From assembly GCA_003971905.1 (NCBI GenBank), contig RSEE01000157.1:1-64000 (forward strand): a stretch of DNA of 64,000 nucleotides. Reading direction: 5' to 3'. The translations under genes were made by a program, and so were the position numbers. The DNA comes from Moniliella sp. 'wahieum' (lineage: Eukaryota). Each line of letters starts with the position of its first letter. Positions within the stretch are counted from its first letter, which is position 1. The notes beneath the pieces are model-generated. The model made no database searches, was not told the origin of the DNA, and saw only the letters and a program-made list of their open reading frames with translations. Shown piece by piece: positions 1 to 64,000 of the stretch.

Positions 1-209
1 GCACCTCGTGGTCTTGCACGCACTGTTCGGCGTAGATGCTGGTACACCTGTGCGCTGTCCTGTAGGCCAAGCAGGATTCCCTGCCCGCATCTGATATCCG
101 ACGTCTGACGCTCAACGCGCCCAGCTGGGACAACATCTGCCCCGCAGGGTAGGGGGGGGCGATGGATCTGTATAGCAGGCTGCAGGCTAGCTTAGTTTGC
201 TGTATGGAT

Positions 210-272
210 GAAGCTTGAAGCTTGAAGCGTGAAGCTTGAAGCGTGAAGCTTGAAGCTTGAAGCTTGAATCTT
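210..272. repeat. Tandem 7-mer (GAAGCTT)x9, degenerate units GAAGCGT/GAATCTT
   Basis: Read directly: nine consecutive 7-bp units built on the AAGCTT palindrome. Confidence 0.95.
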
Positions 273-1286
273 GATCGGCATGCCGTTGCTGCGGCCATCG
301 CCATGCACCATGCGTCATCGACATCATCGATCACCGCTCATCGCTCATCTCGATCATCGGCCATCTACAGCCTAGTGTGCCAGTAACTATAGTAACCCGT
401 CCAGCTACGTCGAACCTGGGAACGTGTGCGCACGCGGGGGGCTGAGATCTGAGAAACGGTAGGGCACACGCGCAAGCGCCATCTGCGCCTCCATCGGCTC
501 ACTTGCGGGCAAGTGCCCATCGACCCATCGAGCAGCGCCCCTGCTGCAGAACTAACCAGTGACCAACCGGCCGCAATCCAAGCACGCCTACCGAGTACTG
601 AGTACCGCCTGTCAGAGCGAGGCAGCTGATCACGAGTATGGGGGAACGAAGTATCGAATGAAAGCGGTGTCGGCAGGTCGTGGCGAGAAAACAGAAGCGG
701 ACCGACCACGCAGCACAAATGAAGTGCGAGCGCGGGCAGAGCACTGGCCTAGTGCCCGCGTCCCATAGCGTCTGTTTAACGTTGACGTTACGTTGAGGTC
801 AAGCTACTGTTTCCACATCCCCACCGACCCTTCGCGGAATGGGGAACAAAAGAGTGAAAAAATTATACATCATTCACCACACTCTCAACTCACAACTCTC
901 AAATCCCAGCCCGGTACTCAGTTATTCACCACCAGCAATAGACTACCCTCCTATTGTCGAGCCTGACCAACGCGAGCCACCATGCCCTGAGGGCTGATGG
1001 TCGAGCAGGGTGATCGGCGAACGTGAAGAACAAAACAAAGGGAGTGAAATTGAACCCGTCTCGCCCGAGGGCGGGAGGGTAGAAATGGCCATCACACAGG
1101 ACACAGGGGAGGTCACCGGTCACCGGTCACTGGTCACGACGACCTCCCTCGCACGAAGAAAGAACCTGGCCAAAGAAGCAGGCCAGGAATCAGGGAATCG
1201 GAGGCAGAGGCCCGAAGTGGCCGGGGAATTGGGAATTGGGAATTGGGAATTGGTGAGGTGCGCGTCGGGCCAGCGAGCCGAGCGGT

Positions 1287-1563
1287 TTACTCGTCCCGGA
1301 GCGCAATGTAGAGCGCGTGGATGAGACCAGGGAAGTAACCAAAGCACTGGAGGAGCAGCCAAGCACATGGATGGTCAGTGGTGGGTCGGGCAAGAGACGG
1401 GAAGAAGGCAAACAAAAGGCGCGCGGGGAGAAGGATTAACAAAACGTACGGTAAGAACAACGTTGATCCAGAACTGGGCCGTGCAGCCCACCTTCATGAA
1501 CACGCCAAGAGGCGGGAGGATGATGGCAAGGATGATGTCAAGGCAAGTAGCGCCGCCGCCCAT
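1287..1563 (-). CDS. PMP3: Plasma membrane proteolipid 3 (Pmp3/UPF0057), 57 aa, 2 exons (1563-1450, 1346-1287)
   Basis: Spliced product MGGGATCLDIILAIILPPLGVFMKVGCTAQFWINVVLT|CFGYFPGLIHALYIALRDE*. Intron 1449-1347 has GTACGT donor, CTGAC branch and CAG acceptor. Typical Pmp3 motifs ILPPLGV and PGLIHALY. Confidence 0.93.
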
Positions 1564-3765
1564 GGTGGAGAATGCAGGAAGTGGTGGTGGTGGTAGGTCA
1601 ACAAGCTTCGGAGGGTTAAACGCTACAAAGACAGCCACGGCCCGAGGGGACTGGGCCAACTTGCCGGAGCGCGTGCGCAGCCAGAAGGAAGCCGGCAGCA
1701 GCACACTGGCGCCGCGCTGCCGACGCCTGCTGCGCCCCGTCGCGCATGGAGGGTTGAGATTGAGGCCGGGGCACAGGGCGCGCATCCAATTCTCCACGCC
1801 CGATCGGAGGGCAGCAGGCTGCCCCTGTGCCTGGGCCAGCAGGCCACCGGATAGACGGGGGATGCATCGATGACATCACCCTGCCGCCGTCTGCGCGCGT
1901 CCTGACGTGCATGATGCATGATGCATGATGCATGAGTCATCACCCATGGTGGATGTTCGATGATGTCAGAGGCAGGCGGGCCTGCAGGGGCTGGCCCAGT
2001 GGGCAGGACGTAGGCTTGCGCGCGGTGGGCGTGGAGGGTGGCGTGACAGGTGGCATGCGGCAGGGCGCATGTCGTGTGCAACCTCGCGTCACGCGTCGGC
2101 CAAAGTCAGCGGTGCATGTTTTGCAGCCATCTCTCCGATCTCGACGCACCTCGTTCGCTCCGTTGCCTTGTCACATGTCGCCTGGCAAGGACCACGTTGA
2201 GCCTGCGTGGTGCACTCGAGAGGGGACCAACGACGACACGCGTCAAGAGCGTACACCGCACACCCAGCCATCTCGGACGGTTCCCTCTGGTCTGTGTGCA
2301 AAGGCAGTACCCTTAACGATAAGGATTAAGGTTGGTACCGGCTAGGACCCATGGAGTAACGATCTCAGACCTCAGCGCACGCTCTCGGCCGGCCGCGGTG
2401 ACAGGTGCCCCCCCCGTGGTACTCATCCTCACCGCCTCCGGCTCACCGGAGTGTCGATCGCTTCGCACCTACCAGCACCAGGTACCGCTTGTGTCTTGCC
2501 TCTGTTTTTACATGGCCAGGGTCGATATTGGGCTGAGTGCTGTGAGCCTCAGCGCTGAGCGGGGGTTGGGTAAACGTTAAACCGGAAAAACGGTGAAGGA
2601 ACGAGGAAGGCTCTGCGCGCAGCGCAGCCGCCGCTTTGTACTGATCGAGAGAGACCTTGGTACCCACGTTCCATCCAACCATCAGTTACTAGTTACCGCA
2701 AAGCGGGTCCTGCGCTTCGCCCATATGGCACACATGGTTTTCTTAATGAGACAGCAGCGGCGGATGAGCTGATGAGCGGGGGAAAAGACAGCATGCAGAG
2801 GGAGGAAGGAAGGACTCTCCCGTCCACTCCAATCGCGGTGAAGGTACCAGGTTGGGTGTTGGATCAGGCCTCAGGCTGAGGCCTCAGGGATGCAAGTGGG
2901 CCATATCCAGACGGAGAGGCAGGAACGAAGGCGACGGCCCAAAGGATGCACACTGTCCCAACAGCGATGCACATAGCGACGCCCACCATCCGTTTTTTGC
3001 ACTCCAAATGAAGGTACTGCTGGCGCGAGGATGCTATGCCACCCCGACTGCTAGGAAGATGGTCAAGACTGGAACACGTGAGCCACAGAGTTTGGTTGAA
3101 TAACCATGGCTTCCATGTGCCCGACGTGACGCTACGGTATTGTATGCCCTGGCGCTACACCAGACTTGAACAGGCGGGACGGCCGGACCTACTGACACGG
3201 CCGTTTGGGCGTCCTCCTTGAGTGGACCTGACCTGCCACAAACGCCTGCAGCACGAGCGAGCCCAGTGACCAGTGCCTAGTGGCTGAGCGCGGCGCTGGA
3301 TGTCCCCTCAGTACTCAGTCGTCTGTCCCTGCTCAGGTGCTAAGCTTCAAGTACCTCGAGTAACGTTGATGATAGATATATATCTGTGGAGACTATCATG
3401 GCCCTCTTTGGCCACAGGACATTGCACCGCCCTTGCCAGGCAGGCATCTGGAAAGGTGGAACTCACTCCTCACCCGGACCGTCTGCGACGTAGGGCACAT
3501 CCTCACCGTGGTCCAGGGAAGAGAAGCGTCCCACGGGCCTAAACTCTAAACCCTCAGCACTAAAAACAGGCCCACGTGCTACCGTGGATAACCTACTAGG
3601 TAAACGTTGGCCTGTACCGTACTATACGCCTCGTGCATTGTTCGGGACCCACAACTGCGCCGAACCGCAGGCGGACAACAAGCACGCCAGCTGCCCCGCA
3701 AGGCCGCTGTGGCGACCATGACCAACCGGGACGACGACAGAGGCCGCTGAGGGGGAGAGGAAGAC

Positions 3766-5511
3766 TCAAGCCTGACTGGCTTCTTGGCACGCGGCCTCCC
3801 AGACAGCCGCAGCGACGCTGGCCACAGCGGCGGACAAGGACCAGGAGCGTGGCGCGGGCTGGGGCGGGAGCTGGTTGGGCGGAGCGGTGGGCAACCAGGC
3901 AGGCGCATGGGCCGGAGCCAAGAAGAGCTGTTCCCATTCCGGATGGCGCGTGCGACGTTCGACATAGGCCGTGGTGGCGGTGGAGGTGAGTGTGTCGCCA
4001 TCGTCGGTGCTCGGAGGCGGGAGGGACCGCGGAGTGAGCCGTACCTCCTCCACCACCAGCACGGCGTCCTGGGCAGTGGCCCAGCCAGCAGGCGAGCCTG
4101 CCATCCCAGCGGCCTGCTGGGCGGCCGCGGTAACCGCTGGCGGATCCGTGGCGCACCAGGCCGGTCCGACCCCAAGTTGGTCCACTGAAGACGCATGTCG
4201 ATCGTCCGCAGGGTGCGGTTGCGGCGCGAAGGACGCAGACGCACTTGGATCCGGCGCGCTGAGCCCGGGTCCGTAGGTACCTCCGCGGCGGGCGGGCGTC
4301 CGTGTCGTTGAGAAAGAGGAGATCATCTTCTCCCCACGCGGATCCCTCGAGCGGGGTCCAAGGCAGACCTGGGTCGTGGTCTTCCCCGCCCGAACGGTCC
4401 TGCTCAAAGGTAGGATAGCGCGCTCTCGTTCTTTCCACACTTCAATGTCGCGCTCCGACGGAGAGGAACGAGCCAGCGCATGGCGATGCTACCAACCCGG
4501 CTGTCGCATAAGCCGAAAGGGCGAGGGAGGGAGGCCCATCCTTGGATTGCACCAGGGCAGGGTTCGTGGCTTCCTCGGGCACTTGTCCCTCCGCGTCGGG
4601 AGGAGGTGGAGGTGGAGCACTGGGCCCAGCGGGTTTGTCGGTGCGACCGGGGAGGTCGAGGAAGGCGAGGGCATTGGCCTGGGCCCTGCGCGAGACATAC
4701 GCTTGAAGGTGGGTGTTGAGGTGGGCAATAAAGGGTTGAAAGCCCGGGTGAGCTTGGAGGAGTGGCAACCCCAAATCCACCTGTGAGCTCCGCGTTGGCG
4801 TGGTCCAAGTCAGGCGTGTGGGAGTGAAGGTGAGTGGCGAGCAGGGTGGTGAGCGGAACAAAAGGAGGGATGGTGTGTCGGATCAACAGGAGGCTTTTGT
4901 CGTTGACTGCCTTGGTCATCCCGGTGGAATGAACGGGCAATGCGGCGCGCAACACAACCGTTCATCTCCCACTTGGAGCTGGTCATTTCGGGCAAAGACG
5001 AGGTAGAATGGTTCGCAAAACGAGCCTGGTACAAGCAGTGGACAGCGTCAGAGAACTGACTGAACCCGAGACGGAGAGAACGCACCTTGAGCAAACGTAT
5101 CGATTCGCACGCCCAGACCAAGAGCGGGCGCATCGTCCGACTGGTTCTCGACAGCTGGGAGCGGCGTGCAGCGCGGCTCGGCGGGCAGCCCGGGCGCGCC
5201 GACCAATGTCCAAGTCGATTTCAAAGCACGTAGCCCCACAGAGGGCGCGGTAGAGGACAGAGCGTTCCTCGACGTCGACCAAGTGGCGGCCGACGCGGGC
5301 GATGCGTTGTGGACGCGCCTCGTCTCCGGGCGGGAGGCTGGACAGCGAGGCGGGCGGGTCGGCTGCGGCCAGGCGCGGAGGTCGGCGGGCCGCTGGGTGC
5401 GGAGGACAGCCAAGGACACGAGGGAGGCACGCTCGACTGGAGCGAGGAGTGGGTGGCGCGTGCCTGGCTGATCTGTGCGCGCAGCACCTCGCGGACGGGG
5501 TCGGTGGCCAT
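3766..5511 (-). CDS. Probable kinetochore protein CENP-O/Mcm21 family (frameshifted in this assembly)
   Basis: Fragments across frames: LYRALCGATCFEID; LGVRIDTFAQG|SFCEPFYLVFARN (GTGCGT..CTGAC..CAG intron); LLIRHTIPPFVPLTTLLATHL; FIAHLNTHLQAYVSRRAQ. These resemble the CENP-O RWD-region pattern in the right order. Ends approximate. Confidence 0.7.
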
Positions 5512-7027
5512 GGCGCGGTGGGAGGAGCAGCGGCGGGGGGCGCTGCCTTGCCTGCCTGCTTGCTTGCTGTAACCCAGCTGCCTCCCACGCGACGCGCCGG
5601 CTTCGATTTCAGTTTCAGGCTGCGCCCGCCACGGTCACGTGCCTCCCCTGGGGCCACCAGGTGGCGAGCCGACCACTGGTGTCCTGCCTCCCGGTCGAGC
5701 CCCATACGCACCACGCCCCGATGCCAACCAGCAGCACACTCGGCGTTCGTTCCTACCGGGCCACCTGCGTCTAATGATGCTAAGGTGATGGACGGTACTC
5801 TCACGCCCAAGATGGGTTGGTTAGGAGCAATGGGTGCGCCCCGGTAACGTTGCGTTCGCGTGGTGCAACCCAAAGAACAGCCATCACGATCGCAGTAGAG
5901 CCAAGCTACTCCACTCGGCCCCCTTCTGTCGTCAACAGGAGTATCGCCGCAGATAACTACCCAGCGTGCCGAAAACTACACACATACAAAGACTACTACG
6001 TCCAGCAGAGTGTTGGCAACAATGCAAATGATTTGGGGCACACGGGCGCAGGCGGCCACTTGGACAGGGGGCATGCCCGACCGGCAGGCGGGCCGGCAAC
6101 TTCACATAGCTGAGAAACAACGGCGAGCAGAGCTTCGAGCCATTGGCAAGCTCACCCAAACGGGAGCTGCTTACTTGGAGCGGGCACGCATCTTTCTGCG
6201 TTTGCGGCGCAGACGGCGCATGCGTTTCTTCCTCCACTTCGCTCTCACTGCACCACAGGCAACGTTAGCCACAGTCCTTCTCACCGCAGCAGCAGCTGCG
6301 AAGGGACCCGGATAGGCGGGGGAGGCAGACACTCACTTTTCGGGTGACCGGTACTGAGAACGCTGGTGGAGAAGAGCTACACAACTAGGGCAGTAAACAC
6401 CATATAAGAGTCTGGGGCGGGAGGGTAGGGTTACAGCAGGCGCATTTGCCGCAGCAACCCTAAGGTGTGGCGACATGGGTGACGCTGACAACATGAAATC
6501 GATGAGCCGCTGATGCATGATGCATGATGGCCTGTGGATTTCCTTAGGCACTAGTCACTTGTCACACGTCACATGTCACTGCCTCTGCGAGCGTGTCCGG
6601 TCACCGGTCAGGTGACCACATCGATGATTGATGTCGATGACTCTGACGCGTGACGTCATCATTACCGGTTGATTGGTCAGCATCTAAAGTTGGGGGACTC
6701 AACTTTATTATCACAGTGTCCAACCCAAGCACACGACCCAGCGTAACTCTAGCTACATCTATAAGCCGATCTGGGATGCTCTGGCAGAGCATGCAGCAAC
6801 CACTTGTCCAGCCACTGGCATCCTTCTCTCGAAGCAACGAGCCCAATGGGGGTACCATGTAACAGGTAGCCATGAATCGTGTCTCATGCATCATTATGCG
6901 TTACGCGTTACGCAGCATGGACCCGCAGATCCACCAGCCGACTCCTCTCTCCCATCCGATCGGGAGCACGCAGTCAACCATTATGATCCTAGGATGGGAA
7001 CTGCCTTGCAGTAGCTCTCAATCGCTC

Positions 7028-8739
7028 TCAGGAGAAAGAAAAGGTCCCATTATAGGTCTCCCATACGCTCCTATCGCCCGCGTCGTCATCGGACTCGACG
7101 GAAGCGGGCGACTGCAGAGGCGGCGCGACGGACGGTGCCTGTGCCTGCTGCGTCTCTGTCGGTTGGGCCGCGCCAACAGCGCGTGCGTACGCGTCGATCG
7201 CCGTGCCTGGTCTTGCGTCCCGCAGCACTTGGCCCACGGACGCGACCAGCGCCGGGTTGCGCGTCAAGAGTCCCCGTCGCAGCCACCCATTCTCCTGCAC
7301 CAGCAACCCATTCTCACTTTGCAGCTCCCCCTCGCGCTGGGTCAGGTAGCGTATATCGGCCGATCGGATCGCCTCCCGTACCTCGTCGCGCGCATGTTTC
7401 TTGTCCTTGGCAGTGTCTGCGATGAGCCGAGGAACAAAAGAAAACAACACAACAAAGTAAAGTCAGTACACCGTAGCCATCGCACGAGACACGGCTAGCA
7501 ACCAATACGTACGCGTCGACATCTCCCCGATCGCCATTGTATTTCGCCGTTGTTTGGCCGCAGCGAGCGAGTTGGTAAGCTGCGCCTCGTCGTCCGTGCT
7601 GGGCTCCGACTTGCCCGGCTCCTCATCTGCCGATCCCTCCGACACGACGGGGCTCGGCGCGGCAGCAATCGTCACCCCGGGCGGCAACTTGCCTGGGAAG
7701 ACGACATTGTGCGGCAGCGGTGCTGGCGGCGGCGCGCCCGGGCGCAAGTTGAGGATGATGGCGCTCTTCTTGCGTCCGCGGAGACGTTGGCCCGACGTGA
7801 GCGGGTTGATGGGTACCAGCGGGGTTTTGCTCTTTTTCCGCAGGACGGGCGTGGGTCGCGCTGGTGCCGGTGCCGGTGCCGGTGCCGATTCCGGTACCGA
7901 TGACGGTGCTGCGCGGGGGGAAGGTCCCAACGGCGACGGGTTGGACACCGACCCACGCGGGGACGAGTGGTGCGAGCCAGGCCGGCGAGGCGAGGTTTCC
8001 CGTGAAAGTGTTCTTTCCCCACGGATTAGATGGGAGTGGTGGGGCGGTAGGTGCAGGGGGGCGGATAGGAGAAGGCGAGGAGCGGCGAGAGGACGTAGAG
8101 GGATGTGCGGCAGTTTCATCCAGAAAGGCAGCCAGCCACTCGGACTGGCTGGCGGGAGAGAGCCAAGGATCAAAGGGGGGTATCCCACCTGGTTCATGAG
8201 GCGCTGATAAGGGCCCAGGACGAGGTGCCAAAGCTGCCATGACCTGAGGCGTGGGGCGAAGAGGTGCGTCTGCGGGAAGAACGGTTAACGATTTCAGATG
8301 TGCTGTCGGGCGCGGACAACGTACCCAAAGACGGAGCCCAAGCCCGGGACCTGCCATGGCGAGAGCACCGCTAGGCCCGGGCCCGATTCGGGTATCCAAA
8401 CTGTGGCTACGACGGGGAGGCGGTTGCGAGGGATGGTGGATGAGGTGCTGCTGCGCCTCGAGATGCGAAGGGAGGGGCACTGGCCATGCCGGCGCTACCT
8501 CCTGGGTGGGTGTATGGTTTGGCGGGGTGGGACGAGGGGGCGCAAACGATGGCGGGGGGACGATCATCGGCTGTGTTGGATGAAAGAGCGGCGGAGGCGG
8601 TTCCTGCATTATCTGATCCGGATGTGGGGGTGGGGGGGTGGTACCGGGTGGGAGGAAGGAGCGGGATCAAGAGCGAAAGGGAGTTGACGCTGTGCCAGAA
8701 CGCAGCGTCGCCGGCTCCGGGGGGCTGGTTGCTGCTCAT
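7028..8739 (-). CDS. Pro-rich protein with C-terminal leucine zipper (atypical bZIP-like)
   Basis: Likely start MSSNQPPGAG at 8739. Intron 7512-7417 (GTACGT..CTGAC..CAG) joins to TAKDKKHARDEVREAIRSADIRYLTQREGELQSENGLLVQENGWLRR, with four heptad leucines. Confidence 0.55.
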
Positions 8740-10197
8740 GCCAGCAGCGGGCGCATCCAGCGAGAGAGATGGAGGGGGGTGCACAGAGGCGGTTGAGCGC
8801 GTGGGCGTGGGCGTGGGATGGATGGGGTGGTGATGGACTGGGCAAAGCAGGTGTGCGCAGCAGTGGCAGCAAGATAGGGGCACGGGCGGGATGGTGTGGG
8901 GGGGGCATACGCGTCTGCAATGGCGTAAGTATGAACCGGTGGCGTATGCTGTGGGTGCGCGCACACAACTCAAGCAGCTCCGCCAGGTCAGCCGGGCACC
9001 GGCAGAAGCGAGGGAGACCGTGTGGCACTTACCCAGCTGGCTATCCGGCGGGCCGAATCCCCCACGGAGCAGAGCAGTGCGGCGTGGACCGCGTATGGAT
9101 GAGGACAGCAGGCGCGACGAGGTGGGCAGGCGGGCATCGGTGACACACGAGTCGCCCACGGCGGAGGACATGCATTGAATCTAGGCACTACGTCGTTCAC
9201 GTACTCGTGGATCTGTGTATTGCGCGTGGAGACTACTACTGGTGTTGCTCCGCTGTGCGCGGCTGGGCCAACGCACGAACCCACGTGCGTGCGCAGGGGG
9301 GCGGCGGCGTTTGAACGCAGGACGTGCCGCGGGGGGCTTGAGCTTGCCGCTGGAAGCGGACGCAGGCGCTGGGGGCCTGCCGCCTGAAGCAGCATGCTGG
9401 GCGCTGGCGTTGGTGTCGCTGATGGGGGGTGCCGACGCGGATGGCGTGCTGTTGGCCGGCGCTCGACACAGACGCGAACACTGGCGTATCGGCTGGCCCG
9501 ATCACAAAACGCTCCACAATGGTGTGCTCATTGCGTTCCCTGCTAGGTTTGGCTGGGCGCTACGCCGTGAATCGCGCAGAGTAGGGTTATTCTCTCGCTT
9601 AAAACGGGTGGCGTATTGGCTTCAAGCTTCAACCGTACATAGGACAAGGCAGGTCAGCCGGTCAGCAGACCGCTCGGGCTTAGCAGCTGCCCGAACTCCG
9701 CCGAACTGCGTCAACATCGACGCAAACCGACCGCGCCCCTTGGGGGCCATCCCCGTTTACCACCTGTGACCACCTGACCACCATCCCGACACGAGCACCC
9801 ATCGGCCTAGTCAGGGTATGCCGCAGCGCCCGCGTGGAACGGGCCAAGCCCGTGCCCTTAATAGGCCTCATGCGCATCCCACATCCACCGTGCACGCCAG
9901 TTCTGTATTTCTCACCATCATGGCCAACTACATCTATCCACACAGTCAACAAGGAGGGGGCGTAGAAGCGCCACAGAGTGGCAGGCATGCGATTGTCAAA
10001 CCTTTTGGGTTCGGGGTGGCCAGTAGCACAACCATCCCCTGGGGGCGAGCGAGTCGAGGCAAGTGTCTGACTCGCTCAAAAAGAAACCATGACAGGAGCT
10101 GTGGTGACAAGGGAGCGTCCCATAGGAGCATCGGCAAGGCCAGGCAAGTCCACGTTAACCCTTAACCAACCACAGTAAACGAACCAAGCTACCCGGT

Positions 10198-10815
10198 TTA
10201 ACGGTTGCTCTTGGCCACACGCTCCAACTCGTCCTTCTTCTTGATGGCGTACGAGTTGGAAGAGCCCTTGGCAGCGTTGATCAGCTCGTCCGCAAGGCAC
10301 TCCGAGATGGACTTGACGTTGCGGAACGCCGACTCGCGCGTGCCAATGGTCAGGAGCGAGATGGCCTGGTTGACGCGACGGAGGGCGACACATCCACCGC
10401 CTGGCGACGCACCGTGCCGCCCGAGCCAATGCGCGTCGAGTCTTCACGCGGGCCCGTGTTGATGATGGCGTCGACCAAGACCTGGATCGGGTTCTGGTCG
10501 GTGAGGAGCGAGATGATCTCGAACGCGTGGGCGACAATGCGGACGGCCATGAGCTTCTTGCCGTTGTTACGGCCGTTCATCATGAGCGCATCCACAAGAC
10601 GCTCAACAATCGGCATCGACGCCTTCTTGAACGCCTTGGAAGCGTACCGGCCAGCCGTGTGGGGCACGTACACCGCATTGCGCAGCGAAATGTAGTCCTG
10701 CAGCGACAGGTCCTTCACCTCCACATCCTGCACGTCGTACTTTCCAAAGAGGAGCACAGCACCCTTGAGCGGCCACAGCCGCAGCCTCCTTGGGGATAGT
10801 TTGCACGGTCGCCAT
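10198..10815 (-). CDS. RPS5: 40S ribosomal protein S5 (uS7)
   Basis: [91 protein letters not shown] few 1-bp indels. 5'UTR intron 10965-10829 (GTGAGT..GCTGAT..CAG). Confidence 0.97.
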
Positions 10816-11137
10816 CTTAGGTTGCTAACTGGGTAGACGGAGGAGGATCAGCCGTCTGCATACACCATCGCAAAACCGTGGCCTCGAACCACGCAACGAG
10901 GGAGCGCCGCCAGAGGCGCAACAGCAACCCCCGACTACACCCACACGCATCGTATGCGTACTCACCTTGCTGGGCCGGACCGTCGGAGTAAGTGTTGCAC
11001 ACAGAGTCGAGCACGATGGCGGGGCGGCGGACCTAAGCCGTCCGGCTGGCTGGCGTACGCGGGCGGCAAAATTCCGCCAACCGCAGCAGAGCCGGTAACA
11101 CACTGCCCTCTTCCTAAATTACCGCATTGCTATTAAC

Positions 11138-11153
11138 TAGGGTTGCAACCCTA
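11138..11153. promoter_or_regulatory. Perfect 16-bp palindrome TAGGGTTGCAACCCTA in the RPS5/RPS28 bidirectional promoter
   Basis: Palindrome read directly. Its half-site GCAACCCTA recurs upstream of RPL13 (14061) and PAB1 (16628, reverse). Function inferred. Confidence 0.55.
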
Positions 11154-11229
11154 CTCTGCGCCATGCAGGAATATGCCAGTCTCCTTGGCGAGCTCACCCG
11201 TCTCGTGTCCCCCCCCACCCTCATCCGCA

Positions 11230-11494
11230 ATGGAAGCCGTCTCGAAGCAACCCGTCAAGCTGGCCAAGGTCACCAAGGTTCTCGGGCGGACTGGCTCGCG
11301 TGGCGGTGTGATTCAGGTGCGTGTCGAGTTCATGGACGACTCGACCCGCTCCATCATCCGGAACGTCAAGGGCCCCGTCAAGGTGGACGACATTCTTGCC
11401 CTTCTCGAGTCGGAGCGTGAGGCACGGTACGTTCTACGCCCTTGTTGTGGTCTGGTCTCCCTTGTACTGACTCCCCTGCAGTCGCTTGCGTTAA
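11230..11494 (+). CDS. RPS28: 40S ribosomal protein S28 (eS28), 2 exons (11230-11426, 11482-11494)
   Basis: [69 protein letters not shown] after removing intron 11427-11481 (GTACGT..CTGAC..CAG). Confidence 0.97.
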
Positions 11495-12106
11495 GCAACC
11501 TCGGTCCTCCCTCTCTGGACGGGAATCTTGTCTCTTGTGCTCCGCATTTGGGTTCTGTCTTGTTTTTGTGCGGTTCTATCGTTTGTTCGGCACACACGCA
11601 TCGGGCCCCGATCCCTCTTTGCACCGGCAGCCTCTTCCCGGCCTGCTACGCCTCAAAACGCATCTCGCTTATGGCATTGCACACGCGCGTGCCTCCATGT
11701 CATAGTTCTGAACTTGCTGTATTCATGCCAGCATGATGTAGGTGTCCTGAGGCATTCTGGTCGCCGCAGGCAGAAGAGCATGCCTCGTCATGTGCACGTG
11801 GGCGGTCACGATTGCGGCCGCCTCTTCTGAGGTGAGAATGGTCCGTCAGGTGGCCGCCGGGCTCACTGGCGAAGGGGCCAAGGAGTTTGCTTCGCTCCCT
11901 GATAGGTAGGGCAAACACATACTGTATTCGCGCGGACGCCACGCCACGTTCATCCATACCCGATACCAACCGAGATGCGAACGAGCTGGCCAAGCCATGG
12001 TGAAATGGCGTTTGAGCGGAATGCCTAAATTCCGCCCTTCTTCGCCCCCCGAGCGAAGCTACCTGCCTAGGCTGCGTCGGGCTCCACCACCTCCCAGTCC
12101 TTCGTC

Positions 12107-12441
12107 ATGGCCAACACGCTGAGCGAGACGGACCAGAAGGAGCTGCAGGGCTTCCTGGAGGCGGAGCAGGCCAAGGCGCGTGTCCAAAGCTCGGTGCATC
12201 AGTTTACCGATATGTGCTGGGACAAGTGCGTCACCTCCATTGGTTCCCGCATGGGCAAGGAGGCCACCTGCCTGTCCAACTGCGTTGAGCGCTTCCTCGA
12301 CTCGTCGCTGTACATTGTACGTGCGCGTTGCCACTGCCTGTTGACTGCTCGTCTGACTGCCCCTTTCTCTTTTCGCCTCGCTGTGCTTCCCAGGTCAAGC
12401 AGATTGAAGCCCAGCGCGCCCAAGCCGGCTCGTTTGAGTAA
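12107..12441 (+). CDS. TIM8: Mitochondrial small Tim chaperone Tim8, 2 exons (12107-12316, 12394-12441)
   Basis: ELQGFLEAEQAKARVQSSVHQFTDMCWDKC..CLSNCVERFLD has the twin CX3C motif and a Tim8-like N-terminus. Intron 12317-12393. Confidence 0.9.
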
Positions 12442-14376
12442 GCCGATCCGCATCCTCGCAATTGTACTACTCCTGCCACCCAAACCCCGTCTGCGTAGAG
12501 GAGAACACATCGAACTCCGCTGTGCTCGGCCTGTCCTCGTTTCATTCAGTCAAATAGGCGGCCAAACGCCTTGCATGGGTTCGTCGTGGCCTCACCCATC
12601 TACATTGATCGCGGTGCCCGCTTGACAGACTGGTTCTTGGCAGTCGAAACCGTCTCGGTCCAGTGTCCGGGCTGGGAATGCGGGACCCAGTAGCTATTTT
12701 GTTGACACGGAGGAACGGGCCGCTGCACCTTGTCCTTGCTTTCGGGGTGGTATAGCAAGTGGCCCAAGGAGTGGCACGTGCAAAGAGCGGGGGGGAAACC
12801 AAGTCGAAACTGTACCTTGTACCCCGTAGCCAACAAAGATAAACAAACCTGCTTGCCCAACCGCTTCTTGGCAGCGAAATGGGCAGTGCACTGACTGGTT
12901 GCTGGCGTGAGTCGCTGCCGTTTCCCGGTTACGGTTCAGCCGTCTACCCTGGGTACATGAGCACAAAGCGTTGCACATCAGCTCGCACAGAACCAATTCG
13001 GTCCGGCCCTCAATAGCTCCAAAGGCTCCACCACCGATAGTGGCTGTGGGGTTTCAGTTAGCTCAACACAGCAGCGATCGCCGACTCTATGTGAAAAAGG
13101 GAAGATTCACCTGCCAAAGAAACGCACGGATGGACGGAGCAGCGTGGTTATACGTTACGGCCTACAAGGGAGTGGTTGTGTGTGCCATACGGTTGGCGTA
13201 CCGGAGAGAGTTCGTTGAAATTGGTCAACACACAAACGACTTATTGCTATCCGTTTGAACGCTGGCCAGGAATGGGATTGGCACTGAACATGGAGATGTA
13301 CCAGGTACGATTGGCGCCACCGAAGATCCGGTTCCCTTGACCACCTGCACACGCCAAGCTGACGGGCGAGAGGGTAGAAACGGATGGTGGCGCTGAAGGC
13401 TGAAGAGCAAGACTACGGCGATAGGGTCCGCAGTGTGCTTATTGATCTGGGCGCGAGAGATATCCATTGAAGGTGTCGGGATGTTGCGCGATTCCCGTCA
13501 CGGTGACACGGCCGTTCCCATTTCAGTACCAGTTCGCAATGCTTCCCTTACAATGGGGGATCGCGCCATCTTGAAGCGCACTGCCAAGGCTGTACAACTG
13601 CCGCACGAACGCGGCCCGAGCTACTGGTGCGCTGCAGCGCGTACCCGTCTGACACTTTCCCACGAACGTACGCCGGAGGCCGTGCTCCCGCCCGGACACC
13701 ACCTGTAGCCTCGTGCGGAGCAAACTGCAAATGCTGTGCGCTGCGACTGAGTACTCAGACTGAGTGCTCAGGCTGAGCGCCGAGTAGGTCCTAGCTGCTG
13801 GGCAGGCCCTTCTCGAGCGTGCGGTGGGGTAAAACGACAACGTATCGGCTCCGCAGCAAACACCTCGGCGGCAACAATTTTGAGTGCACGACATGCACGC
13901 GGCACGTGACATGCAACGAGGGGGTGGCAATCGGCCAGGGCACAACCCTACCTGAACTGCTGCGGTACGGCGGAAGAATGGACCGAAGCAAGGTACGCTT
14001 CCTCTGCGGAAGAGCGGTACAAATATCAGAATTCCGACAAGACTGGCGAGGTGCCAGGAGGCAACCCTAGGTCCCGCGAAGCCAGCGGCGCCTCCGGGCC
14101 CTAGGTGGCTGGGAGAGGGTGTCGGACACCACCAGCCAAGCAAGGTCGTCAGTCAAGTGCGTATCTGTCCCTGTCCTTGGGAAGCGCAGTTGGGTCCGGC
14201 GTGACAGAGGGGGAGGAGAGATCGATGTGGTTCCGGATGCGGATGCGGATGCTGATGCCGGTGGACGATCGCACGGTTGACCCTCGAGTGCTGTCCGCTG
14301 GGATGGGGTGCTGGAGCGGTGGGACACAAGGGCTGACCTTTTGTTTGTTTGCATTTTCCGTTTGCCGTTTGCCAGG

Positions 14377-14993
14377 ATGGGTTTCCGTCACAACAACATT
14401 CTCCACAACAACCACTTCCGCAAGGACTGGCAGCGCCGGGTCAATGTGTGGTTTGACCAGCCCGGGGCGAAGAAGCGCAGGCGCAATGCGCGTGCTGCCA
14501 AGGTGGCGCGTTCGGGGCTCAAGCCGGTGGACGCGCTGCGCCCGGGTGCGCTGCCCGACCCTCAAGTACAACCGCAAGCTGCGTGCCGGTCGTGGGTTTA
14601 CGCTGGAGGAGTTGAAGGCGGCTGGGGTGCCGCAGAAGCTGGCGCGCGTGATTGGGATTGCGGTGGACCACCGCCGCAAGAACCGCTCGGAGGAGGGCCT
14701 GCGCCTGAACATTGAGCGCGTCAAGGCGTACCGTGAGCGCGTGGTGGTTATCCCTGCCAAGGGTAAGGGCGCCAAGCTCGCGGCTCGCCTCGGCTCCCAA
14801 GGTGCAGAACGTGGCGGCTGCCTTCCCCATTCCGGCCGGCACGGTCGCGGAGAAGCCCCGCGCGATCACCCAGGAGGAGAAGGACTTTGAGGCATTCAAG
14901 ACGCTCCGTCATGCGCGCAACACCCACCGCCAGGCCGGTGCCCGCGCTGCCCACCAGGCCAAGAAGGAAGCCGAGGAGAAGGCCAAGAAGTAA
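14377..14993 (+). CDS. RPL13: 60S ribosomal protein L13 (eL13)
   Basis: [80 protein letters not shown]. Indels present. 5'UTR intron 14157-14375 ends 1 nt before the ATG. Confidence 0.96.
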
Positions 14994-15363
14994 ATTGGCG
15001 CTTGACTATCTTTGGACGATGGAACAGGAAAGAGAGGATGATGAATGCTGTGATCGTGGGTGGATCACAGTCTGTCCCTCTCCTCCTCCTTTCAATATGG
15101 CATCAAAAAAGTACGGCTTTGGATCCTCTTTGTGGGGGCCCTGGCCGCACCAGCTCCCCCCTGTGGACAGGGCGTCAAGGTTTGGGGCGCGCTTTCCTAT
15201 AGCGGAAGAGCTGAAACCTCGCTTTCATTTTATGCTCCCAGGCTCCCCTCATGATCCTTCCCACCTCCCTATAGCGCGATCGGAATCCGGATCAGTCCAT
15301 AGCGGTATGCATAGCTGGCTCGGTCTGACTCGAAAAAAAGGGCCATACGGGTGCTGGATAGAG

Positions 15364-16270
15364 TTAGGAATGGAACAAGCCTGCTTCGCGCTCGATGCGC
15401 GGCACCGTCCCTGACCGGGCCATGTTGAGAAGCGACAAGTAGATGGTCCAGAAAACCTGATGCGGGGGGTTAGTACCTAGTTAGGATCGGCCCGGGCATG
15501 AGAGCAGAGAGGAGGGGGACGCACCCCGCACGTCGACATGAACGGCACACGGTACTTGAGCGGCATGAAACGAAAGTTGACCAATTGGACCACGGGCCAT
15601 ACTTGCCAATTGGCCAATAAGGCTTCGGTGTACATCTGGTGAGTCTCCAAAGTCAGCTTGGTTGTATCGTGGGTGGGAGGCACGTACGGATCGGTACTTG
15701 TCCCCGATCTCCTTGGGAGCCTGTCCTTCCAAGACGGAGATGACGCCAATGAATGCCGCGACGGAGAAGGGGCCACTGGGAAGGTGTAACATGTAAGCAG
15801 GACAAGCACAGATCAGATCAGGGCAGAGCAGAGCCGCCGAAGCGGAAGCAGGAGCAGGAAGCAGAAACAGAAGCGGACGAACAAGATGGTTTGATCTACG
15901 ACGACCCGTCGGAACAGGAGAGGCAAGCGGACCACGCCCGCTTGCACAATGGGAAACCGGCGCTCCAGCATCTTGTTCCATACATCCAACGGCGGAGCCA
16001 TGAACATGCCAAAGCCGAGAACGGGCGGAGCGGGCCAGGTCAAAGCCCACGGCCGATGGGGCTGCTGCTACGTCCGGCACGACGGCGGGCTTTTCTTCCA
16101 GCTCGGAGCTGGCTGCAGCAGGCCGAGTGGGGGGCGGTGGCCGCGTACAGCTCAAAGCCCTGTGCACACGCATCAGCCACGACGCTCAGGCCGCCATTGG
16201 TGGCAGCCAAGGTGAGCCACGGATGGCGCTCAAACGAGCGGCCATAGAACGCAGAGAAGCGAGCGAACAT
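15364..16270 (-). CDS. Mpv17/PMP22 family membrane protein
   Basis: RHPWLTLAATNGGLSVVADACAQ..FGMFMAPPLDVWNKMLERRFP..RVVVDQ..LANWQVWPVVQLVNFRFMPLKYRVPF..FWTIYLSLLN. Several introns. Confidence 0.9.
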
Positions 16271-16989
16271 GTGGGCGCAGGTTGGCGGGGGGAAGCAGCA
16301 CGCGACGGCACGTGGAGCTGCTGGACTCGTCTGATCATTTCAGTGTGCTTGCCTTGTGGCGAGGGATGGGGACCAGGCGGAGGAGGATGGCATTCAGGCA
16401 CGACGTGCTGCCGACGACGCTGACGGGCGGAGGAGGGCGCCGTGCGCTGCTAAGCCTTAGCGCTACCCCCCGGCCGGCGGACGGAGGAAGTGCGACCAAG
16501 ACGACGCAAGCGGGACGTGCCCAGAGGCACAGCCAGCCCATCGTAGCCCGTCGCCCAGTCCCGTCAGCGTCTCGGCTGCAACACGGCCGACAACAAGACT
16601 GCTTCCACGGTGCTTCCGCCTGCGCACTAGGGTTGCCGTTTCTGAGCCACACTCGCGTCCCTGCGCGTCGATTTTTCTCGCGTGCTGCGACGCGGACGGA
16701 CGCGACCTGGAAGTGTACAGGGAGCACGCCCCGCTCCCGCCCGTCCCCCCCCTCCGTCGCCCCCCGTCCCCGCCTCACCACCGTCCGCCTCTTCCCCAGT
16801 AGCACGCCCTCGCGACGTCGGCCCTGGCTTGGAGCATAAAAACCAAAAAAGTATGTTGTTCTACCGTGTATGCCTGCCCCTGCTGACGCTCCATGTGCTT
16901 ACTCTCCAGACCCCCCAAAAACCATAAAACACCTGAACCCCCCCCCCAGGAACCCCCCTCCCCATTCCCTTCCCTTGTGCTTGACCATC

Positions 16990-18873
<1,884 letters not shown>

Positions 18874-19232
18874 CGGAGGGGGGCAGGATGCATGCTGTAT
18901 GCATGCTGTAGGGGTCGGCGGGTGTGTGTGCGCGGGGATAGGGTTGGGGGTAGGCGATGCTGCAGACGTACAACGAACGGTTGGATAGCTCCCTCGCGCG
19001 CTGACGTACGCAGCCACAAGCAGCCATGCCTGACGCGTGCTGACGTTGAACGTTCAACCCGCGGTGAATATTGGATGCTGATCAGCACAGCCAGCACGGC
19101 GCATCGATCACCGATCCGCTCACCGCGGCCCCCAGCCAGCCCAGCCACCCACGCCGGTGGCGGCCAGGCGCGCTCCACGCCCACACCCACACCCACGCCC
19201 ACGCCCCCCACCACCACCGCCTGCTCCTCGCC

Positions 19233-21071
19233 ATGGGCAACCTCTGCAGCTGCGGCCGCTCCCGCCACGCCCAGTACGAGCCGCTGCTGCTCGACACGGA
19301 GCGCGACGCCGTGGCCGACCTGCTCCAGTACCTCGAGAACCGCTCCGAGACGGACTTTTTCCAAGGCGAGCCGCTCAAGGCGCTGTCGACGCTCTCCTTT
19401 AGCGACAATGTCGACCTCCAGCGCAGTGCCGCGCTGGCCTTTGCCGAGATCACCGAGAAGGAGGTCCGCGAGGTCGGCCCCGACACGCTCAAGCCCATCC
19501 TCTTCCTGCTCCAGAGCCCGGACGTGGAGGTGCAGCGCGCGGCGAGCGCGGCGCTGGGCAACCTGGCCGTAAACAGTATGTTTGGTTTGGTTTTGTTTGC
19601 GCTCGTTGTGTTTGGTCTGCTTGTTGACCATGTGCCTTCTCGTCCTCTTCTTTCTGACCCGTGCGCCGTGCTCCTCCCCAGAAAACAAGCTGCTGATCGT
19701 GCGCATGAAGGGGCTCGAGCCGCTCATCCACCAGATGCTCAGCCACAACGTCGAAGTCCAGTGCAATGCCGTCGGCTGCATCACCAACCTGGCCACCCAC
19801 GACGAAAACAAAACCAAGATTGCCCAGTCGGGTGCGCTGCTGCCCTTGACGCAGCTGGCGCGGTCGAAGGACATGCGTGTGCAGCGCAATGCGACCGGCG
19901 CGCTGCTCAACATGACCCACAGCGACGAGAACCGGCAACAACTGGTCGCTGCCAATGCGATCCCTGTGCTGGTCAGCTTGCTTTCCAGCAACGATACCGA
20001 TGTGCAGTACTACTGCACCACCGCGCTCAGCAACATTGCTGTCGATGCAGAGAACCGGACCAAGTTGGCGCAGACGCAGCCCACGCTCGTGCAACGCTTG
20101 ATCGCCTTGATGGATAGCAACAGTCTGCGCGTTCAGTGCCAAGCTGCGCTCGCACTGCGCAACTTGGCCAGCGACGAGAAGTACCAAGTGGAGATTGTCC
20201 GCTTTGGCGGGCTGACTCCACTGCTGCGCCTGCTCCAGAGCTCCTTCCTACCTCTCATCCTCTCTGCCGCTGCGTGCGTGCGCAACGTCTCGATCGACCC
20301 CCACAACGAGACAGCGATCATCGAGGCGGGCTTCTTGCACCCGCTGATTGAGCTGTTGAGCCACGACGACAATGAGGAGATCCAGTGCCATGCCATTTCG
20401 ACCTTGCGCAACTTGGCAGCCAGCAGCGAGCGCAACAAGGCCGAGATTGTGGCCGCGGGCGCGGTGCAGCGCATCAAAGCACTTGTGCTGCATGTGCCAC
20501 TGGCAGTGCAGAGCGAGATGACGGCCTGTGTCGCGGTGCTGGCCTTGAGCGAGGACTTGAAGCCGCAACTGCTCGGGATGGGCATTTGTGAAGTTCTCAT
20601 CCCGCTCACGGCGAGTGAGAATGTAGAGGTACAGGGCAACTCGGCCGCCGCACTGGGCAACCTGGCCAGCAAGAGCGAAGACTATGCACCGTTCAATGCG
20701 GTTTGGGACCACCCAGGCGGTGGGTTGGAGGCCTATCTCGTTCGTTTCCTCGAAAGTGGCGACTCGACCTTCCAGCACATTGCCGTCTGGACCGTGCTCC
20801 AATTGCTCGAGGGCAAGGACCCGGAGCTGGAAGAACACTTTAAGCGATCCCCAAGATCCTGCCCTTGGTGCGCCAACTCGCCTTTGCCCCGTCCGAGTAC
20901 CCGCCGGACACGTCCGAGCACAAGGAAGGCGGGTCCGACGTCTCGGGGTCTCCCGAAGGTTCATCGATCGTGCCCTCCAACTCGGGCTCGGACGACCAAG
21001 GCGCCGAGGCGGAAATTGCCAACTTGGCCCAGCGCCTGGTTGCCATGCTGGAGGAGGACGAACAAAATTGA
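19233..21071 (+). CDS. VAC8: Vacuolar armadillo-repeat protein Vac8
   Basis: MGNLCSC acylation leader; [46 protein letters not shown] repeats [15 protein letters not shown] and others. Intron 19576-19681. Confidence 0.97.
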
Positions 21072-21686
21072 GTTGGTGAGGTGTGCGTGCCGTCTCTCCC
21101 CTGTTCCTGCTCCCTCCCCCCCCCGCCCCAACCTGGCCATACGTAACCCGCACGCAACCCAGGTTGGGGCGGAGGGTAGGAGGGAGTAGGATACCACGTG
21201 TATCCCTTGCCATGCGGGCAATCAACGAGGAGATCGTGGCCCACCCTCTGTGCCGCTCCGAGTGTTTCTCCTGCATCTGTTTCCCACTATGGTCCTTTCT
21301 TTTCCGTAGGTATCTTTTGCTCCACGGCCCTTTCCCCCGCCTCCCGCCATGTTTCGCTTTCCTCCCTCTTCCCATCTGCCCTACCCGCCTTTCCTGCCCC
21401 CGTCCCGAGGTGAACTTTTTTTTTGTCTATTGTTTGGTGCTGGAACGCCGACAAGCTGCTTCCCCCATCCGCCATTGATCTACATACACCATTTCCTCAG
21501 GTCCTTCTTCAGCTGCGAGCCGCACAGGTGGAGTGGCGGAGAGACGGTTGTAGGTGGCAGCGGGTGAGATACAGACAACGTGCTATAACACGCACTGATT
21601 CGATTGCTCACATGGGGAGCGCAGTGACTGGTGAGGGCGATCGGATGGGCCGTCATTACACAGTACACAGTTCCAAAAAGTATAAA

Positions 21687-21758
21687 TGGACGAACAGGGA
21701 ATTGAACTCCGGACCTCATGCATGCTAAGCAAGCGCTCTACCCCTGAGCTATCCGCCC
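21687..21758 (-). tRNA. tRNA-Ala(AGC)
   Basis: GGGCGGA-TA-GCTC-AGGGGTA-GAGC-G-CTTGC-TTAGCAT-GCATG-AGGTC-CGGAG-TTCAATT-CCCTG-TTCGTCC-A. G3:U70 Ala identity pair and a downstream T-run. One mismatch each in the anticodon and T stems. Confidence 0.85.
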
Positions 21759-22477
21759 GTACTGGCCTTCGCAGGTCATTCAGAGGGACCTGGAGATGAT
21801 CAAGCCAGGGGCTAGAATTGGCAATTCCCCGCCACTGATTAACCTACTTTCGTCCCTCAGTCCAAGCGTAGGTGCCGGCAGCCAAGGCGGACAGACCCAG
21901 CGTAGGAGAAATCTTGGCCAACACGCGCCCCCATCTACCCTACCACCCGCCTACAACCTCTCCAGTACCCTGGCCACACGGGCGTACAGCGTCCGAGCGC
22001 TGGCCGTGCCTGCCCGTCGGGAAGAAGCGATGGGAAAACTCTCCTGTTTGGGGCCGACCAAACCACAAGCGGGCGGCGTAGGGAAGCACCAGGGTGAAGC
22101 TGGTCACCGAAGGAGGAAGGCGTGCCGAATCAGATTCGCGTGTCGGACGTCCTCTCTTTCACTTTCACATTCACTTTCACTCTCTCGTTCGCTTGGCCAG
22201 GGTCGCACGCCCACCCACGTACCACTGTCCCCGCCCGGCAGGCTATCGGGGCAAAAGAGGCACGCGCGGGGCCGCCAAGCGGCGGCGGCTCAGGCTGAGC
22301 AGTGCGCCTGAACGCCGCGAGGGATCGGTGAGTAGTTGGTTCGAAACGAGCGATGGCGAGCAGGCAGAACACAGGCCGCGCGAAGCACCCAGCAGTGGCA
22401 ATGAATTTTTTGAGAGTACAAGTACAGCGACCGCGTGCGGGGCCCAGGCGCGAGGCTAGGGAGATGGGGCGAGGAGA

Positions 22478-22768
22478 CTAGCGCGCCTCAAAGTGCAACT
22501 GGACGAAGAAAAGGAAGGAGAGGTCAGCCGAGTGATCGCATGGCAACCCAGACCCAGTCCGAAGGGTAGCGCAGCGCAGCGGGCGGGCAGATGGCCAACG
22601 TACCATCTTGGTCGTCCGGGGCTTGTACACGATCCGGTGGCCGCACTCTTTGCAGCGGATGGGCTCCTTGGGCCGGATCTCGACCTTGGCGGAACACGCT
22701 CCGCAGATGTACTGCGGCACACTCTGGGGCTTCGAGGCGTAGGGGGCGCCGGTGGCGTAGGTGCTCAT
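22478..22768 (-). CDS. RPB12: RNA polymerases I/II/III shared subunit Rpb12 (RPABC4), intron 22603-22499
   Basis: YICGACSAKVEIRPKEPIRCKECGHRIVYKPRTTKM|LHFEAR*: zinc ribbon plus the conserved FEAR end. Confidence 0.95.
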   Translation of the reverse strand: MSTYATGAPYASKPQSVPQYICGACSAKVEIRPKEPIRCKECGHRIVYKPRTTKMVRWPSARPLRCATLRTGSGLPCDHSADLSFLFFVQLHFEAR

Positions 22769-22966
22769 GGCGCGCAGGTGGCGGTGGTGGCGGCAGCCTA
22801 ATCGAAATCCCCCTCGCCCCGCCCGACAAATTTAGATGGGCTCGGCGCGGCTTACTTCAGCCTCTCCCCCGCCAGGTTCCGCTAGCGACGCCAGCCCAGC
22901 AAGAAAAAATACCGTCCCACGCTTGGCTGTCCTCCATCGGAGCTTCCTGGCCTGCTCCCCGCCCCA

Positions 22967-23669
22967 ATGTCGTTCCGTGGTGGCCGTGGTGGCTTTGGCG
23001 AGCGCGGTGGCCGTGGGGGATTCCGCGGCGGGCGTGGAGGTGCGCGTCCCTTCACTGCTGGCCCGCCCGACACGGTGCAAGAGATGGGCAGCTTGGTGCA
23101 TGCCGTGGAAGGCGAGATGCTGTGTGCGTCAACGGACGCCAAGCACGTCCCTTACTTCAACGCTCCCATCTAGTATGTATCTCTTTGCGCGCCTGTGCGC
23201 CCCGCGTCCGCGTCCGCCACCGCCCTTGCGCCCCAACACCCTGACCCGTTGTCGCTTTCCGATAGCTTGCAAAACAAGTCGCAAATCGGTAAGGTGGACG
23301 AGATTCTGGGCGCGATCAACCAAGTGTTCTTCACTGTCAAGATGGATGCTGGCATGGTCGCGTCCTCGTTCAAGCCGGAGGATAAGGTGTACATTGGAGG
23401 CGACCGTCTGCTGCCCATTGAGCGGTTTTTGCCCAAACCCAAGGCACCCAAGGTGGCCAAGAAAAAGTCCAGCTCCCAGCGCGGCGGCTTGGGTGGCAGC
23501 CGCGGCGCCCCGCGCGGTCGCGGTGCATTTGCCGGCCGCGGTGGTCGGGGGGCTTCTCGACTGCGCGGGGGTGGACGGGGCGGGTTTGGTGCGCCCCGCG
23601 GAGGGGGGTGGGTTTGGTGCGCGCGGCGGCGGACGCGGTGGCTTCCGCGGCGGGCGGGGAGGATACTAA
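22967..23669 (+). CDS. GAR1: H/ACA snoRNP subunit Gar1
   Basis: N- and C-terminal RGG repeats; core [60 protein letters not shown]. One intron. Confidence 0.96.
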
Positions 23670-24964
23670 ATGAGCCTCAGATTCCCCCCCCCACCCCTCC
23701 CTCTGTGGGAGGATTGAGCGCTCATGTCGGCCAGGCGTGAGAGGCGCGTGGCTCGTCCTGCGCTGGGTGTACGAAGGCAAGGTTCGTTGTACTAGTTACC
23801 TTTCTTTTCCTCTCGGTCTGCTAGACTGGACAAACAAACGGTCACGATAGAGCTGTATGGTGTGATGGGATAGGACAGGGCTCATGGACGGTAAGCATGG
23901 AGGGTATCTGGTACTGGGCGTCCCGCCGTCCCCCTTTGGATGGCGTGCAGGTGCAATGCGATCGGGATGAGGAAAGAAAGAGGAGCAACGGGGACGAAAC
24001 AGATGGCCCTGTCGCCCTCGTTGTGGGCAGCTTGATGGTGGTAAACAAGGAGGATGTCATCGAGGAATGACCGTGGCAGGAAAAGGGCATGTGTGATGCG
24101 CCACTCTTCCATCCCACACGGACTTCTCATTTGCCCCGGGGTTGGCTTAAGGAAAACTGAGGTATAGGTTGGATTCACTTCGAGGGACTGAGAGACTAGC
24201 AATGACTTTGATCGTCCACTTGTGTTCGTTCATTAATCATTTCTCTCCGACCTATTTTGGGAAACAGTCTCCTTTTTGTGACTTATATTGTTATTCAGTT
24301 TCTTCGTTGACAGCAGACCTATATCTCGTGGATCTCGTGCTCTGCTTCTGTGGTATGAAGGTTTCGGATTTGGTCTGATGCCGGTTGCGACTTTGGTTGA
24401 GCGCCAGGATTCGCTCGTTCGGATGCAAGAAAAAGCCCACAGAGTGGAGGCGCCGTTCTGCCCGCTAGGGGAACGTCATTCTGTCGGTGACGGTGCTGAT
24501 ACAAATGATACATTGTCACCAACAGCCCACTAGTAGCTACAATATGGAAGGGCTACAGCCAACAGAGGATAGTAGGAACGGAACGGAAGGACCTAAGACG
24601 GAGGTTGGGACGGTGGGGGTTAGGTGGACAGGTGCATGGATAAAGTGAAGTTGATATATGGCCTGCAAATGGGAAGTCCCATTCCCAGGAGAAAGGAGAA
24701 GGCGCTTGAGGCCGTGTTGAAAAAGGCTGCCCCCGTGCGGTGCTCTACCGCAGGTGGCCAGAGTGGTGGGGTTGCGGCAGGGCGGAATGGGGTGGTGGTT
24801 CCGCTGGGCGGGTGGATAGCTGAGGTGGTGGGTGATTGGGTGCTGGTTGGTACTGTTTGGTGCGGTTGGTGCGGCTGTGGGGGCGCGAATTGAGTGTTGT
24901 TCTCTCATGGCCTGGCCACGACCAACATCCCCGCCGCCACCACCTCCTCTTCCTCCTCCTCCCC

Positions 24965-26190
24965 ATGTTTCCACGCTCCAAGGCTGCCCCCATGGACTGG
25001 GAGCGGGACGAGGAGATCATCTCCTCCCCCATCTGGACCCCCCGCGCACCGCACCAGCCCCCACCACAGGCGGCGGACGAGTCGGTGCCGGATGTTGAGA
25101 TGGCGGACCAGTCGCTCCTGTCCCCCGAGGAAGATGCCAATCAAGCACAAGCACTTACCCACGCCGGTGCTGCTGCATCGTTCCATTCCGCAGTGGCGGG
25201 TGGGCCCGCGGCTGCAGCGCACAGCGAGGAAGAAGAACGGAGGCCGCGGGTGTTTGAGAAGAACCATTTGTTCCACGCTACGCGGGCGCGCGGAGCGGCC
25301 GAACGTGCGCGTGGGTTGCGCCACCGCCGCTCGCAACGTGCTTTGGTTCCGTCCGGCTCAGTGGACGATCCGGACCAAGACGACGCCGACGAGAGCGATA
25401 AAGCAGGCGATGTGAGTCTGTCGCGTGCGGCGGGCACGGCGATCAATTATTTCTTCTCCTCGCCTGTCCCGCCCCCGTGCCAACATCGTTGACTCACTTT
25501 GATTGGCCCGAAGTTCTGCTTGGGTACGTCCCCCCCCCCCGCCCCCCCCCCCCGCCCCCCTCCTTTCCATGATCGTCGTCGCTGACCAACGCAAACTAGC
25601 TACGCCCAGTTCATCTTTAATGCCTCGTCCTCGTTGGCATCCTGTGGGTGGCCTACATTATTCTTGCCACCATCACCAGCGATGTGCGGGAACGAGTGGA
25701 GGAGACGATGGACTCGATGAGCCATGTGCTGGAATGCTCAAGGCTGTTTGACATGTACAAGTGTGGCACGCCCCAAGAGCTAGCGCCGTCCTACAACAAC
25801 TGTCGGGAATGGGAACGGTGCAAGGTGCGCAACCCGTCGGTAGTCGGGCGTACGGCCGTCGCCGCCGGTTTGTTGGCCGAGACGCTCAACCAATTCTTCG
25901 ATGGCCTGTCGTGGAAGACAACGCTGGTGCTGCTGGTGCTAGTTGCGCTTGTCGTGCGCGCCGCCAACTCCTTCTTTGCCTACTTCCGCATCCAAACGGC
26001 CCAGCGCCGCTCCCAGCGTTCTCGCTCTCGCTCTCGTTCCCGCCCACGCTCCCGCCCCCACCCGGACGACTACTACGCCCATGCGTTGCGGGCGCCGCCG
26101 GCTGCCGTGCGCACACGTACTGCACCAGCTGTTGTGCCTTGGCATCCGGACGACTCGGCAGATGCCTCGGCGGACGTGACGTCGACGTGA
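24965..26190 (+). CDS. Nuclear envelope protein, Brr6/Brl1 family
   Basis: YAQFIFN, a TM segment, then the four-Cys lumenal domain ECSRLFDMYKCG..CREWERCKVRNPSVVGR..AETLNQFFDGLSWKT, then a second TM segment. Confidence 0.85.
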
Positions 26191-27365
26191 GCAGGAGTAG
26201 CACGCCATCGTCGGGCAAGTAGGGGGCCGTGTTCCTATCCTAATGTTTCAATGCGCGTCGTGCTTCCAGCTTTTCGCTCCCTGCCCCGTCTCCCTGCCTT
26301 GACAAAGGAGAACGTCCATTCGTGTAGCCCTGTCCTTTCGGACAAAAACATCATTGTTCCAATCTGCAGATGGGAACCCCGGGTTCAGGTCCCCAAGGAC
26401 CCCATCAGAAGAGTATAATCCGTGTACGAGGCGGTAACAAGGAGCAGGCAAAGTCAAAAGACAGCTAGGGAAAGCTACTTAGCATAAGCGAACCTATTAA
26501 ACCCAGCAGACAACCAAACAAACAACAGCAGAACCGAGAAAGGGGAGCTAAGCAGGAAGTAGAGGGTTCCCAGACAGTCTCAACCCCAGTTGATGCGGTG
26601 AAATGGATCGGGAGTGTGGTAGGGATTGGCAAGAAGCCCGAGCACAGAAACAAGTACGGGGTAGGAGGTTGGGTGTTGTGCGCGGTCACACAGCGCGCGA
26701 AAAGTCAATGCATTACCGGCATCACCCTACTAACATGCTCTAGGGACGCTGTCCGCGCCTCTCCCTGTTCCTGTGCTCCACGGGCACTGGCACCTGCTGC
26801 AGAACTGAGATCTGATGTTTCCTGCTCATGCACTACACTCAAAAGATCAGTTTCGGTTTGGGTTGGAGAAGGGGTACTATTAAGGGAGGAGTTCCATTGC
26901 CCTGTCGGCACTAACCTCGCTAGCCCAGTACACAGAGAAAGTGACGACGCCCACCGCGGTTGGGGAAGAATCGCGATGCGCGATGGGCGACGGAGGAGGG
27001 AAGAGGATAAAAGGGGAGGGGAGCACAAGGGAGAAAGGGGCAAGTCGAAACCAGTCGACAGAGAACCAACGTCATCAAGACCATGGCTGCCCTTGCCTCA
27101 CCTCGTGCCCCCAACCAACCATGGCAACACAGTTGGTGGGGGGGTCTCGGGGCCCCTACCAGGGGGCCCAAACAGTACAAAAAAGAGGGCTGTCTCAGGG
27201 TCCGGACGTGTAGATAGGGCAGGCAAGAGGGTGGCGGCAAGGCACAAAGGGCAGAGAAGAGGACAATACGATATCGAGCGCATACGTGTTCTCCAAGTCT
27301 TACGCCCACACACCCTTGGCGCGGGCGCATGTAGTTGGAAGAACGGTGGTGCGGCATGCGCTTCT

Positions 27366-28987
27366 TCAGTGAGCTTCGATGTGCGCCTCGGTGCGTGCCT
27401 GAACGGCAGCGTTGCGTTCGGCCCGAGTGGAGCGCCGGCGGCGGCTCGAGCTCGAGCCCGAGCCCGAGCCGAGGTGGCAGAGGAAGAGTGCTTCGGCTTG
27501 CGGTGGCATTGCCCCCTTCTTGGAGGAAGTGGGGGCAGGCTTAACCAGCGAGCTGGACGAGGAGGCACTAGCGCTGACCGACGGGCGCGGCTTGCGGTGC
27601 GACGAAGAGGAAGAAGTGGGAGAAGCTTGGGCACCACTCTTGCTCTTGCTCTTGGACTTGGTGGACGCCGTGGCAGAGGTAGCCGACGAGCTCTTGCTCT
27701 TGGACGCACTCTTGGAGCTGGAGCTGGAACCGGAACCGGAACCGGAACCGGCGGCCGACGAGCCAACCGATCCGAGCCCGAGCTCGGCGCGCTCGAGCCC
27801 GCGCTGGAACCTGAACTGGAACCCGAGCCCGAGCCAGCAAACAAGGCCATGTTCTTGTAGTACGTCTGAACGGCATTGGGGTCGCCCACTCAGAGCCCGA
27901 GCCACCAAAGAAGTGGTGAACATGATCTTGTCGACCCAGTTGTCGACGAAGCACGGGGAGCGAGCGCGTGGCTCTCCCCCGCGTCCAGGGAGCGGCGCGA
28001 CTGGCTCGAGCTGCCCGAACGGAAAACAATGTTGTTCAAGTGAATGCTGGGCTGGGCTTCGCCATTGAAAAAGAGCTCGACCAAGCCGTCGGCCTTGCCT
28101 TCCGAGTTGAGCTTGACGTGCAACGCCAGATCGTTCCATTTGCCCTTTTGGAACGAAAACGCACCGCGGCCGATCGAAGTGCCGTAGTCCGAGTTGCAGA
28201 TCAACTTGGAGCCCTTGGCAGTCGACGAGGCGGCCGGACACAGGTGGTAGTCCGTGCCAGACAGGGTGGTGGGGATGTACGCGTACACTTCCGCCTGGCC
28301 ATCTTTACGCCACATGATACGCGTGGACCAGCACGTGGACCCCACCCCGCCCTCGGAGCCGCCTTCGCACCCCGACGTGTCGGCGTCCAGCGTGTTACCG
28401 CTGCTGGAACCGACAGAGGAGTAGAGACCGGGCAATTTGCCGCCCTGGACAAGTCAAAGTCCTCGGGGAAGTAGACCGAGTACGACAGCAGCAGTTCCGG
28501 GCGCGATGCCGAGTTGGAACCGGCCGTGGTGCGGGTAGATGAGACAAACGGGTTGGACGACGCCGATCGAGCGCCACCCGACCCGAGGAAGGGCTGGGAG
28601 TAGAACGAAGTGCCGCCGGACGGGTCCGTGTGCAGACCATACGACTGGGCGCCGTACTTGACCGACAGCACTTGGCTCGAGCCGCCGACGGGTCCGAGGT
28701 GAGCACCACATTGTCCGGGTTGGAGGAGATGCGGTTGTGGTAGAGATTGACATTGTTGGCCAACCAGCCTTGGGCAGGCTGGTCACCGCGCTTGGAGTTG
28801 GAGCTGCTGGATCCGCCGCCGATTCCCCAGGACCAGCCTGTGGAGCCGACGCCAGAGCCAACGGCGCTTGCCACATTGTTGCCAACAGCCGAGGAAAGGG
28901 AGACGGCCTTGGAGGAGAAACTCGAGGCGGCCAGCGCACTCGTGGCACCCGCCAGGGCCAGCGTAGAGTCGTGAACGTGAGACGCAT
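27366..28987 (-). CDS. Secreted polysaccharide lyase family 14 (alginate/glucuronan lyase-like) with Ser/Gly-rich tail
   Basis: Signal-like MRLTFTTL; GGTSFY; LLSYSVYFPEDFD..GGKLPGLY; CWSTRIMWRKDGQAEVYAY; YGTSIGRGAFSFQKGKW; ADGLVELFFNG; FFGGS..WATP. PL14 motifs in order. Confidence 0.85.
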
Positions 28988-29972
28988 AGCAGAGAAGGTT
29001 GGTTGGAGAGGAAGTGGGGGGGAGGGAGACGATGGACAGCAGGGAGCAATTGGGAGGAGCAAGGAGCCAAACCGACCAGCGGCAGGAGAGCAGGAGAGGA
29101 AAGGGAGAGGAGGTGACGGTGGTGAGAGGGGAGGGCGGGGCGAGGTCGCCGTGAGGGTGCCGGTATAAAACCGCGCAAGAGATGATTTACCGCTGGCACT
29201 GGCTTGCCCCAAGGGGAAAGAGCAGCACAGGGGCCGTGTGGCGGGGCCAGCACGACGCGCCACGAGGCGGCGTGGCGCCAGCGTGGCGCCCCCTGCGGCC
29301 GCGTGCGTGCGGGAGTGTCGCTCAACCCTCCACGAGCACCTCAGACTGCCGCAGAGGGGCAGTGTGGCCTGCAGCGATCCTCGCCTGATCGTGATCTCAT
29401 CTGCAGCACCGGACTCAGATGGTCGCCGCCGCAGCAGCAGCAGGGCCGTGTCCAGCCAGGCAGCGCATCCACACAGCCCGGTGCGGGCGCCGCCACTTGC
29501 CGCCTCGGCGACATGTCGTTCCAGCGTGGTTGGCAGGCTGCCGCGGGGGCAGTGTGGGCCATTGCACGTTGATCATTGCATCAACACAGGCGGTGTTCAA
29601 TTGTTCAGTTGCACGCTGAACGTTGAATAGGGGAGTTGAACGTTCCCTTTTACAGCACCAGGTATACACACATCTACTACCGCGGCGGCGACGATGCTGT
29701 CTGTCTCTTGGCGCCAACACACATTCCAACCCCAAGCTGGAGCGAGAGACATAGAAGCAGGAGGGAAAGCGGGCGCATGCACCGCGCCAGCCGACGAGTT
29801 CCAATTGGAGTTGGGAGATGGAAGCGAAGAGGAGGACAAAATGATATATTTACGTACGGGGTCCGGGCAGAGGCGCGCCGAGAGGCCAACCAGATGGTTT
29901 TTGCTTCAGGAGAAGTTGAGTTCCAGCGAGTACCACCACTGCTATGCATGTGTGCCGATCCCTGGTCAATCG

Positions 29973-32380
29973 TTAATCCTCATGGTCCCGCTCCTCGCCC
30001 TTGGGAATGCGCAAAAAGCCAATGCAGATCAGCAGCGAAAGGATGGCACCACCGAGGCAGAAGAGCCAGATGGCATGCAGCTTGTTGAGCGTGACCCCGT
30101 CCCCATGCACCACCCCCCCTCCCGGCCGGTCCAGGTCGTGTTGGAGGTCCGATCGTGCGGAATTGGGTGGGCACCGTGCGTACCACGTAGTGGTTCCGCT
30201 CCACCGCCGAGCCCACCGTCTCTGCGAGCGAAGTGAGCAGCGCCGAAGACAAGTTCTGCATCGTGATCAAGATGCTTGACGACACGCCTTGATACCTGCG
30301 GGACACGGAGTTGCTGATGAAGAGCGAGCAGGCAGCGAACGCAAGGTCGGGCGAAAAGTGCTGAGGGCGATCCCCCACATGCTGAAGAGAAAGTAATTAG
30401 AGTCTGGCCTGTTGAGCAGAAAGAAGAGCGGCATAAACATGGCTGCCAAGCAGCTGGCACCCAAAATGTAGTGGCCGGCCAAAACGTGGAACAGACGGGC
30501 GACCAAGAGTGCGGCCGTCAGACCAATTACCGCATTTGGGATCATCTGCAACGCGCTCGAGAGCGCGCCTGTGCCTTGGATGTCCTGCCAAAACCGGATG
30601 GCATACACTTGGCTCGCAGCAAAGCTGCCGTAACACAGAAAGTAGGAGCTGGCCACACTCGCAAACGACGGGATGCGCCAAAGGTGAGGCGGAACGAGCG
30701 GGTTGGTCACCTTGGTCTCGACATAGACAAACAGCCCCAAAAAGCCCACGCCAGCAATGGCGGTGACATAGGTATAGGGCGCCCAGTTGACACTGCTCCC
30801 TTGGGTCACACCAAAGATGATCAACCCCGATCCTATCACCGCCAGCGCCGCGCCTTTCCAATCAAACGTGCGCCGGGGGTGGGCCGGCGCGCCAGTCATG
30901 CGCTCAAAGCTTTTCATCGTGCGCTCCGTCGGGGCCGTTTTGAGCGCGGCAACAAAGAGGAGGAGGGTGACGATGGCCAAACTGCCAAAGATCCAAGAGA
31001 TGGAATGCGACAGTGCTGCTCCGTGCAAGCCACCCGTCACGTATCCGATGGGGCGATCGAGGCCATGGCGGAAACACCAGGTTCCTCCGTACGCCTGGAC
31101 TGTACACTCTGCCCAGGTAGCTATTCATGGCACGTGGAATGGTTAGTCCATCACCCCGAGAAAAGGGAAAAGCGGGGAAACGACATACCTGACGAACTGC
31201 TTGTGAGCCCACCTACTGCCAGGCCTTGCAGCGCTCGTACCACACAAAACGCCACTGGGTTGTGGCCCGCCACATTGGGAAGCATTAAGATGGCCCCCAA
31301 CGCATTCGCCACCGTCAAAAAGGCCAAAGAAGAACAATCACCACGCGAGCTCCGTAAATGTCAGCGAGGGAACCGGAGATGGTGACGCTCAACCCGTTAC
31401 TGAGGGAAACGCGCCGTTGAGCCAGGGCATTTGAGAGTTGCTCATGCCCAGCCGGTCAGTTAGAACGATGGTCATGACCACCACGTTTCCGAGCAGATGG
31501 CTGAACAACCCCTGTCCGCAGCTGCAGACCATCACGAACAGCACCTCGTCCAAGGTGCTGGGCAGCATCGCTGGACGGCCTGACATGACAGTCTTCGTCC
31601 GCGGCTCGTCTGCTTCGCTTGTCCCGCGCAGGGTCTTCATAGCCACCGCCTGTTGTCCTAGCGACGATTCGTCCGGCTCATTGGGGAGGAAGACGCGAGC
31701 TAGGGTGGGAGCCACGCGCTGAAAAAGGAAGGGGTATACGGGGGCAACCGGGAGGAGAAGGCAGAGGAACTAGGGGCGGGTGTTGTTGTGTACATGGATT
31801 GACCGGCGCCAGCCGAAGAGCGCCGGCGGGAGAGGTGAGGGACGGTAAATGTGCCACTGGCATCACCTCTTGGTGAAGGAGTGACTGGCCTGGGTAGCGA
31901 GGCGATGCTTGCGCGCTACCTCGTCCCTCCTCATCCTCTTCATCGAAGGCCGAATCGAGTTGTTGGGAGGAGAGAAGCGGCGGAAGGCGCGAAGCAGAGG
32001 GGGCCGGGGTGATTTCTGGCCTGGCACCCTCACCACTGCTGACGGGCGGGAGACTAGTGTCGGTGGAAATCAAGGGCTGGCGCATATTGCTTGTGGAGCT
32101 CTGCCGCGAGGGGGCGCGTGTACCGGGAGCAGATGGGGTTCCAGGCAGGGGAGACGGGTCGCCGGCCGAGCCAAAGTAATCCTTCATCCATCCCAACCCA
32201 CGGGAGGGGGGCTGTGCCCGGGGTCAAGGCGCCGCTGGAGGGCGCGGGAGAGCTGGGGCGGGAGAGGGCGAGAAGACGAGCGACACTGGTGGTGCTGGAC
32301 TTGCGGCTGGCGGGCGGGCGGCGGGGCAGGCCTGTGACGGGCGCGGGCAGGCCGGGATCGGCAGCACCGCCGCTGGACAT
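29973..32380 (-). CDS. MFS transporter, DHA2 (Amf1/Atr1-like) family
   Basis: EVLFVMVCSCGQGLF..QMPWLNGAF; NSYLGRVYSPGVRRNLVF; FDWKGAAL; NPLVPPHLW; YQGV; ends LRIPKGEERDHED*. 5' start uncertain. Confidence 0.85.
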
Positions 32381-33179
32381 GGTGGCGAGGGTGGTAGACC
32401 AGGTGGACGCGGAGACAGAGTGCACGGTGTAGGATAAGAAAACAGCAGCACGCAGAAAATATTTTTTGGTGTTTAGCCCGACGTTTACCCGACCGGGGGA
32501 AAAGCCGGGGGGATGTGGCTGGTGGGTGATGGGTGGTCGGTGATCGACGAGGCAGGATGGATGCGGTCGAGGACAGGATGGGGTAACCCTAGTGGTGGAT
32601 TTGCTGGGTTTTGAAATGTGCACTGTGGACGCAGGCACGGCATGGCAGTGTGAGATGTGCGATGTGCGATGTGCATGTGATCATGTGATCGAGCTGCGAT
32701 CTGGATCTGAGCGATCTGAGATCTGAAGCCGAACGCGCATCTGAGATCTGACACGTGGCTGGAGGAGCCCAAGCGCCAGCCAGAGCACGACGGAACGATA
32801 AGCGCTGAGCCGACGGGAGCGTCGTATACGCTCCGCCTGCCTGAGACTGCTGATCCGTGCAGCGGGTTAAAAGTGCTGCCCAGCCAGTGCGTCTGCTGTG
32901 GGTGCGCATGCGCCCCCCCCAGCCAGCCCCACCTGCTCCGACGCGGCGCCCGCCGCTCCCTCTTCCCTGTCTTCTGTCCGCTCCCCGCCCTCCGCGCCCT
33001 CTTCCGCCCGCCGCCAATTCCCTCGCCTCCATCCCCATCCCCATCCCCATCCCACACCAACCACCGCCGCTTGCGCCCCGCCGCCAGCGCCCCCGACTTC
33101 TCCCGCCCCACCCGTCGTCCGCCTCCCTCGGTGGCCCCGCCAGACGAGGCGCTTGCCACTGCCGCCGCCCACGAGTCGG

Positions 33180-35577
33180 ATGGGGACGATTCGTCCGCAT
33201 CCAGCTTTTCCGATGCACGCAGCCTTTCTGATGCACACAGCCTCCCTGCGCCCCCGCACGCCCAAGGCCCGAGTCGGAACTGTGGCCATCCCGCTGCCCC
33301 GTCCGCTCCGCTCTTGTCTCATTCCGTCGTTCCCGGCCTTGGCGGCAGCGCCGACGCAGGGCTGGCCACAAGCGAGACGAGTGCCGCTCTGTCGGGGTCA
33401 GTGACGCCGACAACCGAGTATGGTTGTCCACCGTCTCCTCTGCCCGATCTGCCACGCCGATCCGGCGGGCGTCCTGTGCGCCTACGTGCGCGCCCACCAG
33501 CCAGCCAGCCTACCGCGACGACAGCGGGCTGCCGTAGCCAAGATGACGTGCGCCGAGTGCTCCAGTCGGACGCGGAGCTCAAGGCAGACATTGAGATGGC
33601 ACGGAGGGCGGTGCACTTGTTTCTCAACTCGCAGATGGTCGCGGCAGAGCAGCTGATCCAGGCCAGCTCCGAGCGCTTGTACGTCAGTCTGGGCGCTGCC
33701 ATCCTAGCGTTTTTAAGGCGGTCATGGTGAGTCGACGACTAGCCCACCCACCCACTCACACAACACACACATATAGAGAGAATCTGACCTTCGTACCGTT
33801 TCTTGTTTGGCAGACGTTTGACCATCAAGACCTGCTGACCGCTGCTCGTACTGCAAAGACGCGATGCCATTGCCTCGTTGCTGCGCAAGCCTTCGAATCT
33901 GTTCAGTAACCTGGGGCGCTTTGTGCGTGGAACGGGCAGTCGGCCGCGACGATGCACAGCATGACACTGGTCCAGCGACATGCCGAGCTCGTGTTGCGAG
34001 CATGTGCTAAAGGCCGTGATGGGCATCCTGTTGTCCGGGGACCTGATCGCCTTTGTCTCTGAGGCACTGAACCTGCGCAGTGTGTATGGGATCTACCGTT
34101 CTCTTACCAAATACCTCGAGTGGCTCGACCAGTCCCTTCCAACCCCGCTGGCGTGGGCGAAGCGGACGAGGATTTCCGCTCCGGCGTACCTGGGCAATGG
34201 GGCGATTAGTCTGGTGTTTGGGCTGCTGCCGGGCAAGGTGCTCAAGGTGGCGGAACTGTTTGGCTACACGGGCAACTGCGCGACGGGGGCCATCCTAGCC
34301 AGATCCGGGCGCTGGCACCCGCCTGTACTTCGACCGCACCCTTGCCTCTGCCCCTGCCCTGCCCTCGTATCGGGCCTCTCTCCGGACCAAGAGGGCATCC
34401 GCCGCGCCGTGTGCGACCTGGCCACTCTCAGCCATCTTGTCATCTCGACCTTTATGCCGGTCCAGGCCGTCAACATTCCTGCCGCCCAAAGTATACTCGA
34501 CCACTACTTGGCCCGTACCCCCAATCTGTTTTTTCTTCTACCTTTCCGGTCGTCTGACAGCTGTCTAGCGCAGCCGGTTGGCCATCCAGCAATTCGCCGC
34601 GCCGCGAGTGCAACGCGACATTTCCTCTACGCCACATTTGTATCTGGGACATGGCGCTCAGCAGCATGAGTCTGTGCGATTGGGCCAGTGCAGCGGGTGC
34701 TTTGAGACGCTGCTGGCTGCGTCCAGTTGGTCCCCGGCAGTGTACTCGTATGGTCTTGGCGCAACGGCGCAACGCTTCTTCATGGCGCTAGAGGCACGGG
34801 AGAAAGGCGAGACGGTAGTGGAGGCGGATCTTGGGCCGGCGAACGATCCTGGCGTGCGAGAAGCTGCTGTCCTACCCGATGTGGACGAGCCATCTGTCCA
34901 CGCGTCCTTGTTGGCGCGGGCCAACGAGTTGATGCTCCGTGCACCGTCGCGGATGCAGCGCATTGCTGGCAAGTCGGTTCCGCTGGAAAAGTTTGTGCAA
35001 AAGAAAGTGGCCAAGCTCGAGGCGCAGGGGTACCTGCTCCTTCCCGCGCTCGAGCTGAGCTACGTACTTCACTGCTTGACCAATGCGCCCGCGTTCGCTC
35101 CTAGGCGCCCAACTGGCCTTGCTCACAGCTACCCTGGCCCAGCTGCAGACCTATGCGTCCAATCCGGCCTCCTACCGATCCGGCGCGGCGGGCTACCGTG
35201 CCGACTGGTGCCTGGCCCACTTTCTTCACGGCGTTGTGCATCGGTACATTGCGCATCCGACCGCCCAGGCCGTGGGTACGAGTACGACCACGTGCCAGCC
35301 CGAATCGGACCAGGCGGCCGAGACGAGTTTGCAGCTGGTGGCGCACGACGGTGCGCAGTTGACCACCGACGCGTACCTAGTGTACTTTGCCCACTTGGAG
35401 CTGGGCCGTCTGTTTACCGCCCGTGGCGCTTGGCACGACGCACGAACTCACCTCGACTTGGTCCTGTCGGGCCAAACGCTGGACCGCGCGCCCCGCAAGG
35501 GCAAGTATGCACTGCAAACCATCTGCTTACTCCAGGCACACGGCGCACTCGGTTTACTTCCCCCGCTGGCCACGTAA
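33180..35577 (+). CDS. IML2: Iml2/TTC39 family TPR-like protein
   Basis: DIEMARRAVHLFLNSQM; DLIAFVSEALNLRSVYGIY; GLLPGKVLKVAELFGY; RIAGKSVPLEKFVQKK; AHLELGRL; RKGKYALQ. Start uncertain, several indels. Confidence 0.8.
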
Positions 35578-36088
35578 GCCGCGTAGAAACCTGTGTACCG
35601 CGCACCGCGTACCGCATCTCCCCAGTGACCAAGTGACTAGGGACTAGGGACTAGGGACCGTGACTGCGGCAAGAGGTTTGCCCTGCTTTGCGTTGCGGCG
35701 TGTTACGTTTCGTCGGCCCCATCTACTGCCAAGGCGTAGAATGTTGAGACCACACCACCACTACCCTCACCACAACACAACCTCTCTCTCGTTCCTGTTT
35801 CTTTTTTTTTGGCTTACCTCTCTCGGCCGTTTGTTAGGGAGAGGGAATGGATACCCCCTGCATGATCGCCATCGCTTGCCCTACTATCCAGCTCTTTGGA
35901 CAAGGTCAGTTGCTATAGCTCCTGCTGCTGTCCAGGGGTGTGGGCTGGGATGGGGTGGGGCTGTGCTGGCAATAGGGAACTACTTGCATAGCGCAACACG
36001 CGGCCTCGCAATTGCCCTACAAAAGTACATTTGCTGGTTCCTCTGTGTTCGGCCGCCAGAAGACAGAAGCACGAAGCCGCCAAAAAAG

Positions 36089-36173
36089 CGCCCCACGTGG
36101 GACTCGAACCCACAACCGTGAGATGGACCTCTGAAGTAAGAGTCTCAAATTCTACCGATTGAAATAGCGAGGC
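36089..36173 (-). tRNA. tRNA-Lys(CTT) with 12-nt intron (36136-36125)
   Basis: GCCTCGC-TA-TTTC-AATCGGTA-GAAT-T-TGAGA-CTCTTA-[CTTCAGAGGTCC]-A-TCTCA-CGGTT-GTGGG-TTCGAGT-CCCAC-GTGGGGC-G, then CTTTTTT terminator. Confidence 0.88.
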
Positions 36174-36565
36174 TAATTAGGTACGTGTAAGCCTATGCAA
36201 ACCAACCACGGCTTTAAGTCCCCGTCTATCTCTAGGGGGTGTGATATGAGCTCAGACAGCAGAGAGCGTTCAGGAAAAGAGAGGGATACTAGCGTCATCA
36301 GCTATATACATCCTGAGCAGAGCAACAATGTCGAGCTGGACGCAAGAACCGAAGGAGAAACAATAAACTAAGAGGGGGGATCAAAACGCAAATCAGTCCT
36401 CGCGTGTGAGAGGGATGGTGGATACGCTCACATGGTGGCATTTCGTCACGCGCAGCACAGAGCAGCAAAACGTATGGTGGCTCGATAGGTACAAATAGAT
36501 AGAAACGGGTGGGGACATAACCCAATCGACCAAGCAAGAGAGGGGGGGAAGAGGGGGAGGGAGGG

Positions 36566-37698
36566 TCACTTGTACAGCCGGACGACAGTCGAGCCATTGA
36601 TCGGCATTCCATCCTCCTCGCTCACCAGGGAGGGGGAAAAGGAGGAACTGTGGGGCGCGAGGTCGGGGCGATGAAAATGGACTTGGCCGGAATACTCCAA
36701 GTCCTGGACAATGCTCTTGGCGCCGCCCAATCCAACGCCCCCTACGGCGGTGGCCACATCGCGCGCGGGCAAACGGCCCTGGGTGGCAATCAACTCGGTC
36801 CCTGGCCTTGCCTGGCCCATCGCTTGCGAAGCGGTCTGGACAAGACATATGGTGCCATCCAACAAGGATTGGGTATCCAGGAAGGCCAGTGCCAAGCTGC
36901 CCCTGTGAGCTTGCTGATGAACGGTGCGGACAATGGTCTCCATCTCCTTCACTGCGTCTTGGTTTGTTCGCGCAGCCGTGCCGAGCCAGTGTACAAACAC
37001 CGTCGGCATCATCCACTCCCGTGCACCTTCAACCACAGCCCGGTGCAGCACGTCATACCCGTCCATCTTGGCGGACGCCTCAGGAAGGACAAAGACGACG
37101 ACGGTCTTGTTGTTAAAGTGCTCCATCGGTGGCAACTTGGTACCGATGGGGAAAGTAAGAACAGGATGCACCGACGCATTGCTCGTCACCGCCGCCAATT
37201 CGTCCGGCGCGGCATGGACGGAGCAGGACCATTTTTGGCGTGCGAGCGAAAGGATCCTTCGTGGTTTCTTTGCGTCCTGCCTCGGGGAGCTACCGGGTGC
37301 AGTGGCAAGCGTATGCGGCGGCGAAGTGTACACGACAAGACCGAGTGGTCGATTCCCATGGACTTCAACCCATTCATCTGCCCCAGCACCTCCCGTGCCG
37401 CATACCCAAACGAAGCACACAGATGCTCGGCCGAGCGAGTGGGGCTGTGGGGCCGGTCAACAAACACCAACGCAAGCGGCGCCGTATCCCGCTGCCAGAC
37501 GTAATGGGCGATCGCTTTGACAGTGTTGGCATCGCCGTCTTGTTCGTGCTGGGGGCAAAAAGAAGCAGGCGGGGTCAGCTGCCTCGCACTCAATTTCGGT
37601 CCAACAACGGGACAAGTACCGTGTGCGAGTAACTAGTAACTCACCTCCCAAGGATGGAAGACAATCTGTGTCCCCAGCTCGACCGCCGACTCGTTCAT
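36566..37698 (-). CDS. Hypothetical protein, possible C-terminal winged helix
   Basis: Exon MNESAVELGTQIVFHPWE splices in frame (intron 37644-37549, GTGAGT..CTGAC..CAG) to HEQDGDANTVKAIAHYVW. Long globular-looking ORF 36566-37420. Family not recognised. Confidence 0.55.
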
Positions 37699-39440
37699 CG
37701 CGGTCTGGAGAGCGGCCTCGGTGGCCCGTCCCAAATGGCGGGTGAGAAAAAAGACCCACGTGTTGCGCTGGGCGCGTCGGCTGCTGCCCCGTCGGGGGGG
37801 GGGAGGATGCTGCCGGGCAAGCCAGCTGGCTCGGCTGGATCGCCCGGCGTGGCGGGCGAGGACAAAGCGGAGGCGGCGTGACGGGGGGACAGGGGCATGA
37901 ACCGTGGCTAGTGAAGCGAATGACGGGGGGGAAGCAACCGGGAGAAGCAGCACGCACGCCCACCTCCCCTCGCCGGGCCAGACGCCGAGATGGTGCGTTG
38001 GTCATGAAGGAAAAGGCCAGGTGCGACGCAGGCTGTGATGCATCCCGACGGCCGTTTCCTGCAGCGCTGCAGCGTCGGCCTACAGCACAGGCACGCACTA
38101 GCCCGCACTCCCGCCTGCGCCCGAGCGGGCCAGGGTGTCGGCGACGCGTGACGCGTGACGCGGACCGCTGCCGGCCGAAAGTGGTCACGCATCACGCACC
38201 GCATGGTGTGTGACGATCGATCATCGATCATTAACATTTCGATCGATCGGACGCGGGATGTGTCATGCATCATGCACCGGCAGGCCGCAACCGGGGAACC
38301 GGAAAGCCTTAAAGCTTAAATGAGCACCATCATGCATTGCATCTCCACTGCCGCCTGTGCATGCCACATGTCACCCGTCCATCGGTGGCAGCTGCATTGC
38401 AGGCCCCGCGACGAGATCTGAGGGATCGGAGACCCGCTATCCGAGTATCCAACAGTATCCAATCCGACCGGTTCCCACCTCTTCTATCCAAGGGGGGGGG
38501 TAAGCGCTATTAGGGCATGCTACTGTAGTTGGCCATTCCTGGCTCTTCTTCCCTGTTGGAAGCCGTTGGAAGCCCGGCAAGCCTGCCTCTGGGCCCAGGA
38601 AGCGTGGGCAGCATGTTCATGGCATGACATGTGACATGCATGTGACATGTGACGCTGTGATAGAATGCGAGTGTGATGCATGTGATCTGAGACTCAGACC
38701 CATGGCGTTCGGGGTTTCGGGTGGGAGGCTTCGGGAGCTATGTTGGTACGCGTTACGCCTTGAAACTGACCTTGTGAGTGCTGGGTGGCCGCCGGTGGAA
38801 GTCATTGATCATTGGGTGCGTGGCTGGGCGCACTGACTGGGCGCTGGGGAAGGGAACAGAAACGGGAACGGGAACGGGAACACGGGGACGGGGGACAAAA
38901 AATTCTAACTGCCGCTGCATGTGATGCATGCATGTGACATGTCAGGGAGATGCGGTGTGTTTGTGATACCTGTGATGGGGGCTTTCCCTCGCTTTCCAAG
39001 CCTTCCCTCGTTTTTCCCAGCTTTCCCCCCCTTCTTGCTAGAATGCGACTTGGGATCGTCTCGTGAGCGCGCGTGAGCCTCATGGATCAGTAGCTGCAAA
39101 ACAGCCTAGCCTTCAAACAAGGCGTGAATTAGGCAAAGTGGTGAGACGCAAGTCTTGAAGCAAAACGTCTGCAGGGAAAGGAGACAGGAGAGAGAGAAAG
39201 GAGGGTGATGGAGCGAGCAGAGGGTGCGCAGCCAGCGAGGGGAACTCTCCCGCCCGGGTGGCGGGCATCGCCGATCAACAAAGGATAATAGCGGGGAGGA
39301 TCGTATCGACGGATACCCTCTGATGTCAACACTCAACATACGGGATAAGTATCATGTCCTTTTCATACAGTTGTTCACACACTGATTCATCAATGCCTGT
39401 CCTCTCTGTTAAAAATCCTTGCATCCGTAACAGGATATAT

Positions 39441-39556
39441 GGAGATGGGGGAAAGGATAAGGATCATATTCATCGAGTGGAAAGAGAGCAAGATATATAT
39501 GCCTCGGAGAAGAAGAGAACATGCGAGCTATGTCACACGGAGGGAAAGAGGGAGCA
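39441..39556 (+). repeat. Dispersed repeat copy A (~120 bp), inverted relative to 57550-57675
   Basis: Shares the exact core GGATCATATTCATCGAGTGGAAAGAG and flanking similarity (CCTCGGAGAAGAA, GTCACACGGAGG, GGGAGCA) with the reverse complement of copy B. Confidence 0.85.
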
Positions 39557-41279
39557 CACTCCAAAGGGGGGAAGCAGGGTCTAGAACAAATCAAGGGGGC
39601 CAGGCAACTTGGTGACAAAACGTGATCAAGTGAGTCTGATCCCGACAATCTGGACGGTCTCGTTTCTTTTGAGAATACATACCTTAGGTTCAATGCATCT
39701 CTCTATATCTACCCCCCTCCGTACCTAAGCATGTACCCTCCCCCCCATCCACCACGGCGTCAGTAGTGCAGTGTCAGCTATGCGACGGATGCTTTGGGAG
39801 AGGCAGAAAGTGTGGAGCAGCGGTCGCGTAAGACTCCCTCCAGTCTCGGTGCTGCTAGCCACACTTGGCATATTGCCTTTAGTTCCTCGTAAGGGGTATA
39901 ACCATAGCGCCCATATCAACATCTTCAGAATATATACATGGAGGAGACACTTGTCTTCCTTCCCACCAAACTATTGGGTTGCTGTCTATTGCCCTTGTCT
40001 GTGCGCCGCGTAGCACTAGAGGAGGGAAAGGGAGGGGGATTGAGATGAAAGGGGGCCGAAAATTCGGCTATCAGTTGGGAGAGAGGGAACATGTGCCTCC
40101 AGGTAAAAACCGGATTTTACCAACGGAGAAACCCTGTGCAGCCGCTATCCGTTTGGTGAATGGAAAAGAGGCTTTTCCCTTCGAACCTCAACCGTTACTT
40201 CCATTGGCTGCCACATAACAGAAGGAATTACCCTTGGACCAAGCCCACTCGATTCGTGCTGGTGGCAAAACAGATGCGAGGGTATGAGTGTTGTGTTTCA
40301 TGTATCCCTTCATGACGAGGGAAAGACTAAAATGGTGTGCGCAACGTAAGAATGTTGTAGAATGCGGTTGTGGTTCACCGATTTGGATGCTTGTGGAGGG
40401 GATGTTCAGATGGACGAACGACTCCGAAAAGATCAAACAAAAATATATGGTAAGTGTGCGTATCTTAATGTCCTGCACCTTTTTTTGGGAGAGAAGAAAG
40501 AGAGGAGTGGTGTAGACAGCCAGGGCCTTTGCCGCAAATGGAGTTCGGAAAAGTGGCAACGGAAGAGGGGGCATGAGGAGCGGTGGCACCAACGGCACAC
40601 CACGAGATTCACGCAGGTCTCACACTGTCACTACTTTTTTATTCGTCTTCGTGCATCGAACGGAAGTTCTTTCAAGGGCTGTTTTGGGATTTGCTCGAGT
40701 GTGGCACATGCTTCGACCGGTCGTTGACATTTTCTACCTGGACCTCAGAATTGGATCAAGACGTTGATGGGTGTTATGATACTGTGTGCGATGGAGACCC
40801 TATGAGGAGGGGCGCAGAAAGAGCGAGAAAAGGTGAGTATATATAGCCGAGAGAAGATGAGTCTTCGCGAAGGGATGACGAAAAGGAGACCTCAGCACCT
40901 TGTCGGCCGCAAAAGGCCTTTGCATCCTGGAAGGATCCAATTGGAGAAGGGTCGCATGATAGGCCTTGAGCAGGTTGATTGAGTACGCAGGGCTGTAGAA
41001 ACTGCCGGGTACTAGAAAAGAAAGCAGATCTACTATGCAACACACGGAGGTGTGCACGGGCCACGGTCTGCGATGGCGCAGGTCCGGGGGTGAACATTTC
41101 AGGGTGCACTCAGGGGGTGGGTGCTATAACCGCGGTGGGACATCGCCCCATTCCGCTCCGCTCTGCCCCAACGCCTGGCCTAGGAGGAGCCACCACCGCC
41201 GACGCCACCACCACCACCTACTCCTCCACCACCACACGCGCCCTCTCCCGCCCTCCCCGTCTCCTCCTCCCCGCCGCCC

Positions 41280-44200
41280 ATGACAACCGCCCCGTCCCCT
41301 CCCTCGGCCGATGCAGCCACCGGCCGGGACGTGCGCCATGAAGGGGCTGTGCGGCAAGACGGGCCTGTTTGCGCCCGAGATCCCCTGTGCCGTCGACGAT
41401 GCTCCGGCAGACGAGGTGCGTGTCTGGAGGGCGTACGCTGCGGATGTAGTCCTGCGGACTGAGTACTGACCCCCGCCGCTCCATCTGATGGTCGCCAGCC
41501 GGACTCTGCCTTTCGCTCCCTGCTGCTGGATGTGTGCGGCGCCGAGTTTGCGTCGGGTCCCGTGTGCTGTGAGCCAGGCCAGGTCGAAATCCTGGCTGGC
41601 AACCTGGACCAAGCGTCGCCGCTCATTTCCTCGTGCCCGGCCTGCAGCAACAACTTCCGCCACTTTTGGTGCTCCTTCACCTGCTCCCCTGCCCAATCCC
41701 AGTTCCTCGAAGTAGCCCAGACACAAACGATCGACGGAAAGGAGGCTGTCAAGCAGGTCAACTACTTTGTCTCGAACCAGTTCCGCCAAGGGTTTTACGA
41801 TTCCTGCAAGAACGTCCAGTTTGGTGCGACGAATGGGTTTGCGATGGACCTGATTGGCGGTGGCGCACGCAACGCCGATGACTTTCTGTCGTACATGGGC
41901 CAGGAGCGGCCGCTGCTCGGCTCTCCGTTCCAAATTGACTTTCCTCCTCCCCCCTGCCCACAGTGGCGGGACAACTCAACCGCACCTCTCCTCTTGCTTT
42001 TTCCAAGCCTCTTCCTACACCGTTTGATCCGCCAGCTCGCAACTGCTCCGGGGGATCTGCGGTCGCGTTGTGCGTGCATTGATTGCCCCGACGTTTGCAC
42101 CTCGCTCCCTGATGTTCCGGCACCATCGGAGCAGCAAGAGTGCAAGCTGTTTGCTTGGCCTTGCAACCAGCTGGTTATCACCATGTTGTACTTTTTCGTG
42201 CTGTTCCTCTTCTGGGCTGGATTCCTGTGGAAACGCTCTGCCCCATCGGCCTCCAAGAATTCAAACCGGCGCCACACCGTGCCTGTGTCAGCGCCCGTAC
42301 CCGAGACAGACCAACCTAGTTTTCGCCCAGACGAAGGTACTGCACCTCCCTCCCACGCCGGCGTACCGGAGCCACAGGCGGACTCATCTGCGTACGACAG
42401 GGAAGCGCACACGCCCGCGCCTGCATCCCAGCAGCCTGGGGCGCATGCGATCCAACGTTGGCTGTCCCGCAGTATGTACCAGCTGGGGCTCATGTCGGCG
42501 CGCAACCCGTGGCAAACCTGTTCGCTGGCTGCGCTCTTGCTTGGCGTAGCCAACCTTGGCTGGATCTGGTTCCGGGTCGAAACCGATCCGGTCCGGCTCT
42601 GGGTCGCGCCCAACTCGACGGCCAAGAACGAGAAGGATTTTTTCGATCGCCAGTTTGGTCCGTTTTACAAGACGGAGCAACTGTTTGTTACCGACCGAGC
42701 TGCCGCTGGGTTTTACCGCCACCGCGACCCGTTGGATCATGACAATGCGATTGAGGACTTACCTCCCGTGTTGACCTGGCCGCGCTGCAGTGGTGGGCTG
42801 ATGTTGAGGCTGAGATCCGCGCGCTGAAGGCTGGGCCGAATCAAACGTCGTTCCAAGATGTGTGTTTTGCTCCGAGTGGACCTGGGGGTGCCTGTGTGGT
42901 GGAGAGCATCATGGGTTACTTTTCCGACGACCTGGTGCGTGCCGGGGTCACCAAGCACAATTGGCGCAGCAGCCTGAACCAGTGCGCGGCGCGCCCGGCC
43001 GAGTGTCTACCGCTGTTTGGTCAACCGCTGAAACCGAATTTGATTCTGGGTGGGATTCCGATCGATGCGCCTCCGGCCGACGCACGTGCGTTGGTGGGCA
43101 CCTGGGTGGTGGAGAACAGTCTCGATAAGCGCAAGCTCGCCCGTGCCGAGGCATGGGAGCGCGTGCTGCAGGCGTTTTTGCTGGACTTGGCGGGAAAGGC
43201 GCCCACGGGGAGCAAGCGCCATCCCTTGGCTCTTCGTGCCAAGCAACTCGGATTGCACGTCTCCTTTAGCACCGGTGTCAGTTTGGAGGAGGAGATTTCG
43301 TCCAGCACCAATACCGACACGGGCATCGTGGCGCTGAGTTATCTTCTCATGCTTCTGTATGCATCCTTGGCCTTGGGCGGAGGCTACGTTCCCGCACGTA
43401 GGGTGGACGCCCAGGGTCAGGTTGTGCATTCTACGTTCTGGGGGGACGTGAAGACGGCGCTATCTTGCCGCCCGAGAGGCATTCGTTTGCCGGACGACAT
43501 GCTGGATGAGCAAGATGCGCGGGCGAACGCCCGTTCCCGCCTCATTGCCGGCTTCTTTGTCCGTTCCAAGGTCACCCTCGGTCTGTTCGGCATCTTGATT
43601 GTTATGGTAGCCATCTCATCGGCGGTGGGGATTTGGTCGGCGCTGGGAGTGCGGATGACTCTGGTGATTGCCGAAGTCATTCCCTTTCTCGTGCTGGCTG
43701 TCGGGGTCGACAACATTTTCCTCCTTAGCAACGAGATGGACCGTCAAAACACCCTTTGCAGCACCAGCAACCCGTACTATGATACCCGTGACGACGACGT
43801 CCACGCAAGTTCCCTGGGCGAGAACAACGAGGTGGATGCGATGCAGGCTGGCCATCGGCCTACAGAGTCCATGCCAGCCTTCCACCTCTCTGCAGAGGAG
43901 AGGGCGGCAAGAGCGTTGGCGCGCATTGGGCCGTCAATTGTGCTGAGTGTGTCGATTCAAGTCAGCGCCTTCTTACTGGGCGCGCTGGTTCCCATGCCGG
44001 CCGTGCGCAACTTTACGCTGTACGCGGCGGGGAGCATGGCGATTGCCGCCCTGTTGCACTGCACCGTCTTTGTCGCTGCGCTTGCGCTAGACGCACGACG
44101 GAACGAGAGCGAACGGATCGACTGTTTCCCCTGTGTCCGAGCCCGCAAGCCTGCCCACCTGCCGGTCCAAGCGCTCTCGGTAAGCTCTAATACGGACCTG

Positions 44201-45780
44201 GTCCCGGAGAGCTGGCTAGCCAAATTTATGCGGGAAACGTACGCTGGCTTCATTGTCCGGCCGAACGTCAAGCGTGTTGCTCTGGCTCTCTTTGTACTGT
44301 TGGGTGCCAGGTCCATTATGCTTACTCACCAGATCCACATGGGCCTCGACCAGCGTCTCGCCCTTCCGCCGCACTCGTACTTGCGGGGGTACTTTGACGC
44401 TGTCGATACTTGGCTCGATGTAGGCCCACCAGTGTACTTTGTCGAGTGGAGGGCGGATACCAAGTTCCGCTATGTCCAGCGGCAGCTGTGCGCACGCTTC
44501 ACCACCTGTGCGCCTTTTTCGGTGGCAAACACGTTGGAAGGCGAGCGCAAGCGCCCCGCATCGTCCTACATCATCGAGCCTGCCGCCAGCTGGATCGATG
44601 ACTTTTTCCAATGGCTCAACCAGCCATCGACAGCTGCTGCCGCGTGCGGATCAACGACCCGTCCAAATTCTGTGCGCCGCGCGATTCCGAGTTCTCGTGC
44701 CGGCCCTGCTTTGAAGGGAGAGAATACAACACCACGCTCCAAGGCTTGCCGGAAGGAGACGAGTTTATGATGTTCTGCGCCAGTGGCTCAAGAGCCCGAC
44801 GACGGCCGAATGCCCCCTGGGCGGTGCAGCGTCCTACTCGTCGGCCCTTAGCCTCAAGCGCACCAAACTGAACGCCAAAGAACCCCTCTTGGACTTGGCC
44901 TTGAACAAGACCGAGGCCGAGTGGGCCTTACAATGTGGCAGGGCCCCCGCCCGGATCGGGAGGACCGCAAGATGAACGTGTTTGCCTCTCACTTCCGTAC
45001 CTCGCACGTCCCCCTTCGCTCGCAAGCCGACTTTATCAATGCACTCAAGGCAGCCCGCCGCATTGCCAAGGAGACGAGCGAGCGGTCGGGAGTGAGATTG
45101 TTTGCCTACTCTCTCTTCTACCCTTTCTTTGACCAGTATCTCCACTTGCCCGCGCTGGCGGTGCAAGTGCTTGGATCGGCAGCTGTGGCCATCTTTGGGA
45201 TCAGTTATGTGGTGCTGGGCTGCTGGCGGACCGCAGGAGTAATCTTGGTGTGCGTCGCATCAACGTTGCTCGGCGTGGTTGGCTCGATGGGCCGATCCGG
45301 AATCGAGTTCAACGCGCTGACGCTGGTCAACTTGTCGGTGTGCGCGGCAAGGGGTGGAGTTCTGTGTGCACGTTGCCAAGGCGTTTATGCGTGCGCCCGG
45401 CGACGGCGGGGCAAGCGGGGCGAGGAGCGCATCTGGGAGAAGGAGCGCGAACGGGGGTGCAGGCGGCGGTCGGGGATGTGGGTGCGTCGGTGCTGACAGG
45501 CATCACGGGGACCAAGCTGGTGGGGCTGTCGGTGCTGGGGTGGACAAAGTCGGAGCTACTGAAACTGTACTATGCCAAGATGTGGATGGCGCTCATCCAG
45601 CTCGGCGTCCTGCATGGCCTCGTGCTCCTGCCTGTTCTCCTCTCCTTCTATGGCGGGCCCAGCAATGCCGGACCGGAGGACGAGAGCGAGGCACGCCGCC
45701 GTCTGCTCCGGGCGCAGGACAGCAACGCGAGCCGCCCCTTCGCCCCCACCGGTACAGAGGGCGACGAGGACGAGGCGTGA
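41280..45780 (+). CDS. NCR1: Niemann-Pick C1-related sterol transport protein
   Basis: CAMKGLCGK; SSCPACSNNFRHFWCSFTCSPAQSQF; VETDPVRLWV; FFDRQFGPFYKTEQ; sterol-sensing domain IAEVIPFLVLAVGVDNIFLL; MGLDQRLALP; VGPPVYFV; ITGTKLVG; HGLVLLPVLLS. Confidence 0.96.
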
Positions 45781-46402
45781 GATCCGAGAAGACAGGGCCG
45801 CGCAGGACATATGCGAGCGGAGTTCGGTCGGCACACTGCCCGCCAAGCACCAATGGATTCGCTTCTGGCAAGCTTGAATCGATTCCCACTGACATACCTC
45901 ACATGTAGTCAGCTAGTGTATATTCGACGAGAGTCGATGCGCTCCGTGCCACATCGTCACCAACACCGCCTGGGACAGGTGGTGCTTCACCGCAGAGCGT
46001 CCTTCGCTTCCCGCGAGCCTCGTTCAGGACGTTCAGGCCGCGTTGAGCGTGCCCGAGGTGATTCTCTCAACCCCGCTGATCATCGACCAATGCATTACGT
46101 TCCGGGGCGATGGTGCAGGCGCGGAGACGAGCGTGATGGGGGGAGGCAGTGCGTAGATGACTTTCCTCGTATATATTGCGCACCACAGCGGGGCTGCGGC
46201 CAATGATAATGAGGCCAACGGCTATCTTATTACCGCTTCTTCTTTGTTGTCCCCTTGGAAGGACCAGACTGTGCTTGCTACGGCATACAAAATGAGACAC
46301 CAAAATGACGGGGGGCAGGGAGCAAGTAGGATTCGATGAAAGAGACCAGATAAGTGTTACATGACAGTGCGTGCAGCCCAACTGCGCGGAAAGCGCCTTT
46401 TC

Positions 46403-48390
46403 TTACTGGCGCTTGGCTTGCTTGGCCAAACGCTTTTTCTTGTCGGCCAAGACCTTGGCCTCCTCCGAGCGCCGCTCTGCTTTGCGCTGGACAGAGGCGT
46501 GGATCTTGCGCTGCTTGTTGGACAAGAGCATGGTCGACATCTTTTGTGCTTCCGCTTCATCTGCCGCCTCCTGCTCCGCCACACTCTTCTTCTTGTTCGC
46601 CCCCTTGTTCTTCTTGGCCTCCGCCAGGGCAGTCTTACGCGCTGCCTGGTACGCCTTGCGCAACGTCTCCACCTCCGCCTCGCCACCGACAGCCTCGGCC
46701 TCGAGCTCGGCCTCGTCCAACAAGCTCTCCTCCAGCGGGTTGGCCAGGAGCGCTTTCCGTGCGGGCCGGTTGATCGCGACCTGCTTGTCTGCCGCCTGCT
46801 CTTCGTCGGACGCCTCGGACTCGGACTCGGACTCGGATTCGGACTCGGATTCGGACTCGGACTCTGCTTGGGCCTCGGCCTGGTCCAGGCCAGCCTCGGC
46901 GGGCACGTACCCGCCCGCGGCGCGCACCGCCTCGTTGTCTACAAACGGCGACAAGTGGGGCGGCAAGGCCTTGCCCGGCGCGTACGGCTCGGTGGGGAGC
47001 AAGGTGCGCGCGTTGGCCGAGTCAATGAGCCATTGGGGTTGAATAAAGGTGCGTGCGCCGCCGTACCGGGCCGGGTCGTAGGGGTTGGTGCCCTTGGCTG
47101 GGACGGGGCGATCGATAATGTGGTGGGTGATCCGCGGGTCCGTCTCGCTCAATGCCGAGCCGGCACCGACGACCGCGTCCCACCCAATGTGGGATGCGTC
47201 GGCGCCAAAGCAGCGGAGGACAAATTCCAGCAGCGCACGCGGCGTCTCGCGAGAAAGGTAAAAGTAGTAAGGCTGGAACACGTTCAAGCTCTTTTCCTCC
47301 TTGGAGTTCTGCGCCTCGAGCTGGGCCAGGGTGGTGAGCTGCGCCGGGTCAGCGGCGGCGGCAGCCGTGTCCAACTTGGAAGGGTGAGCAACAAATTCCT
47401 CGTCTTCGTCCTTGTTCTGACCAGCCGTGGCAGCCTCGACCATGGCCTCGTCCTCGTCCGCCTCGACATTGGCCTTGTTAATGGCTTGGATCTCCTTTTC
47501 AACGTCCTTGGCCGACACGCTGGACTTGGCCGCTCGGGTGGAAGCGGCAGGCTTGGGGCCCTGGAGCACCTGCGCATTCTTCTCGGTGAGCGTGATGGAA
47601 CCCATGCCAGCACCAGCGTCCTCCTTGGCCTTGTCCAGCGGCGGCGGGTACACCAGGTTCTCATCCTTGTACAGCTTGAACAGAACAAAGCCCGACAAGG
47701 TCTGGTACAGGTCGAGGAAGGTGACCATGATGCGGAAGTCGACATCGTCTGGTACATTTTGAGTAAAAGGTAAGGGACAAGCCAGGTGACCACTTGGCCC
47801 TTGACCTCCGCTTGCAGATAAACACCCTTGATGGACAGGAAGACCTTGCGAAGCGCATGCGCATGCATGCACCACACCTGCCACTCGGTCATGAGGCGCG
47901 AGCACCGCTCAATCAGCTTGTGGTTCACAATGCGCCCGCCCTCGGCGCCGGGGTGAGCGGGAGGTGAGAAAAGAGACTGAGCATCGACAGGGCATCGTCC
48001 ATGTCGTGCAGCGCCTCGGTAAAGCTGGGGTAGCGCTCGCGGATGAGGTGGTCGAGCTTGATGACGGGCCGCTCGAGCTGGTCGATGGACTGGGCCAGCG
48101 CATAGTTCTGCCGGCCAATGGCGCGCGAGAGACGCTTGGCAAAGGCCTTGTGGTCGCGTAGGTGCTGGAGCACAGGCTCGTGGAGAAGGAACTGGATGTC
48201 CTTGGCGTAGTAGAAGGTGGCCTGCTGGCGGCCGCACGCTTGGCGTGGCGGGGCTGGCGGGGGAAGACGCCCTTGAGGATGCACAGCCGGCGGAAGTCCG
48301 AGAGGCTCACCTGGAGCTTCTTGAGCGGGCGTTGCGCGTGACGTAGTTCTTGGTCGCGCCGACCTTTCCGCGCTTCTGCATCGACCCCAT
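46403..48390 (-). CDS. NOP7: Pescadillo homolog Nop7 (PeBoW complex)
   Basis: [78 protein letters not shown] region [27 protein letters not shown]. Confidence 0.96.
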
Positions 48391-48927
48391 CGTGCAAACG
48401 GAGCTGGGGGGGGGTGGTGGGGGCTGGATGGCCGCGGCCGCCGGCCGAACAGGCGTGTTGGCCAGAGAAAAAAATTGGAGGGCGGAACGGGGCACGCCCC
48501 CGCGCGGCTATTCCGCCCGGCGTAGGCCTCGCGGGTTGCACCGATAGCCCATGGCCCAGGCGCGCATGACACATGGCATGCATGACACATGGCGCATGAC
48601 ATAAGGGCTAATCGGTGCAAGCGCCGCTGGGCCGGGTGCGGTGCATGTGAGAGCCATGGTGGCTGCTCGGCCAGCTGGCACACGCACACCCGGCCGCCGC
48701 ACCCCGCAGCACCTCTGCCTTCTGGCCGCCGGGAACATCCGGAACGGCAGCCCAGCAGTGTGCTGCGCCCCCGCTCTCACCCGCTCTTATGTCACAGTGG
48801 CTGGTCGCTGGCCAGCTGGCTATCCATCGGAGCTGGCACTTGTGTTGCGTTCGCTTGCTTCTGCTTCCGCTTCTGCTTCTGCTTCTGCTTCCCCACCACC
48901 CCAGCCCTTCCCCCCGTGTTGTCCGCC

Positions 48928-50514
48928 ATGGTCCGCATGCTCCTCCGCCCGGCTCTTGCCACTGCCTCCAAGGTGCGTACCCAACGCCAGCGCCTCCTCT
49001 CCCCCACGCACTAACCACGCCCTCCCTCGCAGGCCCGCCTGCCCGCCGCTCGCACCGCCGCCCTGGCCCGCCCGCTTGCGGTGCGTGGCCTGGCCACGTC
49101 CGCCCCTGCGCTGGCGGTGCGTGTGGAGAAGGACACGTTCGGCCCGCTCGAGGTGCCTGCCGACAAGTACTGGGGTGCCCAGACGCAGCGCTCGCTGCAG
49201 AACTTTGACATTGGCGGCGAGCGCGAACGGATGCCTGTGCCACTGATCAAGGCGTTTGGTGTGCTGAAGAAGGCGGCGGCGCATGTCAACAAGACCTACG
49301 GTCTGGACCCGAAGATTGCCGATGTCATCTCGACGGCGGCAGACGAGGTGATCTCGGGCAAGTTGGTGGACAACTTCCCCCTCGTTGTCTTCCAGACCGG
49401 CTCGGGCACCCAGACCAACATGAACACCAACGAGGTCATTGCCAACCGTGCGATCGAGCTGTTGGGCGGCCAGTTGGGCTCCAAGACGCCCGTGCACCCC
49501 AACGACCACGTCAACATGTCTCAGTCTTCCAACGACACCTTCCCCACTGCGATGCACGTGTCGGCGGTGCTGGAGATCACGCAGGAACTGCTCCCTTCGC
49601 TCAAGGAGCTGCACCAGGCTCTCCACGCCAAGGCGGAATCGTTCAAGGACATTATCAAGATTGGCCGCACGCACTTGCAAGACGCAACGCCGCTCACGCT
49701 TGGCCAGGAATTTTCCGGATACGTTCAGCAAGTGGAGAATGGCATTGCCCGCGTCGAGGCGTCCCTGCCTTTCCTCCGCCAGCTTGCTCAGGGAGGCACC
49801 GCGGTCGGCACTGGGCTGAACACGTTCAAGGGCTTTGATGTGGCTGTTGCTGCTGAGATCTCCAAGCTGACCGGCGAGCACTTTGAGACGGCACCCAACA
49901 AGTTTGAGGCGCTGGCGGCGCACGATGCCGTGGTCGCAGCGTCGGGTGCGCTCAACACGGTGGCTGTGTCGCTGATGAAGATTGCCAACGACATTCGTTA
50001 TCTCGGCTCGGGCCCTCGCTGCGGCCTGGGCGAACTGCACCTGCCCGAGAACGAGCCCGGGTCGTCGATCATGCCGGGTAAGGTCAACCCGACGCAGTGC
50101 GAGGCGCTGACCATGGTCGCGGCCCAGGTGATTGGCAACCACACGGCCATCACCGTCGCCGGTTCGTACGGCCAGTTTGAGCTGAACGTGTTCAAGCCGG
50201 TGCTGATCCGCAACCTGCTGTCGTCGGTGCGCCTGCTTTCGGACGGTGCTCGCTCCTTCACCAAGAACTGTGTGGTGGGCATTGAGGCCAACAAGAAGCG
50301 CATCGACACGCTCCTCCACGAGTCGCTGATGCTTGCCACCATCCTCAACTCGACGCTGGGCTACGACAATGTGGCCAAGGCAGCCAAGAAGGCGCACGCG
50401 GAAGACCTGACGCTGAAGCAGTCGGTTGTCGAGCTTGGTCTGCTCACCCCGGAGCAGTTTGACGACAAGGTGCGCCCCGAGCTCATGATTGGCCCCAAGG
50501 ACGTGCCCAAGTAA
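48928..50514 (+). CDS. FUM1: Fumarate hydratase class II with mitochondrial presequence; intron 48973-49032
   Basis: Arg-rich leader [53 protein letters not shown]; signature [15 protein letters not shown]. Confidence 0.98.
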
Positions 50515-51859
50515 ACTGCTCGGGCAAGCATCCTGATGGCGCGCCTGCTCGTGTGGCCATCCCCCTTGGCTTCAGGGGGAATGGACAGAGAGCAGCTCGT
50601 TTGCAATTCATATACATGCGTCCTACCTACTCCCACAATGGTATCAATGACGAGGACATCGGGCAGCCATAGAGGCACTCCAGGCACCTAACGAAGATGT
50701 GAGCGCACGTGATGGTGCACGTGACCCGCACGTGTGCTTGCTTGGCGCATGCTTGATGCGATTGCACCGACTAAGCACTAAGCCTTAGAGCTTAGGCTTA
50801 GCGCTACGCTTCGCAGCGTCGGGTGAGCCTCAGGCTGAGCTCAGCGTGCCCAGCGCCAAGCGCCAAGCGGTGGCACAACAGCGCTTGTGCGCCCTCGAGC
50901 GTCGCTTCCTCGTGTCACCGTGACATCTGTCACGCATCACATGCCACATGTCGATGTGACGTCGAGGCGGTTGGCCCAGGCTGCCGCGGTGCGCCGCCAC
51001 GCGCAACGGCCGCAACGCACGGGGGTATTGCCGGATGCCTCGTCTCGTCTCGCGTCTTGCCTGGTACGGCCGGCCGCAGTCGCCGGTTTCTGTGTTCTGT
51101 CCGTCCCTGTCGCGACCATTACTCATCGATCATCGCCGTCCTAGTCATCGCTTGCCCTTCGCTCCACTCGGTCCTGCCGTAGGTTGGGCCTTATCGATTA
51201 TCGATTATCGGCCTTGCCACTCTCGACGTCGGCTCTGGTCCATCTTACTAGTTCCTCGGCTCTGCGCAGGCAGAGCGATCAGGGCCGCAGGCCTCAGGCG
51301 GGTCGGGAGTTCCGAGGTGTGCGTTCTAGTCCCCCTCTCTTCCCTGCTGGGTGTTTTGAGGCGTGTCACATGTCACATGCCATGGCAAGTTCGCTGCGTC
51401 CAACCCGATGTACCGGTCTGCAAGAGAAATGAAATGTGGGGCAAGAAGAATTGAGAGAAGAGAGGAGATCGTCAAGCGGATGGGAGGAGGAGGCGGAACA
51501 AGGGGAAGGGAAGGGGAAGGGGAAAGGGTGAGGGTAGGGATCTCGGCAGGGACGAATCAAGTCGAGTGCGGGAGAAGAACGAGAACAGCGATACAGACGA
51601 GACGGGGCATCGACTGGGCCATCCGACGATGGCGCTAGTTGAGGCAGTAGCAGGGCCGCTATTGGTCCAATCATCCTCAGTCCCCGTACGCCTTTCGAAA
51701 GGAAACAAAAACTTAGGAAAGGCGGTGGAGGGTGGGCAAGGGGGGGGTAGGGCAGTAGGCACCGAAGGGGCAGATGATGCGGTGCCTTCCAGCTAGGTGA
51801 GAAAGGGTGTGGGTAAGGCAAGGGACAGCAAAGGCCGGAACGAGAAGGGAGGGGGGGTA

Positions 51860-52510
51860 TCATAGAATGCGGCAATTGTTCTTCTTTCTTTGCTTTCGCG
51901 GAGCCGGAGCGAGAACAGAGCGGATGGCCTCATCAAACACTCCCTTGAGTCCTTTTGGGTCAACGCCGAACATTCCATGTACTTGATGGCACCAATCTCA
52001 CGCGCCAGCTGCGATCCCTGGGCAAAAGTAAGAGGTGCCATGCGGCGCTCACGCAGCTTGGCATTCGTCTCGGGGTCGTCGCGCAAGTCGAGCTTAGTGC
52101 CCACAAGCACGGCGGGGACCTGGGGCGCATGGTGGGTAATTTCAGGCCACCACTTGGTCTTGACATTCTCAAACGACGGAGGCGACACGAGACTGAAGCA
52201 GATCAAAAAGACATCAGTCTGGGGATAGCTGAGCGGGCGCAGGCGATCGTAATCCTCTTGCCCGGCCGTATCCCACAGGCCCAGCACGACGGGTTTGCCG
52301 TCGACCATGACCTGAGCCGAGTAGTTTTCAAAATGGTCGGAAGATATTCGCTAGGGAAAGCATTGGTCGTATAGGAGATGAGCAGGCATGTCTTTCCGAC
52401 CGCACCATCGCCAACGACGACACCTTGGGAGGCGGAGGGAAGGCAGGGGGCGGGGTCAGCAGCAGGGCAGCAGCGGCAGATAGGAAAGACGCACACTTGA
52501 TGGTCTGCAT
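51860..52510 (-). CDS. RAC1: Rac-type Rho GTPase
   Basis: [78 protein letters not shown]..polybasic RKQRKK then CRIL* CAAX. Intron 52494-52424 with AAG acceptor; two 1-bp indels. Confidence 0.9.
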
Positions 52511-54318
52511 CGTGGGCAGAAAGAGTTGCTTTGCGGCTGAGGTGTGTGGGAGGGGGGGGGCAGGAGCAGGAGCAGAAGCAGCGAGGGCGAGCTGGGAAGG
52601 TGGATGGCAAGGTGGGTAGAGAAAGGAGCTGAAACTGAAGGCGAAGCTTAGCGGGAGGCATAGGTGACGTGTGATGGGTGACACGCGTGAGCGGGGATGC
52701 ATGATGGGTGGTGAGCGAGTGCATGGTTGCGTGGTTGCATGATGATAACTGTTTAAACTTTCATTTATTGCTCACCGTGTCAACGTCGAGTGGGTGAGCA
52801 TGAGTACGTTCAGTGTTGAATGTTGAACGTTCAAGTTGAGCGTTGAATATGAACGTTGAGACTGAGTTCAATATCAACATTGAGGGTACTGAGGGTACTG
52901 AGGTACTTGAGTGCTGGGCGCTGGCGAGGCACGGGTGAGCGGGTGAGGCTGGTGCTGGGTTCCCGTTCGAGCTGGGTGCTCGGGTACTCCGACCGGGTAC
53001 TCTGAGATGCGGCTGCCTCGGGATCGTCACGGGTCGGCTGGTGGCTGGCGAGGTGCGGGCAAGGCGGTGGGGATGTGCGGACCACCAGGCTGGCGCGGTG
53101 CCTCGGTGCCGGGCAGCCCCGCTCGCTGCCAGAGTGGCTGGGGCGGACCAGGCCGTGTGCCGCCTTGGGCAGCTCACAATGCACAATGAGAAAGAATGCA
53201 TGATGTACCATGCTGATGCATGGTGTCGATCGATCATCGATCACCGGTCGCCACTGCCTGGCCGTGTTTAAGCGTGTAAGTCAAACGTTGAACGTTTTGA
53301 ACTCAACCGGCCTCTATCGCAGAGTCGATAGGCGCTAGGCAAACTATCGTGCGAACACGGATCGGGCACCGACTTCCTCTCTCACATGTCACAGCCGCAC
53401 CCTACCACATCTCCTCTTCGACTGGATTGAACATCGCATCTTACCGCCATCGCTGTCGTCTGTAGGCGTGGCAAAGAAATCCACACATACAGCGGTGTTC
53501 GCATTCACCACAGCAACACCCCTCCTTCGCCACTCTGTTCTATCTGACATTCCCTTTTACACAGGCTGATTCTTTTCCCTCCCCGTGTGGGCGGGCTTTC
53601 CTCTCTACATGGACCTTCCCGCTTCATCTCCACTCCTTCTGCCGCCCGAGATCTGACGCAGTCAGGCAATGAAAGAAGGAGTGAATCTCTTCTATGATCA
53701 TATTATACCCTCGTCAACGTCCTTTGTTTCTTCGCTTGCGTGCCCCATCCTTCCCCTGTATATCTTCCACATAGCTTCCAAAACTGCGACGCCATATGTT
53801 ATATGAAAACACACTATAAGCCACCTCACCGTGGTAGAGACGACATCTGATGATCAAGTCCCTATACTATTCAAAAGGCGCTACTACTATACTGCTATGA
53901 CTTAACCCATACATAGTGTAAGAACCATCCCGGGACAGCCGAGCTCTCTGGTGAGAGCGTGTCAGTTCAAAGCATCCATGAAGAGCCACTGACGGTGCGG
54001 TCGATGCACACTCCGTTAGTATAGAACTAAACATAGCGTGGCGAGCAACACACACTAACCCAGAGGATGTGAGGAAAGGCATCGGGAAACACCACAAAAG
54101 TCGGACCGTCGGTAGTTCAATACACCCAATTTCCGCACATTTTTCTCATTCACATATCATATTAGCGCCATGTGCAGTCATTTGTCTCCTGTAAGAACAA
54201 CGGCCACGGGCGCTCTCTTCTGAGTATATACCCAGACGCCATCCATGTATGTTTTTGCGAGAAACGTATCACACAAGATGAGGAGTGGCCAGATCGTCAA
54301 TCTTTTTTGGCCCCCATA

Positions 54319-55270
54319 CGAGGGGACCAACCGGGCCGTAGGCCCGGTTGGCTGGGGCTTCGCTCCAGCCTGTCCTGTTAGCTTTTGTGTTTGGAAGTTG
54401 TTGTGCATGATTATATGTGTCTGTGGCATTGGTTTGGAGCCATGGCAGGCTGTTTTTCAAAGGCAGGAGGTTCATTATCGAAGGCATGTTCAGGTTCATA
54501 AAAAAGGCTAAAGAGTCAGGCTTCTCAGAGCTAATAATCTAGGTCCATGTGGTCTTCGGCGACCTCGCGCCGGCGCATGTCCTGATCCATCTGGCGGACG
54601 AGCGTCTCCTCGTTCTCGCCCATCTCGCGCAAGACCATTTCCTCGTCCTCGGCCATGTCGCGTAGGAGCCTCTCTTCCTCGAGGTACATTTCCTCTTCAG
54701 GCATATCGGCAGGAGGCTGATCGGGACCTGGGCCTAGCATCATTTCCTCCAAGTCGCGAAAAGCTCATCAATCTCCTTCTGGTCCAGCTTGTCCATATTG
54801 TCCCTATCAAACAGATCGTCGCCATTGTCTTCGGGAGGGTCAGGAGTGTTGGCCGGTTCAATGGGCGCGCCACCTTCAACGTATTGGATGACCTGGCGGT
54901 AGACAATGTTGCGCGTGATCTTGGAAGGGGGGAGGAGAACTTTGAGGTCGTGGAGGGAGGAGACGCGAGAAAGAGCTACATAAAGCTGGCCATGAGCAAA
55001 AGGTAGGAGTGAGGAGATGAACACCGACATGGCGCAAGGTTTGACCCTGCGACTTGTTGATTGTCATGGCAAAGGCAGGGGTGATGGGAAACTGCCTGCG
55101 GGTAAAGCAAATGGGGCAGTCATCATCCTGCTCGCTTGTTAGAGCGATGCGGGGGATGGGGTAATGCTGTCCGGCAGCCTTTCCCGAGATGATGATGGCG
55201 CCGATGGAATGCTGACCGGGGTTAACAACAATGAGGCGTGTGCCATTGACACTCCACACGGCCGCTTTCC
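54319..55270 (-). mobile_element. Helitron 3' remnant (PIF1-like helicase C-terminus plus terminal hairpins), 5'-truncated
   Basis: VNGTRLIV..IPRIAL..RRQFPITPAFAMTINKSQGQTL..FAHGQLYVALSRV..TRNIVY is the classic Helitron RepHel C-terminus. Perfect 11-bp-stem hairpin at 54327-54351 downstream. Confidence 0.88.
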
Positions 55271-56506
55271 CACCATCTACCAGTTGAAGTGTTTATTCAG
55301 TTTGGTGCAACTAGCTAATAACGTGCAATTATGATGACCTCTCAGCCCTGGAACACACTGAAGTGCTGAGATGTTTTCGTGTCGCTCGACCTTACCTACA
55401 CTCCTTTCCTTGATCCCGGGCAAAGTAGAACTCGTGAAAACAAGGATCTGCAGGTATGGCGGCCTCACATATTACTGTATCTTTCACATCAGTGGGCTGT
55501 TGACCACCCTCAAATTCATCTTCTTTTTTTATCAGAAGAGGTCGAATGGAAAACAAGCCCCAAAATGTTGGGCTCCAATTTGTATTCGCTGTATGACGGT
55601 CTGTTTGGGTCTATACCCAGCCGCTCGTTACGCATATGTTCCCGTTCGATCAGATTCGATGCCCATATATCGGACTATACTCACGGACATTTTTCAGTCA
55701 TGTCGTAAAGCCAAACATATATATGCCTCTCTCCAGTCCCAGCGAGAGTGTGTGGCGAAGTGATTATCCATGATTGTAACACGCCTGCAAACGGCATTCC
55801 ACACAGTCTGAAAAGGTCCTGGTCGTATATTATGTGCCTTCCCAGAGCTAATACTGATAAGTTAATAACAGTGGCTTCTCTCTTTTTATTGCTGTTTCGG
55901 TACCGAATCCTTCTAGTCCCTTTAAGTAGATGCGTATGGGTTCGTATAAAACTTCATCCTCTCGCCATGCCACTTGGGTCTGGTCGGCTCAGTTCGGAGG
56001 TAATATATGTATGTACCTCGATCAGAAGGAACTGTGGGGGGACAACTGAGAGAGGGACACAGGATCTCCCGACTGATAGGAATCGCGCCGTGAGAGACCC
56101 ATAGGGGACTAGCTGGCCAAAATATCCCCCTAGTACACTGTGAATCTAAACTCTCTGGCCGGAAATACGTTTGTATGACACCGTCGACTTGCCTAAGAAA
56201 ATGTGTATTCCAGAGAAAAGGGACTTTTAGTGATGTGCTCGGAGGTGCCGCGGCATGTTTTGGGAGCTTAGTTGGCTGTGAATGATGTGACGGGACATCA
56301 TCACTAACAACATCTCACCTCGTGTGAAGAACACCACAATCTCTTTTTGCTCAGCCTACCATACTATACATTCGATCATATCATCAAAGTTTTATCATCA
56401 TGGAACTCTCCCAGTGCAAAGAAGCCTTTGTTATGCGGATGGACTGATGTGTGCATCACTGTCGGTGACAGGCGAGTAGAGGGAACTTCACAGCAAGGTT
56501 ATGTTG

Positions 56507-56747
56507 TCTTCTTTCTTCTTCTTCTTCTTTTTCTTCTTCTTCTTTTTCTTCTTCTCTTTCTTCTTCTTCTTCTTCTTCTTCTTCTTCTTCTTCTTCTTCT
56601 TCTTCTCTTCTTCTTCTTCTTCTCTTCTTTTCTCTCTTCTTCTTCTTCTTTTCTTCTTCTTCTTTTCTTCTTCGTTTCTTCTTCTTCTCTCTTCTTCTTT
56701 CTTCTTCTTCTTCTCCTCCTTCCTCCTCCTCCTCCTCCTCCTCCCCC
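56507..56747. repeat. ~240-bp polypyrimidine microsatellite, (CTT)n grading into (CCT)n
   Basis: Read directly; nearly pure C/T on the + strand. Confidence 0.97.
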
Positions 56748-57549
56748 TGCTCTCCCCCTGCTCCTCCTCTCCTGCTCTTGTTTATGCATGGGAGCATATG
56801 TCTCTCAGGAGCTAGACAATAAACCCTATATGACATCGCCGCCATCGCCGCATTGCCATACGCCACACATTCCCATCAGTTTTCATCTCTACTTGATAAA
56901 AACATGGGAAAAGCCCTCTGACACTATTGACACAGCCAGCCCAGCATGGGCAATCTAATTTCGCCTCTCCAGCGGTGTGGAACGACGGTGGAACGATAGC
57001 TAAGGTGGCGACGGTGGAAAGGTGGCTAAGATGTCGACGCAAACAGGCTATAGGACCGATGGTCTCCTAGTTGCTGTGTACTACTATAAATCTCCTACAG
57101 TAGGCATGGTGATGGAGGACAACATGTAAGTTCTGCGTAAGACCTCAGGGAAGAGATAGGCCACCCCTAGGTGCTTAGATACAAAAAAGGGGGCCAAAGT
57201 TACTTACCGGAAGGTGGTAGATGAGTAATGCTACGGTAACGCAGTGAACGCCGATGCGAGAAGAGCATAGGCCGTTGTTGAGTCATTGGAATGCAACAGT
57301 GAAGCAAAGTCTCATAGGGGGGCATTCGGGAGCCATTATTCCCCCTGGTCATGACGGAACGCGGGTACTATGCGCCACACAATTGTGTAACCAAGATGTT
57401 TTGCCACTGGAACGAGCTTATTTTGCTGGCGAGGTACTAACTGTGGAGATGGTTCTGTCGGGATGTGACCCACTTGGTCACTGTTTGATCACAAAGTTGA
57501 TTGGTCCCTGATTTGTTCTAGACTACCCTCTGTTTTCCCTCTTTGTTTA

Positions 57550-57675
57550 TGCTCCCCTTCTTCCTCCGTGTGACTTGCTCACATGTTCTTCTATTCTTCT
57601 CCGAGGTATATATAGACCTCGCCCTCTTTCCACTCGATGAATATGATCCTCATCCTTTCCCCCCTCTCCATCTCC
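57550..57675 (-). repeat. Dispersed repeat copy B (inverted copy of 39441-39556)
   Basis: See copy A; both copies give the peptide LALFPLDEYDP in the ORF track. Confidence 0.85.
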
Positions 57676-59617
57676 TATTAGGTGCCTCACTAGCATACCG
57701 ACCACGCTCAGCACTCATTCCACTTTCGTATCCTCAAGCGCTAGTATATTTCTGTGATTTGGAAGAACATGGCGGGCGTTAGAGGGTCCTGTGAGACCTG
57801 TTGAGAAAACACACCATACAGAACTGAGCTCTTATTGCGTTCTTCAAGCTTGACACGAACTGTCACGGCACCCGTCACGGATGAGCGAGAGCGTGCTGGG
57901 CGCTGCCTTTTCCCTCAAGTTTCGCAATACTATATGTATTCAGATGTATTCAGAAGCTATATACTCTCTTCCTGTTTTCCCTTCTCCTCTACTGTGAAGA
58001 AAAAGCCCTACACTGATTCATCTACGGACGGACTGGAGGTATACGTACCAGCGAAGGAGAATAGCGACGTCCTGATCCACCTGGTTAAGGAGACCGCAAA
58101 ATGGATGCTGAAGCGCTGAAGCGTATAGGACAGTATAGCGTAGGCGATCAATTGCGGGTGAGAGATAGGCATTGGTGGTATAGGAAGCAGGACGAGGGCT
58201 TAGCGTTAAGGCTTAGCGCTAAGTTTTAGCCCTAAAAGGCCTAACAGGAGAAAAAGCCGCTAGTCGCTGATTGATTATCCGTGGCTAGGCCCTGCGGCCG
58301 GAAGTGCCCCTCCACGATCGGGGACCACAGTCCCCGTAGCTGCAGGATGCTGCAATGGGCGTAGAAGCGTATGGGATACAGTTGCGTAGGCGATCGTTTG
58401 GGGTGAGATACTATACTACCTTAGCCTTTTTGGCCGCTGCCCCACGGGACTTGTGGATCGAACGCAAGGCGCAACGCGTAACGCGTGACGCGTAAAGCGG
58501 GTATCGTGTAAGAACGCTTATTTCTGCGTTTGCTGTTGCGTCTGCCTATTCGCCTGGCTGTGCATGTGAAGCTCTAGTTCATCTCGAAGTTTCAAATGTC
58601 AAAATCCAATGCCAGTCTGATCCGAACAGCGTATCCATATACACCCCACAGGGCTCTGCTATAGAAGCTGTGCGAGTTTGCTATGTACGCGCCTCCCCCC
58701 TGGTCCGATCCCGTCCGATCCGGGCAGACCTATGTCGGGTCGGATGTAGCGCCGACTTTCGGCGTTGCGGCTCCTCTGGTCGCTGCCGCCCATCTCCGAT
58801 GCTGAGGCGCGCGGGCGGCAGCCTCTCATATCTCAGACTTCACATCGATCTCACACGCCACGACTCTCCTCGATCCTAAGGAACTCGGGTCAGATCCCGC
58901 ATCTTGAAGCTTGAAGCTTGAAGGTTGAACTAGAGGCAAAAGCCTGAGCCTAAGGGAGGCCAAGGGAGCTTCAGTATACCAGTCTATCACTCTCAGGCCG
59001 GAGGCGCCGCCTGAGGGAGGTCTGAGGATCTGAGGGGGCTTGAAGCTTGAAGGGCTTGAAGGGCTTGAAGCTTGAAGCTTGACGCTCGAGGAGCTTGAAA
59101 TCGTTCAACGTCCAACGTTCATTATCATTCCTTTCTCAAAGAAGCCTGGTCTGTGCTCGGGATCTTCCGGTTCCCATGGAGTCAAAGGCGTGACGCGTGA
59201 CTGTTTCATCAATCACCGATCATAGATCACCGGGTGTACACCGTCACGCGCGTCAGGGAGCCTCAAGACCTCGATCAGTGTCTGGAGAGCAGGGTAGCCG
59301 GTACGGCAGGGTTTGCTGTCGCATTAGGCCTTAGGCCTTTGGCCCTACTTAGGGCCTTGATTCAAAAGGGTCACCCGGTCACGCGCACGCTTCAACCTTA
59401 GTTGTCCCCAATTTCCCCACCCAGAAGCTCAGGCCACCCTGGCACAACGTGTAGCGTTTAATTTTTGTGTCTTTGCCACCAGCCACTATGCCCAGGGACC
59501 TTTCTCCCGGACATGCGACCGGCAACTAGAGCGACCTCTGCAAGCCACATTTACTGTCTTTGCAGCTTGAGTACTTGGTACTTGATGCACTTGAGTGCAT
59601 TGAATCAAATTGAGAGT

Positions 59618-60012
59618 CTTGAAGCTTGAAGCTTGAAGCAGGAGTAGCATGGATAGGTAGCATCTTGAATGAGCTGGAGCTTGAGCGCTTGAGCAGGCTT
59701 GAAGCTTGAGGCTTGAAGCTTGAAGCTGAGGGCTTGAGGCCTGGGGGATCTGAGGCTGGCGTTCGCAGACCATATGGCCAGGCTTCTTGGTATCTATACT
59801 CGGGACTGTGAAAGAATCAACAGCTGAGCACTATGATGCATGGTACAACCCTGCACATGATGCATGATGCATGTGACATGTGACGTAGTGACACTAGTGA
59901 CTAGTGACTAGTGACTAGTGATAGTGACATAGCGACACTCCCCATGGGTGACCGGTGATGCGAGATGCGTGAGATGGGTAATCGATAATCGATAATCGAT
60001 AATCGATAATCG
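59618..60012. repeat. Cluster of 7-bp palindromic tandem arrays: (GAAGCTT)n, (ATGCATG)n, ACATGTG, (ACTAGTG)x4, (ATCGATA)x4
   Basis: Read directly at 59618-59730, 59856-59882, 59893-59920 and 59981-60012. Confidence 0.9.
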
Positions 60013-61092
60013 GGAATGCGTAGTGCATCATAATGGGGGGGGTGTTTACTTTATGTAGTTGCACAAGTAGGGACTCTGAGATCTGATGTATGAGCATGAT
60101 GCGTGATGGGCTAGCAGCACGCCAGAGCAGCCAGAGCACGCCGACCATCTGCTGCGTTGTTGCCACTGCAACGCCACGACGCTGCCAGGGTACTGTTGTT
60201 TCACTCCGCCCAGGCAGCCACTGGCAGATGGGATCTACATAATACAGAGCGTTGTGAAAACTGGTGCATGAGCACACTTGTCAGTAGTACTCTGTACTCA
60301 GGCTGCCAGTAGTACACTTGAGCATGTGAGCACAGAGTATCGAGTACAGAATACTGAGCACGCATCAAGTCCTCCATCCGGTTTCTATAGCCGGAACGGA
60401 TACAGCCTGTGGCCTGAGGTACAGGCCTGACTGGCCTGAAGGCCTGAGATCTGAGACCCAATACAGCTTAATTACCGTCTAATATTTAATGCAATGATTA
60501 GTGATCGAAATGATCAGCGGCTGAGCCGCAGTGCCTCCGCAGCAGTCAACTGCTAAGCTGTCTCAACAGCACAAGCAAACTGGTAACCGGTAAACGTGGT
60601 AAACGTTAAACGCTAAACTTAACGTTAACCGCGCTCAACACTAAGTACTAACTCCTAAAAGCGTTCTTGCTTCCATGTACGTTAGACGTGGTAAACGTTA
60701 AACATCACGCGTCACGTGTCACACCCGGCTTGTTCGCTCTCGGAGCACTCGTCCCACGTTCCTGTGTCTGCTGGCGGGCTTGGCTCTGTTCGGCTTGGTT
60801 TTTGGGCCCTGCCATCAGGATGGCCATCATGCATCAACGGTTCACCTTCACCTTCATCTTCAAGCTTCAAGCTCCAAGCTTCAGCTTCAGCTTCACCCGC
60901 GCGCCCTCGACGCCTCAACAATCCTGTTCCAACAAGCTTTTGGCCCACCATCGGTTTTCCGCCCCTGCGCCTCAGCTTGTTAGGCCCGCCCGCTGTCTGT
61001 TTCCACCATCTTTGAACCTCTTCTTGCTTGCGGCCTCTCGCTCCAACCGCCGGCTTACTCGCCCACCACATACACACCTTACGGCGTGTCCA

Positions 61093-62395
61093 ATGTTCTA
61101 CCAAGATGCAGCTGGCTGTGGCCTCTCGGCACCGTCTCCGCCCCAGCCTCGCCCTGAGCTCCCGCTGCCCGACGTCTTGACCCTCGACACACTCTCTCAA
61201 CCCTTGCCGTCTCAGCCCCTGGTGACCGTTGGCCAAGCGCCATTCCCACCCTTCGACGGCCCGCATCATGGGGAGCCCCCCGCCTTCCCCACACCACATC
61301 CGCACGCACCAGCTTCGAATCCGCTCCCTCCCCTGGCGCTTCCCTCCTCGGACTCGACCCAGCACCCCGTGCCTTACCCGCTAACGAGCCCCCAATCGCC
61401 CTTTGGCCTGGGGGTCTACAGGCACAGTCTCGTTTCCCGTGGCCTGGATCGAGTGAATAGCATTGACACCCCCCCTCCAACTACGGGCACCTGGTCTCAT
61501 TCATCAACCCCAGCACAGCTCGGGGGCGCATCTCTTCTTCTTCGCGCTATCGCCTGCCGGAGATAGTGCGGACACGTCTCCTGTATGGACTGCAGCGGAA
61601 ACCAATTGGGCGCCTACGGATATGGCCTTTGGAGTACCCCCTCTCTGGAGGTAGAGCCACTGGGAACCAACCTGCTTGGCCTTCAGCTTCGGGATCAGTC
61701 GTACTTTTGTGGTCCCCTCTCTGTGCCCCCGACAACTCAGGTACGGTCTTTCCCCGTTCTCTTGACCTAGTTTTGGAGATGCTGGACTGACCCTCCTTGA
61801 CACTCAGCTTGCTACGACTGCTGCACTCTCCCCCTTCTCAAGCCAAGGGCCTTCGACGGACAGGAGTAGTATATCGTCTTCTACCAATATGTTTAACCTT
61901 TTCAGTGAAGCAGGAGACTCCCACCTCCTGCATTCTCCTGGCCTGAACAGTTACACACCAGGAAGGAGGGTCACTCTCCCAAGCCTTCCTGTCCCTTACG
62001 ACTATCCGCCACGTCCCGTGCCGACACCTATCACTTACTCTTTCTTGTCCCGGCCATATGACTGGGGGAGTCTTGACACAACCAAGAATCCCGTCCCTAT
62101 CCAGCGGCGTAAATTCAAGAGGAGCAAGACAGGCTGCCTTGTGTGTCGGAGACGGAAAGTTCGCTGCTCTCAGGACGGTCTTCCCTGCCGACAATGCAAG
62201 ATTGGCAAGCGGGAGTGCCATTATAGAAAGCCACCCCAAGACGATTCTTCATCCCAGCAACAAGAGGATGCTAGTGACAACGCGTCGCCCTCCGGTACCC
62301 CTGACTACCTACCTGTACCTTTGCTCAAGGAGACCCTGAATGATCCAAGTTGCCTGCGCGGTCGGCGTCATTCCGGGTGTGACCTTCCCTACTGA
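61093..62395 (+). CDS. Zn(II)2Cys6 transcription factor with a C-terminally placed zinc cluster
   Basis: KRSKTGCLVCRRRKVRCSQDGLPCRQCKIGKRECHY (CX2CX6CX6CX2CX6C) at 62135-62218. Pro/Ser-rich upstream part from MFYQDAAG. Ends uncertain. Confidence 0.85.
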
Positions 62396-62914
62396 TCTAG
62401 CCACATTCCATCCTGAGGAAATTTTCCAAGTGCCCTTGACCAAGTCTGCTCTGTTTTGAATTTGCCCACGACCTGTACCATCTTCTGCGCCCATCCCACT
62501 TCCCGGCCAATTTCCTTTTGCCTCTTTCGTTTTTCGCACAAGATGAACTCAACTCTCTATATCCTAGATGAATTACTGTGCATGGTGTTCATCTGTGATG
62601 CAGTGTGCGAGACGGTAATTGCATGCCCATATATACAGTAAAGCAGGGCATACGCCTGGCCCGGAAAATGCACGACACGAACACCTACGATGGTGTGGAA
62701 AGGGCATGTTTCTTTCGACATATAGACTGCACCAATAACTGGGAACGATCAGCTGTGACGCTCCCGATTGCTACGCACCCCCGGTGTTCCAACCAAGCGC
62801 ATCGCGCCGACCCCGAGAGATTGTTGTGTCTCTACACAAACGTATGCCCACCAGAACCGCCTGGAAACTCGTAGTTACCAAGTAATTTGTCTTCTAAAAA
62901 GGAAATCATTCCCA

Positions 62915-63960
62915 GTGCCCCCCATACACCGAAAAGTTATCCCTGTTGCCGTCTCACAGCAGGCGATACGAGATCTGCTCGTCGTGCATCCCACGTCGTA
63001 CTAACGGCGCATGCGCTCCACGTAAATGTCCAAGTGAAGTTCTCCCGTACCGCTGATAATTGTCTCCTTCGAGTCGCAGTCCACATGGACGCGGAAAGTG
63101 GGGTCCTCTTTCTGGAAGCGATTCAAAGCGCTGCTAAGTTGGCATCCAACACGTCCTTGGAGTCTGGGTTAATCGAGAGCGAAATGACACGCTCCGGCAC
63201 AAACATCTCTGTCACAGTGAGCTCGGTATTACCGTCGGTGACCGTGTCGCCCCCCGAGGAACACGCGACGCCAAACATGGCACAAACCTCATCGGGACCC
63301 ACCTTGTCCACCTCCTCCATTTCGTCGGAGTGCAGGCGAATCAAGCGGGGGACCTTGATGCACTTTCCAAGGCGAATATATGATCTGGTTGTCACTTGAG
63401 CATGCCTTGGTACATACGCATGTACGTCAGTTGTCCATACCGCCCTTCTTCCAGTTAAAACGCCAAACCAACTATGGGTGCCATAGCGACAGTTGCAAGC
63501 TCGACACAGGGCACCGTGGCGGCTTGACGAGCCGCTTCAATCTCATCCTCGTCCTCCAATCCCTCAATAGCCTTGGTCACGGCAACCTTCATGACCGCAG
63601 GGCTGACACCAGAGGCCTCAGCCGTGACCTCCTCTGCGTTGGGAAGGTAGTTGCAGACACCATCTAGCATGGACTTCACGCCCTTGTTTTTAATGGCTGA
63701 TGACCCCATGAAGACGGGAGTGAACTTGCAGGCAATGGTGGCACGACGGATAGCTTCACCAGCTCCTTGGGTGATGGGCTCTTTTCCTCCATGACCAACT
63801 TGGCCGTGCCGCGGGCGAATGTAGACAAAATCCACATCAGCCAGTGCCTCATTGAGTTCTTGGCGTTTCCCACGGGCAAAGTCGATCAAGTCAGCCGGAA
63901 TGTCGTCCAATTCTTGCCTACGACGCTTTCGAAATGGCCAAGTTACCCGCGTTCCAAATC
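62915..63960 (-). pseudogene. MEF1: Degenerate internal fragment of mitochondrial elongation factor G1
   Basis: [101 protein letters not shown]. In-frame nonsense codons at 63455, 63392 and 63001. Confidence 0.85.
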
Positions 63961-64000
63961 AGCAGAAGCAGAGTAACTAACGTACCCTTGGTACCCTTGT

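Follow-up and report, generated by a model that had tools for sequence, protein, structure and literature searches.

Introduction

Canonical hAT elements (Ac/Ds, Hermes) usually generate an 8-bp target duplication, elements of the Transib/RAG type a 5-bp duplication together with an even flank hairpin, and PIF/Harbinger and CACTA elements a 3-bp duplication, PIF/Harbinger being linked with a TNA or TWA target. Kyakuja elements of the KDZ type have CA..TG termini and no inverted ends.

Enzymes of the hAT, Transib, RAG and MULE types convert the flanking DNA into hairpins, which are opened by the host and sealed by end joining, and footprints are left behind (PMC5499845). The flank hairpin of Muta1 measures 43+43 nt, i.e. 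an even number, and its tip coincides with the element border; MULE target duplications span 8–10 bp, and Muta1 excision in yeast is more than 90% precise (PMC5499845). Ac/Ds footprints in yeasts are few and biased, and carry P nucleotides (PMC5873905). Target duplications of 7 bp are known in Basidiomycota for hAT7, in rust fungi, and for Kyakuja, in Laccaria (PMC12730594).

Here, we analyze the short palindromic arrays of a 64-kb window of the Moniliella sp. 'wahieum' genome (the whole stretch, positions 1 to 64,000 of contig RSEE01000157.1).

Results

Palindromic arrays with a period of seven bases

The palindromic 7-base array pattern far exceeds chance. A first-pass annotation of the window had proposed that many short arrays share the architecture (A x y y' x' T N)n, and the arrays that it listed are present at or near the positions where it placed them. 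Perfect period-7 runs of at least 16 nt number 24: 19 are built of the unit A-xyy'x'-T plus one base, none has a unit with a C..G, G..C or T..A outer pair, and the remaining five are without any TNA, as checked by eye. When perfect arrays with 2.5 or more copies are compared, period 7 is the only one with a majority of self-complementary units (13/17, versus 6/48 for period 4, 2/9 for period 5, 0/22 for period 6, 0/2 for period 9 and 0/1 for period 12), which agrees with the period preference that had been put forward. TNA-[4-bp palindrome]-TNA occurs 76 times in the window, as compared to a mean of 1.91 (maximum 7) across 100 dinucleotide shuffles. Other outer pairs stay at chance (GNC 9 vs 8.2, CNG 7 vs 8.0, ANT 2 vs 1.9), and the suggestion that A....T palindromes are favored is thus borne out. 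The autocorrelation of TNA, proposed earlier as a check at lag 7, reaches 2.53x at that lag and 1.73x at lag 14. Twelve of the 16 possible four-base palindromes are in use as cores, the number first estimated for ANNNNT palindromes, and the same-N class lacks GCGC, AATT, ATAT and TATA. The AGCGCT palindromes at 2549 and 58213, which had been grouped with the other arrays, fall instead into a minor class with complementary N. A full-text literature search, with subscription journals outside its coverage, returned no paper describing the pattern.

Loci occur at about one per kb of the window, are clustered within a few intergenic stretches (Table 1), and mostly carry only two TNA copies. The DNA at the 60 loci lacks codon periodicity, with the GC3-periodicity threshold of a crude classifier exceeded by 2 of them versus 28% of the window. 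Stop codons had been offered as a possible cause of the absence from coding sequence; that argument is unneeded, since a +7 insertion shifts the reading frame. The mode of array length is 12–13 nt (25 of 60 loci), which matches the size of one event. Past the array ends, lag-7 identity is 0.32–0.47 versus a background of 0.284, indicating that some loci belong to decayed arrays of greater age rather than representing clean single events.

Ordinary microsatellite behavior, in which hairpin-capable units slip more and palindromic heptamers expand preferentially, is very unlikely to account for these data. Slippage or unequal exchange does contribute to the growth of some arrays, such as the one at 209–274 with its AGCG variant every 14 bp, and copy numbers of three or more are, by a rough estimate, somewhat above the expectation for independent hits. 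However, slippage imposes no rule on the sequence of the unit, needs a starting repeat, and cannot make 12-nt single events whose palindrome mirrors one flank; nor does it fit the absence of self-complementary units at periods 6, 8 and 9, the chance level of C..G, G..C and T..A palindromes, or a length mode of 12–13 nt. As an origin it is contradicted by a construction common to 19 of 24 arrays and by single events of 12 nt.

Table 1. Positions of +7 loci, arrays and longer products in the window; strand is given as '.' throughout.
Positions	Strand	Feature
209..274	.	(TGAAGCT)n array, ~9 units, AGCG variants every 14 bp
324..452	.	Two single +7 loci: TCA-TCGA-TCA 324-333; TGA-GATC-TGA 443-452
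1113..1129	.	(TCACCGG)n, 2 hits
1912..1935	.	(TGATGCA)n, 3 hits
2571..3317	.	Single loci 2571, 2686, 2864, 3308; period-13 product (7 duplicated + 6 mirrored bases) starting at 2869
6511..6910	.	Six-locus cluster: 6511 (2 hits), 6569, 6601, 6644, 6884, 6901
9622..9666	.	Single +7 locus 9622-9631; +8 product GGTCAGC c GGTCAGC 9652-9666
13745..13777	.	Period-13 array: 12-bp palindrome + 1 base = abTNAxy + 6 mirrored bases
15787..15796	.	Single +7 locus TAA-CATG-TAA
24230..24239	.	Single +7 locus TCA-TTAA-TCA
26806..26815	.	TGA-GATC-TGA; neither flank follows the full rule
29617..29626	.	TGA-ACGT-TGA; neither flank follows the full rule
32674..32751	.	+8 product 32674-32690; two +7 loci TGA-GATC-TGA at 32717 and 32742
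37630..37639	.	Single +7 locus TAA-CTAG-TAA
38149..38652	.	Cluster: 38149, 38221, 38263, 38310, 38625, 38643; +11 product at 38630 with mirrored bases from both flanks
39062..39078	.	+10 product CGTGAGC gcg CGTGAGC
41460..41469	.	Single +7 locus, directly upstream of NPC1-like reading frame
46021..46037	.	+9 product GTTCAGG ac GTTCAGG
51123..51375	.	Loci 51123, 51191 (2 hits), 51366; between fumarase and Ras-like genes
52850..53391	.	Loci 52850, 53234, 53382; period-9 array (ACTGAGG gt)n 52881-52907
58107..58235	.	+8 product 58107-58123; imperfect period-13 array (12-bp palindrome + G) 58197-58235
58905..60454	.	Densest stretch, 17 loci; TGA in all but two (TTA, 59324; TAA, 59979); cores AGCT, CGCG, GGCC, TGCA, CATG, CTAG, CCGG, TCGA, GATC; +8 products at 59021 and 59679
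60584..60869	.	TAA loci 60584, 60600, 60642, 60692; TCA loci 60705, 60827, 60860; +9 product at 60589

The insertion rule

In the elementary event (+7), seven bases are inserted so that abTNAxy becomes abTNAxy-y'x'-TNAxy or the mirror-image equivalent, a rule obeyed by 43 of 49 two-copy loci. Among these 49, the 4-mer is templated by the left flank only in 19, by the right flank only in 16, by both in 8 and by neither in 6; the two orientations are equally common. Mirroring of one flank implies that the site was not palindromic before the event. Matches to a flank-mirrored, P-nucleotide-like junction number 145, as compared to 10.2 in shuffles, and the even-palindrome product is centered on TNA in 46 cases versus 22 for other triplets. 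When the triplet was left free in the signature xy-y'x'-???-xy, TNA filled it in 167 of 845 matches, with enrichments of 6.2x for TCA, 5.9x for TGA, 5.1x for TAA and 4.2x for TTA (next triplet, 1.8x). The 4-mer mirrors its flank in the manner of P nucleotides.

The N of paired TNA copies is identical in 76 cases, complementary in 10 and different in 4. N is copied directly, and TNA therefore belongs to the direct duplication and is not the center of a fold-back; the dyad at N arises secondarily from this duplication. A hairpin running through N was rejected on the same counts. The initial process reading keeps its lineage-specific character, its hairpinned ends and its TNA specificity, in line with the one-flank templating, but loses the alternating dyads 3.5 bp apart. 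The composition of N is 0.38/0.38/0.12/0.12 at the loci and the same at background TNA sites, so that N shows no G/C bias in excess of that background.

Since the 4-mer is templated by adjoining flank bases, the data point to a process that writes sequence and not to selection for a fixed word. Selected sites, whether for a protein or chromatin factor reading TNA at 7-bp spacing or as stop-codon barriers, have very little probability. The lag-7 autocorrelation of TNA and the grouping of loci in a few intergenic stretches would suit them, but the core varies by site, being set by the neighboring bases with 12 cores in use, N follows the background, and most loci have only two TNA copies. The binding-factor alternative of the first-pass annotation thus gains nothing.

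Longer products and the length of the duplication

All seven bases abTNAxy are duplicated in the less common +8, +9, +10, +11 and +13 products, which account for about a dozen loci versus about 60 for +7. The share of pattern matches to such products centered on TNA, which makes up 3.45% of triplets, is 7/29 when one mirrored base is added, 3/9 for two and 2/2 for six. A +10 and a +11 product are each present, the latter, with both overhangs kept as predicted, being a single and ambiguous instance. The +3 products expected from loss of both overhangs show no TNA excess (34 TNA vs 2016 other triplets). Mirrored bases match on the xy side in 95 cases versus 8 on the TN side, and at least five of the latter allow either assignment on visual inspection, x y being identical to T N. 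Because the mirrored bases are one-sided and the minor products keep abTNAxy, the duplication is probably seven rather than five bases long; a symmetric 5-bp duplication was rejected on this one-sidedness.

A polymerase template switch at TNA, with two bases copied backwards and five re-copied in a small duplication-inversion-duplication, would give a product that is formally direct-inverted-direct, as found. We nevertheless regard it as quite improbable: it explains neither the strict T-N-A requirement with a free N, nor the fixed size, nor the +8 to +13 series with seven constant bases and a variable mirrored part, and a loopless 2-nt fold-back would probably not be stable as a primer.

A proposed model of transposon excision

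We propose, with a probability of roughly 0.55, that the arrays consist of excision footprints, one stacked on another, left by a putative cut-and-paste DNA transposon. The sequence rule, the TNA specificity, the symmetry and the minor products are read directly from the window, and from them we infer the mechanism as follows. The element would integrate at the target abTNAxy through a 7-bp staggered cut centered on T-N-A. Excision would leave each flank hairpinned, with the tip exactly at the element border, and a host nuclease would open each hairpin 2 nt from the tip, generating 4-nt self-complementary 3' overhangs (xyy'x' and b'a'ab for the two flanks). End joining that retains one overhang and drops the other would yield abTNA-xyy'x'-TNAxy or abTNA-b'a'ab-TNAxy, a net gain of 7. 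The TNA target would be doubled with each scar, and repeat hits and later slippage could then build (A-xyy'x'-T+N)n arrays.

Two features of footprints are found at the loci. A direct repeat is kept around the junction, as seen from the identical N and from the seven bases of the +8, +9 and +13 products, and in 43 of 49 two-copy loci the junction is the end of the neighboring flank in reverse complement. In the stretch at 58.9–60.5 kb, TGA is found in all but two of 17 loci and TCA in none. Such strand coherence would be unexpected for a symmetric enzyme unless the sites share descent, and dominance of +7 is an unusually uniform repair outcome for footprints.

Comparison with hairpin-forming and other transposases

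Footprints of hAT, Transib and MULE elements and V(D)J coding joints likewise retain the target duplication, carry short flank-templated palindromes, and at any one site show few main products and now and then a long palindrome arm (PMC5499845, PMC5873905). Unlike in those systems, a single product class dominates here and scars are stacked into tandem arrays; they are known solely from the genome side, where loci number about one per kb and no element is visible.

Canonical hAT elements (Ac/Ds) share the hairpin model, and in fungi P nucleotides and biased repair, but their palindromes are centered on the complement of the element-adjacent base, whereas the junction here is even, xy|y'x' (PMC5873905). 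The flipped-base hAT products H1-H6 show no TNA excess in the window (2 vs 9, 4 vs 52, 4 vs 50, 2 vs 36, 0 vs 2). An 8-bp hAT duplication with flipped bases was rejected, given the period of 7, the seven duplicated bases and this lack of TNA excess. The 7-bp duplication length of hAT7 and Kyakuja agrees with the one proposed here (PMC12730594). A hairpin tip at the element border, as in Muta1, would give even palindromes like those seen here, but the 8–10 bp duplications of MULEs are not matched by seven duplicated bases (PMC5499845). For the Transib/RAG type, 5+2 bases fit the main product, yet the mirrored bases are one-sided and the minor products duplicate seven. PIF/Harbinger and CACTA share the three-base target; a 3-bp duplication was rejected because it does not reach the bases beyond TNA that template the 4-mer, and +3 products, as noted above, are not enriched at TNA.

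Searches for an element or for before and after alleles

A search of the 64-kb window for an element combining inverted ends with a 7-bp duplication found none; identical 7-mer pairs up to 8 kb apart enclosing inverted ends of at least 11 nt were absent, as in shuffles. Pfam, at the cut-offs used, detected no transposase domain and only housekeeping genes among the ORFs covered (150 of the 375 of at least 90 aa, plus overlapping sets of 18 and 40, fewer than 208 of 375 in total). The only dispersed repeat of the window (39439–39647 vs 57456–57671, 81% identity) shows indels of 1–5 nt and no 7-nt indel. Scanning metagenomes with the fumarase ORF gave 80 loci at 58–72% protein identity, which were set aside as too distant for intergenic comparison.

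It is conceivable, though unlikely, that a host activity, either a domesticated hairpin-forming transposase or a break-and-repair route, inserts exactly seven flank-templated bases at T-N-A without a mobile element. Slightly less probable is the specific version in which a domesticated transposase or other site-specific nuclease cuts TNA with a stagger and converts the ends into hairpins, which then undergo the same repair to give +7. The lack of an element in the window, the very uniform outcome and the density of about one locus per kb would suit such an enzyme. However, a single hairpin-forming cut yields mirrored bases with no sequence repeated directly, a direct repeat of 7 nt usually signals integration, and a one-copy cut-and-paste element is easily missed in 64 kb.

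Discussion

If the arrays are excision footprints, they would be a dense fossil record of the activity of one transposon, which may itself be rare or extinct. The target (nnTNAnn), the duplication length and the point at which the host opens hairpins would then be readable from genome sequence alone, and it would follow that a whole class of microsatellites, in promoters and elsewhere between genes, can be seeded by transposon scars rather than by slippage. Were there no such element, the pattern would represent an undescribed site-specific insertion process; a host activity, if real, would be a site-specific endogenous mutational process that writes the majority of heptamer repeats in non-coding regions of this fungal lineage. 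Under either reading, the rule is sharp enough for other genomes to be scored automatically.

Sequence form of the period-7 arrays

The first-pass annotation had described intergenic arrays with a unit of one A....T palindrome plus one base N, joined by T-N-A junctions, and Tandem Repeats Finder recovered many of these period-7 arrays where they had been placed. When perfect arrays with 2.5 or more copies were sorted by period, units were self-complementary in 13/17 cases at period 7, and in a majority at no other period (6/48 at period 4, 2/9 at period 5, 0/22 at period 6, 0/2 at period 9 and 0/1 at period 12). Of 24 perfect period-7 runs of at least 16 nt, 19 carried a 6-bp palindrome plus one base, with A....T as the outer pair in 19/19; the other five (units GGGAATT, CCGTTTG, GATGTGC, GACTAGG and AGCGCCA) lacked any TNA. 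When counts of W-[4-bp palindrome]-W, W being the flanking triplet, were compared with 100 dinucleotide shuffles of the window, TNA-[4-bp palindrome]-TNA was observed 76 times versus 1.91 (maximum 7), and the controls were at chance (GNC, 9 versus 8.2; CNG, 7 versus 8.0; ANT, 2 versus 1.9). TNA autocorrelation peaked at lag 7 (2.53x) and lag 14 (1.73x). The period, palindrome and outer-pair results therefore showed none of the outcomes named as contrary to the described form, which is upheld against other periods and outer pairs.

The 76 matches correspond to 60 loci that use 12 of the 16 possible cores, in agreement with the earlier estimate. Arrays are also rare in coding DNA, as had been proposed: by the crude measure of codon periodicity, 2/60 loci are in coding-like sequence versus 28% of the window. 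The 64 kb are eukaryotic DNA of about 60% G+C, with intron-containing genes (NPC1-like, pescadillo, armadillo-repeat protein, fumarase, Ras-like GTPase, ribosomal proteins, poly(A)-binding protein and a fungal Zn2Cys6 factor) and two tRNA genes, a content that marks the source as a fungus.

The elementary event

At the 49 loci with exactly two TNA copies, the 4-mer mirrors the dinucleotide that precedes the first TNA in 19, the one that follows the second in 16, both in 8 and neither in 6. The unit event is therefore abTNAxy to abTNAxy-y'x'-TNAxy, or its mirror image, in which five bases are copied directly and two as reverse complement (a net gain of seven, +7). Perfect period-7 sequence is most often 12-13 nt long (25/60 loci), the size of one event. 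With the triplet left free in xy-y'x'-any three bases-xy, TNA was the middle triplet in 167/845 cases; all four TNA triplets were enriched 4.2-6.2x, and every other triplet at most 1.8x. N is copied directly (same in paired copies in 76 cases, complementary in 10, other in 4), and its composition matches that at all TNA sites, which makes T-N-A rather than T-S-A the target. Reconstructed targets slightly favoured G at -4 (0.47 versus 0.28) and C at -3 (0.43 versus 0.29) around TNA, mirrored by C at +4 and G at +3; related AAGCTT arrays may exaggerate this bias. Lag-7 identity past array ends was 0.32-0.47 versus a background of 0.284, indicating that many loci lie inside older decayed arrays, so that the true number of single events is at most that counted.

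Slippage alone cannot create single +7 events; it probably lengthens existing arrays, as suggested by a variant pattern at 209-274 that recurs every 14 bp. A polymerase template switch is a possible source of the arrays. Selection for a binding factor, the alternative offered earlier, was not supported.

Five versus seven duplicated bases

One parse of the +7 product, the main one, is a 5-bp duplication followed by two mirrored bases. Under this parse, the mirrored bases come from the end away from TNA in 95 matches versus 8 from the TNA side, at least five of the latter being ambiguous by eye (x y equals T N), and such one-ended mirroring is not expected of a symmetric enzyme with a 5-bp duplication. 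The asymmetry vanishes under a 7-bp duplication centred on N, with the arrays read as stacked excision scars of a cut-and-paste transposon. Each flank hairpin, if opened 2 nt from its tip, would yield a 4-nt self-complementary overhang; retention of one overhang and trimming of the other would generate the two mirror forms of the +7 product equally often.

The 7-bp model also predicts products with all seven bases duplicated (see table). TNA-centred cases make up 7/29 of such matches with one mirrored base, 3/9 with two and 2/2 with six, versus 3.45% of triplets. The period-13 arrays follow the +7 rule with six mirrored bases replacing two. Mirrored bases from both flanks were seen in one +10 product and one ambiguous +11 product. 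Because these numbers are small, the 7-bp reading is favoured, not proven.

Positions of array products and other features in the window
Feature	Position	Detail
Seven bases duplicated + 1 mirrored	9652, 32676, 58107, 59021, 59680	five loci
Seven bases duplicated + 2 mirrored	46022, 52888, 60589	three loci
Seven bases duplicated + 6 mirrored	2869, 13746; 58197	two exact loci; imperfect array
Period-13 arrays	13745-13777, 2869-2888, 58197-58235	12-bp palindrome + one base
Mirrored from both flanks	39062; 38630	+10; +11, ambiguous
TGA-rich loci	58.9-60.5 kb	+ strand; TGA 15/17, TCA 0/17
TAA, then TCA loci	60584-60692, then 60705-60860	beyond 58905-60454
tRNA-like gene	36088-36173	86 nt, probable intron; anticodon not named by ARAGORN; Rfam 45.6 bits
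(TCT)n/(CTC)n microsatellite	56507-56777	about 270 bp
7-kb stretch around microsatellite	53.5-60.9 kb	lower G+C; no ORF with Pfam match
Sole dispersed repeat	39439-39647 / 57456-57671	inverted; 81% identity over 221 columns
Nearly pure C run	25530-25560	31 bases

Relation to known transposon systems

Direct duplication with flank-templated palindromic bases is described in PMC5499845 as the signature of cut-and-paste elements that leave flank hairpins, which are opened by host enzymes and sealed by end joining, leaving footprints behind; the Muta1 flank hairpin is given there as 43+43 nt. Ac/Ds footprints in yeasts favour few products and carry P nucleotides, and those of budding yeast include long palindrome arms (PMC5873905). 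The even palindrome at the junction here agrees with a hairpin whose tip coincides with the element border, as for Muta1 or RAG/Transib, whereas canonical hAT palindromes centre on a flipped base, the complement of the element-adjacent base (PMC5873905). Canonical hAT scars were rejected, flipped-base products showing no TNA excess in the window. Elements with 7-bp duplications in Basidiomycota include hAT7 (rusts) and Kyakuja (Laccaria) (PMC12730594), which we liken to the present case by duplication length alone, not target sequence.

Several observations weigh against excision scars. No candidate element or transposase was found in the window by an inverted-end search within 7-mer pairs and Pfam on fewer than 208 of the 375 ORFs of at least 90 aa. 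The arrays may instead be made by a host nuclease, with no mobile element involved. The repair outcome is very uniform, and +3 products, expected if both overhangs were lost, showed no excess in the window. A symmetric target does not predict the strand coherence of TGA, TAA and TCA loci; that of TGA may reflect local descent (nested hits, segmental copies).

No account of a pattern of this kind across a genome was found in a full-text literature search. New here are the shuffle and outer-pair controls for this window, the evidence for seven rather than five bases, the length series of mirrored bases including the period-13 arrays, the failed match to canonical hAT scars, and the connection with basidiomycete elements published as making 7-bp duplications.
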